Origin: a virus
IMG/VR virus record: IMGVR_UViG_3300031774_000001
Strand: one strand, 5' to 3'
Length of the DNA stretch: 64,000 nt
The translations under genes and the position numbers were made by a program. The notes under the pieces are model-generated. The model did not search any database. It saw only the letters and a list, made by a program, of their open reading frames with translations, and was not told the DNA's origin. Shown in pieces: positions 1 to 64,000 of the stretch. Within the stretch, counting starts at the first letter, position 1. Every line of letters starts with the position of its first letter.

Positions 1-1116
1 ACAATTAACGGACAAGGATCAGCAATAAGATTTAATCATCCTAACCTTGCTAGTTTTCCTACAGCTGCAACTTATTCAGGTACACCTGCTTTAGATGAAG
101 CAACACTTAAACCTTATATCGCAACAGCGTCAGGTTGGGTAAATTTATTAACAGAAAATGATCCTGTTGAAAGACACTCAAATGTTAATACAACAGGAAT
201 TTCAGATGGACAAGGACTTGTTTGGAATGCTTCAACAACAAGATTTGAAGCAGGTTCACTTGGTGGAACAATTGGTAGATACGAAGACGCTTCAGCAAGA
301 TTTGCAGTAACTTATAATAGTTCAACTTCATATAGATTTACTTCACACTATGGAACAACTGATAATCCAACACTTTATATAAAACAAGGTACAACTTTTG
401 CTTTTGATTTATCTGCTTTAGCAGGATCACATCCTTTTGCTATACAAACTTCAAGTGGTGCTTACAATTCAGCAAATAGAATTGAAACAGGATTAACACA
501 CGTTGCTACAGATGGAACAGTTACAACAGGATTAAATGCTCAAGGTAAAACAAGTGGTGTATTATACTTTGATGTACCAATAAACCAATCTGGACCTATA
601 TATTACGTATGTACTGCTCATTCAAGTATGGCAGGTACAATAGAAGTTAATACAAAAGGATCAGGAAAAGTTTTACAACAAGTTAATACTCAAACAGGTG
701 CTGTTAATTCAGGAACAACAATATTTCCAGAAGACGACACAATTCCTCAAAATACTGAAGGAGATGAGTATATGACTTTAGCAATAACTCCTAAATCTGC
801 TACAAGTACATTAATGATTGAAGCACATATATTCTATTCACAATCAGCAGGTACTAGAGGTGGTGCAGGATTATTTAAAGATTCAGACGCAGACGCATTA
901 TCATTTACATCTAATTTTATAAAAGACGCAACCAGTATGGGTAATATGCAAGTGTTTTATTCAGAAACAACAGGTAATACTACTGCTAGAACATATAAGA
1001 TAAGATGTGGTAATATACAAAATGCAGGTACTTTTACCTTTAACGGTCAAGCAGGTTCAAGAAAGTTTGGTGGAACAGTTTTAAGTACAATTAGAATTTT
1101 GGAAATAGAAGCGTAG
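1..1116 (+). CDS. Virion structural/baseplate-associated protein, 5'-truncated, with a cupredoxin-like domain
   Basis: Frame 1 is open from base 1 through the tracked 628..1116 ORF; contains NPTLYIKQGTTFAFD..HPF..YYVCTAHSSMAG; lies directly upstream of gp8. Confidence 0.75.
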   Translation, partial: TINGQGSAIRFNHPNLASFPTAATYSGTPALDEATLKPYIATASGWVNLLTENDPVERHSNVNTTGISDGQGLVWNASTTRFEAGSLGGTIGRYEDASARFAVTYNSSTSYRFTSHYGTTDNPTLYIKQGTTFAFDLSALAGSHPFAIQTSSGAYNSANRIETGLTHVATDGTVTTGLNAQGKTSGVLYFDVPINQSGPIYYVCTAHSSMAGTIEVNTKGSGKVLQQVNTQTGAVNSGTTIFPEDDTIPQNTEGDEYMTLAITPKSATSTLMIEAHIFYSQSAGTRGGAGLFKDSDADALSFTSNFIKDATSMGNMQVFYSETTGNTTARTYKIRCGNIQNAGTFTFNGQAGSRKFGGTVLSTIRILEIEA

Positions 1117-1125
1117 AATAACTTG

Positions 1126-1133
1126 TATAAATA
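1126..1133 (+). promoter_or_regulatory. T4-type late promoter TATAAATA
   Basis: Exact gp55 consensus in the intergenic gap before gp8. Confidence 0.8.
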
Positions 1134-1150
1134 TAGATAAAGGAAAATAA

Positions 1151-2611
1151 ATGCCAGCGATTATAACAAATAAATTCAGAATACATAACTCGGAACAGTT
1201 CCAAGAAGCGTTTTCTGAAGCTTCAGGAAATACTTTCTATTTAGGAATAGGAAGACCTCAAGGATTTACTACTTCAACAAGAGGAGATGGTAGAACAAAT
1301 AATGAGGGTACAGACTTATTACCTGTGACTCCTGCAGACAATGAAAACACACAAAATTTTATATTTGATAGTATGTTGGCTTGTAAAAAAATTGCAAGTA
1401 CAAATGCTGGATTTGTAATTCCTAGAAGAAATTGGGTAACTTCTACTGTATATGATTATTACAGACACGATTTAGGAGAATATGTAACTGGTGGAACAAC
1501 AGCACAAACTTCAACAAGTGGCGCTGCTACTTTATATGACGCAACTTTCTATGTTTTAACTACAGCAAGAAACGTATATAAATGTTTAGATAATAATAAC
1601 GGTGCAGTTTCAACTGTAGAACCTACAGGAACATCAACAACAATATTAACAACTGCTGACGGATACAAGTGGAAATATATGTACACTTTAACTGCCGCTC
1701 AACAAGCAGATTTCTTATCTGTAGATTTTATGGCAGTTGCTACAAACGCAACAGTAAGTGCTGCCGCTGTAGATGGTGCAATTAACATAGTTAAAATTAA
1801 AACAGCAGGTTCTGCTGGTACAGACGGAACACACGCAGGTGTTCCAATACGAGGAGATGGATCAGGTGGTATATGTTCAGTAACTATAACTTCAGGTGCA
1901 GTTACAGGTGTAACCGTAACTACTCCAGGAACAAATTATACTTTTGCGTATATTAAACTTACAGATATAAATTCTGCTGGTGGTGGTTCATTAATTAGTA
2001 CAGAATTAGATGTAATGATTGAACCAAAAGGTGGACACGGATTTAATGCAGTACAAGAGTTAGGTGGATTTTTTGTTATGTTAAATACAAGTTTAGAAGG
2101 AACTGAATCAGCAAATTCAGGTGACGTAACTGTTGCAAACGATTTTAGACAAGTTAGTTTGATAAGAGACCCAAAAGCAAGTGGAGTTGCCGCTACTTCT
2201 AATACTTTAAGAGCAACAAAAGCAGTTGTTGGTTCTGGAAATACAGGAACATTTTCTGTTGATGAAAAAATTACACAAGCAAGCACAGGTGCAGTTGGAA
2301 AAGTTGTAGAGTGGGATCCATCAAATAAAATATTATATTATATTCAAACAAGACACAATGATGAGGGAGTAGATAGCAACGGTAATCAAACAGCGTTTAG
2401 TGGTACAAATATTATCACAGGTGCAGATACATCAGCGACTTTAACACCTGATACAACAACAGGTACAGTTAATAGCCAAACATTTGTAAGTGGATATTCT
2501 AGTTCAGAAATAGACCACGGTTCTGGTGAAATAGTTTATGTAGAAAATAGAGCACCAATAACAAGAGCTGCGGATCAGACCGAGAATATCAAACTGATTA
2601 TAGAATTTTAG
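1151..2611 (+). CDS. gp8: Baseplate wedge subunit gp8
   Basis: MPAIITNKFRIHN start, VIPRRNW, VYKCLDNN, DGYKWKYMY, C-terminal IVYVENRAPITRAADQTENIKLIIEF typical of marine T4-like gp8. Confidence 0.9.
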   Translation: MPAIITNKFRIHNSEQFQEAFSEASGNTFYLGIGRPQGFTTSTRGDGRTNNEGTDLLPVTPADNENTQNFIFDSMLACKKIASTNAGFVIPRRNWVTSTVYDYYRHDLGEYVTGGTTAQTSTSGAATLYDATFYVLTTARNVYKCLDNNNGAVSTVEPTGTSTTILTTADGYKWKYMYTLTAAQQADFLSVDFMAVATNATVSAAAVDGAINIVKIKTAGSAGTDGTHAGVPIRGDGSGGICSVTITSGAVTGVTVTTPGTNYTFAYIKLTDINSAGGGSLISTELDVMIEPKGGHGFNAVQELGGFFVMLNTSLEGTESANSGDVTVANDFRQVSLIRDPKASGVAATSNTLRATKAVVGSGNTGTFSVDEKITQASTGAVGKVVEWDPSNKILYYIQTRHNDEGVDSNGNQTAFSGTNIITGADTSATLTPDTTTGTVNSQTFVSGYSSSEIDHGSGEIVYVENRAPITRAADQTENIKLIIEF

Positions 2612-2620
2612 GAGAGATAA

Positions 2621-5600
2621 ATGCCAAGTCCAACAGATTTTAATTTATCGCCCTATTATGATGACTTTAATGAAAGTAAAAAATTTCATAGAGTTTTATT
2701 CAGACCAGCATTTGCTGTACAGGCGAGAGAATTAACACAAGCACAAACTCAAATACAAAATCAAGTAGAGAGAGTATCAGACCATCTATTTGAAAAAGGT
2801 GCTATGGTTATACCTGGAGAAATAGGGTATGACTTAAATTACCATTCAGTAAAACTTTCAGCAAAATCAAACGCAACATTATCAGATTATAATGGATTAG
2901 AAATAACAGGTGCAACTTCAGGCATTGTTGCAAAAGTTGTAGGTGTTGCAGTTGCAGATGGTACTGATCCAGATACTTTATTTGTAAAATATACAAAAAC
3001 AGGAACAGATAATACTGCTACACAATTCACAGCTACAGAAACTTTAGATTGTACAATTAATAGTTTAGCTGCTACAGCAACTGTTGATTCAGTTCATACA
3101 GGTTGCGCTGCCGAAGTTCAAAAAGGTGTTTATTACATTAATGGATATCACGTTGAAGTTTCACAACAAACAGTAATACTTGACAAATATACAAACACAC
3201 CTTCATATAGAGTTGGTTTATTAGTTACAGAATCTTTTGTAACTCCAAATGAAGACGCAAGTTTAAATGATAATGCTCAAGGATCATCAAATCAAAATGC
3301 TCCAGGTGCTCATAGATTTAAAATTCTTTTAACATTAACTAAATTATCTTTAGCTTCAACAGCAGACGCAAACTTTGTAGAGTTGTTAAGATTAAAAAAA
3401 GGTATAATTCAAAATCAAGTTAGAACAACAGAATACGCTGTAATAGAAGATACTTTTGCTCGTAGAACATATGATGAATCTGGTGATTATGCATTAAGAG
3501 ATTTTGATTTAGATTTAAGAGAACATTTACTATCAGGAGATAATAGAGGTATTTACGCTTCAGTTGATGGTGGAAACGCAGATAAAATTGCCGCTGGTAT
3601 GGGACCAGGTAAGGCGTATGTTCGTGGTTATGAATTAGAAACAATAGGTACAACTTTTATTGATATTGATAAGACAAGAGATTTTGAAACAGAAAATAAT
3701 TTTAAAACAAGATTTAATCTAGGTAATTACTTTAACGTAAATAACGTTTATGGTTCGCCAGATGTTGGTTTCGTTTCAGGTGATTCAGAATCATTTAAAA
3801 ATGTAACCTTATTTGATACAGCAACTGCTGCTAGAGGTACTCCTAATGTTGGTGCTGACTCAAGTATTAATTCAATAGGAAGAGCAAAATCAAGAGGGAT
3901 GGAATATTCTTCTGGTACTGCTACAAATAATGTATTTTCAAGAAATACTTTAACAAGTGCTGTTTATAAACATTATCTATTTGATATAGAAATGTTTACT
4001 CATTTAAATATTTTAGAAGCAACATCATTTACTACTGGAGAAAAAATAACAGGTAGTACTTCAGGTGCTACTGCTACACTTCAAGGAATTTCTACAGCAG
4101 AAACAGTTACTATTAATAATATAACTCAAGCAAATCCTGGTGAAGTTCAAATTGCTAGCACACACGAATTACAAGACGGACAACAAATTACTATTGCAGG
4201 TGTAACTGGTTTAGCAATTGATTCAGTTGTAACTGCTGGTGGAACATTTACAGTTAGAGATAGAGATAGTGCAAATTGGAAATTATATCAAGCAGATGGA
4301 ACAACTCCTGCTAATGTAACCACTCCAGGTTCAGGTGGTACGGCAACTCACGGAGTTGTAGTACTTTCAAATGTACAAGGTGACTTTGTTGCAGGTGAAA
4401 CAATCACAGGTGGAACATCAGGTAATACAGCAACTGTACAAGCAAATACAATAGGAAGAAAAGGCGTAAGAAATTTTGGACCAAGTGATGTTAAACAAAT
4501 TGCAATGGCAGGTTCTCCTACCTATACTTCAGATGTAAAAACAACAGATGTAACTTTAACTGGAACAGTATCTAATACTAGTGGTCAATATTCATTTACA
4601 GGATTTGGTACAAGATTTACAGATGAATTAAAAATTGGCGATAAAATTACAGTTACAACAGATAATAATTTACAAGAAACAAAAATTGTAAGTTATATTG
4701 TTAGTGATACACTTATGTTCACAACAGACGCTTCTGGTGCAAGTATGACTAAATCATCTATCACTAGAGGACGTGGTACAATAAATGACGCAAACAAAAA
4801 TATTTCTATATTTGAAATGCCAAATGAAACTGTTAAGACTTTAAAAACGCAAGTTAATTCAGGAATTACAGATACAAACTTTAAAATACGAAGAGCATTT
4901 ACATCAACATTAGGATCAAATGGTGACGCAACTATAACAGCAGGAACAAATGAAACATTTAGTGGATTAGTAGAAAAAGATTTTACTGTTTCTATTATGA
5001 CAATGGGTGCAGGTGCAGGAGGTGAAGTTGGTGCCGTATTAAGTTTAACTGGTACTAACCATTTAGCAGGTGATATATTTACATTAGGTGGTTCTCCAAC
5101 TGGTAAAACTTTAACATTAAATTTTGGTACTGACTATGCAGGTCATAAAGTAAAAATTTTAGCAACAGTTAATAGAGGAGTTGCAGGTTCTAAATCTAAA
5201 ACTTTAAATTCTTCTCAAACAGTACAAATTTCTACACAAGCAATTATTGAATCTGGTATATGTGGATTAGGTAGAGCAGATGTTTATGCTGTAGCTAGTG
5301 TTCATATGGCTGCTGACTTTACTACAAATGCAACGACAAGTGATACAGATATTACAAATAGATTTAATGTAGATTCAGGACAAAGAGATAACTTCTATGA
5401 TATTGGAAGAATTAAATTAAAAAATGGTGCATTAACACCTACAGGAAGATTACTAGTTACGTTTAGTTATTTCTCACACGGTTCAGGAGATTACTTTGAT
5501 GTAGACTCTTATTCAGGTGTTGTAGATTACGCAGACATACCAAGTTATTCTTCTGATACAACAGGAAAGAAATTTGAATTAAGAGATTGTTTAGATTTCA

Positions 5601-8600
5601 GACCTAGAGTAGATGACGCTTCAACAATAGATAGTGGCGCTCAAGACCGTTCTTATGATGGTACAGGTGCTTCTACAGTTGATATAATTAAATTTGGAAC
5701 AGATATTACTTCTGACTTTGAATATTACTTACCAAGAATAGATAAAATCTTTTTAGATAAAGAAGGAAACTTTAAAGTAGCTAAAGGCGCAAGTGCTTTA
5801 GTTCCACAAGTTCCAAAAACTTTAGATGGTGCAATGTTATTATATACTTTAGAAATACCTTCTTATGTTTTATCTTTAGACGATATTAAAATTACAAAAA
5901 CTGATAACAAAAGATATACAATGAGAGATATTGGTAATTTAGAAAATAGAATTGAGAGTATGGAATATTATACTCAATTATCATTGTTAGAAACACAAGC
6001 ACAAAATTTACAAATACAAGACGCAAATGGTTTTGATAGATTTAAAAACGGAATTATAGTAGACAACTTTAGTGGTCATAATATAGGTGATGTAGGAAAT
6101 GTAGATTACAAATCATCTATTGATATGGCGCAAGGTCAATTAAGACCTATGTTTAATGAGGACGCAGTTAAATTAATAGAGTCAGATGATGATGGTACTG
6201 TTATTCAAGCGTCTGATAGAACAGATGGTAGTTATCAAAAAACTGGTGATTGTTTAACATTACCTTATACTGAAACTGCTTTAATAACACAACCTTTCGC
6301 AAGTAAAACTGTCAATGTAAATCCATTTGATGTATTTACTTGGGCAGGTACAATAGAATTAACTCCACCTTCAGACGAGTGGAAAGAAACTGAACGAAGA
6401 CCAGAGTTAGTTATCAATAACGTGGGAGGTTTTGATACTTTAGTTTCTGGAATTCCAAATAATGATTTAGAAGGTGTTGAAATAGGAACAATATGGAATG
6501 ATTGGCAAGATTTTTGGTCAGGTTCAACTAGAGATGTTTCAAGTAGACAAGTTGGTGGTGGAAGAAGTGGAAGAAGAGTATTTGCTGTTGATGAAATAGA
6601 AACTGCTCAAACAGTAAGACAAACAAGAACAGGATTAAGACAAAGATTAGTTCCTCAAGTAGTAAGAAATTCAATAGGTGACAGAATTGTTAATGTTGCT
6701 TTTGTTCCATTTGTTAGAAGTAGAACAATATCTTTTGTTGGAACAAGAATGAAACCAAATACAAGAGTTTATCCTTACTTTGATAATATTGGAGTAGCAA
6801 CTTATTGTACACCAAATGGTGGTTCATTAGGAGGCAATGTTGTAACAGACGCCAACGGTGCGTGTTCAGGTACTTTTGCAATTCCTGATCCAACTAATAA
6901 TGCAAATCCAAGATGGCGTACAGGTCAAAGAGTATTCAGATTAACAAGTTCACCTACAAATGATACAAGTTCAGATGTAGAAACTTCAGCAGAAGCAGAT
7001 TATGTCGCAAGAGGAATTTTAGAAACTGTACAGAATACAGTTCTCTCAACAAGAGAACCTAGACTTGTTAGACAAGCTACAACTGAAAACAGAAGTATTA
7101 CAAGAGCTTCAACAAGACGAAGTGAAAGAACGGTTGGTTGGGTTGACCCATTAGCACAAACATTTATGATTGATGATGTTGGTGGTGTATTCTTAACTTC
7201 TGTTGATTTATTTTTTAGTACTAAAGATAATAATATTCCAATTACAGTTCAAATAAGAGAAGTTGTAAATGGATATCCAGGATCAGTAATTGTACCATTT
7301 AGTGAAGTAAGTTTAAATCCAAGTTCAGTAAATATAAGTACTGATGGAACAACATCAACTAAATTTAATTTTTCAGGTCCTGTGTACTTACAAGAAAATG
7401 TTGAGTATTGTTTTGTTGTACTTGCAAACTCAAATGAGTATAATGCTTATGTTGGAAGATTAGGCGAAACAGTAATAGGTTCTGATAGAACAATATCACA
7501 ACAACCATATGCTGGTGTTATGTTTAAATCTCAAAACGGTTCAACTTGGACTGCTGAACAAAACGAAGATATTAAATTTACATTAAATAGAGCAGAATTT
7601 TCAAATGCAATTGGTAGAGTTACCCTTTGCAATGAATCATTACCAGCAAGAAAACTTAAAAACAATCCTATTAGAACAACGCAAGGTTCAGATGTAGTTA
7701 GAGTTTATCATCCAAATCACGGAATGCATAGTACATCAAACAATGTAACTATATCAGGAGTTCCTTCAGGAACATACAACGGATTGGCACATAGTTCTAT
7801 TAACGGAACATATACGACAATATCAAACATAACTTTAGATAGTTATGATATACAAATACCAGGTTCTACAAACGCAAATACTTCAGGAGATATTGGAAGT
7901 AATGCTGTTTATGCAACACAAAATAGATTGTATGATGTTATGAATTTAAATTTATCAACAATGAGTGTACCAGGTACAGCTATATCTTATAAATTAAGAC
8001 CTACTACTGGTCAATCAATACACGGTTCAGAATCAGAATTTAGTACAGTATCAGTTGCAAACTCTGGTTCAGTAATTGCAAATGATAATATCTATTGTAC
8101 TTCACCTAAAATGGTTGCAAGTCAAATAAATGAAACAAATGAAATGAACGGTTTAAAATCATTGTATGTAAATGTAGAAATGTCAACTACAAATACTAAA
8201 CTATCACCACTTATAGATTTACAAAGATGTAGTGCATACACAATACAAAACAGATTAAATAGTCCAACAACTGGTAATACACCAGACTTTGTTGCTGATA
8301 CTGCTCCAACTGGAAGTTCATCAGCAGCTGTGTACTTAACTAGACCAATAGTTTTAGAAAATAATTCTACTTCTCTTGATATAAGACTATCAGCAAATGT
8401 TCGTTCAAGTTCACAAATTAGACTTTTCTATAGAACATCTGGAGGTGCAGAAACTAGAAAAATTGAAGATATAAATTGGTTGCCATTTAATTTAGATGGT
8501 AGCGAAGATATTACAATAGCTCCTGCAGAAGACGATTTAACATTTAGAGAATACAAATATTCAGCAAGTGGATTAAATGATTTCACTTCATTTCAAATTA

Positions 8601-8677
8601 AAATTGTAATGAAAGGAACGATATCATCTTATCCGCCAATCTGTAAAGATATGAGAGGTATTGCATTGGCAATATAA
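2621..8677 (+). CDS. Large virion structural protein, VrlC/DUF4815-like
   Basis: N-terminal PYYDDF..FHRVLFRP..VQARELTQ, ARRTYDESGDY, DRFKNG, DPLAQTF motifs; 2018 aa; follows gp8. Confidence 0.85.
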   Translation: MPSPTDFNLSPYYDDFNESKKFHRVLFRPAFAVQARELTQAQTQIQNQVERVSDHLFEKGAMVIPGEIGYDLNYHSVKLSAKSNATLSDYNGLEITGATSGIVAKVVGVAVADGTDPDTLFVKYTKTGTDNTATQFTATETLDCTINSLAATATVDSVHTGCAAEVQKGVYYINGYHVEVSQQTVILDKYTNTPSYRVGLLVTESFVTPNEDASLNDNAQGSSNQNAPGAHRFKILLTLTKLSLASTADANFVELLRLKKGIIQNQVRTTEYAVIEDTFARRTYDESGDYALRDFDLDLREHLLSGDNRGIYASVDGGNADKIAAGMGPGKAYVRGYELETIGTTFIDIDKTRDFETENNFKTRFNLGNYFNVNNVYGSPDVGFVSGDSESFKNVTLFDTATAARGTPNVGADSSINSIGRAKSRGMEYSSGTATNNVFSRNTLTSAVYKHYLFDIEMFTHLNILEATSFTTGEKITGSTSGATATLQGISTAETVTINNITQANPGEVQIASTHELQDGQQITIAGVTGLAIDSVVTAGGTFTVRDRDSANWKLYQADGTTPANVTTPGSGGTATHGVVVLSNVQGDFVAGETITGGTSGNTATVQANTIGRKGVRNFGPSDVKQIAMAGSPTYTSDVKTTDVTLTGTVSNTSGQYSFTGFGTRFTDELKIGDKITVTTDNNLQETKIVSYIVSDTLMFTTDASGASMTKSSITRGRGTINDANKNISIFEMPNETVKTLKTQVNSGITDTNFKIRRAFTSTLGSNGDATITAGTNETFSGLVEKDFTVSIMTMGAGAGGEVGAVLSLTGTNHLAGDIFTLGGSPTGKTLTLNFGTDYAGHKVKILATVNRGVAGSKSKTLNSSQTVQISTQAIIESGICGLGRADVYAVASVHMAADFTTNATTSDTDITNRFNVDSGQRDNFYDIGRIKLKNGALTPTGRLLVTFSYFSHGSGDYFDVDSYSGVVDYADIPSYSSDTTGKKFELRDCLDFRPRVDDASTIDSGAQDRSYDGTGASTVDIIKFGTDITSDFEYYLPRIDKIFLDKEGNFKVAKGASALVPQVPKTLDGAMLLYTLEIPSYVLSLDDIKITKTDNKRYTMRDIGNLENRIESMEYYTQLSLLETQAQNLQIQDANGFDRFKNGIIVDNFSGHNIGDVGNVDYKSSIDMAQGQLRPMFNEDAVKLIESDDDGTVIQASDRTDGSYQKTGDCLTLPYTETALITQPFASKTVNVNPFDVFTWAGTIELTPPSDEWKETERRPELVINNVGGFDTLVSGIPNNDLEGVEIGTIWNDWQDFWSGSTRDVSSRQVGGGRSGRRVFAVDEIETAQTVRQTRTGLRQRLVPQVVRNSIGDRIVNVAFVPFVRSRTISFVGTRMKPNTRVYPYFDNIGVATYCTPNGGSLGGNVVTDANGACSGTFAIPDPTNNANPRWRTGQRVFRLTSSPTNDTSSDVETSAEADYVARGILETVQNTVLSTREPRLVRQATTENRSITRASTRRSERTVGWVDPLAQTFMIDDVGGVFLTSVDLFFSTKDNNIPITVQIREVVNGYPGSVIVPFSEVSLNPSSVNISTDGTTSTKFNFSGPVYLQENVEYCFVVLANSNEYNAYVGRLGETVIGSDRTISQQPYAGVMFKSQNGSTWTAEQNEDIKFTLNRAEFSNAIGRVTLCNESLPARKLKNNPIRTTQGSDVVRVYHPNHGMHSTSNNVTISGVPSGTYNGLAHSSINGTYTTISNITLDSYDIQIPGSTNANTSGDIGSNAVYATQNRLYDVMNLNLSTMSVPGTAISYKLRPTTGQSIHGSESEFSTVSVANSGSVIANDNIYCTSPKMVASQINETNEMNGLKSLYVNVEMSTTNTKLSPLIDLQRCSAYTIQNRLNSPTTGNTPDFVADTAPTGSSSAAVYLTRPIVLENNSTSLDIRLSANVRSSSQIRLFYRTSGGAETRKIEDINWLPFNLDGSEDITIAPAEDDLTFREYKYSASGLNDFTSFQIKIVMKGTISSYPPICKDMRGIALAI

Positions 8678-8681
8678 GAAA

Positions 8682-8903
8682 ATGGCAAACGGAATATTGA
8701 AAGTTGAAGGACATACAGATTTAGTTAGAGATATAGAAACAAATGCTATAGTTAGAACAAGTAATGAATATGCTGTCTATATGAGAAGAACAAAACAAAG
8801 AGAAGAGAACGCAGACAAATTGAGAGGTGTGTGTTCCGAGATAAATAATTTGAAAAAAGAATTAAGAGAAATAAAAGATTTAATTAAGAAGGTTGTAAAA
8901 TAA
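8682..8903 (+). CDS. Small conserved coiled-coil phage protein
   Basis: ATG at 8682 in frame with the tracked ORF; KVEGHTDLVRD motif; coiled-coil C-terminus. Confidence 0.7.
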   Translation: MANGILKVEGHTDLVRDIETNAIVRTSNEYAVYMRRTKQREENADKLRGVCSEINNLKKELREIKDLIKKVVK

Positions 8904-8904
8904 A

Positions 8905-9816
8905 ATGGCTATAAGACAAATATTACCAAATCAAACGCTAGAAGATTTAAGACTTCAGTTTAATGCTTTAGCGTCTAGTGATTTTGGAGATATAGGAACA
9001 TTAGACTCTTCACTATCAGCAACAACTGTTATAGGTGCTGTAAATGAATTGTCTGCTCAAGTAGGTGCCGCTGAGGGTTGGAAGATGGAAGATTCTTCTT
9101 CAACTATACAGCAAATTGGTGCAGGTCAAACAGCTAGATTTTTCGGTTCATCAAATCAAATAAATGCTATTGTATCTGTTCCAGATACGTTAACACTTTC
9201 ACTAACAGATAGTGTAACTCTTGTAACTTCTTTAACAGCTCCAACTGTTAATGCAGGTACATTATCTATATCAAGTGGTTATATTACAGACTCAAGTGGT
9301 ACTATAAGCTTTGATAACGAAAATATAACAACAAATAATGAAGTGTCTGGTGGTACAGGTACTTTTGGAACAGTTGCAGGTACAGGATCAAATCATACAT
9401 TAGGAACAATTCAAATTTCTGGTAATAATATTTCATCTACAGATTCAACAGAAATTAATATTGCAGACGGATTACAAGTTAGTGGACCTTTAAAAGCCGG
9501 TTCAACTACAATTAATCCTGCAGGTTCTAACAACATAGAATCATCAACAGGATTTACAGTATTCGGATCAAAACCATATATTAAATCAAATCAAATATTA
9601 TTTTCTGGAATAACTACAGGTAATAGTATTAACACAACGTTTGAAATAACTGACCCAACATCAAATAGAACAATGACTTTTCCAGACGCAACAGGAACAG
9701 TAGTATTAACAGATTCGGGAGTTGCAACTGGAAGTATTTTTACTGCTTCAGTATCTTTAGTAATATACAATTCAGCAGGGGTAGCGCAAAAGACGATTGT
9801 TGGTAGTGCTACATAG
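8905..9816 (+). CDS. Virion structural/fibre-like protein
   Basis: Ser/Thr/Gly-rich; TLEDLRLQFN N-terminus; DPTSNRTMTFPDATGTV fibre motif. Confidence 0.65.
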   Translation: MAIRQILPNQTLEDLRLQFNALASSDFGDIGTLDSSLSATTVIGAVNELSAQVGAAEGWKMEDSSSTIQQIGAGQTARFFGSSNQINAIVSVPDTLTLSLTDSVTLVTSLTAPTVNAGTLSISSGYITDSSGTISFDNENITTNNEVSGGTGTFGTVAGTGSNHTLGTIQISGNNISSTDSTEINIADGLQVSGPLKAGSTTINPAGSNNIESSTGFTVFGSKPYIKSNQILFSGITTGNSINTTFEITDPTSNRTMTFPDATGTVVLTDSGVATGSIFTASVSLVIYNSAGVAQKTIVGSAT

Positions 9817-9827
9817 GAGATTAAATT

Positions 9828-10757
9828 ATGGCTATACGAGCTCCTTTATATTATAGCGCAGGCAATTTGAAAGAAATGACTTCTACGGAAGTTGATGAAA
9901 TAATTTCACAAACAATCTATCAATATTCATTAGCGCCTTCAGTTGCATTATCAGTAATAAGTTCTGGTGGTAATGTAGGATCAATAACAGATACAAGACA
10001 ACAAGCGGGTACTCATTCAACAGACGCTTCATCTTTTCCTAGTGAGGCAACAACAGCAGAACCTACAACTGTAACTGTTACCTACGATAAAATACAATCA
10101 ACAGCATCCTCTGGTTCAGCACCAACTGATTCAGGAAAAACTTGGCCTTGTTATAGAACAGCAACTAATAATATTCAAGCAATGTCATTACAAGATGTTA
10201 AAGATACTTTTCTTCATCCTGCAATAGATAAATTAGTGGCGGCGACTTTAACAACTGAACAAGGTGGAACATATCATATTAATACAGCAACTAGTGTTGC
10301 AGGTTCTACTTTAGTTAACGCAACACCAGTTTTTGTAAATACTCAAGCAGATACAGGCGCTTATTCATCAGGAACAATTGGTGACCACGCATTAGATAAT
10401 CCTACAACAATTCAAAATTATTATTTACATAAAATAGATGGTAATAATCAATCTACAAAAGCACCACTTTATGTTACCGCTGGAAATGATTTAAGAGAGT
10501 ATGTAACAGCAGATTGGAATACTTTAATAGGTAATGCTCTTAAATATACAGCAGCTGCTTCAGTAGATGGATTTAAAATAACTTACAGTCATACTACAGG
10601 AACAAATAGAGGTTCTGGTATGGCAGATACAATATTAAATGGTTCTGGAAATTATCAAACAAGATTTGTTAATGCTAATGACTATAGAGCACAAGAATTT
10701 CCAAACGGTTCAGCGACAACATCAAATACTTGGTATTTGAAAATAAGTAAGAGTTAA
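9828..10757 (+). CDS. Putative virion structural protein
   Basis: Thr/Ser-rich with internal repeats (PLYYSAGNLKEM / PCYRTATNNIQAM / PLYVTAGNDLREY); SD GGAG upstream. Confidence 0.6.
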   Translation: MAIRAPLYYSAGNLKEMTSTEVDEIISQTIYQYSLAPSVALSVISSGGNVGSITDTRQQAGTHSTDASSFPSEATTAEPTTVTVTYDKIQSTASSGSAPTDSGKTWPCYRTATNNIQAMSLQDVKDTFLHPAIDKLVAATLTTEQGGTYHINTATSVAGSTLVNATPVFVNTQADTGAYSSGTIGDHALDNPTTIQNYYLHKIDGNNQSTKAPLYVTAGNDLREYVTADWNTLIGNALKYTAAASVDGFKITYSHTTGTNRGSGMADTILNGSGNYQTRFVNANDYRAQEFPNGSATTSNTWYLKISKS

Positions 10758-10773
10758 ACAATGAGAATTTATT

Positions 10774-11520
10774 ATGAAAATATTATTAACTGGTTCTGAT
10801 GGATTTATAGGAAAAAATCTAAAGGCATATTTAGAAGTAAGAAATCATACTATTATTGAGATAGACCGTAATAGTGGTAATGATTTACTAACCTGTGATT
10901 TAAAATATGATGTAGATTGGGTAATACATTTAGCAGGACTATCTGGTGTTAGAGATAGTTTAAAAAATCCTACCGAGTATTGGACACAAAACGTTATCGC
11001 AAGTCAAAGAGTATTTGACCATTTCAAAGACACAAAAATTTTATACGCAAGTTCAAGTACTGCATACGAACCTTGGAGAAATCCATATGCAATGAGTAAG
11101 TATTCTATGGAACAAATTGCACCTAAAAAATCTGTTGGTATGAGATTTACTACAGTCTACGGACCAGGTGCTAGAGAAGGTATGTTGATACCTAGAATAT
11201 TAAGAAATGATGTACCATATGTTAATACAAATCATTGGAGAGATTTTATTCACGTAGATGATATATCTTCAGCAATAAACACTTTAATATCTTCAACTGA
11301 AACTGTAATACCATTTGGAGATGTTATAGATATTGGTACTGGAGAAATACATAAACTAACAGACATACTACAATACTTTAAGATTGATAGTGAAGAAAGA
11401 TTAGCAAATGAATTGGAAAGAATATTGAATAAAGCAGATGTATCATTTTTAAATTCTTTAGGTTGGAAACCTGAAGTAAATTTAAGAACATATATTACAA
11501 AAAATAGGATAACAAATTAA
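10774..11520 (+). CDS. NAD-dependent nucleotide-sugar epimerase/dehydratase (extended SDR)
   Basis: TGSDGFIG Rossmann motif, HLAG, YASSS, YAMSK catalytic motif, RFTTVYGP, RDFIHVDD. Confidence 0.9.
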   Translation: MKILLTGSDGFIGKNLKAYLEVRNHTIIEIDRNSGNDLLTCDLKYDVDWVIHLAGLSGVRDSLKNPTEYWTQNVIASQRVFDHFKDTKILYASSSTAYEPWRNPYAMSKYSMEQIAPKKSVGMRFTTVYGPGAREGMLIPRILRNDVPYVNTNHWRDFIHVDDISSAINTLISSTETVIPFGDVIDIGTGEIHKLTDILQYFKIDSEERLANELERILNKADVSFLNSLGWKPEVNLRTYITKNRITN

Positions 11521-12005
11521 TGGCGATTTTTAGTGGAAAAATAACTGAAGCAACTTATACAAATGAAAAAAAAGATACAATTGAAATTTTATATAAAGAA
11601 GAGAATAAAATAATTCCATATTATATAGAAGTTAATCATCAGCATCCAGATTTTCAAGATTTAATAAAAGAGTATTCTTTAGATAAAATACAAAATACTA
11701 CATCTAATAAAATTAAAATATATAATGACAATCTTAAAGAAGCTAATAAAATAGATTTGAAAAAATTAACAGATGAATTAGAATATAAAGCAAATAACTT
11801 TACTAATTGGTATGACTTTATGTTTCATTTTGATGAAAAAAATGCTACTCATATGAATTTTTTATTTGAATTAAAATTAAAAATGTTTGATGAAAAAAAG
11901 GTGAAAGTAATGTCCGAAGATAAGAAAAATCTTATTAGAGATTCTTTAAATCCTTTGGAGATTATAAAAATTGTTAATAAAAAAAATAAGATTAAAAATG
12001 ATTAA
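11520..12005 (+). CDS. Hypothetical protein
   Basis: 161-aa ORF overlapping both neighbours. Confidence 0.7.
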   Translation: MAIFSGKITEATYTNEKKDTIEILYKEENKIIPYYIEVNHQHPDFQDLIKEYSLDKIQNTTSNKIKIYNDNLKEANKIDLKKLTDELEYKANNFTNWYDFMFHFDEKNATHMNFLFELKLKMFDEKKVKVMSEDKKNLIRDSLNPLEIIKIVNKKNKIKND

Positions 12006-12729
12006 TATAATATGTGTAAGGTGGGGAGATAAGTATATTGAATATACTGAAAAGTTAAAACAACAAGTTGAAAAAAAATGTTCAGTTCCTTTTAAATTTT
12101 ATTGTTTAACTGATAAACCAAAAAAAGATTATGAAATACAATTACCAACTCATTGGGATTCGTATTATATAAAAGATAGATTTTGGGCATATAGAAAACT
12201 TTACATCTTTAATGAAGATTTATTTCCTACTATAAAGGGTGATGATTTTCTTTACCTAGACCTAGATGTTCTCATACATCAAGATTTAAAATATTTCTTT
12301 GATTTAGAAATGAGTAGACCTTATATTGTAAGAGGTTGGTGGAATGATATTAATATGTGTAAAAAGAATTTTGGTAAGATAATTTCAACACCTTTAAACT
12401 CTTCTGTTATTAGATGGACTAGAGGACAATTAAAACCTGTTTATAATTATGTTGAAAAAAATAAAGATTTAGTTTTCTTTACATATAAAACAATAGATAA
12501 TTTTTATAATCATAAGTTTTATAATATTCATAATGAAGATGAAGGATTTTTTAAACCTTTTCCTAAAAATGATATATATTCTTGGTATAAAGGAAATGTA
12601 TTTCCAGATGATATGGGAGAAAAAATATTGCGACCTGATTGTAAAATATGTTTATTTAATAATAGTTATGTGTGGAAAGATAAAGCAGAACATATGAAAC
12701 AAATTGAGGAGATAAAAAGATTATGGTAG
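11998..12729 (+). CDS. GT-A-fold glycosyltransferase-like protein
   Basis: IICVRWGDKY N-terminus, FYCLTD, YLDLDVLI (DxD), LNSSVIRW; ATG at 11998 preferred over TTG at 11971. Confidence 0.7.
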   Translation: MINIICVRWGDKYIEYTEKLKQQVEKKCSVPFKFYCLTDKPKKDYEIQLPTHWDSYYIKDRFWAYRKLYIFNEDLFPTIKGDDFLYLDLDVLIHQDLKYFFDLEMSRPYIVRGWWNDINMCKKNFGKIISTPLNSSVIRWTRGQLKPVYNYVEKNKDLVFFTYKTIDNFYNHKFYNIHNEDEGFFKPFPKNDIYSWYKGNVFPDDMGEKILRPDCKICLFNNSYVWKDKAEHMKQIEEIKRLW

Positions 12730-13394
12730 AATATATTAAATATACTCCTAAATTATCAAACAATTGGTCAAAGGCTTGGTCTGAAACACAAAAACAAAGA
12801 CCTTGGCAATCAAGAAGATTATTAGATTCATCAACTACTTCACAACTACAAGGTAAGTTATGGTTAGTAAATGAATTACAAAAACTTGATTTAAAATTTT
12901 CAAAAGTTTGTTTAGTTGGTGGATGGTTTGCTCAATTTATAACACCTTTAATGATTGATAATTTTAATGTTGAGTTTATTCACAATTGGGAGATTGATGA
13001 AGACGCTCAAAAAATTAGTTATAAGTTTAATAGAAGATATAAAGAAGATAATAGATATAGAGCATATTGTTCCAATCTTTTTGAATATCATTGGAGTGAT
13101 GAAGTTAAAAAGTATTATAATTATTGGAATAAATTTAGAAATGCAAATTATGATTTAGTTATTAATACATCTTGCGAACATATGTATCCTATGAAAAAAT
13201 TAAGAGAGTATAATCCTGATTTAAAATCTTGGTTTGTTTTACAGTCAACAAACGAAACAAAATTTAAAGACCATATTAATTGTGTTAATAGTACAAAAGA
13301 ATTAGCAGAGCAAGGTGGATTAAAACAAATATTATATGAAGGACAACTAACTTTAGATAATGGTATGACTAGATTTATGGTAATTGGAATATAA
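12723..13394 (+). CDS. Class I SAM-dependent methyltransferase-like protein
   Basis: VCLVGGWF glycine motif, acidic EIDED after strand 2, DLVINTSCEHM. Confidence 0.6.
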   Translation: MVEYIKYTPKLSNNWSKAWSETQKQRPWQSRRLLDSSTTSQLQGKLWLVNELQKLDLKFSKVCLVGGWFAQFITPLMIDNFNVEFIHNWEIDEDAQKISYKFNRRYKEDNRYRAYCSNLFEYHWSDEVKKYYNYWNKFRNANYDLVINTSCEHMYPMKKLREYNPDLKSWFVLQSTNETKFKDHINCVNSTKELAEQGGLKQILYEGQLTLDNGMTRFMVIGI

Positions 13395-14476
13395 TGTATA
13401 ATGAAAAAAAACCATTAAGAGTACACGTAGAATTATCTAATAAGTGTAATGCAATGTGTCCACAATGTGGAAGAAATTACATTGATAAAGATGGTGTTTT
13501 AAAAGTTAAACCTACTATGCAAACAGGTGAATTAGTTTTAGAAGATTATAAAAAAATCTTTGATGATAAGTTTTATAATACCTTTGATTTAAAAAAAATT
13601 AATTATTGTGGCAATAGGTCAGACCCTATAGCGTCAAAAGATTTACACGAAATTGTAGAATATTCTTATAGTAGAAATAGTAAAACTAAAATTGTTATTG
13701 CAACAAACGGTGGATTAAAAACAACTGAATGGTGGAGTAAATTTGGCAAATTGATGTCAGATAAACAACATCACGTAGTTTTTGGTTTAGATGGATTAGA
13801 AGATACACACCACATATACAGACAAAGAACAAATTTTAATAAAGTAATATCAAATGCAAAAACATTTATACAAAATGGTGGTAAAGCAGAATGGCAAATG
13901 TTAATATATGAACATAATCAACATCAAATAGATGACGCAAAACAAATGGCAAAAGAAATAGGTTTTGCTAGTTTTAAAGAAGTTTATACTCCAAGATTTT
14001 GGTCTAAAGAAGGTCAACGATTAGAATTTAAAGTTGGTGATAAAGATTATCTATTAGAACCAGCTACAATAGAAAAAAATAAAATAGATAATAAGAAACT
14101 AGGAGAACATTTTGACCCAAAGAATCCTGATAGAGATAAAGAGGCAGGTTATATTGAGTGTAAAGCATTAAAAATTAATGAGTTTTTTTTAGATTTTGAT
14201 GGTAATGTATTGCCTTGTTGTTGGTTGGGTAATAGTTTAAATAGAAAAAATGAAACTTGGTTAAAAGATACTTTGAGATATGCAGATAATATGATGAATT
14301 TTTATGAGCCAAAGGTTATGAATGCTATTGATAATGATTTAACAGAAATACTTTTAGAGTCTATATGGATGAAACAATTACAAAAATCTTGGGATATAGC
14401 ACCTTGTAAGACCTGTGCTAGGTTCTGTAGTAAAAGGATAAATATTAAGAAACAAGTTAATAGGGAAATGTTATGA
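13394..14476 (+). CDS. Radical SAM enzyme with SPASM/twitch-type C-terminal cysteines
   Basis: CNAMCPQC (CxxxCxxC), CGNRSDP, ATNGG, FGLDGL; C-terminal C..GNVLPCC..CKTCARFC. Confidence 0.9.
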   Translation: MYNEKKPLRVHVELSNKCNAMCPQCGRNYIDKDGVLKVKPTMQTGELVLEDYKKIFDDKFYNTFDLKKINYCGNRSDPIASKDLHEIVEYSYSRNSKTKIVIATNGGLKTTEWWSKFGKLMSDKQHHVVFGLDGLEDTHHIYRQRTNFNKVISNAKTFIQNGGKAEWQMLIYEHNQHQIDDAKQMAKEIGFASFKEVYTPRFWSKEGQRLEFKVGDKDYLLEPATIEKNKIDNKKLGEHFDPKNPDRDKEAGYIECKALKINEFFLDFDGNVLPCCWLGNSLNRKNETWLKDTLRYADNMMNFYEPKVMNAIDNDLTEILLESIWMKQLQKSWDIAPCKTCARFCSKRINIKKQVNREML

Positions 14477-15213
14477 GTTTAATAGACGCAATGAAATTTA
14501 GAGAGAATATTCGTTTTTTTAAACAAGACGAATATCCAACAGAAGTAGAAATTAAAGCTTTAATTAGGGATGCTCACGAATTAGTTCCTCAAAAGAATAA
14601 TATTGTTGAGTGTAATATAGATGTATATGGACCTAAATGGGCAAAGGAAAAAGAAAAATTAGTTTTAAGCACAATGTGTGGAGTGTCTAAAGAACATTGG
14701 CGTAAAGGTGGTAAGCACGAAGGTGATTATGATTTATTAAAAAAAATTTACGATAGATGGAGAAAAAAACAAGAGCGTCCTAGAGTTCATAGATATGATC
14801 CAGATAATAATTTACCATATCCTGATATGCAATTTAATGAACAAGTTAGAGCGCCTTACTTACTAGTTTATACTCAAAGATTAAGACGACCATCCGAAGA
14901 GCAATTAAAAAGAGGATTTCCAGAATTCGTTTATAAGTTTACTAAATCGGATGATGAAAGTTTGAATTGGTATATATCGGCTGGTATGCACGGAATTAGT
15001 CTTAATTATTTGGCTGCTGATAGGGGTATATATGGTTCTTTTTGTAAATGTTTTCATTGGGATAAAAATAATGATACAGAAATATTAAAACCCGCTGAAA
15101 GAAAACCTAAAGATATTGCTTTTATGATTGGTTTAGGATATAGAGATGAAACTGGTTACTATCCTAAAGAAACAAATTATTCAACATCAAGTGAGTATGT
15201 GAAATGGAAATAA
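14473..15213 (+). CDS. Nitroreductase-family flavoprotein
   Basis: AMKFRENIRFF N-terminal FMN motif, PQKNN, AADRGIYGSFC, IGLGY. Confidence 0.65.
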   Translation: MSLIDAMKFRENIRFFKQDEYPTEVEIKALIRDAHELVPQKNNIVECNIDVYGPKWAKEKEKLVLSTMCGVSKEHWRKGGKHEGDYDLLKKIYDRWRKKQERPRVHRYDPDNNLPYPDMQFNEQVRAPYLLVYTQRLRRPSEEQLKRGFPEFVYKFTKSDDESLNWYISAGMHGISLNYLAADRGIYGSFCKCFHWDKNNDTEILKPAERKPKDIAFMIGLGYRDETGYYPKETNYSTSSEYVKWK

Positions 15214-15216
15214 ATT

Positions 15217-15924
15217 ATGAAAATAGTTGCTATTAGAATTGGTGATAAGTACGGTCCCGAATACGAAACATATCTACAAAACAAATTACCACAACACGAA
15301 TTTATTTGGGTAAGAGAACCTTACGATAAAAGAGTTGCTTTACAATGGAATAAAATGTGGGCAATGCAAATGGATATTGATGAACCTATTTGTGTTATTG
15401 ACATTGACATATTACTTGTAAATGATTATAATAAACTATTTGATTATCCTGTTAAGAAAGGACAATTTTTAGCAATACCAGGTTGGTGGAGAGATAGTAC
15501 AAAAAATAGTTATAAAATAAATGGTGGATTCTTTAAGTATTATCCAAAAGAGTGTAAGTACATTTATGATAAGTTTATGAAAGATATAGAATACTGGCAA
15601 CAATATTATATCAAAAATGGGACAACAGCAGGGCCTGTAAATGGTGAACAATATTTTGTAGAAGATAGTGCTAATGAAAGATTAGAAGTTATTACAACAC
15701 CTAATAGTTGGTGTACTCGTTGGACATCAAATGAAGATGTAATTTATGGAAAAGATATGACAGAATGGCAAGTAAAAATTTCTCATAAGTATAGAGACCT
15801 AACAGGCAACCCATATATTTACCTAGACAAATTTCATCCAGATATTAAGTTAGTACACTTTACACACTCAATTAATAAACCTACAGAATGGAAAGATTAT
15901 AATGTGGTTGCTACTTCAAAATAG
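15217..15924 (+). CDS. GT-A-fold glycosyltransferase-like protein (distant paralogue of 11998)
   Basis: IRIGDKYG, WNK, IDIDILL (DxD), INGGFF, GEQ, VHFTH..KP (GT8-like motifs). Confidence 0.7.
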   Translation: MKIVAIRIGDKYGPEYETYLQNKLPQHEFIWVREPYDKRVALQWNKMWAMQMDIDEPICVIDIDILLVNDYNKLFDYPVKKGQFLAIPGWWRDSTKNSYKINGGFFKYYPKECKYIYDKFMKDIEYWQQYYIKNGTTAGPVNGEQYFVEDSANERLEVITTPNSWCTRWTSNEDVIYGKDMTEWQVKISHKYRDLTGNPYIYLDKFHPDIKLVHFTHSINKPTEWKDYNVVATSK

Positions 15925-16372
15925 AAAATACAAAACAAATGAAAATGGAATTGGCACCGTATGTGAAGTATGGATAAATGAAGATAAAGGATTGATTAAA
16001 AGATATTTTAAATCTGATGGTATTACCGTATCTGGAAAACCAGTAGGTTCTGAAAATCCACCAGAAAGAATTAAAGAGTTATTTGAAAATGAAAAGTATT
16101 GGTTAGAAAAATTAAAAAGTAAATGGATACCAGAAACAGTTGAAATAGGAGATAATTATATTATACAAAAATATTATGGACCAGTTATAGGTCATAATGT
16201 AGATAAATGGACAAAACAAGAGAAAGAATTATTAGAATTTTATAAGAATAATAATTGCAATAAAACAAATCATAATGGTTGGTCTATGACAAATAAAGGA
16301 GAACAATTAATAGGTTTTGATTTTAAACACGCATTAAAGATTAAAGGAGAACAAAGGATAGCTGTAGTATGA
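15902..16372 (+). CDS. Short protein-kinase-like fold protein
   Basis: GIGTVCEV Gly-loop-like, LIKRY, FENE helix C, IPE..YIIQKYYG hinge, GFDF; catalytic loop is non-canonical. Confidence 0.5.
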   Translation: MWLLLQNRKYKTNENGIGTVCEVWINEDKGLIKRYFKSDGITVSGKPVGSENPPERIKELFENEKYWLEKLKSKWIPETVEIGDNYIIQKYYGPVIGHNVDKWTKQEKELLEFYKNNNCNKTNHNGWSMTNKGEQLIGFDFKHALKIKGEQRIAVV

Positions 16373-16956
16373 TTTACACTAAAGAATGGGCGTTTATTCA
16401 TATACCTAAAACTGCTGGACTAAATTTTATATTAAGAATGGAAAAGAAACCAGAAGTTATAAATGCTCAATGGAATTTACAAAAGAAAACTGGACTTAAA
16501 GACGTGAATCATTTACCATTACAATGGTGGTTAGATAGAGGAGAATTAAACAAAGAACAATACATATTTACTTTTGTACGAAATCCATATAGTAGAATTG
16601 TTAGTCTATATAATCATATGTTAATTGAAGGACGTAATATACCAGGATTTAAAGAGTTTATTATGGAGGATATTGTACATACTAAAAATCCTCCTGGTTT
16701 AGATTATGATTTTGGTTGGCCACAATATAAATCTATTGAGAATAACCAAGGAATAAATGTTAAATGTTATAAAATGGAAACAGAATTGCCTTTAGTTGAA
16801 GAGTATATAGGATATATATTTACAGACACTAGATATAATGATATGCCACACGCACCTTGGCAAACTTATTACGATAGTGAAACTAAAGAAAAAGTAAACG
16901 AAAAATATAAAGAAGATTTTAAAAGGTTTAATTATAATGAACACTTATCAATGTAA
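16369..16956 (+). CDS. Sulfotransferase family 2 protein
   Basis: FIHIPKTAG (5'-PSB) and FTFVRNPYSRIVSLY (3'-PB) PAPS-binding motifs; YKEDFKRFNY C-terminus. Confidence 0.85.
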   Translation: MIYTKEWAFIHIPKTAGLNFILRMEKKPEVINAQWNLQKKTGLKDVNHLPLQWWLDRGELNKEQYIFTFVRNPYSRIVSLYNHMLIEGRNIPGFKEFIMEDIVHTKNPPGLDYDFGWPQYKSIENNQGINVKCYKMETELPLVEEYIGYIFTDTRYNDMPHAPWQTYYDSETKEKVNEKYKEDFKRFNYNEHLSM

Positions 16957-17536
16957 AGATGATATAATAAATGCAGATGAAAAAGGGCAACTTTTGTCTG
17001 AAGTAAAGAATATTAGTTTATGGTCTAATAAACTTTCTTACTATGCACCTAAAGATGATACTGGTACAGGTATAAGAGTAATGAAAGTTAGAGAAGATGA
17101 TGACTACCATCAAACAAAAGTATATAAAGAATTTATAAAAAATCAAAAATCTCCTTTAGAAGGTTTGTTTGAAAAATTGGTTAATAAGATTAATCCTAAA
17201 TTAAAATTTTTTGTAGTAGATTATATAAGGTTTGCACCAATGGATGATATTACTATTCATAAAGATACGGATACTGTTCCTGGAAGAGCGTCTTGTATTA
17301 CTTGGCCGTTATATCCAGAGTTAAAAGATTTTTCTCCAGTAAAATATTATAATGATGATAAAACTTTTAATGAAGATGTTTATTATCAAGAAAAACCTTT
17401 GATTGTTAGTACTGCTAAAAATCATTGTTGTTTTAACGGTAGTCAAGAAGCTAGATTTACTTTTCAAATTTGTTTTTATGATCCAATAGAAAGATTGGCT
17501 GAATTAGACCAAAAAGGAGAATTGTTTAATGTATGA
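16937..17536 (+). CDS. Fe(II)/2OG dioxygenase-like protein
   Basis: IHKD..H facial triad and RFTFQ; paralogue of 17963. Confidence 0.65.
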   Translation: MNTYQCKDDIINADEKGQLLSEVKNISLWSNKLSYYAPKDDTGTGIRVMKVREDDDYHQTKVYKEFIKNQKSPLEGLFEKLVNKINPKLKFFVVDYIRFAPMDDITIHKDTDTVPGRASCITWPLYPELKDFSPVKYYNDDKTFNEDVYYQEKPLIVSTAKNHCCFNGSQEARFTFQICFYDPIERLAELDQKGELFNV

Positions 17537-17966
17537 TTTAACAAATATATTAGTTGAGATTGAAACTTTACCTAAATGGGACGAGCAAATATGCTTACAA
17601 GGTACAGAAACTAATAAAGACCCCTTTGCTGGTATTAATTCATTGTTAACAACACCAGAAAAAGAAATAGAATTTAAATATAATTTATTTGATTTACCTT
17701 ATATAAATTCTATTATAAAAGAACATAATTTATATAGAGTTAGATTAATGAATTTAAAAAGTAAGACTTGTTATTCTTATCATCAAGACCAATGTAAACG
17801 ATTTCATATACCTTTAATTACAAATGATAATTGTTTCTTTGTTGTTGATGATAAAGTTAAAAGATATCCAGCAGATGGTAATTATTATATAATTGATACA
17901 GATAAAAAACATACTGCTGTTAATGCTTCTTGGGAAGATAGAATTCATTTAGTAGGTAATTTATGA
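17529..17966 (+). CDS. Aspartyl/asparaginyl beta-hydroxylase-like (AspH/LpxO-type) oxygenase
   Basis: RVRLM..YSYHQD..RFHIPLITN..HTAVNAS..DRIHLV. Confidence 0.8.
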   Translation: MYDLTNILVEIETLPKWDEQICLQGTETNKDPFAGINSLLTTPEKEIEFKYNLFDLPYINSIIKEHNLYRVRLMNLKSKTCYSYHQDQCKRFHIPLITNDNCFFVVDDKVKRYPADGNYYIIDTDKKHTAVNASWEDRIHLVGNL

Positions 17967-18475
17967 ACACATACCAATGTAAAAATGATATAATAAATGA
18001 AGATGAAAGAAAGCAACTTTTATCTCAAGCAAGAGGTTGTGATTATTATAATTATACAACTGATAAAGGAACAAATACAGGATTACAAGTTGTTAAACTA
18101 CCTATAGATGGTTTAGTTAAAAAATTGGTTAATAAGACCAATTCTAAATTGAAATTTTTTATAGCAGATTTTATAAAGTTTGATCCTAAAGTTGGAATTC
18201 ATCCTCATAAAGATGACCACCTTGGAAGAGCTTCTTGTATTACTTGGGCATTGTATCCATCATTAAAAGATTTTTGTCCTATAAAATATTATAATGAAGA
18301 TAAAACTTTTAATGAAGAAGTATATTATGAAAAGAAACCTTTAATTATTACGACTAGAAATAATCATAGTTGTAGTAATGAAAGTGAAGTAGAAAGATAT
18401 ACTTTTCAATTGTGTTTTTATGATCCAATAGAAAAATTAGCGGAGTTAGACCAAAAAGACGAGTTGTTTATATGA
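17963..18475 (+). CDS. Fe(II)/2OG dioxygenase-like protein
   Basis: PHKD..NHS..RYTFQ; paralogue of 16937. Confidence 0.65.
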   Translation: MNTYQCKNDIINEDERKQLLSQARGCDYYNYTTDKGTNTGLQVVKLPIDGLVKKLVNKTNSKLKFFIADFIKFDPKVGIHPHKDDHLGRASCITWALYPSLKDFCPIKYYNEDKTFNEEVYYEKKPLIITTRNNHSCSNESEVERYTFQLCFYDPIEKLAELDQKDELFI

Positions 18476-18903
18476 TAATAAAAGAGATAACACACGAACA
18501 AGCATTAGAGTGGATATCTAAACAAGATTTAGAGGATACTTGGCATACAGATTTTAAAGAATGGAAAAAACATTTAATTTTAGCAGCTAAATATTGGCCT
18601 TGGGTTAAAAAGTTTTATAGAGGTAAGAATAATTGGTTAGGGGCCTTTGATGATGAGTTATGTGGTGTTTATTGGTATACAATTGTTGAAAATGAAATGT
18701 ATGATGGTTTTTTAATATCAAGAAAACAAGGTGCAGGATTAAAATTAGCAAGAGAGTTATATAATAGAACAAAAGGTCAATGGAGATATAATTGGACAAT
18801 GTGTAGTAAAGAATATTTAAAGTTTAATAATAGATTAGGATTTCAAGGAACACAATATGCTAATATTACTCCTTGGTATGAGGTATATTTACTATGGCGA
18901 TAA
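18472..18903 (+). CDS. GNAT-family N-acetyltransferase
   Basis: RKQGAG acetyl-CoA motif A and FNNRLGF motif B. Confidence 0.65.
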   Translation: MIIKEITHEQALEWISKQDLEDTWHTDFKEWKKHLILAAKYWPWVKKFYRGKNNWLGAFDDELCGVYWYTIVENEMYDGFLISRKQGAGLKLARELYNRTKGQWRYNWTMCSKEYLKFNNRLGFQGTQYANITPWYEVYLLWR

Positions 18904-19991
18904 AAGAGATATTAAGTTTTAATAAGATACATAGTGGCGCTGAAGAAGTAATATCTGCTAAGTCTTATGAGTTAACGTTTAAAGATGGCAAGGTATTAAA
19001 AGATACAATGTCTGGTCTTTGGAACGTACCTTTAGGTTATTCTAATACAAATATAAAACAAGTTATGAAAGAACAATTAGATAAGTTGCCATATGCAAGT
19101 AATTTTTCTGGTTATCATAGTCAAATAACTGAACAATATGCTGATGAAATTTGTAAGAGAACAAATATGAGTAGAGTATATTTTACAAATAGTGGAAGTG
19201 CTGCTGTTGAAACAGCAATTAAATTATCAGGTAAGAATATAGCAGTATGTGGAAAACATAGTTATCACGGTTCTACAATATTAAGTGCTAATGCAAGTGA
19301 CCAAGATATTAATAAATTTTGGAAGATACAAAATCCTATGAGTGTTCATAAGTTTGAAGATTCAGATGACCTAATACAAATATCAAATGGTTTATTTGAT
19401 TTGTCTTTTGTAATTATAGAACCTGTTGTGGGAGCGGGTGGTGTTTATGAGTGGCAACCTGAAATATGGGATATATTAAAAGAGTATCAACAAAGAGGTG
19501 GTGTAGTTATACTAGATGAAACAGTTACAGGTTTTGGTAAACTAGGTACTATGTTTGCCTTTGAAAAATATAATATAGAACCAGATATGATTGTATTAGG
19601 AAAGGGTATAACTAATGGATATTTTCCTATGGGCGCTTGTTTAATAAATGAAAGAATAGAAAAGTCAGTTAAAATGTTTAATCACGGTTTTACTTATTCA
19701 GGACATCCTGTTGGTTGTGCCGCTGCTTTAGAAACAATTAGAGAGATAGATAAATTAGATTTAGAACATAAACAAATAAATGGTATTACAAGACAGTATG
19801 GTTGTATGGGTGCAATAGATTTTGAAACTCCAAGACAATCATTAACATTTATTAAAAAAATGAGAGAGAAAGGTTATATCTTGGAAGATGGATCAGAAAA
19901 CGTATCAACTGCTGTATTTTGTTTACCATATGTCTTTCAAGAACACAACGAATTTGAGGAGGCAATAAAATGTACCATAACGGATATGTAG
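18894..19991 (+). CDS. Class III PLP aminotransferase (BioA/omega-transaminase-like)
   Basis: SGLWNVPLGY, TNSGSAAVE, SYHGST, IEPVVGAGG, DETVTGFGKLG, GKG with PLP lysine, HGFTYSGHP. Confidence 0.9.
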   Translation: MAIKEILSFNKIHSGAEEVISAKSYELTFKDGKVLKDTMSGLWNVPLGYSNTNIKQVMKEQLDKLPYASNFSGYHSQITEQYADEICKRTNMSRVYFTNSGSAAVETAIKLSGKNIAVCGKHSYHGSTILSANASDQDINKFWKIQNPMSVHKFEDSDDLIQISNGLFDLSFVIIEPVVGAGGVYEWQPEIWDILKEYQQRGGVVILDETVTGFGKLGTMFAFEKYNIEPDMIVLGKGITNGYFPMGACLINERIEKSVKMFNHGFTYSGHPVGCAAALETIREIDKLDLEHKQINGITRQYGCMGAIDFETPRQSLTFIKKMREKGYILEDGSENVSTAVFCLPYVFQEHNEFEEAIKCTITDM

Positions 19992-20785
19992 AAACTTTAC
20001 CTGTACAATTGCCAGAAGTAACTCAATTGATTAAAGAATATTTTAAAGAACATTATAATCACAATTATATTTGTAGATATAAAAAAGAATTAATTGAAGA
20101 ATTTATAAAAGATTTTATACCTTGGTTAAATAAAGGTCATTTAAAATTTAAAGGTTTAGAAGATTTTAAAAATGTTTATATAACAAATGGTGTTACCGAG
20201 TTTATTCAAATTGCAATGGTTGAACATAGTTTAAGACCTATATGTGTTGAGGACGATTATCAAGCATTTAGTGCTAATGCTTCAGCTTATATTCGTTCAG
20301 GTATTAAATTAAATAATAAAATAAATGTAATTACTTTGCCCTTTTGTAAAACGGCAGACATACATCCTAAAACCTGTGAGATATTAGACACCCCTTGTTG
20401 GGTTGATTTAGCTTGGGCAGGTAATAGTGGCATTAAAGAAACTTTTGATTTAAGTAAAGCTGAGTATGCGTCATTTAGTTTTAGTAAATGTTTTGGTGTG
20501 CAATATCATAGAATAGGAATTTGTTTTTCTAAAAAACCTATAAAAATTATGGAATTACAAAAAGGATTTGAGTATGTTAATATAGTAGGTGTGGAATTAA
20601 TGAAGTATATGATGAACAAAATATCACCTTCATATTTGTACGATAAATATAAGGATATAGCGCATAAAATTTGTGCTGATAACAATTTACAACCTACCAA
20701 AAACTTATGGATAGGTTTAGAAGATGGTAAAAGAAAACCACTAATAGAATACTGGATGAAATATTTAAATGAGAACAGCAAATAA
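19970..20785 (+). CDS. Fold-type-I PLP-dependent enzyme
   Basis: ITNGVTE, DLAW, SFSKCFG....RIG with PLP lysine. Confidence 0.7.
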   Translation: MYHNGYVETLPVQLPEVTQLIKEYFKEHYNHNYICRYKKELIEEFIKDFIPWLNKGHLKFKGLEDFKNVYITNGVTEFIQIAMVEHSLRPICVEDDYQAFSANASAYIRSGIKLNNKINVITLPFCKTADIHPKTCEILDTPCWVDLAWAGNSGIKETFDLSKAEYASFSFSKCFGVQYHRIGICFSKKPIKIMELQKGFEYVNIVGVELMKYMMNKISPSYLYDKYKDIAHKICADNNLQPTKNLWIGLEDGKRKPLIEYWMKYLNENSK

Positions 20786-21536
20786 AGAATTTTTTGACTA
20801 TACAAAAAGCCTTCCCTTCAAAGATATAACTCATTTTTGGGATATACCTTATAAGCAAATATTAGAAGAAGTAAAACTAGTTGATGAAAAACATTGGAGT
20901 AGACCTTTTAATGTTGATAATAATAAGGTAAAGGAATTAGGACTAGACGATAAATCAAGTCTTAATCATTATCCTGGATGGGATGGAAAGTTAATAGAAG
21001 CACACGGTTGGAAAACTTTATGTATGCTAAATGAAACAGGAGATAGTACGGATCAAATTTATAATTTTCCACCTGTATTTAATACAGCAAATGATTATAA
21101 AAAAGGTTTAAAAGATTTTAAAGTTGAAAGATACTGGACAAATGCTGCTGAATTTTGTCCTACACTAGTTAAATTTTTTAAAGAAGTAGTATCAAAGTAT
21201 ATGCAATTTGTTCAAATATCTGTAACCAGATTAGATGGTGGTGGAGTTATTACTGAACACAATGATATACCAATTGATAGTAGAAATCTATTAGAAAGTA
21301 AACATATGCATATGTATGATATGCTGAATACTTTTAACCTATGTTTAAATCACGTTGATGGTTGTTATGGGGTATTTGATAATAAGGTTATACCTGCTTA
21401 TGAGGGTTGTTTAAGATGGACAAATATAGGTAAGCAACATTGGGTATTAAATATGAATAGACAGCCACAATATCAAATTATATGGAATGGAATTTATAAA
21501 AAAAGTTTTAGACGACTTGTAGAGGAGAATAAATAG
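20769..21536 (+). CDS. AspH-like Fe(II)/2OG hydroxylase
   Basis: WKTLC, WT..AEFCP, GGVITEHND, HWVLN. Confidence 0.7.
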   Translation: MRTANKEFFDYTKSLPFKDITHFWDIPYKQILEEVKLVDEKHWSRPFNVDNNKVKELGLDDKSSLNHYPGWDGKLIEAHGWKTLCMLNETGDSTDQIYNFPPVFNTANDYKKGLKDFKVERYWTNAAEFCPTLVKFFKEVVSKYMQFVQISVTRLDGGGVITEHNDIPIDSRNLLESKHMHMYDMLNTFNLCLNHVDGCYGVFDNKVIPAYEGCLRWTNIGKQHWVLNMNRQPQYQIIWNGIYKKSFRRLVEENK

Positions 21537-21540
21537 TAGT

Positions 21541-22239
21541 ATGGCGATTATAGACAAACACAAAGGTGTAAAAATAGACAAAGCATTTTCAGATAGACAC
21601 GTGGAGATGTTTGCTTTCTTTGATAAGCACGGTATAGATGTTGAAGTTAATGATAACTTCAAAGATTTTCAACATTTTTTAACTCATTTAACAGCAGACA
21701 ATTATCCTTATAGATATGATGAATTTTTTAATGCAAGTAATTTAGTTGGCAATGATACTGCTTATGCATTATATTTAAAGAAAGATGATAAAATTATAGC
21801 TACATATGCTGCTAAAGAATTAGAGTTTTCATCTTTTTTTGGTGATATTAGAGAATTTGCAGGTGGACGTTTTGATAAAGTTACAGAAGATTTAAATGAA
21901 AATAGTTTTAGCAAATTAGGGACTTGTATGTATAGTTCTTGTCAATGGGTAGATACAGAATATAGAGGCAAACGTTTTGGTATGATATTAGACCATTTAA
22001 AGAAAAATATATGTTTTGATATTTTTGAAGCTGATATGAATTATGCAATTCATAAAGAACAATTTGCTGATTATCATATAAAAGGATTGCATTATGATGA
22101 AAGTAAATGGTTAGCAACTGTAGAAAAAGGTGATGTAGGTGGTGCAGGTGAAAAGAAAGATAAAGTTTACCATTTAACTTGGGTTACAAAAGAATCTTGG
22201 GCGAATAAATTAAATGATGTTAGAAAGTTATATATTTAA
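21541..22239 (+). CDS. GNAT-fold acyltransferase-like protein
   Basis: IIATYA, WVDTEYRGKRFG motif A. Confidence 0.55.
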   Translation: MAIIDKHKGVKIDKAFSDRHVEMFAFFDKHGIDVEVNDNFKDFQHFLTHLTADNYPYRYDEFFNASNLVGNDTAYALYLKKDDKIIATYAAKELEFSSFFGDIREFAGGRFDKVTEDLNENSFSKLGTCMYSSCQWVDTEYRGKRFGMILDHLKKNICFDIFEADMNYAIHKEQFADYHIKGLHYDESKWLATVEKGDVGGAGEKKDKVYHLTWVTKESWANKLNDVRKLYI

Positions 22240-22771
22240 ACCATCAGAATTACCACAACAATATCGTATTCAAATTAACGACATTATAAAAGATGTTGTT
22301 GAAAGTAAAACAGACCAATACTGGAAAAATTATACAAAGTTTAATCTTGATGAGCAAACTGCTATATCTATAAATTGTGATGGAGATGATGTAAAGGTTA
22401 TATCATCAATATATCATAGAAATTTTTATGGAAAAGATGTCTATAGATTAATGAATAGGAGTTTGTATTCTAAAGATTATAGAGAAACTGGTGGTTCTAA
22501 AATGAGAAATGGTGAACATACTGCCCACCCAATGATAGCACAACAGATAAATTTTGTTGAAGACCTTAAACCTAAATTCTATTTCATAAGCAGACAAAGA
22601 ACAAATACTAGATGGTTAAAGTATTATTTTGATACTTTTAATAAGGAGTATAATAGGAATTTGGTTGTTAGCGACCAGCAGTATTGGGTTTGTGATGGTA
22701 GTAAAGAGGGTTGCTTACAGACAATTATCTACCCAAAAGATATGGAAGTACCTTTGAAATCTTATAAATAG
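22214..22771 (+). CDS. Hypothetical protein, possibly GNAT fold
   Basis: VKVISSI..RLMNRSLYSKDYR weakly resembles the GNAT beta4 region. Confidence 0.45.
   Translation: MMLESYIFKPSELPQQYRIQINDIIKDVVESKTDQYWKNYTKFNLDEQTAISINCDGDDVKVISSIYHRNFYGKDVYRLMNRSLYSKDYRETGGSKMRNGEHTAHPMIAQQINFVEDLKPKFYFISRQRTNTRWLKYYFDTFNKEYNRNLVVSDQQYWVCDGSKEGCLQTIIYPKDMEVPLKSYK
22763..22770 (+). promoter_or_regulatory. Late promoter TATAAATA
   Basis: Exact consensus at the island/fibre-module boundary. Confidence 0.8.
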
Positions 22772-22801
22772 TATTATGAATAAATTAAATGGAGATATTG
22801 T

Positions 22802-23005
22802 ATGATAACAATTGACGGAAAAGAGTATGATGAACAAAAGTTTAGTCCTGAATTACAAAATTACATAGCAGTAAGACAAGAAATTCAAGTAAGCAAGACT
22901 AGACATTTAATTGAGATTGAAAAAATAGATGTTTTAACCAAGCATTATAACGAAAAAATAGTCAAGTTGATTAAAAAAGAAGTACCAGAATCCGAGAAAA
23001 AATAA
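22802..23005 (+). CDS. Small coiled-coil phage protein
   Basis: MITIDGKEYD N-terminus; SD GGAG at 22791. Confidence 0.7.
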   Translation: MITIDGKEYDEQKFSPELQNYIAVRQEIQVSKTRHLIEIEKIDVLTKHYNEKIVKLIKKEVPESEKK

Positions 23006-23341
23006 ATGGCAGCTATAGCTAACCTAACGATAGACCAAGGCGCAACCTTTACTTCCGACGTAACTGTAAAGGACGCTAATGCTCAACCGTTTGACCTAAC
23101 TGGTTATACGGCACAAGCTAAGATGGCAAAGGGCTTTGCTTCCACACGAACAAGGACGACAATCACCACTACATTACCAAGTAATCCTGCTACAGGCACG
23201 GTTACCTTATCATTAACGTCTGCTCAAACAGCAGCTCTTGACGCTGAAAGATATGTTTACGACCTTGAAATAACAAAGGGTTCAGAAGTAACCCGAGTTA
23301 TTGAAGGATTAATTACTGTAAGACCTCAAGTTACTACTTAA
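23006..23341 (+). CDS. Small virion structural protein (Ig/BppU-like)
   Basis: ANLTIDQGATF..DLTGYTA..YVYDLEI..RVIEG pattern. Confidence 0.65.
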   Translation: MAAIANLTIDQGATFTSDVTVKDANAQPFDLTGYTAQAKMAKGFASTRTRTTITTTLPSNPATGTVTLSLTSAQTAALDAERYVYDLEITKGSEVTRVIEGLITVRPQVTT

Positions 23342-23357
23342 ATCAACTTCTCTTTGT

Positions 23358-23365
23358 TATAAATA
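23358..23365 (+). promoter_or_regulatory. Late promoter TATAAATA
   Basis: Exact consensus, intergenic. Confidence 0.8.
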
Positions 23366-23385
23366 TAAGATAAAAGGGAGAGAGA

Positions 23386-23634
23386 ATGCCTGATATTACA
23401 GCAAAAATAAACGTAAATACACAATCTGGTCCACAAGCCGTTTCGGTAACTTTACCATCAGGTCAGGCCGCTCAAAACACCCAATTAAAATTAGCTTTAT
23501 TAGGAGATGTTGATACTACAACTTTAGAAGATGGTTCAATGATTCAATATAGAGCAAGCGATGGCAAATTTGTAACACGAACAGAAATAGTTACAACAAC
23601 AGGTACACTATTATTTAACTGTGGGAGTTTTTAA
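23386..23634 (+). CDS. Small fibre-associated protein
   Basis: LGDVDTTTLEDGSMIQY fibre motif; C-terminal CGSF resembles DGGTF of the next gene. Confidence 0.6.
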   Translation: MPDITAKINVNTQSGPQAVSVTLPSGQAAQNTQLKLALLGDVDTTTLEDGSMIQYRASDGKFVTRTEIVTTTGTLLFNCGSF

Positions 23635-23644
23635 AAAATAGCAT

Positions 23645-25360
23645 ATGGCAACAGTAATACAGATAAAAAGAAGTTCAGCAACATCAGCACCAGCAACATT
23701 AAAATTAGGTGAATTAGCATATACTTATGGAACAGGTTCTCAAGCAAACCTAGGAGATAGAATCTTTATAGGGGAAGGTGGAGTTGACGGTAACGGTGAC
23801 GCAAATAATATTTCAGTAATTGGAGGTCAGTATTTTACAGATATGTTAGACCACGTTGCTGGTACATTAACAGCAAGTGGTGCTGTTTTAGTAGATTCAA
23901 ATAAAGCAATAGACGAATTCATTGTAGGTAATAATGCGAGTGCAGGCGGACAAGTAAAATTTAATGAAGCAACAAATAACGGTTCATCATTTATAGGTCT
24001 TAAAGCACCTAACAACGTAACTACAACAACAACATTTACATTACCAGACGGAGATGGTTCTGCTGGTCAGTTTATGAAAACTGACGGTGGTGGAAATTTA
24101 TCTTTCTCAACTGTTAATCAATTTATAGATTTAGCAGGTGATACTGGAACAGATACTTACAATACTGCTGAAACATTAACTTTTGCAGGTGGTTCAGGAA
24201 TGAATACAGTTGTAACTGATAACAATGTAGAAATTCAAGCAACAGCATTAACAAATGCTAACTTATCTGGTACTGCCGCTATTTCAAATGCTAATTTAGA
24301 AAATCCAGCAACAACATTAGGATCATCTACATTAACTTTAGGTGCAACAGAAACAGATTTAGCAGGATTAACTTCTTTAGTAATTGATGACATTACAATT
24401 AACGGTCAAGCAATTACAACAACAGCTGCTAATAAAGATATTCATATGACGCCACACGGAACAGGTACAATTATAGTACCAAGTGGTTATGAAGATAGAG
24501 CAGGATTTCAAAATCAATCACTTGCTAACAAAGCATACGTTGACCAAGTTGCTCAAGGGTTAGATACTAAACCATCTTGTAGAGTTGGTACAACTGCTGA
24601 CTTATCAGCAACTTATAACAACGGTACTGCTGGTGTTGGTGCAACTTTAACTGCTACATCAAACGGTGCATTATCACTTGATGGAATAACAACAAGTGTT
24701 GCAGATAGAGTTTTAGTTAAAAATCAAACTACTGCTTCTGAAAACGGTATATACGTAGTTACAACTGTTGGTGATGGATCAACTGCTTTTGTATTAACAA
24801 GAGCAACTCCAGAAGACCAACCAGCAGAATTATCTGGTGGTGCTTTCGTATTCGTTGAAGAAGGAAGTTTAAATGCAAATAACGGTTATACATTTACACA
24901 CACAGGTGCTCCAACATTTGGAACAACTGATTTAGATGTAGCACAATTTTCTGGTGCAGGTCAAATTACTGCAGGTGCAGGATTAGTTAAAGACGGTAAT
25001 ACAATAGATACAAATCCTGACAATAGTTCAATTGAAGTTGCAGGTGACCAATTAAGAGTTAAAGCATTAGGTATACAAGATTCTATGATTGCAAACAATA
25101 CAATCACAACTTCAAAAATATCTAATCCTGTAATATATTTTAAAGATGAAACTTCAACACAAGGTCAAGTATCTTTAGAAGGAACTTTAGAATTTATGGC
25201 AGGTGAGGGAATCAATACTATTGCAAATGGAAATAAATTACAAATTGTTGGTGAATTAGCAAGTACATCAAACATTGGTGTTGCTTCTTTTTCTTCTGAC
25301 AACTTTACAGTTACATCAGGTGATGTGGAAGTTTCAATAGTTGACGGAGGAACTTTCTAA
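23645..25360 (+). CDS. Tail fibre protein
   Basis: MATVIQIKRS..GELAY N-terminus; NKAYVD, DRVLVKNQT..ENGIYVV; DGGTF C-terminus. Confidence 0.8.
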   Translation: MATVIQIKRSSATSAPATLKLGELAYTYGTGSQANLGDRIFIGEGGVDGNGDANNISVIGGQYFTDMLDHVAGTLTASGAVLVDSNKAIDEFIVGNNASAGGQVKFNEATNNGSSFIGLKAPNNVTTTTTFTLPDGDGSAGQFMKTDGGGNLSFSTVNQFIDLAGDTGTDTYNTAETLTFAGGSGMNTVVTDNNVEIQATALTNANLSGTAAISNANLENPATTLGSSTLTLGATETDLAGLTSLVIDDITINGQAITTTAANKDIHMTPHGTGTIIVPSGYEDRAGFQNQSLANKAYVDQVAQGLDTKPSCRVGTTADLSATYNNGTAGVGATLTATSNGALSLDGITTSVADRVLVKNQTTASENGIYVVTTVGDGSTAFVLTRATPEDQPAELSGGAFVFVEEGSLNANNGYTFTHTGAPTFGTTDLDVAQFSGAGQITAGAGLVKDGNTIDTNPDNSSIEVAGDQLRVKALGIQDSMIANNTITTSKISNPVIYFKDETSTQGQVSLEGTLEFMAGEGINTIANGNKLQIVGELASTSNIGVASFSSDNFTVTSGDVEVSIVDGGTF

Positions 25361-25581
25361 TGTTTGGTTGGATCAAAAGATTAATTAATAAAACAGTTAG
25401 TTCTTACGACCCAGTTAAAACAAAGACTACTGTAGTTACAGTTAAAGATTTAAAATCTAAAACTAAAAAAGAATTAGAGAAAATTGGTAGAAAAATAGGA
25501 ATTGAATTAGATAGACGATTAACAAAATCAAAACTAATTAACAAAATTAAATTTAGAGCTAGAATAAACAGGAAAAAATAA
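25360..25581 (+). CDS. Small basic protein with Rho-N/HeH-like helical motif
   Basis: TKKELEKIGRKIGIELDRRLTKSKLI. Confidence 0.6.
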   Translation: MFGWIKRLINKTVSSYDPVKTKTTVVTVKDLKSKTKKELEKIGRKIGIELDRRLTKSKLINKIKFRARINRKK

Positions 25582-25961
25582 TGGCAACAAAAATTAAACC
25601 ATATCGTTCAGAAGTAGCAACTCGTATTCCATCAGCAAGTAATATGGATATCGGTGAGTTGGCAATGAATATTCAAGATGGTAAGTTCTATACAAAAACA
25701 TCTGTTGGACAAATTAAAGAGTTAGGTGGTGCAGGATCAATTACTTTGCAAGACGTAACTGCTAACGGTTCAATTACAGATAGAACAATCACTATGAACG
25801 GTGCAAATTTTATTTTTGAAGGTAATTTAGAAGACGCTTTTGAAACTACTTTAACAATAGATGAACCAACAGCAGACAATCAATTAAAATTACCTAACGC
25901 TTCAGGTACTCTTGGTACGCAAGATGACGCTTTAGCATATTCTGTAGTATTTGGTTCGTAG
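25581..25961 (+). CDS. Fibre-associated structural protein
   Basis: GELAMNIQDGKFY, FEG..DAFETTL..PTADNQLKLPNASGT fibre motifs. Confidence 0.65.
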   Translation: MATKIKPYRSEVATRIPSASNMDIGELAMNIQDGKFYTKTSVGQIKELGGAGSITLQDVTANGSITDRTITMNGANFIFEGNLEDAFETTLTIDEPTADNQLKLPNASGTLGTQDDALAYSVVFGS

Positions 25962-25969
25962 GATAAATT

Positions 25970-26341
25970 ATGGCAAGTATATTTAAGAATTCAGGAATAA
26001 CAGTTCCAGTAGTAGATGATTCAACAGGTGATATGTACCAAGCTTCTAATACTGAAAAAGCAGTAATTCACGCATTATTCATTTCAAATAGAAGTGAATA
26101 TAGTATAGCAAGAGTTAATGTAAAAGTTACAATAGATGGTGCAAAAAATACAAATACTAATCCAACAAATTTTGTATTTGTTGCTAAAAATTTAGAGGTT
26201 CCTGTGGGTAACACATTGACACTAGATAAACCGATAAATTTAGAAAACAATGATATATTAAGAGTAACTGCTGAACCTTCTCCTGATTCAACTTCTGTTG
26301 ATGTGGAGGCGTTTGCTAGTATTTTGGCAATGACAGAATAG
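25970..26341 (+). CDS. Putative structural protein
   Basis: Beta-rich, KPINLENNDIL motif; within the fibre cluster. Confidence 0.55.
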   Translation: MASIFKNSGITVPVVDDSTGDMYQASNTEKAVIHALFISNRSEYSIARVNVKVTIDGAKNTNTNPTNFVFVAKNLEVPVGNTLTLDKPINLENNDILRVTAEPSPDSTSVDVEAFASILAMTE

Positions 26342-26382
26342 AAAAAATGAGAAAAATAAATATTAAAAATTAGAGAGAATCA

Positions 26383-27009
26383 ATGGCTTATTTAGTACCA
26401 GGAACAACAGGAATAAAATACTTAAAACAATTCAATGGAATAAGACGTACAAAGGAAGGTATGTTATACCTAACTTCTGTAAATCCTAACCAAAGCAATG
26501 ACGCAATTGAAGTATCAAAATATTTTGAAGATGGAAAATCAGATGCTGTTGGAAGAGACCAAACAGATTACGTTGAAGAAAGATTAGAAATGTTAAATGT
26601 TCAATATTTCACAGGTGATGGTTCAACTAAAGCATTTACTATCTCAAATCCAGTATTAAACGAAACAAGACTAGCATTATTTTTAGATGGTGTTAAACAA
26701 CAACCTTATTCAGACTGGTCTTTATCAAATGGTAATCAGATAAATTTCGTACTAATTCCTAGTGCTAGTGCTAGTATTGTGGTTGGTGTAGTTAAGAGAA
26801 GATACTACAATAATGACAGCGATAAGTTTCAACAAATTAATTATTCAGACGATACTACAACTAGTTTTCTTATAAATAGTACTAGTGGAGATTTAGTTAA
26901 AAGAAGTAAAAAGGGAGTTACAAGGTCAGCAGAAACAACAGACGACTTTGAAACTTTTGAAAGCACAACGGCAAGTGTAGCTACAACAACATACCAAAGT
27001 GCTGTTTAA
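26383..27009 (+). CDS. Putative structural protein
   Basis: FTGDGSTKAFT..LDGVKQQP domain common in T4-like virion proteins. Confidence 0.6.
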   Translation: MAYLVPGTTGIKYLKQFNGIRRTKEGMLYLTSVNPNQSNDAIEVSKYFEDGKSDAVGRDQTDYVEERLEMLNVQYFTGDGSTKAFTISNPVLNETRLALFLDGVKQQPYSDWSLSNGNQINFVLIPSASASIVVGVVKRRYYNNDSDKFQQINYSDDTTTSFLINSTSGDLVKRSKKGVTRSAETTDDFETFESTTASVATTTYQSAV

Positions 27010-27013
27010 AATG

Positions 27014-27021
27014 TATAAATA
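27014..27021 (+). promoter_or_regulatory. Late promoter TATAAATA
   Basis: Exact consensus before the large fibre gene; a second copy lies at 26871-26878. Confidence 0.8.
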
Positions 27022-27040
27022 TTAGGGAAAAAGAGAGAAA

Positions 27041-30000
27041 ATGGCAGATTTCAAACTAGGACGAATAAAATTTAAATGGAGAGGTGATTGGCAAGCAAGC
27101 ACCACTTACTCACTTGATGATATAGCAAAATATGGTGGTAATACTTATGTGTGTATTCAAAACCACGTATCACCAGCAGCCGAAACAGATTTTTATACAA
27201 GTCCTGGAACATATACAGATTACTGGCAAGTACACGGCGAATCAGTTTATTTCAAAGGTGCTTATGCCAATGCAACTTGGTACAAATTAAACGACCTAGT
27301 TAGTTATGGTGGTAAACAGTACCGTTGTACAACAGCTCACACATCAGCAAGTTTAGTTTTAGACTCTGCAAAATTTGAACAATTTGTAGATAGTATTAAC
27401 TTTACAGGTGATTATGCTTCTTCAACTCAATACAAATTAAATGATATAGTTAAATACGGTGGAAGACAATATAGATGTACAACTGAATACACATCAGCAG
27501 CTGGTGGTGATCCAAATATAGACTTAACAAAATTTACTTTATTTAGTGAAGGTTTAGCATTTAAAGGCGACTTTCAAGTTAACACATTTTACAAATTAGA
27601 TGACGTTGTAAAATTTGGTTCATACCAATATAGATGTACAACTGCTCATACTTCAGGTGCCAATCAATCAGATTTCGCTCAAGCAAACTTTTCTGTTTAT
27701 TCAGAAGGTTTACAATTTGAAGATTCTTATAATGCTTCAACTCTTTACTCAAAAGGAGATGTAGTAACTTATGGTGGATATTCTTATGCATATATTAATG
27801 CTGAAGAATCTACAGGACAAACTCCTGCCGACAATTCTTATTGGGATGTAATAACAACAGGTTTCAATGCAACTGGACTTTATGTCCACGGAACATTATA
27901 CAAAACTGGTGATACAGTTCAGTATGGTGGTAATTCTTATGTCTGTATATTAGACGCACAAAATCAAAGACCATCACAAGCAAGTGGTGCTGTTAATTCA
28001 ACTTATTGGAAAGGTGTTGTAGAAGGATTTAAATGGCAAGGTAACTATAGTGCTGTTACAACATACACTATTGGCGATACAGTAAGATTTGCTTCAAACT
28101 CATATGTTAATTTAAAAGACCAAGTTCTAAATGTAGAACCAGGATCAGACGCAACTACTTGGCAAGCAATTGCTCAAGGAGATACTGCTGCTGTAATGAC
28201 ATCAATCGGAGATATGATTGTTCAAGATGGTGGTGGTGTTGCAAGATTACCTCTCGGACTTCCAGGTGGTGTATTAACTAATGATGGAGATGATATTTTA
28301 TGGAGTGGAATTTCAGGTAAAAACGTTTTATGGGTTGCTCCTTCAGGAACAGACGGTGGACCAGGAACAGAAGCATTGCCTTATAAAACATTGGCGTATG
28401 CTTGTACACACGCAAAATCAAATTCAATTAGAGAATATGAAAATGTAACTGGTGGTACAGGTGGAACACAAAATTTATATGATGAAGTTCAAGGGTATGC
28501 TTCAAAAGAATTAACAATTACAGCAACTCCTAGTACAACAACACTAGAAATTCAATTAGGAACATCAGCATATGCACACACATATGTTAGTGGTGGTACA
28601 ATTAGAAAAGCAAACGACACTACATTAGCAGTATCAAACGGTGTTTATAATCATAGTACAGGAATTATAACACTTACAACTACAACACACTCATTATCAA
28701 CAGGTGATAAAATTAGAGTATGGGGATTAAATTATACTTGCGCTAAAGGTGCAAAAACTTATCCAGAAGTTGGAAGTCCTTCACTTTATAGAGTTAATAC
28801 AAGTGGCGGAGTTTTAAAAATAGACATTGTTAACGGCGGTGCTAAACACAATGTAGGTGATAAAATTAGAATTGATGGTGCAGATATCGGTGGTGCAACT
28901 GCCTTAAATTTTGATGTTAAGAGTGTTGCAGGAGATATAATCAGAATTAAAAACGGTACTTTTAAAGAAAAATTACCAATGGTAGTACAAGAAAACGTTT
29001 CTGTAGTTGGTGAATCTTTAAGAAATACAATAATAATGCCAGCAAGTGGAACTGGTTCTCAAATTAAAACAATAGAATTAACTAATAACGTAAATAGTGC
29101 TACTAACGGACAATACAAATATTTACACCCGAAGAAAGTAGAAAAACCTTATACAGTTCAAACTGTAGATAACGCAACTACATTTACAATTGATGTTGGT
29201 ACAGACGCTAGAGCTCACACATATGTTGATGGTGGAACAGTTACAAAATCCGACTATGCTTCTTTAGATATAACTAACGCTGTTTACAATAATGGCACAG
29301 GAATTATTACAATAACAACTGCTTCAGCACATAGTTTATCAGCAAGTGATGTTGTTAAAATAGCAAATATAAAATATCATTGTAAAGATGGTGAAAAGAT
29401 TTATCCAAAAGTTGGAACTGGTTCAGTATGGAGTGTAGTTGTAAAAGGTGGAATTGCAGAAGAAATTATAACATACCACGGTGGTGCAGGTTATCACGTT
29501 GGTGAAGTAATTACATTAGCAGCTGCTGATGTTGGTAACGGTGGCGACTTAACATTTACAGTTAAATCTTTAGAAGATAACAACGCTTCAAATATGTTCT
29601 TATTAAATGATAGGAACAATATGAGAAATATGACTTTCGTAGGTCTTTCTGGACAAAAACGTTCTGGAGGATTATACAAAGTAACACAGGTTGGTTCAAC
29701 AACTCAATTTGTAGTTTCTTTAGGAACTTCACAATACGCTCACACTTATATTAGTGGCGGTGGAGTAATAAAAGTTGGCGCAGAAGGAACTAGATTCACT
29801 CTTGCTAACGCTAGTTATGCACACTCAAATGGTGATATGACAATAACTACAAACGAAGTAAACGGTTTAACAGTTGGTGATTATGTAACTCTTGGAAAAA
29901 TGAAATTTACTTGCGAATTAGGTGAGAAAATATATCCAAGTGGTCCAATACAACAAGCGATTATGTCTTTAGACCCAGCAGGAAATATTAAAAACAAATC

Positions 30001-31693
30001 ACCATATATGCAAAACTGTACATCTGTTAACCCAGGTGCCTGCGGAATGCAAATTGACGGTAATCTTCACAAAAATACTCACACGGAATCATTTAAATCA
30101 ATGTTGGGTAATGACTTTACTCAAATCAATGATGATGGTATCGGTATTCACATCCTAGGAAAAGGACGTTGTGAGGCAGTATCAGTATTCGTATACTATT
30201 GTGAAAAAGCTGTTTATGCTGAATCAGGTGGATTTATAAGAGCTCTAAACTGTTCTCACTCTTACGGTGAACAAGCAGTTGTTGCTTCTGGTACAGACGA
30301 AGATGAAACACCAGTCAATGTTCAAACTAGAGGTTTGATGTTGAGTTATGACCATACAACTTTCCAATCTGGTTTTGCTGCTAACGATATAGAAGATTCA
30401 ATTGCAGTACAAGGACAAGGAACTGCTACAATAACAGGTGGTACTTCAGGTGCGACTGCTACACTTTTCAGATACAACGTATCATTAAATTACTTACACA
30501 TAGAAAGTATTACAGGTAATTTCGTACAAGGTGAAACAATTACAATTACAAAAGAAGATACAACAACATTTACAGTTGGTTTATCTGCTACATTTGGAGA
30601 TTCTTCAGCTGCTCAAGCAGGTCAAAGAGGACCTATACTAGCAGTTAAATCAGGTACAACAGCATTAACTTCTTCAAGTATAATTAAATTAGCTGCTAAT
30701 ATTAAATTCTCTGGTCTTTCAAAATACTATAGAGTTGGATTAGTTTCAGAAGAAGATTTAACTAACGGAACTGCTGTAATCAGATTAACAGAAGATATTG
30801 GTTTAAGTAAAGCACAACTTGCTAACGTATCAACTAATATAACAGAAAAATTTTCAAACATAAGATTAACAGGTCACGACTTCTTAAATATTGGTACAGG
30901 AAATTCAACTAAAACAAATTATCCAGGAACGCCTGCACAAGCTAATGACCAATCAGACGAAGTTACAGAAGAAAACGGTGGAAGAGTTTATTGGGTATCA
31001 ACTGACCAAACTGGTGACTTTAGAGTTGGTGATTTATTCAAAATTGAACAAGCTACTGGTACTGCCACTCTTAATGCAGACGCCTTTAACCTTTCAGGAT
31101 TAAGTGAATTAAAACTTGGTTCTATCGGTGCAGAATTAGGTGCCGCTGTAAACGAATTTAGTACAGACCAAACTTTAGGTGGAAATTCTAATACTGCCGT
31201 ACCAACAGAAAGTGCTATATTAGGATATATGACAAGAGATAAAGCTGGTGTCGGTGCTTGGGTTCCTCCAACAGGAACATCAGCACAAAGACCTGGTACT
31301 CCATATGCAGGTGCAATAAGATATAATACATCTTTAGTTGCTTGGGAAGGTTATAACGGATCATCTTGGACAGGTCTTGGTGGCGGAACACCGTGGCAAA
31401 CAATTACAGGTGACGGTTCAACAACAACAACTGCTTCAAGTGGCGGAAGATATTTAGTAAATACAAGTGTATATGCAACTACAGTTAATTTACCTGCTTC
31501 TCCATTAACTGGAGATACAGTTTCGTTTTTAGATGTTAATGGAACGTTTCAAACAAAACCATTAACAGTTGGTAGAAATGGAAATGAAATTATGAATTTA
31601 ACAGAAGATATGACTGCCGAAGTTAATCACGCAGGATTCACTTTAGTGTGGACTGGTGGAACGAACGGTTGGAAATTAGTTGAGGTAGCGTAA
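27041..31693 (+). CDS. Large tail fibre/spike protein with carbohydrate-binding-like repeats and a beta-helix region
   Basis: 1550 aa; seven N-terminal aromatic repeats; WVAPSGTD..PYKTL and GESLRNTII..SPYMQNCT beta-helix motifs; LPASP..GD C-terminal domain. Confidence 0.8.
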   Translation: MADFKLGRIKFKWRGDWQASTTYSLDDIAKYGGNTYVCIQNHVSPAAETDFYTSPGTYTDYWQVHGESVYFKGAYANATWYKLNDLVSYGGKQYRCTTAHTSASLVLDSAKFEQFVDSINFTGDYASSTQYKLNDIVKYGGRQYRCTTEYTSAAGGDPNIDLTKFTLFSEGLAFKGDFQVNTFYKLDDVVKFGSYQYRCTTAHTSGANQSDFAQANFSVYSEGLQFEDSYNASTLYSKGDVVTYGGYSYAYINAEESTGQTPADNSYWDVITTGFNATGLYVHGTLYKTGDTVQYGGNSYVCILDAQNQRPSQASGAVNSTYWKGVVEGFKWQGNYSAVTTYTIGDTVRFASNSYVNLKDQVLNVEPGSDATTWQAIAQGDTAAVMTSIGDMIVQDGGGVARLPLGLPGGVLTNDGDDILWSGISGKNVLWVAPSGTDGGPGTEALPYKTLAYACTHAKSNSIREYENVTGGTGGTQNLYDEVQGYASKELTITATPSTTTLEIQLGTSAYAHTYVSGGTIRKANDTTLAVSNGVYNHSTGIITLTTTTHSLSTGDKIRVWGLNYTCAKGAKTYPEVGSPSLYRVNTSGGVLKIDIVNGGAKHNVGDKIRIDGADIGGATALNFDVKSVAGDIIRIKNGTFKEKLPMVVQENVSVVGESLRNTIIMPASGTGSQIKTIELTNNVNSATNGQYKYLHPKKVEKPYTVQTVDNATTFTIDVGTDARAHTYVDGGTVTKSDYASLDITNAVYNNGTGIITITTASAHSLSASDVVKIANIKYHCKDGEKIYPKVGTGSVWSVVVKGGIAEEIITYHGGAGYHVGEVITLAAADVGNGGDLTFTVKSLEDNNASNMFLLNDRNNMRNMTFVGLSGQKRSGGLYKVTQVGSTTQFVVSLGTSQYAHTYISGGGVIKVGAEGTRFTLANASYAHSNGDMTITTNEVNGLTVGDYVTLGKMKFTCELGEKIYPSGPIQQAIMSLDPAGNIKNKSPYMQNCTSVNPGACGMQIDGNLHKNTHTESFKSMLGNDFTQINDDGIGIHILGKGRCEAVSVFVYYCEKAVYAESGGFIRALNCSHSYGEQAVVASGTDEDETPVNVQTRGLMLSYDHTTFQSGFAANDIEDSIAVQGQGTATITGGTSGATATLFRYNVSLNYLHIESITGNFVQGETITITKEDTTTFTVGLSATFGDSSAAQAGQRGPILAVKSGTTALTSSSIIKLAANIKFSGLSKYYRVGLVSEEDLTNGTAVIRLTEDIGLSKAQLANVSTNITEKFSNIRLTGHDFLNIGTGNSTKTNYPGTPAQANDQSDEVTEENGGRVYWVSTDQTGDFRVGDLFKIEQATGTATLNADAFNLSGLSELKLGSIGAELGAAVNEFSTDQTLGGNSNTAVPTESAILGYMTRDKAGVGAWVPPTGTSAQRPGTPYAGAIRYNTSLVAWEGYNGSSWTGLGGGTPWQTITGDGSTTTTASSGGRYLVNTSVYATTVNLPASPLTGDTVSFLDVNGTFQTKPLTVGRNGNEIMNLTEDMTAEVNHAGFTLVWTGGTNGWKLVEVA
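27068..28170 (+). repeat. Seven ~50-aa tandem protein repeats (CBM5/12-like)
   Basis: Consensus F-G-Y/W....Y.L.D.V.YGG.QY.C...HTS seen seven times. Confidence 0.8.
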
Positions 31694-31713
31694 TAAATAA
31701 ATATAGGTAACTT

Positions 31714-33147
31714 ATGTCAAAACTTTCACAATTTAGTATAACAACAAAACAAAAAGATGAATTCTATGGATTTCATAGAACTAATCCTGGGCAAACTATT
31801 AATAGAGATATTAAAATAGTTGCTGGTAATCAAGCTGTCTATGAATATAATTTAAGTACAGCATTTGATTCTAGTACAGCAACTTATTCAAAAAGTACTT
31901 CTATTCATACAGAAGATACAAATCCAAGAGAAGTAAGATTTGGTAATAGTGGTCTGAAAATGTATACTGTTGGACATACTGATAAACATATTGATGAGTA
32001 CGATTTAACAACAGCATTTGATGTTTCTACAGCAACTTGGAGAACACACTTCAATGTTGGTACGCAAGAAACAAGTCCACAAGGATTAGCTTTCAACGAT
32101 ACTGGAACTAAAATGTATGTTGTAGGTACTGCTGGAAATTTAGACGCAAGTATCGCTGCTGACAATGTTTATGAATATGCATTATCAACTGCTTGGCAAG
32201 TTGAAACAGCAACTTATACAGATTTATTTTCATTAGCTGCTACAGAAACAGACCCACGTACAATGAGATTTAATGCAGACGGATCATTAATGTTTATTTT
32301 AGGTGATGACGGAAATGATGTTGGAGAATATTCATTATCTACAAACTATGATGTTTCTACAGCAACTTATGTTGATTCATTTTCTTTCGCTGCTGAAGAT
32401 ACTTCACCAATAGGATTTGGTTTCAATACATTAGGAACTAAAATATATATTTGTGGTAGTGTCGGTTCAGATGTTATGGAATATACATTAGTAACAGGTT
32501 TTGATATTTCAACTACACAAGCACTCGACTCTACATATACTTTTACTGCTGCTACTACACCAAGCGCACCAATAAGAAATGTAAGAGGACTAGAATTTAA
32601 TACTACAGGATCAAAAATGTATCTTATTATGGATGCTGGTAAATATATTGTAGACGGTGGAGATGATGAATTACCTATCACTCACGAAACAAGATTTAGA
32701 AATACTATGAAATTTTATGAAGGTAATACTTACAAATTTGATGTTTCTGACTCAAGTAATATTGGACATCAATTTAAATTTTCAACTACTTCAGATGGAA
32801 CGTGGGGTGGTGGAACTGAATACTCTACAAATGTAACTACTTCTGGAACTGCTGGAAGTGGTGGCGCATATGTACAAATAGTTGTTCCAAGAAAAACACC
32901 TGATCCAGACCCTGGTAGTGCTGTTGATAAATTATACTACTACAATGGTAAACATAGTTTAGCAGGTGGGGATATTTACACTCCTGAATGGAAGGGTAAT
33001 TTACAAATAACATACACTAATGGTCAAGACGACATAGATACTAGATATAAAACAAAGAATCAAGAAGATATCTTTGAGGATAGTGTTCTATGGAAAGCTG
33101 GATTAGAGTGGACTATAGTTAACGGTAATTTAACAGTAGGACTATAG
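31714..33147 (+). CDS. Beta-propeller repeat protein with degenerate cupredoxin-like domain; putative adhesin
   Basis: Repeated EY.LSTAFD.STATY..P.G..FN..G.KMY blades; FYEGNTYKFDVSDSSN.GH..LYYY domain. Confidence 0.7.
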   Translation: MSKLSQFSITTKQKDEFYGFHRTNPGQTINRDIKIVAGNQAVYEYNLSTAFDSSTATYSKSTSIHTEDTNPREVRFGNSGLKMYTVGHTDKHIDEYDLTTAFDVSTATWRTHFNVGTQETSPQGLAFNDTGTKMYVVGTAGNLDASIAADNVYEYALSTAWQVETATYTDLFSLAATETDPRTMRFNADGSLMFILGDDGNDVGEYSLSTNYDVSTATYVDSFSFAAEDTSPIGFGFNTLGTKIYICGSVGSDVMEYTLVTGFDISTTQALDSTYTFTAATTPSAPIRNVRGLEFNTTGSKMYLIMDAGKYIVDGGDDELPITHETRFRNTMKFYEGNTYKFDVSDSSNIGHQFKFSTTSDGTWGGGTEYSTNVTTSGTAGSGGAYVQIVVPRKTPDPDPGSAVDKLYYYNGKHSLAGGDIYTPEWKGNLQITYTNGQDDIDTRYKTKNQEDIFEDSVLWKAGLEWTIVNGNLTVGL

Positions 33148-33189
33148 AAATAAATATTACAAATTTTATAAAAGTGAGAAATAAACTAT

Positions 33190-33203
33190 TATAAATATAA
33201 ATA
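33190..33203 (+). promoter_or_regulatory. Two overlapping late promoters TATAAATA
   Basis: tataaatataaata contains the consensus at 33190 and 33196. Confidence 0.8.
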
Positions 33204-33218
33204 AGGAACAAGAGAATT

Positions 33219-33845
33219 ATGGCAACAATAAATTTAGGCAGAATTAAACCAGTATTCCAAGGTGCTTACAACGCCGCTACAGCTTACGTTGTAGATGACA
33301 TTGTAACTTTTGGTGGCGAGTCATTTATATGCATTTTAGCTTCAACTGGTAATGCTACTTCAAATGCAACTTACTGGTCAAAAATCGCTAAAAAAGGTGA
33401 TGATGTAACCCAATTAACAACACACGGAGATATCCTTTTTAGGGATGCTTCTGGTGTTCAAAGATTACCTGCTGGTACAAGCGGAAACGTTTTACAAACA
33501 AAAGGTAATGCAGCTGACCCAACTTGGGCAAATGCAACTGGAATTAACTGGGAAACTAAAACTGCTAACTTTACTGCTGTATCTGGTGGTGCATATATTT
33601 GCAATACAGACGGCGGTGCTTTTACAATGACATTACCTGCAAGTCCAGCAGATAACGATTACGTTATGGTTGCTGACGCAATGGGTAAATTTGGATCTAA
33701 AAACCTTACAGTTGATAGAGCTGGTAATAACATAGCGGGAAGTGCTACTAATTTAACAGTAGATTCTAACTACGCAAATTTCAGACTAACATTTAAAACA
33801 ACACCAGACGTGACTTCTTCATTTATTGGATGGTTGTTAACATAA
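33219..33845 (+). CDS. Short fibre/adaptor protein (miniature paralogue of 27041)
   Basis: Shares the LGRIK N-terminal repeat, GD..RLP.G..G.VL linker and LPASP C-terminal domain with 27041. Confidence 0.75.
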   Translation: MATINLGRIKPVFQGAYNAATAYVVDDIVTFGGESFICILASTGNATSNATYWSKIAKKGDDVTQLTTHGDILFRDASGVQRLPAGTSGNVLQTKGNAADPTWANATGINWETKTANFTAVSGGAYICNTDGGAFTMTLPASPADNDYVMVADAMGKFGSKNLTVDRAGNNIAGSATNLTVDSNYANFRLTFKTTPDVTSSFIGWLLT

Positions 33846-33868
33846 TTTAAAATGAAAGTAATAAACAA

Positions 33869-33876
33869 TATAAATA
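33869..33876 (+). promoter_or_regulatory. Late promoter TATAAATA
   Basis: Exact consensus, intergenic. Confidence 0.8.
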
Positions 33877-33907
33877 GTTTAATAAAAGATTTAAGGGAGA
33901 ACATTTA

Positions 33908-35401
33908 ATGAGTAACTATTCAACACTTTTAGGTGGCGGATCAGCTGGGGCAATTGACCACAGAAAAGAATCATTGCCTCTATTTGGTTTTTGGGGAGAT
34001 AACTCCGACCAGAACCATCATATGACTTATAGAGTTTTCGATTCTGGTTTCAAAGAAACTGGTTCACCTTGGGGTGCAATATCTAACTCTACTACTAACT
34101 ACAGATTTGGTATCACTGGTGACGCTTCGTTTTCATATTCACACAATGACCACGGAACTCACGTTTCTCACCACGATTTAACAACACAAGGTTATTCATC
34201 TTGGACATATTGGAACAAAAGTATGTACCAATGTGACCAATACCCACACGCACAATGGTACACATCTTCAAGAGATGGAATGGTATCTTGGCATTCATTA
34301 CACGAATATACTTCAAGTTTTGAATATCAAAACGGATGGACAAAACTTAATATGGTTCTACCTGAAGGTATTAGACCTAGACGTATGTTCTTAAACAGAA
34401 GATACACAATGAGAGAAATGTATCCTGGTAATCACGCTTGTCCTAATATAGATTACTACGATTATTCTTCACACTTATTAAATACAGACCAATCATATGC
34501 GACTGGTACTGGATACAATGAGAAAACAAAAACTTTAGTTATGATTCACTCTGGTGACGAAGGTGGAAATACTTCAAAAACTATTCACATTTTCAAAGGT
34601 ACGAAATGTTTAAATAAAATAGACAGAATTAAAGAATTCTTTGACAATTTATCTTCAACTGAATACTTTACTGACACTTGGACTAACCAAAATAATAAAG
34701 ATTGGTGCGTAGTTGTCGGTAATAACGATTTCGTTGGATTTGGATTAAAACAAGGTAACAGTAAGAGATACGGTGTATTTGATTGTTCAGTAAAAGGAAC
34801 AGGTGTTGCTATAACAGGTGCAAGTAGACAATGGGATGCTTGGCAAACGTTCCAAGGATCAACAACAACGTCTTACGGCGCTTGGGAAGGTCACCAATAC
34901 TACACTAAATTTATGACTACTTGGGATGGTACTTGGGGAATGATTTATTCACCATATTACTACTACGGAGTTGGTATCAATGCATTCTGTATGAGTTTAG
35001 AGAATCCTAAAAAATTCATAAGTATTAACCAAACTAAATCAAGTAGAGGAAATCCTTGGTTTGCTTGGGGTCGTACAGGTTTCCACGGAGGTTGGTCAGA
35101 CAACACCGACGGTACTTCTCATAGAACGTATGCGTGGTCTTTTGATCCAACGGATTCAGATGAAACTACGACAACTAGAGTTTACGACGGTAGCTCATCA
35201 GGAGATGGAGTTATTCCAAACAACAATAACCTTGTTGGTGCAGACATAACTAATAAAACTGGAAATCACGGTTTAACAGCTGCAAGAACGTGGCTACACG
35301 GAGGTTTCTATTCAACTGCTTATCCATTGTTAATGCAAATTGACTGGTGGGGAAGTTATGGAAACAACGATTCTACTTACGGTGGTAAGTACGGTTCATA
35401 A
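33908..35401 (+). CDS. Trp/Tyr/His-rich putative receptor-binding protein
   Basis: 497 aa, aromatic-rich, MSNYSTLLGGGS N-terminus, follows the adaptor gene. Confidence 0.55.
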   Translation: MSNYSTLLGGGSAGAIDHRKESLPLFGFWGDNSDQNHHMTYRVFDSGFKETGSPWGAISNSTTNYRFGITGDASFSYSHNDHGTHVSHHDLTTQGYSSWTYWNKSMYQCDQYPHAQWYTSSRDGMVSWHSLHEYTSSFEYQNGWTKLNMVLPEGIRPRRMFLNRRYTMREMYPGNHACPNIDYYDYSSHLLNTDQSYATGTGYNEKTKTLVMIHSGDEGGNTSKTIHIFKGTKCLNKIDRIKEFFDNLSSTEYFTDTWTNQNNKDWCVVVGNNDFVGFGLKQGNSKRYGVFDCSVKGTGVAITGASRQWDAWQTFQGSTTTSYGAWEGHQYYTKFMTTWDGTWGMIYSPYYYYGVGINAFCMSLENPKKFISINQTKSSRGNPWFAWGRTGFHGGWSDNTDGTSHRTYAWSFDPTDSDETTTTRVYDGSSSGDGVIPNNNNLVGADITNKTGNHGLTAARTWLHGGFYSTAYPLLMQIDWWGSYGNNDSTYGGKYGS

Positions 35402-35432
35402 TAAAATATATAATTAAGGAGAATTAAAAAAA

Positions 35433-35747
35433 ATGGCAACATATTACTTTAATGTACACGACGGATCAGCTTTTACAGATAAAGCAACCGCTGGCGATGA
35501 AGCAGTATCAGCAGGAAGAGCAGTCAAAAGAGATGATGTTCCTGATGGTGTTGAACCTTGGAGATTATCTTGGAACGGTTCAGCAGTAGTTTGCTTTGCA
35601 GAAGGCAAAACAGAAGCTGAAGCAATAGCACAGAAACAACAAGACTCAGATGACGAAGCTACTGCTAATAAAGCAAAACAAGATGAATTGGTTAAAGCTG
35701 AAGTTGTTAAAACTAAAGCTCTTAAAGACGAAGGTCTTGAAGTTTAA
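35433..35747 (+). CDS. Small protein, possible fibre assembly chaperone
   Basis: Position after the putative adhesin; SD AAGGAG. Confidence 0.5.
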   Translation: MATYYFNVHDGSAFTDKATAGDEAVSAGRAVKRDDVPDGVEPWRLSWNGSAVVCFAEGKTEAEAIAQKQQDSDDEATANKAKQDELVKAEVVKTKALKDEGLEV

Positions 35748-35796
35748 TTAATTCTCCAGAAGATAGTAATATCTTCTTACATCACCTGGTTATATT

Positions 35797-36459
35797 ATGT
35801 ACGATATCAAAGAATTAACAGCAGAAATTCATCAAAACGCAGAAAGACAAGAGTTTGTCAAGACTCTTATGTCTGGTTCTATTGAACCTAATCTTTACGC
35901 CACATATCTTTACAACCAATTACAATGCTATTCTGTATTAGAAAAATATGGAATGGAGAATTCTCTATTTCGTACAACTCCTAATCTACCTAGAGGAGAA
36001 CATATACATTATGATTACAAAGCATTATGGACAGGTGAAGGTGAGCCAACTATAACTCAAAGTACAAAAGATTATGTTGCTCATATTGAAACAATCAAAG
36101 AAGACGCAGAAAAATTATACGCTCATATCTATACTAGACATTTAGGAGATGTATCTGGTGGTCAAATGATAATGAAAAGAACGCCAGGACCTAATCGTTA
36201 TTACAAATTTAAGCATAAAGAAATAAAAGAATATAAACGAATAGTAAAAGAAACAATAAACAGTTATTTAAATGTTTATAAACTTAATATTTTAAATGAG
36301 TGTAAATTTTGTTTTGCAAGTGCTACAGCATTGTTTAAAGAAATGAACGAAATGGATACTTCTAAACCTTTAATATTAACCAATGAAGTATTTGACGAAA
36401 ATAATAAAGATACAGAAAATGATCCTTTCAAAGGAACAAGTATTGAAGGAAGAGATTAA
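35797..36459 (+). CDS. hemO: Heme oxygenase (HemO/Ho1-like)
   Basis: ELTAEIHQNAE proximal His; AHIYTRHLGDVSGGQMI distal helix. Confidence 0.9.
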   Translation: MYDIKELTAEIHQNAERQEFVKTLMSGSIEPNLYATYLYNQLQCYSVLEKYGMENSLFRTTPNLPRGEHIHYDYKALWTGEGEPTITQSTKDYVAHIETIKEDAEKLYAHIYTRHLGDVSGGQMIMKRTPGPNRYYKFKHKEIKEYKRIVKETINSYLNVYKLNILNECKFCFASATALFKEMNEMDTSKPLILTNEVFDENNKDTENDPFKGTSIEGRD

Positions 36460-37136
36460 TGATTTGGGAAAGATTAATCAAACTTGAAAAAGACATAATT
36501 GCTATACTTGATAAACGTTGTAAAGAATATAACGAAGAAGGTATGGATAGATTTAATAATGATAATTGGACCAACCGAACTTGGTCTAATATGAGTGTAA
36601 GACGTGCTCACGTAGACGTAGTGGATGCTAGAGAAACAAAAGGTCTTTGGATGGCACACATATGTTTATTTCCAAATTTAACAAATGGTGGTCCAATTTA
36701 TGGATTTGATGTTATTGCAGGAAAGAAAAAGGTGACAGGTTGTTTTCACGATTTTAGTCCACTATTATTAAAAGAACACCCATTAACAAAGTATTTTATA
36801 GAAGAAACCAAATGGTATAAACCATCTAAAAAAAGAGAATTGCCAGATTGGGCATTAGAAATTTTTAGTCCAGGTATGATTGCCGCTGGTAATATATCAG
36901 ATGAAAGAGAATTAAATCAAATTTGTACTCTTGCTACGTCTAATTTAGAAAATTATCTTGACAAAATTGGTCATTATAATAGCGATTCAAAAAAAGAAGA
37001 TGTTATAAGAGCTCAAAACTTCTATTGCGAGCACCAACAACAAAATCCACACACCCCTAGAGTAATGCGATCCCTTGGATTGCCTGAAGATGATATAAGA
37101 GTATTCTGTACTGATAATTTGTTTCCGAAGATATAA
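36459..37136 (+). CDS. pcyX: Ferredoxin-dependent bilin reductase, PcyX/PcyA-like
   Basis: RRAH, PIYGFDVIAG, FHDFSP, LPDWALEIFS, QNFYCEHQQQNPHT; coupled to heme oxygenase. Confidence 0.8.
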   Translation: MIWERLIKLEKDIIAILDKRCKEYNEEGMDRFNNDNWTNRTWSNMSVRRAHVDVVDARETKGLWMAHICLFPNLTNGGPIYGFDVIAGKKKVTGCFHDFSPLLLKEHPLTKYFIEETKWYKPSKKRELPDWALEIFSPGMIAAGNISDERELNQICTLATSNLENYLDKIGHYNSDSKKEDVIRAQNFYCEHQQQNPHTPRVMRSLGLPEDDIRVFCTDNLFPKI

Positions 37137-37143
37137 TTGTTAT

Positions 37144-37151
37144 TATAAATA
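37144..37151 (+). promoter_or_regulatory. Late promoter TATAAATA
   Basis: Exact consensus before gp13. Confidence 0.8.
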
Positions 37152-37169
37152 TACAATAAAGGGATTTAT

Positions 37170-37994
37170 ATGGCAAAACCAGCAACCAGAGAACAGTTAA
37201 AACAGTACGCTTTAAGAGCTTTAGGAAAACCAGTAATAGAAATTAACGTAGATGACGACCAGTTAGAAGATAGACTGGACGAAGCATTACAATATTTTGC
37301 TCAATATCACTATGAAGGTGTTAAAAGAACCTACCTAAAATACAAGTATACTCAAGCAGATAAAGATAGAATTACAGGTACAGGTACAACTGAAGTTGCT
37401 ACTAAAACTTATGGTGATTCAACTACTGTATCAAGTGAGTGGGTAGAAGGTAATCAGTATATCATTGTTCCTGAATCAGTTATATCAGTAGTTAATATTT
37501 TTCCATTTTCAAACAAAGGTAATTTAAATTTATTTGATGTTAGATATCAATTAAGATTAAATGACTTATATGATTTTTCTTCAACGTCTGTTATTAATTA
37601 TGATGTTGTATTAAGACATTTAGATTTTTTAGACCACGTATTAGTTGGTGAAAAACCAATGAGATTTAATCAACACGATAATAGATTGTATATAGATATG
37701 GATTGGAAAAATGATTTACAAGTTGATGAATTTCTTGTAATAGAGTGTTTTAGACAATTAGATCCAGAACAATTTACAGATGTCTATGATGATTTATTTT
37801 TAAAGAAATATGTTGTTGCTTTATTTAAAAAACAATGGGGCGCTAATTTAGCAAAATTTGGTGGTGTTCAAATGATAGGTGGGGTTACTTTAAACGGACA
37901 AGAAATTTATTCACAAGCATTAGCAGATATAGAAACTTTAGAACAAAAAATCAGGTCACAATACGAATTAAATCCAACCTTTATGATAGGATAA
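37170..37994 (+). CDS. gp13: Neck protein gp13
   Basis: LRALGKPVIEINVDDDQLEDR; KKQWGANL.KF.GVQ..GGVTLNG. Confidence 0.92.
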   Translation: MAKPATREQLKQYALRALGKPVIEINVDDDQLEDRLDEALQYFAQYHYEGVKRTYLKYKYTQADKDRITGTGTTEVATKTYGDSTTVSSEWVEGNQYIIVPESVISVVNIFPFSNKGNLNLFDVRYQLRLNDLYDFSSTSVINYDVVLRHLDFLDHVLVGEKPMRFNQHDNRLYIDMDWKNDLQVDEFLVIECFRQLDPEQFTDVYDDLFLKKYVVALFKKQWGANLAKFGGVQMIGGVTLNGQEIYSQALADIETLEQKIRSQYELNPTFMIG

Positions 37995-37998
37995 TGCT

Positions 37999-38817
37999 AT
38001 GCCAGTTAATCATTACTTTCAAGGTGGACGAGGCATAGGCAATGCTGCCGAAAAAAGACTACACGAAGATATAATTGTTGAAGGTCTTAAAATTTACGGT
38101 CAGGATGTCTTTTACTTACCACGAACATTAGTCAATAAAGATTTAATACTAGGAGAAGATGTAACTAGTAAGTTTGACGATTCATTTTCAATAGAAATGT
38201 ATTTTGAAAACAATACAGGTTTTGCAGGTGAGCAAGAAATCATAAGTAAATTTGGATTAGAAATTAGGGACGACACAACACTTGTTGTTGCAAAAAGAAG
38301 TTTCAATAATTTAGTTGCAAATAAAGCAAACTTAATTGCTTCAGGAAGACCAAATGAAGGTGATGTAATTTATGTTCCTTTAATGGGTTCTTTCTTTGAA
38401 ATTTTATTTGTAGAAGACCAGGAACCTTTCTATCAATTAGGAAACTTACCAGTTTATAAATTAAAAGTAACTCGTTGGGAATATTCAAGTGAAAAACTTG
38501 ATACAGGTTTAGAAGTTATTGACCAACACGAAGACGCAGCTACTTTAGACCAATTACAGTATAGAGTAAAATTAGAATACGGTCAAGAGGCTATGACAGG
38601 TGCAGGATCATTAACGTTAGAAGACTACTTTGACCATTCAACAGGTCAACCATCTTTCTTAATGAAAGAAGATTATACTGCTTCTAATATACAAACACAA
38701 TCTCCATATGCAGATAACCTAGACTTGAATAAAGAGGCAGGATATGATACAGTAGGAACAGCAGATGATATATTAGACTTTACTGAAAGAAATCCGTTTG
38801 GGGAGATTGATGAGTAA
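37999..38817 (+). CDS. gp14: Neck protein gp14
   Basis: YGQDVFYLPR, SKFGLEIRD, RPNEGD, FYQLG, DFTERNPFG. Confidence 0.92.
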   Translation: MPVNHYFQGGRGIGNAAEKRLHEDIIVEGLKIYGQDVFYLPRTLVNKDLILGEDVTSKFDDSFSIEMYFENNTGFAGEQEIISKFGLEIRDDTTLVVAKRSFNNLVANKANLIASGRPNEGDVIYVPLMGSFFEILFVEDQEPFYQLGNLPVYKLKVTRWEYSSEKLDTGLEVIDQHEDAATLDQLQYRVKLEYGQEAMTGAGSLTLEDYFDHSTGQPSFLMKEDYTASNIQTQSPYADNLDLNKEAGYDTVGTADDILDFTERNPFGEIDE

Positions 38818-38990
38818 TGGAAAACACTAGAGATAGACATAAACAATTAACTGAACATACTAATAAAGTTAATAGAGAAAAAAAAACTTTAGAATTAACT
38901 AAAGTTTTAAGAACAGAAGTTGAAATAGGTGCAACAGGCACACAAAGATATAGAATTAAAAAAGGACCTAATAAAGGTAAAATATTATAA
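38817..38990 (+). CDS. Small 57-aa basic protein (not in the ORF track)
   Basis: TAATG overlaps at both ends fill the gp14-gp15 gap exactly; MENTRDRHKQL..GTQRYRIKKGPNKGKIL. Confidence 0.75.
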   Translation: MENTRDRHKQLTEHTNKVNREKKTLELTKVLRTEVEIGATGTQRYRIKKGPNKGKIL

Positions 38991-39793
38991 TGTTCGGAAC
39001 ACATTTTTATAATCAAAGTTTAAGAAGACTAACTATTGCTTTTGGTCAAATTTTCAATAACGTTATAGTACAGACGAAATCAAGCACAGGCGCTGTTACT
39101 AAAAGAATGCGTGTACCTTTGGCATATGCACCTAAAGAAAAGTTTATACAAAGATTAGAACAACAAGCAAATTTAGACAAAGGTAGAACTTTTGCAATTG
39201 TTTTACCTAGAATGGGATTTGAATTAAAAGGATTAAAATATGATCCTAATAGAAAGTTAAATAAATTACAAAAAACTGTTAGAGTTAAATCTTCTGATTC
39301 TACTATACATAATTTTAATTATTCACCAGTACCATATGATATACAATTTTCTTTATATTCTTTTACTGCTACAGCAGAAAATGGACTACAAATAATTGAA
39401 CAAATATTACCTTATTTTCAACCAGACTATACAGTTACTATTAATGCAATACCAGAATTAAATATTAAACGTGATGTTCCTATTGTTTTAGATGAAGTAA
39501 TATATGAAGATACATATGATGGTGATTTTAATAAGCGAAGAGCTGTTATATATACTTTAAACTTTACTGCTAAAACTTACTTATATGGACCTATGGCACA
39601 AGGTAAAGTTATTAGAAAATCACAAGCAGATTTAGGAACATCTACGGATGCTCCTTTATCAAGAGAAGAAAGAATTATAACGATACCAAATCCTGAAAGT
39701 GCTAATGCAGATGATGATTTTGGATTTACAACAAAGATTAGTTTCTATGATGATACAAAGAAATATAATCCAGTAACAGGAGAAGATGAATAA
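38990..39793 (+). CDS. gp15: Tail sheath stabiliser/terminator gp15
   Basis: AFGQIFN, VPLAYAPKEKF, LPRMGFE, QIIEQILPYFQP. Confidence 0.92.
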   Translation: MFGTHFYNQSLRRLTIAFGQIFNNVIVQTKSSTGAVTKRMRVPLAYAPKEKFIQRLEQQANLDKGRTFAIVLPRMGFELKGLKYDPNRKLNKLQKTVRVKSSDSTIHNFNYSPVPYDIQFSLYSFTATAENGLQIIEQILPYFQPDYTVTINAIPELNIKRDVPIVLDEVIYEDTYDGDFNKRRAVIYTLNFTAKTYLYGPMAQGKVIRKSQADLGTSTDAPLSREERIITIPNPESANADDDFGFTTKISFYDDTKKYNPVTGEDE

Positions 39794-40299
39794 TGAGTAA
39801 ATTGGAAGAAAGTGTTAATGAAATATTAGGTTTGGAAGGTAAAAATAAAGTTACTGATACTCCTTTAGAACCACCTAAAGAATTTAAAGCTCCAGTACAA
39901 AGAAAAAATGGTGAAGTTGCAATAAAAATAGATAAAGATATTAATACAGATTATGATTATAGTAGAGAGAATTATTATAATCTTATAGAAAAAGGTCAAG
40001 AGGCAATACAAGGTATTTTAGATATTGCAAAAGAAGGTCAACACCCTAGAGCATATGAAGTTGTTGGTCAACTAATAGGACAAGTTGCTACGTCTGTTGA
40101 TAAATTACAAGACCTACAAAAGAAATTAAAAGATTTAAAAGAACTACCTGGTAAAACAAATGCTAATATTAAAAATGCTTTATTTGTAGGTTCAACAGCA
40201 GAATTACAAAAGATGTTGAATAAACAAAGTATGGAAACTAAAAAAGAAAAGAGAATTGAAAATGAAATTATTGACGGCAAATCAGAAAGTAAAGAATAA
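39793..40299 (+). CDS. gp16: Terminase small subunit gp16
   Basis: DYDYSRENYY, HPRAYEV, NALFVGSTAELQK. Confidence 0.9.
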   Translation: MSKLEESVNEILGLEGKNKVTDTPLEPPKEFKAPVQRKNGEVAIKIDKDINTDYDYSRENYYNLIEKGQEAIQGILDIAKEGQHPRAYEVVGQLIGQVATSVDKLQDLQKKLKDLKELPGKTNANIKNALFVGSTAELQKMLNKQSMETKKEKRIENEIIDGKSESKE

Positions 40300-40555
40300 A
40301 AAACCTATCGCAATAAAAGACTTAAAATATATTAAGTCAATGGCACCATTAAAAGAATTATTAGATGGTGAATCATTAAATTATCCAATAGAAGTAAAAG
40401 AGCACATTGTATCAGAAGTACCTAGATACGGTGTAATGGGCATACCCTATATAGAAAAAGAATATAGTGTGTGGAGAGGCAGTCAGCGAGTGCAGGCAGC
40501 TATTAAATTAGGTTATACACATATTGAAGGAGTGATAATAAATGAAAGAACATAA
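40262..40555 (+). CDS. Small ParB/Srx-like protein
   Basis: GSQRVQAAIKLGYTHIEG resembles the ParB G..R..A...LG motif. Confidence 0.5.
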   Translation: MKLLTANQKVKNKKPIAIKDLKYIKSMAPLKELLDGESLNYPIEVKEHIVSEVPRYGVMGIPYIEKEYSVWRGSQRVQAAIKLGYTHIEGVIINERT

Positions 40556-41114
40556 ATTTCCATTAGAAAGTTTTATCGGTGGTTGGTATATGGATGAAAA
40601 AATTTGTGATGGTATCGTAGATTTATTCAAAGAAAATCCACAAGAACAAAGACCAGGTGTTATAGGTGGACCTTTTAGTGTTAATAAGAAACATAAAGAT
40701 TCAATAGATATTGGAGTTGATCCACATTGGAAAGAACCAAGATATTGGGCATATAAACAAGCATTAAAAGAGTGTTGTTCTTTATATGAAGAGAAATATC
40801 CTGAACTTGCTCATTTTAAACCTTGGGGTTTAGTTGAAGGAGTTAATATACAATATTATCCACCAGCAGGAGGTTATTTTGCTCCTCATTTTGAAAGAGG
40901 AAGTATCCACGAAAATCGTAATTTAGTTTTTATGACTTATTTAAATGATGTGCCTGAAGGTGGTACACATTTTAAATATCAAAAATTAACAACACCAGCT
41001 AAAAAAGGACTAACTTTAATTTGGCCTACTGACTTTACGCATACACATAGCGGTCAAATAACGAAAGAACACGAAAAATATATCATAACTGGTTGGTTCG
41101 GTTTTTTAAAGTAA
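40542..41114 (+). CDS. Fe(II)/2OG oxygenase (prolyl-hydroxylase-like)
   Basis: IQYYPP.GGY..PHFE, MTYLNDV.EGGT, IWPTDFTHTH, KYIITGW. Confidence 0.85.
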   Translation: MKEHKFPLESFIGGWYMDEKICDGIVDLFKENPQEQRPGVIGGPFSVNKKHKDSIDIGVDPHWKEPRYWAYKQALKECCSLYEEKYPELAHFKPWGLVEGVNIQYYPPAGGYFAPHFERGSIHENRNLVFMTYLNDVPEGGTHFKYQKLTTPAKKGLTLIWPTDFTHTHSGQITKEHEKYIITGWFGFLK

Positions 41115-41119
41115 AATAA

Positions 41120-41127
41120 GATAAATA
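41120..41127 (+). promoter_or_regulatory. Late promoter variant GATAAATA
   Basis: One mismatch to consensus; 5 nt before the gp17 ATG. Confidence 0.55.
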
Positions 41128-41132
41128 GTATT

Positions 41133-42767
41133 ATGAGTGTAACAGACGCATATTTAGGAAATCCTAATCTTAAAAAAGTAAATACACCAGTTGAATTTAC
41201 TAAAGAACAGATTGTAGAATTTCAAAAATGTAAAGCAGACCCAATATATTTTATGGAGCAACATATGAAAATTGTTTCCCTAGATGAAGGTCTTATACCT
41301 TTTAGTATGTATGGTTTTCAAAAAAAGATTGTTCATACAATTGACAAAAACAGATTTACTATTTGCAAACTACCTAGACAGTCAGGTAAATCAACAACAA
41401 CAATTGCATACTTATTACACTATGCAATATTTAATCCAAATTCAAACATAGCAATACTTGCCAATAAATCTTCTACTGCTAGAGATATATTAGGTAGATT
41501 ACAACTTGCTTATGAAAACTTACCAAAGTATATACAACAAGGTGTTATCAATTGGAACAAAGGTAATATAGAATTAGAAAATAAATCTACTATTATTGCA
41601 GCCGCTACATCTTCAAGTGCAATACGAGGAGGTTCTTATAATATAATATTTCTTGACGAGTTTGCTTTCGTACCTGCTAATATAGCAGAAATGTTTTTTA
41701 GCTCAGTTTATCCTACGATTACATCAGGTAAAACTACAAAAGTTATTATAGTTTCTACTCCCCACGGAATGAATCAATTTTATAAATTATGGACAGACGC
41801 TGAAAACAAAAGAAATGATTATGTACCTATTGAAGTACATTGGTCAGAAGTACCAGGTAGAGATGAAAAGTGGAAAGAAACAACTATACGTAATACATCA
41901 CAGGAACAATTCCAACAAGAGTTTGAGTGTGAATTTTTAGGTTCAGTAGATACTTTAATTTCACCAGTAAAAATTAAAAATACACCTTATATGACAGCAT
42001 TAACTTCAAGTGGTGGTTTAGATGTATTTGAAAAAGTTGTAAATGGTAGAAATTATGTTTGTTGTGTTGATGTAGCAAGAGGTGTAGATAAAGATTATTC
42101 AGCATTTTTAATATTTGATGTATCTAAAATGCCTTATAGAGTTGTTGCCAAATATAGAAGTAATGAAGTTAAACCGATTTTATTTCCACACTTAATAGCT
42201 AAAGCTTGCAAGGCATATAACAAGGCAGATATTCTTTGTGAAACAAATGATATAGGTCAACAAATAGGTGAATCATTAAACTATGAATTAGAATATCCTA
42301 ATATATTAATGACTACTCAAAGAGGAAGAGCAGGTCAGATATTAGGCGCTGGTTATAGTGGAAGAGGTTCTGGTTTCGGTGTTCGTATGACAAAACAGAT
42401 TAAAAAAATTGGTTGTTCTAACATCAAAACATTAATTGAAGGCGATAAAGTTATTATTAATGACTTCAATATCATAGAAGAAATGTCAACTTATGCTCGT
42501 AGAGGAAATTCTTGGCAAGCGGAAGAAGGTTGTAATGATGATTTAATGACTTGCCTTGTATTATTTGGCTGGTTATCTAATCAACCTTATTTCAAAGAAA
42601 TGACTAATACTAACGCCAGACAACAACTATATGAAGAACAAGAGAAATTAATAGAGCAAGATATGGCACCTTTTGGTTTTGTAGATGATGGTATACCTGA
42701 TTGGGAAAAACCAGAAGTAGACGAATATGGAACAGTCTGGCATCCAGTTGTTAGAAAAGGGCTCTAA
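41133..42767 (+). CDS. gp17: Terminase large subunit gp17
   Basis: PRQSGKST Walker A, IIFLDEFAF Walker B, STPHG, DVARG, DDL nuclease motif. Confidence 0.95.
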   Translation: MSVTDAYLGNPNLKKVNTPVEFTKEQIVEFQKCKADPIYFMEQHMKIVSLDEGLIPFSMYGFQKKIVHTIDKNRFTICKLPRQSGKSTTTIAYLLHYAIFNPNSNIAILANKSSTARDILGRLQLAYENLPKYIQQGVINWNKGNIELENKSTIIAAATSSSAIRGGSYNIIFLDEFAFVPANIAEMFFSSVYPTITSGKTTKVIIVSTPHGMNQFYKLWTDAENKRNDYVPIEVHWSEVPGRDEKWKETTIRNTSQEQFQQEFECEFLGSVDTLISPVKIKNTPYMTALTSSGGLDVFEKVVNGRNYVCCVDVARGVDKDYSAFLIFDVSKMPYRVVAKYRSNEVKPILFPHLIAKACKAYNKADILCETNDIGQQIGESLNYELEYPNILMTTQRGRAGQILGAGYSGRGSGFGVRMTKQIKKIGCSNIKTLIEGDKVIINDFNIIEEMSTYARRGNSWQAEEGCNDDLMTCLVLFGWLSNQPYFKEMTNTNARQQLYEEQEKLIEQDMAPFGFVDDGIPDWEKPEVDEYGTVWHPVVRKGL

Positions 42768-42778
42768 ATCAAGCTTTA

Positions 42779-42786
42779 TATAAATA
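42779..42786 (+). promoter_or_regulatory. Late promoter TATAAATA
   Basis: Exact consensus upstream of the structured gp18 leader. Confidence 0.8.
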
Positions 42787-42880
42787 TCCATAGTTATGAA
42801 TTTTGATTATGGTCGTATGAAAACATACGGAATATGCGAAAATAGAGAAGTTAATTAGCTAATTATAAGGAGAAAACCTA

Positions 42881-44800
42881 ATGGCATTTCAAGTATCACC
42901 AGGTGTTCTCGTACAGGAAAAAGACTTAACAAGAATTATTCCTGCCGTTTCATCTTCTTCTGGAGCTTTTGCTGGACAATTCAGTAAAGGACCTCTTGAT
43001 GAAGTTATAAGTATCGGTAGTGAATCTGAACTTGTATCAACGTTTGGAAAACCAGATAGCTCTAATTTTGAGAGTTATTTTAGTGCTTCAAACTTTTTAC
43101 AATATTCAAATAACTTGAAAGTAGTTCGTGTACAGAATTCATCTGTATCAAACGCAACTGAAAGTGGTAGTTCGTTTGTAATAAAAAATACTACTGATTA
43201 CCAAAACAACTATGCTGACGGTTCTGCTTCTGTAGGAATGTGGGCTAGTAGAACAGCTGGAGTATGGGGAAACAATTTAAGTGTTTCTTCTTGTCCATCT
43301 GCTACTGCTTACGAAGAAGTTAACAAGACAACTGTTTCAGACGCTTCAACAAGTGTCGGAGATACTGTTGTAACTGTTGCTTCATCTACAGGAATAAGTG
43401 CTGGAGATATAGTTAACTTTGGTGATGAATATGAATATAGAGTTATTAGTATTGCTACTAATGACTTGAACATTGTACGAAAAGAAGAACCTTCTTACTA
43501 TGGCACAACTGACTCATCTGGATTACAAGCGACAATTACAAATGGCGCTCAAGTAAGACGAAGATGGAGATATTATGATTTATTTAACAAAGCACCAGGA
43601 ACATCTGCTTACTCTCAACAAAGAGGTGGTAGTAATGACGAAATGCATATTGCAATCGTTGACGAAGATGGTGGAATTAATGGCGTTAAAGGCGAAGTAC
43701 TAGAAAAATTTGAAGCAGTTTCAAAAGCTTCAGACGGTAAATCACCTCAAGGCGACACTAATTACTATTCAGACGTACTTTACAATTCAAGTAATTACGT
43801 TTATTGGATGGACCACAATGCTTCGGGTTCAAATTGGGGCACAGCAGCAGCTGGAACTACATTTACAGACGTAGCGTCTGTTAGTGATGTATCATTAATA
43901 AATGGTGCAGACGGTACTTCTGCTACAACTGCTCAAATTAAATCTGCTTATGAAAAATACCAAGACGCTGAAACAACAGAAGTTGGTCTTTTAATAGCAG
44001 GGGCTGGTGACGCAACACATATAGATAACTTAATTACAATCGCTGAGAAAAGAAAAGACGTAGTAGTTTTTGCTTCTCCAGAGAGAAGTGATGTAGTTAA
44101 TGTGTCAAATTCAAATACACAAAAAGATAATGTTGTAAATTTCTTTAACGGAGTTGCTTCATCTTCTTATGTGTTCTTTGATAGTGGATACAAATATATG
44201 TACGATAGATATAATGATGTCTATAGATATGTTCCTTTAAACGGAGATATGGCAGGACTAGCGGCAAGAACTGATATGGTTGCTGACGCTTGGTATTCAC
44301 CTGCAGGTTTAAATAGAGGTATCGTTAGAGGTGCAGTTAAACTAGCATTTAATCCAACTCAATCTCAAAGAGATGAATTATACAGAGCAAGAGTAAATCC
44401 TGTGACTACGTTCCCAGGACAAGGAACTGTATTGTTCGGAGATAAAACTGGATTGAAAACACCTAGTGCATTTGATAGAGTCAATGTCAGAAGATTGTTC
44501 ATTATTTTAGAAAAGGCAATTTCAACTGCTTCTAAAGTCCAACTATTTGAATTCAATGATGAATTCACTAGAGCTGGTTTTAGAAATATGGTAGAACCTT
44601 TTTTAAGAGAAGTACAAGGAAGACGAGGTATTACAGACTACCTAGTAGTTTGTGATGAAACTAACAACACAAGCGAAGTAGTGGATAGAAATGAATTTGT
44701 TGCTGAAATATTTGTAAAACCAGCAAGAAGTATCAACTTTATCTCATTGCAATTCGTTGCAACAAGAACAGGCGTTTCTTTTGAAGAAGTCGCAGGATAA
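42881..44800 (+). CDS. gp18: Tail sheath protein gp18
   Basis: SPGVLVQEKD, WYSPAGLNRG, FDRVNVRRLF, KPARSINFI. Confidence 0.95.
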   Translation: MAFQVSPGVLVQEKDLTRIIPAVSSSSGAFAGQFSKGPLDEVISIGSESELVSTFGKPDSSNFESYFSASNFLQYSNNLKVVRVQNSSVSNATESGSSFVIKNTTDYQNNYADGSASVGMWASRTAGVWGNNLSVSSCPSATAYEEVNKTTVSDASTSVGDTVVTVASSTGISAGDIVNFGDEYEYRVISIATNDLNIVRKEEPSYYGTTDSSGLQATITNGAQVRRRWRYYDLFNKAPGTSAYSQQRGGSNDEMHIAIVDEDGGINGVKGEVLEKFEAVSKASDGKSPQGDTNYYSDVLYNSSNYVYWMDHNASGSNWGTAAAGTTFTDVASVSDVSLINGADGTSATTAQIKSAYEKYQDAETTEVGLLIAGAGDATHIDNLITIAEKRKDVVVFASPERSDVVNVSNSNTQKDNVVNFFNGVASSSYVFFDSGYKYMYDRYNDVYRYVPLNGDMAGLAARTDMVADAWYSPAGLNRGIVRGAVKLAFNPTQSQRDELYRARVNPVTTFPGQGTVLFGDKTGLKTPSAFDRVNVRRLFIILEKAISTASKVQLFEFNDEFTRAGFRNMVEPFLREVQGRRGITDYLVVCDETNNTSEVVDRNEFVAEIFVKPARSINFISLQFVATRTGVSFEEVAG

Positions 44801-44820
44801 TTTAGGGGAGAAATAAAACA

Positions 44821-45348
44821 ATGGCAAACATAAATGATTTCAAAGCTAAACTGTCGGGCGGTGGAGCAAGAAGTAACCAATATAAAGTGGTTATGCCTTT
44901 TCCTGGCTACGCACAAGTTGGCGGAGAAATAGAAGACCTAGCATTTTTATGTCAAGCTGCTGAACTACCTGGTATGGCAATCACAACGATTGAAGTACCT
45001 TTTAGAGGCAGAGCAATAAAAATCGCTGGAGATAGAACAATAGCGGATTGGAATATCAAAGTAATAAATGATACTAATTTCAAATTGCGTAATGCATTTG
45101 AAAGATGGATGAATGGTATTAATAATATGACTGATAACGAAGGATTAACAAATCCTGTAGATTACCAAGTAGACGCATTTGTAGACCAATTGGATAGAAA
45201 CGGAAATACTATCAAGTCATACACTTTAAGAGGTGTATTTCCTGCAAGTATTAACGCAATTCCTTTGGATTACGCTGCTAAGGGTGATTTATCAGAAACA
45301 AGTATTACATTATCGTTCCAATACTTTGAAAGTAACACAACTACTTAA
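44821..45348 (+). CDS. gp19: Tail tube protein gp19
   Basis: GGARSN, AAELPG, FRGRAIKIAGDRT, QLDR. Confidence 0.93.
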   Translation: MANINDFKAKLSGGGARSNQYKVVMPFPGYAQVGGEIEDLAFLCQAAELPGMAITTIEVPFRGRAIKIAGDRTIADWNIKVINDTNFKLRNAFERWMNGINNMTDNEGLTNPVDYQVDAFVDQLDRNGNTIKSYTLRGVFPASINAIPLDYAAKGDLSETSITLSFQYFESNTTT

Positions 45349-45356
45349 TCTTTCAT

Positions 45357-45364
45357 TATAAATA
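45357..45364 (+). promoter_or_regulatory. Late promoter TATAAATA
   Basis: Exact consensus before the portal gene. Confidence 0.8.
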
Positions 45365-45391
45365 GTATTGAAAGTTTTAAGGAGATAAATT

Positions 45392-46921
45392 ATGGCTGAA
45401 TTATTTGGATTTTCTATAACTCGGGTTAAAAAACCTACGGATCCAAAACAAGCATTTACACAACCACAAGCGGATGATGGAACACAAACCATCGCCGCTG
45501 GTGGGTATTATGGTCAATACTTGGATATGGAAGGTCAGTCAAAGACTGAACACGACCTTATCAGACGTTATAGAGAAATAGCATTGCATCCTGAATGCGA
45601 TATGGCAATAGAGGATATTATCAACGAGTCAATTGTTGCTAATGAACTCAAAGACGCAATAAGAATAAACCTAGATAACTTACCATTCGGTAAGGAAGTT
45701 AGAAGAAAAATAGAAGACGAGTTTAAAGAAGTATTAAGGTTGATGAACTTTAATACAAAAGGTCACGATATCTTTAGAAGATGGTACGTAGACGGTAGAG
45801 TATATTATCATAAAGTAATTGATAGAGAATCTACAAGAAAAGGTATTACAGAATTAAGATACATAGACCCTAGAAAAATCAAAAAAATTAGAGAAGTAAG
45901 AAAAAGAAGACCAGACGGTCCTACTCCATATGGATTAAACGTCATTGATGATGTTAAAGAATACTTTTTATACAATGAAAAAGGAGTTACAAATACTACA
46001 TCAGGTGGAATTAAAATTGCTGTTGACGCAATAGCATTTTGTCCTAGTGGATTAATAGACCAAAATAAAAATATGGTCTTATCATATTTACATAAGGCAA
46101 TTAAACCTGTTAATCAATTACGTATGATTGAGGACGCAAGTGTTATTTACAGAATAGCAAGAGCGCCTGAAAGACGTATATTTAAAATTGATGTTGGTAA
46201 TTTACCGAAGATAAAAGCAGAACAATACTTACGTGATGTTATGGCAAGATATAGAAACAAACTTGTTTATGACGCAAACACAGGTGAGATACGTGATGAC
46301 AGAAACTATATGTCAATGCTTGAAGACTTTTGGTTACCAAGTAGAGATGGAGGAAGAGGAACAGATATTACTACTTTACCAGGTGGACAACAACTTGGTG
46401 AAATGGGAGATATAGAATACTTTAGAAGTAAATTATATCGTTCTTTAAATGTTCCTGCTAGTAGATTAGAAGCGTCAACTGGATTTAATCTAGGACGTTC
46501 AACTGAAATTACTAGAGATGAACTTAAATTTACAAAATTTGTTCAAAGATTAAGAAAGAAATTTACTGAAGTATTTAACGATATATTAAGAACTCAATTA
46601 GTTTTAAAAGCCGTAATTACGGATGAAGATTGGCATATTGTAAGAGACCATTTACAATACGACTTTTTACAAGATGGACATTTTGCTGAACTAAAAGATT
46701 CTGAATTATTGTTAGAAAGAATAAGACTTGCTGATTCAGTAAGAGAGTATGTTGGTAAGTACTTTTCAGTAGAGTACGTAAGAAAAAAAATCTTACGTCA
46801 AAATGATAGGGAGATTGAAGATATAAACAATCAGATTAGAAAAGAAGTTAAAGATGGTGTTATTGCTGACCCTATGCAACAATATACAGCACATAAAGAT
46901 GAAATAGAAGGAGATATGTAA
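45392..46921 (+). CDS. gp20: Portal protein gp20
   Basis: FRRWYVDGR, IYRIARAPERRIFKIDVGN, EDFWLP, ITRDELKF. Confidence 0.95.
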   Translation: MAELFGFSITRVKKPTDPKQAFTQPQADDGTQTIAAGGYYGQYLDMEGQSKTEHDLIRRYREIALHPECDMAIEDIINESIVANELKDAIRINLDNLPFGKEVRRKIEDEFKEVLRLMNFNTKGHDIFRRWYVDGRVYYHKVIDRESTRKGITELRYIDPRKIKKIREVRKRRPDGPTPYGLNVIDDVKEYFLYNEKGVTNTTSGGIKIAVDAIAFCPSGLIDQNKNMVLSYLHKAIKPVNQLRMIEDASVIYRIARAPERRIFKIDVGNLPKIKAEQYLRDVMARYRNKLVYDANTGEIRDDRNYMSMLEDFWLPSRDGGRGTDITTLPGGQQLGEMGDIEYFRSKLYRSLNVPASRLEASTGFNLGRSTEITRDELKFTKFVQRLRKKFTEVFNDILRTQLVLKAVITDEDWHIVRDHLQYDFLQDGHFAELKDSELLLERIRLADSVREYVGKYFSVEYVRKKILRQNDREIEDINNQIRKEVKDGVIADPMQQYTAHKDEIEGDM

Positions 46922-47274
46922 TGGCAGACGCAAGTATTCCAAGTAAGACAGCAGAATTTATTGATAAATTGCAACAAGGGAAAAATGCAGACGCAGGAGA
47001 GGCATTTAAGGATGCTTTAAGAGATAAAGTAGCAAGTGCTCTTGACAAACAAAGAGTAGATGTAGCAGCTAAAGTTTTTAAAGGTGTAGAACCTGAAAAA
47101 TTTAGTGCTCCTAAACCTGCAGTAACAGACCCGAGTGCAAGAACTGATAAAATTATGGATACAGATGGAAAAGAAATCGCTTTTGAACCGAAAGAACCGG
47201 CTCCAGAAGCACCAGAACCTGTAGCACCAGAAATGGCGCCAGGACACGAAACACCACCAGACGCAGGTGTATAG
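46921..47274 (+). CDS. Prohead core protein, gp67-like
   Basis: Position after gp20; helical N-terminus and Pro/Glu-rich tail. Confidence 0.55.
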   Translation: MADASIPSKTAEFIDKLQQGKNADAGEAFKDALRDKVASALDKQRVDVAAKVFKGVEPEKFSAPKPAVTDPSARTDKIMDTDGKEIAFEPKEPAPEAPEPVAPEMAPGHETPPDAGV

Positions 47275-47276
47275 AA

Positions 47277-47531
47277 ATGGATAACGAATATTTTTTTACA
47301 AGTAAAATATTTGAAGATACAAAGTATCTTGACTCTAAAAGTTATGGAGATTTATCTCCTAGATTAAAGTTAGCAGTACAAGATACTTTCAGTCTAATTG
47401 AAAGAACGTCTGGAGATATTATAACTAAATTTGAGTCTTCAGTAGATAAAGTTGCTGAAGCAAGAAAAATAAATAAAGAAGAACTATACAAATATTTTGA
47501 TAACGAAGTAAACGAACAATTAGGAGAGTAG
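47277..47531 (+). CDS. Hypothetical head-region protein
   Basis: 84-aa ORF tightly packed between gp20 and gp21. Confidence 0.6.
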   Translation: MDNEYFFTSKIFEDTKYLDSKSYGDLSPRLKLAVQDTFSLIERTSGDIITKFESSVDKVAEARKINKEELYKYFDNEVNEQLGE

Positions 47532-47532
47532 T

Positions 47533-47769
47533 ATGGCGTGGGTAGATGTACCAGGATCAAATAGTGTTTGGGAGTATGAAAATACTGCCACGGCATCCAA
47601 TACATATGCAGACGCACCTGGAACTTATTCAGGTGGTATAAGAACTTATACAACTCCTGGAACTGGCGTAGTAAATAAGGTCTATGCTAGATGTAGAAAA
47701 AAAGGAACAACAGTAGAGCGTGGTGAATTATCTAAAGATTTTTATGACGCAACACATTTAGGATTCTAA
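47533..47769 (+). CDS. Hypothetical head-region protein
   Basis: 78-aa ORF with SD AGGAG. Confidence 0.6.
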   Translation: MAWVDVPGSNSVWEYENTATASNTYADAPGTYSGGIRTYTTPGTGVVNKVYARCRKKGTTVERGELSKDFYDATHLGF

Positions 47770-48161
47770 TGGCAGATACAGTTACAACACAAACAATAGC
47801 AGATACATCTGGAGTTAAATATGTTATAAAAATGACTAACTTTTCAGATGGTTCTGGAGAAACTAACGTACAAAAAATAGACGCTTCAGCGACTACTTTT
47901 ATGAGTGAAGATGGTGAAAGACGTATAGCAAGAGTATATTATTCAGTTAACGTATCAGACGCAAAATCTGGTGTGGAATTGATATGGGACGGTGCTACAA
48001 ATTCTACTGCTTTATTTCTTTCAGGACAAGGAACAATAGATTTAAGAACTGATGGAAACTCATTTAAAAATGACGCAACTACACCAACAGGTGATGTATT
48101 GTTAAGTACAAAGAATTTTGCTAAAGGCGATAACTACTCATTAATCGTTGAATTTAGATAA
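47769..48161 (+). CDS. Hypothetical beta-rich protein
   Basis: MADTVTTQTI..DGSGETNV.KID..TGDVLLST; TAATG overlap. Confidence 0.65.
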   Translation: MADTVTTQTIADTSGVKYVIKMTNFSDGSGETNVQKIDASATTFMSEDGERRIARVYYSVNVSDAKSGVELIWDGATNSTALFLSGQGTIDLRTDGNSFKNDATTPTGDVLLSTKNFAKGDNYSLIVEFR

Positions 48162-48168
48162 GAAATCT

Positions 48169-48176
48169 TATAAATA
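48169..48176 (+). promoter_or_regulatory. Late promoter TATAAATA
   Basis: Exact consensus before gp21. Confidence 0.8.
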
Positions 48177-48195
48177 ATAGAGAAGAGAGAGAACA

Positions 48196-48843
48196 ATGAA
48201 ACTAATTACCGAAGAAGCTGCTCAATCACAATTTATAGTTGAAGAGGTTGGTGGCAAGAAAAATTACAAAATCAAAGGTGTCTTTTTACAAGCAGATATC
48301 AAAAATAGGAATGGAAGAGTCTATCCTAAAGAGATATTAGAAAAAGAAGTTTCAAGATATAATAGAGAATTTATCAACAAAAGACGTGCATTTGGTGAGT
48401 TAGGACATCCTGACGGACCAGTTGTAAATCTTGAAAGAGTAAGTCATATGATAACAGACTTACATCCTGACGGTTCAAATTTTGTTGGTGAAGCAAAAGT
48501 GATGGATACACCATATGGTAAGATTGTTAAAAATCTTATTAACGAAGGTGCTCAATTAGGAGTGTCTTCAAGAGGTATGGGATCACTAGTGCGAGGACGT
48601 GGCGGAGTTAATGAAGTAGGAAGAGATTTTTACTTAGCAACTGCCGCTGACATTGTAGCAGACCCAAGCGCTCCTGACGCTTTCGTAGAAGGCATTATGG
48701 AAAATAAAGAGTGGGTATGGGATAATGGTGTTATCAAAGAGAGAGATATTGAAGAGTGGAAACAGTACATAAATGAAGCTAAAAGACTACGTTTAGCAGA
48801 AGCAAAAGCTAAAGTCTTTAAAGAATTCATTGAAAAACTGTAA
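48196..48843 (+). CDS. gp21: Prohead protease gp21
   Basis: MKLITE, NRNGRVYP, GELGHP, GVSSRGMGS, DIVADPSAPDA. Confidence 0.95.
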   Translation: MKLITEEAAQSQFIVEEVGGKKNYKIKGVFLQADIKNRNGRVYPKEILEKEVSRYNREFINKRRAFGELGHPDGPVVNLERVSHMITDLHPDGSNFVGEAKVMDTPYGKIVKNLINEGAQLGVSSRGMGSLVRGRGGVNEVGRDFYLATAADIVADPSAPDAFVEGIMENKEWVWDNGVIKERDIEEWKQYINEAKRLRLAEAKAKVFKEFIEKL

Positions 48844-48846
48844 TCT

Positions 48847-48854
48847 TATAAATA
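48847..48854 (+). promoter_or_regulatory. Late promoter TATAAATA
   Basis: Exact consensus before gp22. Confidence 0.8.
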
Positions 48855-48911
48855 TCTATTAATAAAGAGAAATAATTTAAACGTTTAAATTAATTAAGGA
48901 GATTTATTCTT

Positions 48912-50147
48912 ATGGCCGATACAGAACAAAAATTAGAGGCGTTAGAAGCAAAAGCAGTGGAAGAGGCGAATTCACCTAATCCAATGGCGGATGCTCCTAA
49001 AAAGAATGCTGTTGCGGCTGAACCTTCTCATATTGCTAAAATGAGTGAATATGAAGATTTAGGTAAGGCAGTAGTAAAACCAACAGATTCAAATCCTGAC
49101 GCAACTAAAAAAGTTACAAAAGTTTCTGGACAAGCTCCTCAAAAATCACAAGGTGCTGCTGACCCAATGCCAAAATTATCGGGACACAACACTAAATTGG
49201 AGAATAAAGAAACTAAAAAAGACGAAGACGGTAAAGAAATTAAAGAAGGCGATTTACCACCAGCACTTCAAAAAGCTATTGACGCTAAGAAAGACAAAGA
49301 AGACAAAAAAGATGTCAAAGAGTCTGACGAGAAAAAAGATGCTAAAAAAGATGACGCTGAGGTAAGAACTGAAGACGAAGATAAAGAAAAGAAAAAAGAC
49401 ATTGACGTAAAAGAACACGTTGACGCCTTAATCGCTGGAGAGAAAGACTTAACCGAAGAGTTTAAGACAAAAGCTGCAACCATTTTTGAAGCGGCAATCA
49501 AATCTAAAGTAAAAGAAATTGCTGAAGAAATGGAAACAGATTATAATACTAAATTAGAGCAAGAAAGTGCTAAAGCAAAATCTGAATTAACTGAAAAAGT
49601 TGATTCTTACCTTGCATACGTTGTTGAAGAGTGGATGAAAGAAAACGAAATCGCTCTTGAAAGAGGTATCAAAGGAGAAATTGCTGAAGACTTTATCAAT
49701 GGTCTGAAAAAATTATTTGAAGACCACTACATTGATGTTCCAGATGAAAAATATAACGTGCTTGAAGACCAAGCAGGTAAAATTGAAAAACTGGAAAAAG
49801 ACCTCAATGAGCAGATTGAAAAAAATGTTGAGTTAAATAAGGAAGTTGGAACTAAAGTTAGAGATGAAATCAAAGCTAAAGTTTCTGAAGACCTTGCTGA
49901 CACAGCAAAAGAAAAATTTGCTAAACTTGCTGAAGAGATTGAGTACTCTAACGCTGAAGACTATCAAAAGAAATTAGAAACTGTTAAAGAATCTTATTTT
50001 GGAAAGAAAACTCCGACTGCTGAAGAGAAACTAGATGATGGAGCGGCAGATGGATCAACACCAATTGGTGAAGATTTATCAAAATCTATGGCTGCTTACA
50101 GCGCCGCTATAAGCAAAACTAAAGACATTAAGTTGTCTATTAAGTAA
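48912..50147 (+). CDS. gp22: Prohead scaffold protein gp22
   Basis: EEFKTKAATIFEAA, VDSYLAYVVEEWM.EN, KESYF; charged coiled coil. Confidence 0.92.
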   Translation: MADTEQKLEALEAKAVEEANSPNPMADAPKKNAVAAEPSHIAKMSEYEDLGKAVVKPTDSNPDATKKVTKVSGQAPQKSQGAADPMPKLSGHNTKLENKETKKDEDGKEIKEGDLPPALQKAIDAKKDKEDKKDVKESDEKKDAKKDDAEVRTEDEDKEKKKDIDVKEHVDALIAGEKDLTEEFKTKAATIFEAAIKSKVKEIAEEMETDYNTKLEQESAKAKSELTEKVDSYLAYVVEEWMKENEIALERGIKGEIAEDFINGLKKLFEDHYIDVPDEKYNVLEDQAGKIEKLEKDLNEQIEKNVELNKEVGTKVRDEIKAKVSEDLADTAKEKFAKLAEEIEYSNAEDYQKKLETVKESYFGKKTPTAEEKLDDGAADGSTPIGEDLSKSMAAYSAAISKTKDIKLSIK

Positions 50148-50169
50148 ATATAAAGGGAGATAAACACAT

Positions 50170-51510
50170 ATGTACTTATCTGAAACACACGAAAAAAAAT
50201 GGCAGCCAGTACTAGAGCATCCTGATTTACCAAAAATTACTGATGCTTATAGACGTGCCGTTACATCTGTGATATTAGAAAACCAAGAACGTGCTTCTAA
50301 AGAAGATAACGCTTACTTGGCTGAAGCTGCTCCGACTAACGCAACAGGTAGTGCTGTTGCAAATTGGGATCCAATCCTAATTTCACTAGTTAGACGAGCT
50401 ATGCCTAATCTAATCGCATACGACATTGCAGGTGTTCAACCAATGACAGGTCCTACAGGACTTATATTCGCAATGAGAAGTAGATATACTTCACAAACAG
50501 GCGGAGAGTCGTTCTTTGATGAAGCTGATACAGATTTTTCAGGCAGAAATGCTGCTGGATCTTCTGTTGACGGTTATTCAGCAACAGACCACGCAGGAAC
50601 TAATCCTGGTGTATTAAACGACGGTTCACCTGGAACTTATACTAAAGGCGAAGCAATGACTACAGCGAAAGCTGAAGCATTAGGCGACGCTAGCGGTAAT
50701 GCATTTGCTGAAATGGCTTTCTCAATAGAGAAATCTACGGTAACTGCTAAATCAAGAGCTCTTAAAGCTGAATACACTATGGAACTTGCTCAAGACTTAA
50801 AAGCAATCCACGGTTTAGACGCAGAAACAGAACTTGCAAACATCTTATCAGCTGAAATTTTAGCTGAAATCAATAGAGAAGTTGTAAGAACTATCTACAT
50901 CAATTCAGAAAAAGGTGCTCAAACTGGTAACGTAACTACAGCGGGAATTTTTGACCTAGATACAGACTCAAATGGCAGATGGTCAGTTGAGAGATTCAAA
51001 GGTCTTATGTTCCAACTTGAAAGAGATGCTAATAGAATTGCACAAAGAACCAGAAGAGGAAAAGGTAATATAATTATCTGTTCTTCTGATGTTGCTTCTG
51101 CTCTTCAAATGGCAGGCGTATTAGACTACACACCAGCTCTTAACAACAACCTAAACGTTGATGACACAGGTAATACTTTTGCAGGTGTTCTTAACGGTAG
51201 ATTTAAAGTATACATTGATCCTTACTCAGCTAATAGTGCTGCTAAACAGTACTACGTTGTTGGATACAAAGGTACTTCACCATATGACGCAGGAATATTC
51301 TATTGCCCATATGTACCTCTACAAATGGTTAGAGCTGTTGGACAAGACACTTTCCAACCAAAAATCGGATTCAAGACTAGATATGGCTTAATCGCTAATC
51401 CATTCGCTGAAACTGGTGCTCAGTCAGGTGCTGCTACAGCAGTAAATGACGCTGGAAGTGCTAACTCTAATAGATACTACCAAAAAGTTCAAGTTGCTAA
51501 CTTGATGTAA
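50170..51510 (+). CDS. gp23: Major capsid protein gp23
   Basis: GVQPMTGPTGLIFAMR, SRALKAEYTMELAQDLKAIHGLDAE, FYCPYVPL, KTRYG. Confidence 0.97.
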   Translation: MYLSETHEKKWQPVLEHPDLPKITDAYRRAVTSVILENQERASKEDNAYLAEAAPTNATGSAVANWDPILISLVRRAMPNLIAYDIAGVQPMTGPTGLIFAMRSRYTSQTGGESFFDEADTDFSGRNAAGSSVDGYSATDHAGTNPGVLNDGSPGTYTKGEAMTTAKAEALGDASGNAFAEMAFSIEKSTVTAKSRALKAEYTMELAQDLKAIHGLDAETELANILSAEILAEINREVVRTIYINSEKGAQTGNVTTAGIFDLDTDSNGRWSVERFKGLMFQLERDANRIAQRTRRGKGNIIICSSDVASALQMAGVLDYTPALNNNLNVDDTGNTFAGVLNGRFKVYIDPYSANSAAKQYYVVGYKGTSPYDAGIFYCPYVPLQMVRAVGQDTFQPKIGFKTRYGLIANPFAETGAQSGAATAVNDAGSANSNRYYQKVQVANLM

Positions 51511-51543
51511 TATCATTGGTTAGAAACATTTTCTAACAGAATT

Positions 51544-51573
51544 AAAAGGGGAGTTTTTACTCCCCTTTTTTTT
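51544..51573 (+). terminator. Rho-independent terminator after gp23 (possibly bidirectional)
   Basis: ggggagt-tttt-actcccc stem followed by T8 and preceded by A4; extra hairpin gttagaaa-cat-tttctaac at 51519-51537. Confidence 0.9.
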
Positions 51574-51588
51574 GGCCTAATTTTCGCA

Positions 51589-51596
51589 TATAAATA
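51589..51596 (+). promoter_or_regulatory. Late promoter TATAAATA
   Basis: Exact consensus 5 nt before the gp3 ATG. Confidence 0.8.
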
Positions 51597-51601
51597 GTAC
51601 T

Positions 51602-52228
51602 ATGACAATAGAACAATCATACAAAAGACAACCAACGAAGTTTGATTATGCAGCTCCAACGCAGTTTAAATTTACTATTACAAAACTTCCTAAAGTAGAA
51701 TTTTTTTGTACGGCAGTAAATTTACCAGGCATAACACTAGAAGGTATGATGGAACAACAAACACCATTAAAAAATATACCTGTACCTGGAGATAAACTAG
51801 CGTATGCTCCTCTTACTATGGACTTTATGGTTGATGAAAATTTAGAAAACTATAGAGAGATACACGGTTGGTTAACTGGTCTAGGTTTTCCTAAAGATAG
51901 AAAAGAATTTAGAGATTTACTTGGTGGTGGTGCAGATAGATTTCCAACATCTACTGGTAGAAAACAAGAAACAGACGCAGGTATAATAAGAAACCAAGCA
52001 GGTGCTACTGGTGCTGTTTATTCAGACGCAACATTAAGTATATTAACAAGTAAAAATACAACAAATATTCAAGTCAGATTCGCAGACGTATTCCCTACAT
52101 CTTTATCTGGATTGAATTATAATCAACAACAAACGGATGTAAACTATTTAATAGCAACAGTTAACTTTCAATACAAAATATATGAATTTGCAGAAGGAAG
52201 TGGACAAACTTCGGTAACAGTTACGTAA
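51602..52228 (+). CDS. gp3: Tail completion/tube terminator gp3-like
   Basis: PKVEFFC.AVNLPGI, VDENLENYREIHGW, DATL.IL, FPTSLSGL; position after gp23. Confidence 0.8.
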   Translation: MTIEQSYKRQPTKFDYAAPTQFKFTITKLPKVEFFCTAVNLPGITLEGMMEQQTPLKNIPVPGDKLAYAPLTMDFMVDENLENYREIHGWLTGLGFPKDRKEFRDLLGGGADRFPTSTGRKQETDAGIIRNQAGATGAVYSDATLSILTSKNTTNIQVRFADVFPTSLSGLNYNQQQTDVNYLIATVNFQYKIYEFAEGSGQTSVTVT

Positions 52229-52233
52229 GAAAC

Positions 52234-52262
52234 TTTACTTTTCTATTATAATATGTTATAGT
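52234..52262 (+). promoter_or_regulatory. Putative sigma70-type promoter for uvsY
   Basis: TTTACT-17 nt-TATAGT with extended -10 TG. Confidence 0.5.
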
Positions 52263-52269
52263 GATAATT

Positions 52270-52698
52270 ATGGATTTAGAACAATTACAAGAACAAGCAG
52301 ACAAAGACTTAAAAATTAACGATAGTGAACTTGATTTAGAATCAATCAAAACACCTCAATTACATAACCAATATCTCAAACACTTAACAAAGTTTAAGTT
52401 AATGTTAAGTAGAGCAGAAAGTGAATTACATATAGTTAAAAGAGGTAAGTGGGAATACTATACAGGTAAAGCAGACCCTAGCGTCTATATTGAAAAACCT
52501 TTTAACTTAAAAATATTAAGGCAAGACGTAGATAAGTATATTGATTCAGACGAAGAAGTTATTAGAGCAAAACAAAAGGTTGATTATCTCAATACAGTTG
52601 TTGATTTTTTAGATAGAAGTATTAGACAAATTACAAATAGAACATTTACTATTAAGAACGCAATTGATTGGAAGAAGTTTACATCAGGAGCCATTTAA
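52270..52698 (+). CDS. uvsY: Recombination mediator UvsY
   Basis: ES.KTPQLH..YL, KWEYYTGKA, IKNAIDWKKF. Confidence 0.9.
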   Translation: MDLEQLQEQADKDLKINDSELDLESIKTPQLHNQYLKHLTKFKLMLSRAESELHIVKRGKWEYYTGKADPSVYIEKPFNLKILRQDVDKYIDSDEEVIRAKQKVDYLNTVVDFLDRSIRQITNRTFTIKNAIDWKKFTSGAI

Positions 52699-53408
52699 TG
52701 GATCAGAAAAAATCTAAAGTTGATATACACGTATTTAAAAGTGATCCTAAAAAATCTTTTTTTGCACCCGAGTATGATTACAGAATATTTGAAACTGAAG
52801 TACAACAAGTTAATTGTCAAGAGTTAGCAAAACTTCTTTTAAGTAAAGAAGAAGAAATATTAAAATTATCTAAATCAACTGTAGCAGCTGGAGCTGTAAA
52901 TGCTTACACAGGACTAAAAGGTGAGAGTACAACACAAAGATTTGATAAGTATAATGTTTTAAAATGGGAAGATGAAAATATAAAGCATTTAAAAGGAAAT
53001 ATAATACACTTTCATAATGGAATTATGCAATACTTTAAACAACCAATTCCAAAAGAATTGTATATACAATGTTGGTATAATGTTATGCGTAAAGGAGAAC
53101 AAATAAAAGCTCATTTACACGATATAGGAGCACATTGTTATTTAGGAGGTCATATTTGCGTACAGACAACAGATACTACATCTACTCATTATATCAATCC
53201 AATAAATCAAATTAATGACCCTATGATATATAGTAGTAAAAATACAGTAGGTAAAATGACTGTATTTCCAAATAATGTACCACACTATACGGATGTATAT
53301 GAAGAAGATTCAGAAAGAATAACAATTGCATTTGATTTATTTCCATTTAATCCAGAAACAATAAAAGACGGAAACTTACATTCAGGAAATTATTTAAAGA
53401 TAGTATGA
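52698..53408 (+). CDS. Putative Fe(II)/2OG oxygenase (HxH type)
   Basis: WYNVMRKGE.IKAHLH, VFPNNVPHYT, RITIAFD; ATG overlaps the uvsY stop. Confidence 0.75.
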   Translation: MDQKKSKVDIHVFKSDPKKSFFAPEYDYRIFETEVQQVNCQELAKLLLSKEEEILKLSKSTVAAGAVNAYTGLKGESTTQRFDKYNVLKWEDENIKHLKGNIIHFHNGIMQYFKQPIPKELYIQCWYNVMRKGEQIKAHLHDIGAHCYLGGHICVQTTDTTSTHYINPINQINDPMIYSSKNTVGKMTVFPNNVPHYTDVYEEDSERITIAFDLFPFNPETIKDGNLHSGNYLKIV

Positions 53409-54892
53409 AAAATGTAAGGTATCTTGTTATAGACAAAAAGGATGATGTCTATTTAAAGATAGAAGCAGAAGATTCCATTAGAAGAGAATTAGGACAACAC
53501 TTTACTTTTGAAGTACCTGGTTTTCGTTTTATGCCACAATTTCGTAATAGGGTATGGGACGGAAAGATAAGACTATTTTCATATGCAACTGGTCAAATAT
53601 ACGTAGGGTTATATCCTTATATACTTAATTGGTGTAAAGAGAATGAAATAGAAGTTGTTGATGGAACAAAGTTAGAAGATACTAAAGTAGATGATGATAA
53701 GGTAGAAAAATTTATTAATGCTCTTAAAATTCCTATGGAAGTAAGAGATTATCAGAAAGAAGCATTTACATATTCAGTTAAAAAAAATAGATGTTTATTA
53801 CTATCGCCAACAGCTAGTGGTAAATCACTTATTTTATATCTATTAGTACGTTTCAATCTATTAAGACTACCTAAAAATAAGAAGATATTAATTATAGTAC
53901 CTACCACATCATTAGTAGAACAATTATATAAAGATTTTAAAGACTATGGCTATGATAGTAATAAAAATGTACATAGAATCTATGAAGGACATAGTAAGAT
54001 AACATCTAAAAGAGTAGTTATATCTACTTGGCAATCAATTTATAATCTATCAAAGAACTATTTTAGCGATTATGGTATGTTAATTGGTGACGAAGCACAT
54101 CTATTTAAGGCAGTATCATTAACAAAGATAATGACGAAGTTAGTTAAGTGTAAATATAAAATAGGTTGTACTGGTACCCTAGATGATAGTAAAACACATA
54201 AATTAGTATTAGAAGGACTGTTTGGTGCAGTCAATAAAGTTACTACCACAACCGAATTACAAGATAGAGAACACTTAGCTAAACTTAAAATTTTCTGTTT
54301 AGTATTACAATATGGTAAAGCACAAATAGATTTCTTGAAAAATAAAACTTATCAAGAAGAAATGGATTTTTTAGTTAGAAATGAGAAAAGAAATAAATAC
54401 ATTAAAAATCTGGTCACTAATTTGCAAGGCAATACTTTATGTCTGTTTCAGTACGTAGAAAAGCACGGTAAGTTATTATATGAATTAATTAAAGAAAAGG
54501 CAGGTGACCGACCTATTTTCTATATCCACGGAGGAGTGGAAGCAGATGAAAGAGAACAAGTTAGAGCAATTACCGAAAAGTCGGATGACGCAATTATTGT
54601 CGCTTCTTATGGGACGTTCAGTACTGGTATCAATATCCGTAATTTACACAATATTGTTTTTAGTAGCCCTAGTAAATCTCGTATAAGAAATTTACAATCA
54701 ATAGGACGAGGATTAAGACTAAAAGATAACAATTCACACGCAACGTTATATGACATTGCTGATGACCTTTCCTATGGCGAAAAAGAAAATTATACTCTAC
54801 AACACTTTAGAGAACGTATAAATATTTACAATAGTGAAGATTTTGACTATGAAATTCACAATATAGAATTGGAGAGAAATGGAAAAAGTTAA
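53405..54892 (+). CDS. uvsW: SF2 helicase UvsW
   Basis: SPTASGKS, DEAH, GCTGT, STGINI, QSIGRGLR. Confidence 0.95.
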   Translation: MKNVRYLVIDKKDDVYLKIEAEDSIRRELGQHFTFEVPGFRFMPQFRNRVWDGKIRLFSYATGQIYVGLYPYILNWCKENEIEVVDGTKLEDTKVDDDKVEKFINALKIPMEVRDYQKEAFTYSVKKNRCLLLSPTASGKSLILYLLVRFNLLRLPKNKKILIIVPTTSLVEQLYKDFKDYGYDSNKNVHRIYEGHSKITSKRVVISTWQSIYNLSKNYFSDYGMLIGDEAHLFKAVSLTKIMTKLVKCKYKIGCTGTLDDSKTHKLVLEGLFGAVNKVTTTTELQDREHLAKLKIFCLVLQYGKAQIDFLKNKTYQEEMDFLVRNEKRNKYIKNLVTNLQGNTLCLFQYVEKHGKLLYELIKEKAGDRPIFYIHGGVEADEREQVRAITEKSDDAIIVASYGTFSTGINIRNLHNIVFSSPSKSRIRNLQSIGRGLRLKDNNSHATLYDIADDLSYGEKENYTLQHFRERINIYNSEDFDYEIHNIELERNGKS

Positions 54893-55310
54893 AGCAAACA
54901 TACGTATAATCAAACTAGTCAATGGTGATGATGTTGTTGCCCATATGCCAATCGGTCCAAAACAACTACCAGAAAAATCTCCATTGCTTAGAATAGCAAA
55001 ACCACTACAAATTAAGTATATTCCTCAAATGACAGCTACTGGAATAAGAGATTATATTGCTCTTATTAAATGGGTAAATTATTCTCCAGATAAAGTTATT
55101 ACTATTCCGAAAGATAAGATAATGACTATAACTATGGCGTCGGAAGATATGACTCAAAACTATACAACTTTAGCAAATGATTATGATAAATTAGACCAAC
55201 CGAAAAAGGCCAAAAAGGGTGACTTTATACAAGAACAAATTTCGGTGGAAGATAATGAATTATTGAACGAAATATTTAAAGATAAAATAACGAAGAGAAC
55301 GCTCCACTAG
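54879..55310 (+). CDS. Conserved hypothetical protein (Sm-like fold)
   Basis: IIKLVNGDDVVA motif; syntenic between uvsW and gp55; TATAAATA at 54817 inside uvsW. Confidence 0.7.
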   Translation: MEKVKANIRIIKLVNGDDVVAHMPIGPKQLPEKSPLLRIAKPLQIKYIPQMTATGIRDYIALIKWVNYSPDKVITIPKDKIMTITMASEDMTQNYTTLANDYDKLDQPKKAKKGDFIQEQISVEDNELLNEIFKDKITKRTLH

Positions 55311-55345
55311 TTACTTAAAGCGGTCTCCAACGGTCTACATAGACC

Positions 55346-55373
55346 ATTATATACAAAAAACGTGAAAAGTCAA
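55346..55373 (-). promoter_or_regulatory. Putative sigma70-type antisense promoter
   Basis: Minus strand TTGACT-16 nt-TATAAT. Confidence 0.6.
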
Positions 55374-55508
55374 GTGCCATTCAAATCTAAAAAACTCGCC
55401 CATATTGCTAAACAATGGCAGATAGGAGAGATTATTCCTGTCAAAAAACTATCTAAAGCAATTAAAAGATTATTACGTCATAGCATTGACAAAGACAAAA
55501 AATTGTAG
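55374..55508 (+). CDS. Putative 44-aa basic protein (not in the ORF track)
   Basis: GTG..TAG ORF MPFKSKKLAHIAKQWQIGEIIPVKKLSKAIKRLLRHSIDKDKKL fills the gap. Confidence 0.4.
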   Translation: MPFKSKKLAHIAKQWQIGEIIPVKKLSKAIKRLLRHSIDKDKKL

Positions 55509-55514
55509 TAATAT
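55486..55514 (+). promoter_or_regulatory. Sigma70-type promoter for gp55
   Basis: TTGACA-17 nt-TAATAT. Confidence 0.7.
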
Positions 55515-55523
55515 GTAATCATT

Positions 55524-56060
55524 ATGCCAGGAATCAGAATTAAAAAAAAACCAGAACATTATGTAAATAATAAGGAATTCTTACACGCAATGATAGACTA
55601 TAGAAAGTCTGTTAATAAAGCGAAAAGATTAAAACAAAATAAACCACCAGTACCAAATTATGTTGGTGAGTGTTTTTTAAAAATAGCCAATCACTTATCC
55701 TTTAGACCAAACTTTATAAATTATACTTATAGGGATGATATGATAAGCGATGGTATTGAGAACTGTTTACAGTATCTTGATAATTTTAATCCTAAAACAT
55801 CTAACAACCCCTTTGCTTATTTCACACAAATTATCTATTATGCCTTTGTACGGAGAATACAGAAAGAAAAAAAACAAACAACTATTAAACACCGTATGAT
55901 TCAAAACGCAAACTATGATGATATGACATTGCAACCAGGAGAAGATAGAGAGTTTAAAAATCAATTTACAGAATTTCTACAAAAAAATCTTCCGCAGGAA
56001 GAACCAGTTAAAAAAACAACAACTAAAAAAAAGAAAAAAGTAATTAAGAAGAAAAAATAA
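55524..56060 (+). CDS. gp55: Late-transcription sigma factor gp55
   Basis: HYVNNKEF, GECFLKIA..LS.RPNF.NY.YRDDMISDGIENC, NPFAYFTQI. Confidence 0.95.
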   Translation: MPGIRIKKKPEHYVNNKEFLHAMIDYRKSVNKAKRLKQNKPPVPNYVGECFLKIANHLSFRPNFINYTYRDDMISDGIENCLQYLDNFNPKTSNNPFAYFTQIIYYAFVRRIQKEKKQTTIKHRMIQNANYDDMTLQPGEDREFKNQFTEFLQKNLPQEEPVKKTTTKKKKKVIKKKK

Positions 56061-56062
56061 TT

Positions 56063-57631
56063 ATGAAAAGTGATAAGATTTTAATAGTCGGTGGAGGTTC
56101 TGCTGGCTGGATGACGGCGGCGACTTTAATTAAAGCATTTCCAAACAAAGATATTACAGTAATAGAATCACCAAATATACCAACTGTTGGTGTTGGTGAA
56201 AGTACAATATCAAAAGTTAAACAATGGACTAAATTTTTAGGCATTGATGATAAAGAATTTTTAAAACATACAGATGGCACTATTAAGTTTAGTATTAAGT
56301 TTACAGACTTTAATGGAAAAGACGAGCCAGCATTTCATTATCCTTTTGGTCCTATTAAAATAGAAGGAACTCAATTAAATTATAATGACTGGTGGATGAA
56401 AAAAGAATTTTATCCAGAAACACCTGTTTCAGATTATGCTGATAGTTTTGCTCCTAATATGGCATTAGTTAATCAAGGTAAAGGTGCTTTTAACTTTCAC
56501 GGTTTTGAACTTGACCGAGATTCTGCTTATCAGTTTGACGCAACTAAATTTGGTCTATGGTTAAGAGACCATTATTGTTTACCAAGAGGTGTTAAACATA
56601 TACAAGAAGATATTATTGATGTGCCTACAAATGAGAATGGTATTAAATGTGTAGTTACAAAAACATATAGTTACTACGCAGATTTATTTGTTGATTGTAC
56701 AGGTTTTAAATCAATGCTTTTAGGTGGTGCATTAAAAGAACCTTTTGAAACTATAAAAAATCTACCAAACAATAAAGCGTGGGCGACTAGAATTCCTTAT
56801 GTTGATAAAGAAAAAGAAGTAGAATGCTTTACCAATTGCACAGCAATAGAGAACGGTTGGGTGTGGAACATACCATTGTGGAGTAGAATTGGTACAGGTT
56901 ATGTTTATTCAGATAAATTTGTAGATGATGAAACTGCTTTAAAAGAATTTAAAAATCATTTAGCAAAAGTAAGACCTGGATTTAATAAAGAAGAACACGA
57001 ATTTAGAAACATTACAATGAGAACTGGTATACACGAAAGATTATTTGTGAAAAATTGTGTTGCAATAGGACTATCTGCTGGATTTATTGAACCATTAGAG
57101 AGTAATGGTTTGTTTTCAGTACACGAATTTTTAATGATGTTAGTAAGAAATTTAAGAAGAGGTGAAATTACACGTTGGGATAAAGATAACTTTACGTTTG
57201 CTTGTAAATCTATCTTTAAAGGATTTGAGGAATTTGTTGGGTTGCATTATGCATTGTCAACAAGAAATGATACACCATATTGGAAAGCAAATAATGAAAA
57301 AGTATGGGAAGAAAGTTTATATACTTTTAAACCTAAAATTATGTTAGGATATTTACAAGCTGCTTTACAAAGAAATATGGCGTCGGAGTTTCCTGTTGAT
57401 CCTATGGATAGACCAGGTAAATATGGATTGCATTATATAGCAGCTGGTTTAAATTGGTGCCCAATGGATTTACCTAACTTAATAAATCTAACACATAAGA
57501 GTGAACAAGAAATAAAAGAACGTATGGAACCATTTATAAAGAAATTAGATGAACGTAAACAACAATGGAATAAAGAAGTTGAAAAGTTTCCAAGTTATCA
57601 CGATTTTATACAGGAGAATTATTACAAGTGA
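56063..57631 (+). CDS. Flavin-dependent tryptophan halogenase-like protein (PrnA family)
   Basis: GGGSAGW, VGVGEST, K in TIKFSIKF, FVDCTGF, GWVWNIP (WxWxIP), FIEPLESNG. Confidence 0.88.
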   Translation: MKSDKILIVGGGSAGWMTAATLIKAFPNKDITVIESPNIPTVGVGESTISKVKQWTKFLGIDDKEFLKHTDGTIKFSIKFTDFNGKDEPAFHYPFGPIKIEGTQLNYNDWWMKKEFYPETPVSDYADSFAPNMALVNQGKGAFNFHGFELDRDSAYQFDATKFGLWLRDHYCLPRGVKHIQEDIIDVPTNENGIKCVVTKTYSYYADLFVDCTGFKSMLLGGALKEPFETIKNLPNNKAWATRIPYVDKEKEVECFTNCTAIENGWVWNIPLWSRIGTGYVYSDKFVDDETALKEFKNHLAKVRPGFNKEEHEFRNITMRTGIHERLFVKNCVAIGLSAGFIEPLESNGLFSVHEFLMMLVRNLRRGEITRWDKDNFTFACKSIFKGFEEFVGLHYALSTRNDTPYWKANNEKVWEESLYTFKPKIMLGYLQAALQRNMASEFPVDPMDRPGKYGLHYIAAGLNWCPMDLPNLINLTHKSEQEIKERMEPFIKKLDERKQQWNKEVEKFPSYHDFIQENYYK

Positions 57632-58686
57632 AAATAGCACTATTAAATGATACACACTTTGGTTGTCGGAATGATAGTCCGCATTTTGTACAGTATCAAG
57701 AACGATTTTATGATGAAGTATTTTTTCCATATTTAAAAGAACATAACATCAAGACATTAATACATTTAGGTGATGTAGTTGATAGACGTAAATTTATAAA
57801 CTTTAAAACGGCGAATTTCTTCCGTCAAAAGATTATGAAAAAGTTATGGGAAGAAAAGATTGATACACATATTATATTAGGTAACCACGATACTTATTAT
57901 AAGAATACAAATAAAGTAAATGCAATTACTGAATTATGTACAACGTATGATGGTCAAAATGAACCTTGGATATATGCAAGTCCAAAAGAAGTTACCTTTG
58001 ATGGATTGCCTATATTGTTTATGCCTTGGATATGTGATGATACGTATGAAGAGTCTTTATATGCTATTGAAAATTCAAATTCTGAAATATGTATGGGTCA
58101 TTTAGAAATTAAAGGGTTTGAAATGCATAGAGGACATATGAACGAACAAGGATTAGATAAATCAATGTTTCATAGATTTGAAAAAGTTTTATCAGGACAC
58201 TTTCATAAGAAATCAGATGATGGTCGGATATATTATTTAGGAACACAATATGAAATTACTTGGAATGATTATAAAGATCCAAAAGGTTTCCATATTTTTG
58301 ATACAGATACTAGAGAGTTAACTAGAGTACCTAACCCTATAAGAATATTTAAAAAGATAGTATATGATGATACACAAAACGATTATAATACGTTAGACAT
58401 ATCAAGATTTGATAATAGTTATATTAAACTGTTTATATCTCAAAAAACAGATGAAGATATGTATGATAAGTTTATCAATAGGTTGTATAGTACATTAAAT
58501 ATACACGAACTAAATATATTTGAGGACACTAGTGATGTAACTGCTAGTGTAAAAGAAGACTTAATAGAACAAGGTGAAGATACACTTACATTTTTGGGCA
58601 AGTATATAGACCAACTTGATACAGACCTTGACAAAAACAAATTAAAAGAATATACTAAAGAACTATATGGAGAAGTAAATCAATGA
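57628..58686 (+). CDS. gp47: Recombination endonuclease subunit gp47 (Mre11-like)
   Basis: DTHFG, LGDVVDRR, GNHD, GHLE, SGHFH. Confidence 0.93.
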   Translation: MKIALLNDTHFGCRNDSPHFVQYQERFYDEVFFPYLKEHNIKTLIHLGDVVDRRKFINFKTANFFRQKIMKKLWEEKIDTHIILGNHDTYYKNTNKVNAITELCTTYDGQNEPWIYASPKEVTFDGLPILFMPWICDDTYEESLYAIENSNSEICMGHLEIKGFEMHRGHMNEQGLDKSMFHRFEKVLSGHFHKKSDDGRIYYLGTQYEITWNDYKDPKGFHIFDTDTRELTRVPNPIRIFKKIVYDDTQNDYNTLDISRFDNSYIKLFISQKTDEDMYDKFINRLYSTLNIHELNIFEDTSDVTASVKEDLIEQGEDTLTFLGKYIDQLDTDLDKNKLKEYTKELYGEVNQ

Positions 58687-59540
58687 GCTTAGATGATAAA
58701 GAAATGAAACAAATGGTTGATAGTATTAACCAGGGACAGTTTCAAAATAATGACCAATACTCTTATAACTTTGATAGAGATAAAACTAATATTGATCCAA
58801 ATGATCCAGTACCTACTAAAGTTGAAACAAAAGGACATTTAGCTTTTGGTCCTTATGTTGCTTATTTTAAAGTACATCAAACATTTTTAGATGGACTTTT
58901 AGCAAGAGGTAATGCTAGACCAAAAGGTTCAGGAAATAGTAGACTAGCAGGATTATTAGGTGACCAAAGACGTTATGGTGATGAAGATAAAGAGTGGTAC
59001 ATAAGACACTTTCAACCATACATAAATCAATATGTTGAAGGACATTGTGACTTTGTTGGACAACAATATAATGAACAACAATTTTCAAAAAATTTTACAT
59101 TAATGGATGTGTGGATTAATTTTATGAAAGAACGTGAATATAATCCTCAACACTCTCACGGTGGACAATTTTCTTGGGTTATATATTTAAAAACACCAGA
59201 CATAACAGAAGAAAGAAAAGCATTTAAAGGAACTGGTTTAGGTCCTGGAGTTATAGGTTTTCATTACGGTGAAAATCAGGCACCAAAATGGGCGGAACAC
59301 TCATACAAATATGAACCAGTAGCAGGATATATGTGGATATTTCCAGCACAGTTAAGACACGAAGTATTACCTTATCAAACACCAGGAGAAAGAATAAGTG
59401 TGTCAGGTAATTGTTATATGAATCCTCCTAATCAAAGAACAACATACATAAAAGAAAAAGATACACCACAACCTTATATGGGATTAGGCAATCCTAAAAG
59501 TGAAAGAAAAGAAAAATACGAAATATCTGGTAACGGTTAA
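58683..59540 (+). CDS. Putative Fe(II)/2OG oxygenase (HxH type)
   Basis: WINFMKEREYNPQHSH, SWVIYL, FPAQLRHEV, RISVSGN. Confidence 0.8.
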   Translation: MSLDDKEMKQMVDSINQGQFQNNDQYSYNFDRDKTNIDPNDPVPTKVETKGHLAFGPYVAYFKVHQTFLDGLLARGNARPKGSGNSRLAGLLGDQRRYGDEDKEWYIRHFQPYINQYVEGHCDFVGQQYNEQQFSKNFTLMDVWINFMKEREYNPQHSHGGQFSWVIYLKTPDITEERKAFKGTGLGPGVIGFHYGENQAPKWAEHSYKYEPVAGYMWIFPAQLRHEVLPYQTPGERISVSGNCYMNPPNQRTTYIKEKDTPQPYMGLGNPKSERKEKYEISGNG

Positions 59541-59559
59541 TAAGTTTTAGTTTTATATT

Positions 59560-61275
59560 ATGATACAGTTTAAGAGAATATCTTATAAGAATTTTTTATC
59601 TACAGGCAATGTTCCAATAGAAGTAGATTTAAGAAAATCACAATTAACATTAGTTATAGGAGCAAACGGAAGTGGTAAGTCTACTTTGTTAGACGCATTA
59701 TGTTTTGCTTTATTCAATAGACCATTTCGTATTATTAAAAAAGACCAAATGGTTAATACTATTAACAATGGTGGTTGTGAGGTTGAGTTAGAATTTAACG
59801 TAGGACCAAAAGAATATAAAGTTATAAGAGGTGTTAAACCAAACATCTTTGAAATACATTGTGATGGACAATTAATGAGTCAAGACGCAAGCGCAATTGA
59901 TTATCAAAAGTATCTTGAAAACAATATTATGAGGTGCAACTATAGGTCGTTTTGTCAAGTAGTATTATTAGGGTCTTCTTCTTATATGCCATTTATGAAA
60001 ATGAGAGCAAGTTTCAGAAGAGAGGTTGTTGAAGAGATTTTAGACATAAGAGCCTTTAGTAGAATGGATACTATATTGAGTGGTCAACAAAGAGAATTAC
60101 AGAATAAAATAACAGAAACCAGACATCAATGTGAGCTTATAGAAACCAAGTACCAGACTGAAGCTAAGTACTTGGATACTCTTCTCCATAAGGATATAGA
60201 CGTCCAAACGCATAAAAATAGGGTGCTTGAGAAGAATACCAAGGATAGACTAGAATATGAGAACAAGGTAGCACAGCTCAATAAAGATATAGATTCGGCA
60301 AAAAATTGCATACAAGATAGACATATAGTTGATGATAAATCAAAGCAATTATCCAAGATAGAAGCGAAGATTGAAACTAATTTAGAAAGACATAAGAAGT
60401 CTTTAAAATTTTTTGAAGAAAATGATGTGTGTCCAACTTGTACACAACCACTATCTACAGAATTTAAACATCAAAAATGTAATGAAGAGAAAAATAAGAT
60501 TAATACTTTACAAGATGGTATGGAAAAGTTATTAAAAGAACTTGTAAATATGGGTGAAAAAATAAATGAATATGATAAAGTAGCAGATAAGATTTATAAT
60601 TTAAGTGTTGATTTATCAAAAGTAAATACATCATTAGAAGGTCTTAAAAATCAAAGTGATAATATAGAAGAAGATTTAAAAGTATTTACAAATAAAGAAG
60701 AAGATATAGCAAATATTAGAAAACAATTAGATGAAATGAAAGACCAATTAAGACATTGTAAAATAGAATTAGATAAAATTGTTGAAGAGAAAATGTATCA
60801 AGATGTATTAAGACAAGTATTAAATGACAAAGGCGCTAAGGCACAAATAATTAAGAAGTATATACCTATAATGAATCAATTGATTAATAAGTATCTACAA
60901 GCAATGGAGTTTTATGTATCATTTCATTTAGATGAAGAGTTTAATGAAACAGTTAAGAGTAGATATAGAGATACATTTAATTATAATAACTTTAGTGAAG
61001 GTGAAAAGATGAGAATAGATTTAGCATTGTTATTTACTTGGAGAGATATAGCTAAACTTAAAAACTCTACTAATACAAATTTATTAATACTAGATGAGAT
61101 ATTTGATTCAAGTTTAGACCTTGCAGGAACAGATGATTTCTTTAAAATAGTACAGAAATTATCAAACGAAAATGTCTTTATTATTTCACATAAAGGCGAT
61201 ATATTATTTGATAAATTTACAAACATAATTAAGTACAAAAAAGACCAAAACTTTACAGTACTAGATAGGATATAA
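59560..61275 (+). CDS. gp46: Recombination ATPase subunit gp46 (Rad50-like)
   Basis: KNFLSTGN, GANGSGKST, CPTC zinc hook, FSEGEK, LILDEIFDSSLD, ISH. Confidence 0.95.
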   Translation: MIQFKRISYKNFLSTGNVPIEVDLRKSQLTLVIGANGSGKSTLLDALCFALFNRPFRIIKKDQMVNTINNGGCEVELEFNVGPKEYKVIRGVKPNIFEIHCDGQLMSQDASAIDYQKYLENNIMRCNYRSFCQVVLLGSSSYMPFMKMRASFRREVVEEILDIRAFSRMDTILSGQQRELQNKITETRHQCELIETKYQTEAKYLDTLLHKDIDVQTHKNRVLEKNTKDRLEYENKVAQLNKDIDSAKNCIQDRHIVDDKSKQLSKIEAKIETNLERHKKSLKFFEENDVCPTCTQPLSTEFKHQKCNEEKNKINTLQDGMEKLLKELVNMGEKINEYDKVADKIYNLSVDLSKVNTSLEGLKNQSDNIEEDLKVFTNKEEDIANIRKQLDEMKDQLRHCKIELDKIVEEKMYQDVLRQVLNDKGAKAQIIKKYIPIMNQLINKYLQAMEFYVSFHLDEEFNETVKSRYRDTFNYNNFSEGEKMRIDLALLFTWRDIAKLKNSTNTNLLILDEIFDSSLDLAGTDDFFKIVQKLSNENVFIISHKGDILFDKFTNIIKYKKDQNFTVLDRI

Positions 61276-61865
61276 TGACAGAAGAAAAAAAGATAGATAA
61301 AATTTTAAAACTTGTACCTCCTAGTGATCCTAGAGTTAGGTCAGCAGTAGCACCTTTTACAGATGATATGTTAAAGGAACACGATTTTAAAGATAGAAAA
61401 GAACTGTCAGAAGAAATGTTTAAATCAATGGCAAGATATGGTGGTATAGGTTTATCTGCTAATCAAGTAGGTTTACCATTTAATATGTTTGTATTAGGTA
61501 ATCATATATCATTAGAAAACGGTTTAAAAATGACTTGTTTTAATCCTATGATAGTTAGTACAAGTGAGGAAACTGTAATGATGAAAGAAGGTTGTTTGAC
61601 ATATCCTTTCTTATTTTTAGCTATCAAAAGACCTAGAAAATGTGTAGTAAAATATACAGATGAAAATGGTGATTTAAAAGAAGGTAATTTAGATGGTATG
61701 ATAAGTAGAATATTCCAACACGAATATGAACATATGTTAGGTAGAAATTTTACTGAACACGCAAGTAAAATGAAACTAGATATGGCAGAAAAAAAGGCAA
61801 AGAAACAGTTTAAAATCTGGCAAAAAACTATGGCAGCTAGACACGGAGAAATGAAAAATGATTAA
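61275..61865 (+). CDS. def: Peptide deformylase
   Basis: GGIGLSANQ, EGCL, QHEYEH motifs. Confidence 0.92.
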   Translation: MTEEKKIDKILKLVPPSDPRVRSAVAPFTDDMLKEHDFKDRKELSEEMFKSMARYGGIGLSANQVGLPFNMFVLGNHISLENGLKMTCFNPMIVSTSEETVMMKEGCLTYPFLFLAIKRPRKCVVKYTDENGDLKEGNLDGMISRIFQHEYEHMLGRNFTEHASKMKLDMAEKKAKKQFKIWQKTMAARHGEMKND

Positions 61866-62472
61866 AGTAGTAAAAGATTTTTTACCACAAACTCTTTTTA
61901 AATTTATGAAAGATTATGTTGAAGACGAAAAAGTATCTTGGAAATGGCAAGATAATTCAACATATCATAAAGATACAGCAACGGTTAAAGCGGATGGAAA
62001 GTTTAAGTTTGGTAAAACAATATATACACACCCTGCTTTAAATCCAGATAATAAAGAATTTATAAATGAAAAATATATGTCTATATTTGGAGTGTTTGTA
62101 GACTTTCAAAACGAACATCAAAGTCATAAAACAGAACATTTAATTAAAATGAAATTAAATTTATATCCAAATGAAGGTAAACAAGTACAACACGGAACAC
62201 ATAAGGATATATATTCTGCTCATATTCCTTTGAGTCCAAAACATATGACTCGTATGGGTGAAGATGTTTTAGATAAAACTACCTTAACTTCTGTATTTAA
62301 TTTTCATACTTGTAATGGTTATACTTGTATTGGAAAAGAAAAGATACCATCTGTTGCTAATCAGATAGTAATATTTAATCAAACTGAACATTATGGAGTT
62401 ACTCAATCAGATATTTCAAGAAGAATAGTATTTAATATGAACGTAAGTGTAAATGAAAAAACTAACAAATAA
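61858..62472 (+). CDS. Fe(II)/2OG oxygenase-like protein
   Basis: KLNLYP, HKD, TCNGYT, SVANQIVIF, EH, RIVFNMN. Confidence 0.7.
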   Translation: MIKVVKDFLPQTLFKFMKDYVEDEKVSWKWQDNSTYHKDTATVKADGKFKFGKTIYTHPALNPDNKEFINEKYMSIFGVFVDFQNEHQSHKTEHLIKMKLNLYPNEGKQVQHGTHKDIYSAHIPLSPKHMTRMGEDVLDKTTLTSVFNFHTCNGYTCIGKEKIPSVANQIVIFNQTEHYGVTQSDISRRIVFNMNVSVNEKTNK

Positions 62473-63604
62473 AACTGATACAAGAAATGCATTAGAAGCG
62501 TTTGGTGTAGAAACAACAGGTGATGAACTTATTACAAGTAAGGGCAATCTAAAAGGTGTTGTTCAAAACGAAGAAGAATTACAAACTAATATTGATTCAG
62601 TTTATGAGTATTGGAAGAAAAGAGGTTTTCCTTATTATGCTACAGATAAACAATATAGAGAAGCACAATTTAAAACTTTACAATCAACAGATTTCAAAGG
62701 ATTATTAACGCAAGATAAAGTTATAAAACCGAATCAAACAGGTTTATCTTTAGCTTGGTCGTATATGCCACATAGTTTTGGTATTAGATGTGGTAAAATG
62801 AGAACTCCTATGGAGATATATGAAAATGAAGAACACTTTAAAAAAGGTATACGTAAGTTATTAACAGGTAGTTTTTTTGGTAAACAATCAGTAGATACTT
62901 TAATGCCTATCGCAAGTAATTTAGAAGGTGAAATAACTGAAATATCTCCTGAATCAAAACATAAATCAGAAAGTGTAATGAGGTCTTTATTAAGAAGATA
63001 TACAGGAACTCAATGTGTATCTAATTTTAGACCCACAGCAGCGGCGTGTTTATATTCACACTTTGCCCATCCAGGTGCTATGGTATGGGATATGTCAATG
63101 GGATATGGTGGACGTATATTAGGTGCAATTATATCAGATATTAATTATGTTGGTACTGATCCAGCAGAATTAACATTTAAAGGACTACAACAAATTAAAG
63201 AAGATTTTGGTAGAGATAATAGACACTATTTCTTAAACAAGTGTGGTAGTGAAGTATTTGAACCAAAAGAAGATAGTTTAGATTTTGCATTTACAAGTCC
63301 ACCTTATTTCAATTGGGAACAATATGGTGAAGAAGAAGGACAATCATTTAATCAATATAGTGGTAATGAAGAGTGGAACAATGGCTTTTTAAGAAAGACT
63401 ATACAAAATGCATATAAAGGATTAAAGAAAGATAAGTATATGGGGTTAAATGTAGCAAACATTAAATCACATAAAACCTTTGAAGATGATACAGTACGAA
63501 TCGCTGTAGAAGAAGGATTTACACACACGGATACCTATAAATTACAGTTATCCTCGCAAGAATCTGGTGCAAAATATGAGCCAGTTTTCATATTCAAGAA
63601 ATAA
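62453..63604 (+). CDS. DNA amino-methyltransferase (N4-C or N6-A)
   Basis: WDMSMGYGGR SAM-binding motif I followed by FTSPPYF catalytic motif IV. Confidence 0.8.
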   Translation: MKKLTNKTDTRNALEAFGVETTGDELITSKGNLKGVVQNEEELQTNIDSVYEYWKKRGFPYYATDKQYREAQFKTLQSTDFKGLLTQDKVIKPNQTGLSLAWSYMPHSFGIRCGKMRTPMEIYENEEHFKKGIRKLLTGSFFGKQSVDTLMPIASNLEGEITEISPESKHKSESVMRSLLRRYTGTQCVSNFRPTAAACLYSHFAHPGAMVWDMSMGYGGRILGAIISDINYVGTDPAELTFKGLQQIKEDFGRDNRHYFLNKCGSEVFEPKEDSLDFAFTSPPYFNWEQYGEEEGQSFNQYSGNEEWNNGFLRKTIQNAYKGLKKDKYMGLNVANIKSHKTFEDDTVRIAVEEGFTHTDTYKLQLSSQESGAKYEPVFIFKK

Positions 63605-63644
63605 AATCGTCTAAAAGTCGCATAAAATAAGGGGAAATTAACAC

Positions 63645-63673
63645 TTGACTTTCAGGTCAATCGGTGTTATTAT
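63645..63673 (+). promoter_or_regulatory. Sigma70-type early promoter
   Basis: TTGACT-17 nt-TATTAT with extended -10 TG. Confidence 0.65.
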
Positions 63674-63684
63674 TATCTTACATT

Positions 63685-64000
63685 ATGAGAAAAAGCACTA
63701 CAATTAATTTAGACACAAAAAGTCAATTAGCTAAATTACTTGCAACAGAAAATATAATCATACAACATAACGCTGTATCAACAGCAAGTTTTAACACAAA
63801 GACTCGTGTATTAACTCTTCCTATATTTAAAGAATCACACGGTGATGTTTATGATATGTTAATTGCTCACGAATGTGCTCACGCATTATTTACTCCAGAA
63901 GACGGATGGAAAAAAATATGTGATGATGATGAGTTAAGAACTTACGTTAATGTATTAGAAGATACTAGAATAGACAAAAAAATTCAAAAGAAATACCCAG
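63685..64000 (+). CDS. CobT-like/HExxH metallopeptidase-domain protein, 3'-truncated (not in the ORF track)
   Basis: LAKLLATEN..TASF..RVLTLP..YDMLIAHECAHALFTP..NVLEDTRI; open to the window end. Confidence 0.8.
   Translation, partial: MRKSTTINLDTKSQLAKLLATENIIIQHNAVSTASFNTKTRVLTLPIFKESHGDVYDMLIAHECAHALFTPEDGWKKICDDDELRTYVNVLEDTRIDKKIQKKYP

Follow-up and report, generated by a model that had tools for sequence, protein, structure and literature searches.

The window, by which we mean the whole stretch of 64,000 nucleotides analysed here, belongs to a T4-like marine myophage, kin of the phages of Pelagibacter (SAR11). About twenty restriction-type words of 4 to 6 bp are under very strong purifying selection in this DNA and have disappeared from it through synonymous recoding, and several of the purged words are selectively neutral beside one particular flanking base. 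Counts are given as observed/expected, the expectation coming from 300 shuffles of synonymous codons in which all proteins and the overall codon usage are preserved. The window was compared with G002, a complete 177-kb relative with a 98% identical major capsid protein, with its cultured relative Mosig, isolated on strain HTCC1062, with the 42.8-kb podophage HTVC021P, which shares this isolation strain and has no annotated methylase, and with a pooled set of 48 non-redundant relatives (753 kb). The features of the window are the following:

1..64000, unstranded: purge made by codon choice of CATG, HGATCD, HGATGC, GAGACD, TCGA, CCGG and CACTG (300 shuffles)
1..64000, unstranded: purge made by codon choice of HCTAAG, DCAGAG, CATCGD, CTCAGD, CACAGW and YGCAGC (300 shuffles)
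2166..2171, + strand: GAGACC, one of six (exhaustive count)
15794, 26555, 46644, 55323 (- strand) and 56565: starts of the remaining GAGACC copies (exhaustive count)
26542..26546, + strand: GATGC without a 5' G, tcaGATGCtgt (exhaustive count)
49338..49342, + strand: GATGC without a 5' G, aaaGATGCtaa (exhaustive count)
50242..50246, + strand: GATGC without a 5' G, actGATGCtta (exhaustive count)
51025..51029, + strand: GATGC without a 5' G, agaGATGCtaa (exhaustive count)
32525..32528, unstranded: TCGA, one of only two, the second at 34038 (64 expected)
62453..63604, + strand: orphan amino-methyltransferase of 383 aa, with motif I (DMSMGYGG) followed by motif IV (SPPY) (motifs, Pfam, AF2 model)

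The sequence-only reading of this DNA had reported that CATG is avoided and that GATC and GATGC are tolerated almost only as GGAT/ATCC, and exhaustive counting bears this out. CATG is absent (0/129; lowest shuffle 106) and all 57 GATC sites lie within GGATC or GATCC, 49 of them as GGATCA/TGATCC, three as GGATCC, four as GGATCT/AGATCC and one as CGATCC. HGATCD is purged (0/80.2; lowest shuffle 56), as against a near neutral GGATC (60/74). The depletion of GATGC also depends on the flank (HGATGC 4/95 versus GGATGC 14/7.6): 14 of the 18 GATGC/GCATC survivors are GGATGC/GCATCC, and the four lacking the 5' G, all of which read GATGCT, sit where they had been flagged (26542, 49338, 50242 and 51025). 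GATGC/GCATC is replaced by GACGC/GCGTC, found 81 times against 27.5 expected.

These depletions act at the DNA level, symmetrically on both strands and through synonymous choice. As had been noticed by eye, His before a G-starting codon is always CAC (89 CAC, 0 CAT; 68 CAC and 220 CAT in other contexts of the window), and before codons that start with C (CCx excepted) Asp is always GAC where the preceding base is not G (69 GAC, 0 GAT). In addition, C-ending codons never precede Met (0 of 357). The strand symmetry that had been claimed is seen for GATGC (12/62 on the + strand, GCATC about 6/40); GAGAC (5/40 on the + strand, GTCTC about 1/6) and CTAAG (6/28 on the + strand, CTTAG about 4/36) are likewise depleted in both orientations. 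Other 4-mers are neutral in the window (CTAG 131/142, GTAC 218/227, ACGT 133/116, TTAA 795/751), so there is no general bias against palindromes. Codon effects do explain why GGATC is followed by A and GATCC preceded by T (GGA-TCA in 23 of 29 cases, xxT-GAT-CCx in 19 of 20), but it is practically inconceivable that the pattern as a whole springs from codon usage, dinucleotide bias or amino-acid composition, a reading refuted by the protein- and codon-preserving shuffles, 300 of 300 of which fail to match the observed counts, and opposed by the depletion in both orientations and the neutrality of other palindromes.

Flank dependence extends to further words. GAGACD is missing from the window (0/40.7) versus an expected number of GAGACC (6/5.4), C following every GAGAC. 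CTAAG, CAGAG, CATCG, CTCAG, CACAG and GCAGC each have a rescuing flank of their own, and flanked forms such as GCTAAG (8/11), CCAGAG (8/9) and CATCGC (4/5) are tolerated. The shuffle-based counts revealed no rescuing flank in the window for CATG, TCGA (2/64) or CACTG (2/42). RGCY is two-fold depleted, again by codon choice, CCWGG (56/55) and GGWCC (29/30) are neutral, and GANTC is not depleted (121/137). The idea that GGAT/ATCC is the common denominator of the tolerated sites has to be abandoned, as GAGAC is rescued solely as GAGACC (that is, GGTCTC) and six further words are rescued by other flanks. Nor is GGAT a general rescue: GGATCT is purged in the window despite containing GGATC (4/26), the GGATC and GGATGC rescues are separate in relatives, and CATG is not rescued at all.

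In G002, the same contrasts are found for HGATCD and GGATCD (0/229 vs 106/158), HGATGC and GGATGC (10/211 vs 40/24), GAGACD and GAGACC (6/114 vs 32/17) and CTCAGD and CTCAGC (3/75 vs 23/19), and CATG is absent (0/344). At least nine words are rescued in this genome; CCTGTG is rescued and CCTGAG is not, GGATC is rescued and GGAGAC is not. Synonymous alternatives are used without restraint in the rescued words; of its GGATGC copies, for instance, 30 of 40 are read as xxG GAT GCx. The pooled relatives tolerate GGATGC (52/55 vs 6/283 for HGATGC) and CTCAGC (36/36 vs 8/186 for CTCAGD), and in this set CATG (GCATGD 9/353), ACGT (GACGTD 0/186) and TCGA are all without rescue. The set of purged words differs from relative to relative, as expected under selection by sequence-specific nucleases. 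The spared context varies among myophage lineages as well, being GGATC in the window and only GGATCC in Mosig and in another relative, G003 (19/6.7 and 19/6.4), in which GGATCD is purged (0/98 and 9/96); Mosig spares only GGATCC and GGATGC. HTVC021P purges more than 15 words, among them GGATC (0/38), GCTAAG (0/11), CATCGC (0/6) and, also completely, CTCAGC. Since this podophage shares its host strain with Mosig, its full purge of GGATC and GCTAAG means that the exceptions are supplied by the myophage. Rescue through a G on the 5' side (C on the 3' side) is real and phage-derived, as had been proposed, and these comparisons show that the flank exceptions are a property of the myophage lineage and not of the attacking enzymes.

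The sequence-only reading had predicted a phage-made modification, and orphan DNA methyltransferase genes are indeed predicted in this lineage, both in the window and in G002. The product of 62453-63604 has a borderline match to N6_N4_Mtase (PF01555; 23.2 bits, under the gathering cut-off of 26.7), and several homologues 96-98% identical to it carry a precomputed PF01555 match. DMSMGYGG and FTSPPYF are invariant across nine homologues, down to 26% identity. Its AF2 model (pLDDT 81) has a class I MTase fold, for which the best VIA-align matches are TrmN (Z 17.8, rmsd 2.2, 170 residues) and Trm11 (Z 17.6); generic class I methyltransferases reach Z 14-16, and the top rows contain no DNA methylases. 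SPPY is a motif characteristic of N4-cytosine enzymes, and the protein's ESM Atlas clusters, all viral, are auto-named cytosine-N4 DNA MTase. We take it to be a probable N4-cytosine DNA methyltransferase that may write some of the protective marks. No homologue was found in Mosig. In the window, the genes on either side of it have no Pfam match. About 15 kb past the position of the window end, the interval from DNA polymerase to UvsX in G002 contains a beta-class DPPY methylase and another SPPY gene, which brings this genome to three methylases in total, two of them SPPY paralogues; at least four SPPY paralogues are present in the relative G007. No nuclease gene lies between or beside the two methylases of this G002 slot, where an adjoining 96-aa ORF has no Pfam match. 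An orthodox restriction-modification system was rejected, as by Pfam a cognate endonuclease gene adjoins neither these methylases nor the window gene. Marine Myoviridae-like genomes have 2.2 methylase genes on average, with mostly m4C motifs (PMC8919816).

The extent of the purge argues that the phage DNA is largely unmodified, and several known routes of modification were discarded. Dam-type protection of all GATC is contradicted by the loss of HGATCD (0/80 in the window, 0/229 in G002). Hypermodification of cytosine at GpC by a phage C5-methylase together with a TET/JBP enzyme has reportedly been described by Burke et al. in 2021; neither gene family was found in G002, where searches for the C5-methylase family PF00145 (matched in 10/14 control genomes) and for Tet_JBP PF12851 (matched in only 1/14, below the family cut-off) were negative. 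The TGT/DpdA family PF01702 (matched in 14/14 control genomes) and the dCMP hydroxymethylase/ThyA family PF00303 are absent from G002, G003, G007 and Mosig, which speaks against 7-deazaguanine modification and T4-type whole-genome hmC, respectively.

We lean, with little more than even confidence, towards a purge driven by nucleases whose exceptions would come from marks made by the phage's own orphan methyltransferases. Sequence-specific DNA-cutting enzymes encountered in infection would be the source of selection. The orphan enzymes would mark short sequences that overlap a site only in a given flank context, and marked copies would escape cutting, making their purging unnecessary. Most economically, the DPPY enzyme would mark GGATC/GGATG-type words and so rescue GATC and GATGC, and the SPPY enzymes, predicted to act on N4 of cytosine, would mark the junction cytosine of the CC/GC steps in GAGACC, CCAGAG, GCTAAG, CTCAGC and CATCGC. 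Whether a mark blocks cutting would depend on the individual nuclease, which could be why CATG, TCGA and ACGT are never rescued. What is retained of the earlier proposal of host nucleases opposed by a phage modification is the nuclease-like selection, the phage-derived rescue and the orphan methylases, and what is lost is GGAT/ATCC as the shared motif. A tree of DNA polymerases gives the one-sided GGATC exception two origins, each in a clade with a beta-class methylase, and the two purged clades that carry an MT-A70 methylase spare GGATCC only; with five independent clades, this association is not significant. The one-sided exception is missing in lineages with SPPY orthologues of 72-77% identity and in one clade with a beta-class orthologue of 67% identity, so that gene presence alone does not predict the pattern. 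Counting against our explanation too, G002 has three methylases for at least nine rescued words, no single short motif accounts for all, GGATCT is purged in spite of the GGATC within it, and the GGATGC exception spans Mosig and G002, which share no methylase.

An alternative that we hold to be unlikely, albeit worth keeping in mind, is a myophage shield other than the product of a classical methyltransferase, either a different modification of bases at G/C-rich junctions or a DNA-bound protein. It could be N2-methylguanine made by Trm11-like SPPY enzymes, or a hypermodification made by products of the many 2OG-Fe(II) oxygenase, radical-SAM and aminotransferase genes. The GGATGC exception is common to Mosig, in which MT-A70 is the sole recognisable DNA methylase, and G002, which lacks MT-A70, so it spans lineages without a common methylase. 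The best structural matches of the window SPPY model are guanine-N2 RNA methyltransferases, but their lead over generic class I enzymes is small and both the motif and the Atlas names point to N4-cytosine. Likewise, the window has 2OG oxygenases and, at 8905-22771, a cluster with radical-SAM, class-III aminotransferase, sulfotransferase and hydroxylase genes, but this cluster lies among tail-fibre genes and resembles glycan or small-molecule chemistry, and the TGT/DpdA, Tet_JBP and hydroxymethylase genes were not found in G002.

We consider it improbable that the exceptions reflect true nuclease specificity (cutting of HGATCD, GCATCD, GAGACD and so on, but not of the G-flanked forms) with phage modification uninvolved. 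Type IIG and Type III enzymes can indeed have degenerate positions in their specificities, and many lineages agree in the flank that they spare for GATGC, CTAAG, CAGAG and CTCAG. However, the podophage from strain HTCC1062 fully purges GGATC, GCTAAG, CATCGC and CTCAGC, Mosig purges the GGATCD that the window lineage keeps, and nine unrelated enzymes would need one common flank rule of 'not G/C'. Similarly improbable, in our view, is a self-inflicted purge, in which short-specificity nucleases of the phage or of co-infecting phages shred host DNA for nucleotides, so that the phage itself has to be free of those words and host restriction plays no part. SAR11 is reported to have no identifiable restriction-modification systems (PMC9516812), yet HTVC021P and Mosig are heavily purged; the purge is absolute (as for CATG in G002), and purged sets vary among close relatives as if tracking gene content. 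Nevertheless, more than 15 purged words are too many for the nucleases of a 42.8-kb podophage, no nuclease domain was detected in the scanned window ORFs or beside the methylases, and the flank exceptions would be left unexplained.

Staphylococcus phage K reportedly lacks GATC, and restriction-site avoidance in phages has reportedly been surveyed by Sharp in 1986 and Rusinov et al. in 2018. The window resembles such virulent phages in the near-total, strand-symmetric loss of words by synonymous choice and in the different words lost by related phages. It differs in its unusual breadth of about 20 words, in the full tolerance beside one flanking base, which we did not find in the literature searched, and in that SAR11, the clade to which the hosts of the cultured relatives belong, is reported to be without restriction systems. 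Overlapping Dam or Dcm methylation blocks ClaI, XbaI and BsaI, and orphan phage methylases include the Dam enzymes of T4 and P1 and, from Bacillus, the multispecific enzymes of phages SPR and phi3T. There too, a neighbouring or overlapping mark protects only the overlapping copies of a site and the orphan methylases are phage-encoded; here, in contrast, the effect is an evolutionary footprint in a genome instead of a digestion artefact, and the SPPY family lies at the edge of what Pfam recognises. Chloroviruses possess methylases of short specificity, M.CviPI (GC), M.CviPII (CCD) and M.CviJI (RGCY). The m4C motifs RGCY, CCNGG and GGWCC are known from marine Myoviridae-like genomes (PMC8919816). 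Several methylases marking 2-5 bp, the dominance of m4C in marine myophage-like genomes and the depletion of RGCY are points of similarity, but partner nucleases are absent here, CCWGG and GGWCC are neutral, and the contexts inferred here (GGATC, GGATG and CC/GC junctions) do not figure in the reported viral motifs; methylation of GATCC is reported only for a gammaproteobacterial genome. GANTC depletion in some pelagiphage clades, which partitions the SAR11-phage phylogeny (Seong et al., 2022; PMC9516812), is likewise motif depletion in phages whose host clade has no known restriction systems, but GANTC is undepleted in the window, many other words are depleted, and flank exceptions are not described in that work.

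It is possible, although we put it forward as doubtful, that the poorly recognised and expanding SPPY family, together with interchangeable methylases of the polymerase-UvsX slot, writes marks of 2-5 bp, perhaps as m4C at CC/GC junctions, perhaps even as N2-methylguanine. In that case, the flank-conditional purge would offer a read-out of each phage's methylome from sequence alone, and SAR11-type hosts, thought to have no restriction enzymes, would harbour a large hidden repertoire of them.

Exhaustive counting confirmed and extended the motif avoidance that the sequence-only reading had described by eye. The null consisted of 300 shuffles in which synonymous codons were swapped between positions, leaving proteins and codon usage unchanged; counts for the window are given as observed/expected under this null. 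CATG is indeed absent (0 sites, 0/129), and all 57 GATC sites in the window occur as GGATC or GATCC, with HGATCD at 0/80 versus 60/74 for GGATC. GATGC/GCATC was found at 18 sites, 14 of them GGATGC; the other four lie where exceptions had been noticed (near 26541, 49338, 50241 and 51025), and all four are GATGCT (HGATGC 4/95 versus GGATGC 14/7.6). Codon choice reflects the same avoidance: His before G is always written CAC (89 codons, no CAT), Asp before C (next codon not CCx, preceding base not G) is always GAC (69 codons, no GAT), and none of 357 codons before Met ends in C. As had been claimed, GACGC serves as the replacement word (81 versus 27.5 expected), and asymmetric words are depleted in both orientations. 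No depletion was seen in the window for CTAG, GTAC, ACGT, TTAA, GANTC, CCWGG or GGWCC, all of which are neutral. Selection by nucleases, proposed earlier on the basis of these patterns, is well supported.

The rule is not limited to GGAT. GAGAC (6/46) is left only as GAGACC = GGTCTC (6/5.4 versus 0/41 for GAGACD), and several other words are purged except beside particular flanking bases.

Further purged words in the window and their rescued or tolerated forms (observed/expected)
CTAAG 10/63; rescued as GCTAAG 8/11
CAGAG 12/51; rescued as CCAGAG 8/9
CATCG 4/35; rescued as CATCGC 4/5
CTCAG 8/37; rescued as CTCAGC 5/8
CACAGW 5/30; tolerated as CACAGS 26/16
YGCAGC 8/37; tolerated as RGCAGC 50/36

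TCGA (2/64), CCGG (2/19) and CACTG (2/42) are nearly missing whatever the flank, and no flank rescues CATG in the window (CCATG 0/70, GCATG 0/30). Of the four GGATCN words, GGATCT is purged (4/26) and the other three (GGATCA, GGATCG, GGATCC) are neutral; codon effects (GGA-TCA, xxT-GAT-CCx) account for the excess of A in the position following GGATC. Since rescued words are used despite available synonyms, they are truly neutral and not just unavoidable.

The window encodes all its long ORFs on the plus strand and has a G+C content of 32%. At the DNA level it best matches the cultured Pelagibacter phage Mosig, at 74% identity across part of the query, and HTVC008M. Gene order is Mosig-like (baseplate/tail-fibre, neck, terminase, sheath, tube, portal, capsid, UvsY, UvsW, gp55, gp46/47), and the capsid proteins share 91% amino-acid identity. 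Several regions encode enzymes:

8905-22771, plus strand: about 20 small enzyme genes amid tail/baseplate genes, including the next four
13394-14476, plus strand: radical-SAM enzyme
16369-16956, plus strand: sulfotransferase
18894-19991, plus strand: class-III aminotransferase
20769-21536, plus strand: Asp/Arg-hydroxylase-like protein
35797-37136, plus strand: homologues of Mosig heme oxygenase and phycocyanobilin:ferredoxin oxidoreductase (67-72% identity), flanked by tail-fibre and neck genes
56063-57631, plus strand: flavin-dependent tryptophan-halogenase homologue, 522 aa (Pfam Trp_halogenase, E = 1e-99)

Mosig's equivalent of the first block shares only part of it, and several ORFs of the window block match no family. 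The halogenase gene, which has no Mosig counterpart, is inserted with gp55, the late sigma factor, on one side and the gp47 homologue on the other. Genes like those at 35797-37136 would not be expected in a phage whose relatives infect a non-photosynthetic host.

As a proxy for the full genome we used G002 (IMGVR_UViG_3300008952_000005), a complete relative of 177,460 bp with terminal repeats, whose capsid protein is 98% identical to that of the window. All rules of the window are repeated there with about three times the counts (HGATCD 0/229, GGATCA 80/80, GGATCT 15/65, HGATGC 10/211, GAGACD 6/114 versus GAGACC 32/17, YGCAGC 0/81); 30 of its 40 GGATGC sites are xxG-GAT-GCx. RGCY (AGCT, AGCC/GGCT, GGCC), reported as the commonest m4C motif of marine viral genomes (PMC8919816), is depleted about two-fold in all flank contexts in the window (179/376), and likewise in G002. 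Runs of A also fall below the codon-shuffle expectation in the window and all relatives (AAAAAA 207/299 in the window, 590/968 in G002, 431/688 in Mosig); something other than restriction avoidance must lie behind this depletion.

Within the phage group, the set of purged words differs from lineage to lineage. Mosig retains CATG (374 versus 422 expected from base composition) and is purged of ACGT (0/251) and CGCG (absent); the relative G003 is purged of CATG, ACGT, TCGA and ACAGT, and the relative G007 of TTAA, CTAG, CATG and ACGT. The exceptions vary as well. The window lineage has a one-sided GATC exception (GGATC), and Mosig (GGATCC 19/6.7, GGATCD 0/98) and G003 (19/6.4 and 9/96) have a purely two-sided one (GGATCC). 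The tolerated form of CTCAG is CTCAGC for the window lineage and the relative G004, and GCTCAG for G003 and the relative G006. The GGATGC, GCTAAG and CCAGAG exceptions reappear wherever the words are purged. Pooling 48 non-redundant contigs (753 kb) gave HGATGC 6/283 versus GGATGC 52/55, HCTAAG 16/480 versus GCTAAG 46/93, and CTCAGD 8/186 versus CTCAGC 36/36; in the same set a G flank does not rescue CATG (9/353), ACGT (0/186) or TCGA (8/333). G007 (IMGVR_UViG_3300030108_004017, 109 kb) carries at least four paralogous methylases with the catalytic motif SPPY. TTAA (87/743) and CTAG (16/249) are purged in this genome, where CTAG and CATG are kept only after a 5' G (GCTAGA 9/30, ACATGC 18/12.5); a G flank thus rescues CATG there, unlike in the window lineage.

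A podophage isolated on the same host strain as Mosig, HTCC1062, served as a control. HTVC021P (MH579717.1, 42.8 kb) has no annotated methylase and is heavily purged without exceptions (GATC 0/92, including GGATC 0/38; CTAAG 1/51, including GCTAAG 0/11; CATCGC 0/6; CTCAGC 1/8). It has also completely lost ACGG (0/79), GCGC, GGCC, GAATC (0/49), GCAGC (0/49) and CCAGC (0/43), an extreme purge for a phage whose host supposedly lacks restriction-modification systems. Purging by the phage's own nucleases is unlikely, because a 43-kb genome cannot encode so many. Given that HTVC021P shows no exceptions and that myophage lineages differ from one another, the exceptions are attributable to the myophage rather than to the enzymes that attack it. 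The earlier proposal of a phage-made modification thereby gains indirect support, as the exceptions are lineage-specific and phage-supplied and orphan methylases are present; the GGAT/ATCC specificity assigned to it was too narrow.

Three candidate methylases emerge from the window and G002, the two from G002 (142658-143887 and 143960-145009) lying in the slot between DNA polymerase and UvsX:

Window 62453-63604: SPPY methylase ORF, 383 aa, with AdoMet motif DMSMGYGG followed by SPPY (Pfam N6_N4_Mtase just below threshold); its G002 counterpart is 92% identical
G002 slot: SPPY paralogue, 409 aa
G002 slot: beta-class DPPY methylase, 349 aa (PF01555, E = 7e-40)

Both motifs of the window enzyme are invariant in its homologues, and its AlphaFold2 model (pLDDT 81, confident) has a class I methyltransferase fold closest to the amino-methyltransferases TrmN (Z 17.8) and Trm11 (Z 17.6), with generic methyltransferases at 14-16. 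Its ESM Atlas neighbours are viral clusters automatically named cytosine-N4 DNA methyltransferase; the NCBIfam match was weak, and a sequence search of the Protein Data Bank returned no match. Homologues of the beta-class enzyme carry only generic 'adenine-specific' names, which give no clue to specificity. No nuclease gene was found near the two slot methylases, nor any C5-methylase, Tet_JBP, TGT/DpdA or ThyA-family gene in G002.

In Mosig and G003 the slot holds an MT-A70 (DPPW) methylase. Contigs with an MT-A70 enzyme at least 86% identical to that of G003 are all GGATCC-only (HGATCD 1/346, GGATCD 9/137, GGATCC 31/13), and every contig whose beta-class enzyme shares at least 79% identity with that of G002 keeps GGATCA and GGATCC. 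On the DNA-polymerase tree, two separate clades with the beta-class enzyme show the one-sided exception, and both purged clades with MT-A70 lack it; the G004 group is a beta-class clade but GGATCC-only. The pattern is suggestive but spans only five independent clades.

A single rule with a mark at every GG/CC step, every GpC or every G before S is rejected because some words with such steps are rescued (GGATC, CCAGAG, GCTAAG, CCTGTG) and others are not (GGAGAC, CCTAAG, CCATG, GCATG, GCAGAG, CCTGAG); the GG/CC version holds in part. RGCY methylation would not rescue GCTAAG, which has a preceding purine at 0 of 17 sites in G002, nor CTCAGC, where the next base is A or G at 22 of 23. That the window SPPY methylase writes the GGATC exception is not supported, as most relatives with 72-75% identical orthologues lack it; SPPY orthologues at 72-77% identity are found in lineages lacking the one-sided form. 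Nor do the three G002 methylases predict the exception by being present or absent, since lineages lacking the one-sided form have orthologues.

We favour a model in which the slot methylase would shield GGATC/GGATG-type words and the SPPY enzymes the junction cytosines of the remaining rescued words, the success of each mark depending on the nuclease faced. The former part is close to the 'm6A in GGAT' of the sequence-only reading, with the modified base here left unspecified. The rescued words as a whole fit no one short motif, Mosig and G002 both show the GGATGC exception yet have no methylase in common, SPPY orthologues occur in lineages without the one-sided GGATC exception, and the purge of GGATCT is unexplained; these misfits make the reading a model and not a demonstration.

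Marine Myoviridae-like genomes carry a mean of 2.2 methylases, with m4C motifs predominant (PMC8919816). Our literature search found no published description of flank-conditional avoidance. SAR11 genomes reportedly lack identifiable restriction-modification systems, and the pelagiphage depletion noted concerns GANTC only (PMC9516812). Phages isolated on SAR11 (Mosig, HTVC021P) and their uncultured relatives are purged on a scale that contradicts the picture of a host clade without restriction systems and points to nucleases yet to be discovered, either in the flexible part of SAR11 genomes or in competing phages. Should the exceptions be footprints of phage methylation, methylase specificity in uncultured phages would become predictable from genome sequence alone, and such predictions could be checked on the cultured Mosig and possibly on HTVC008M. 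The purged words of each lineage form a barcode of its past infections, which could help to connect uncultured marine phages with the host populations they infect.
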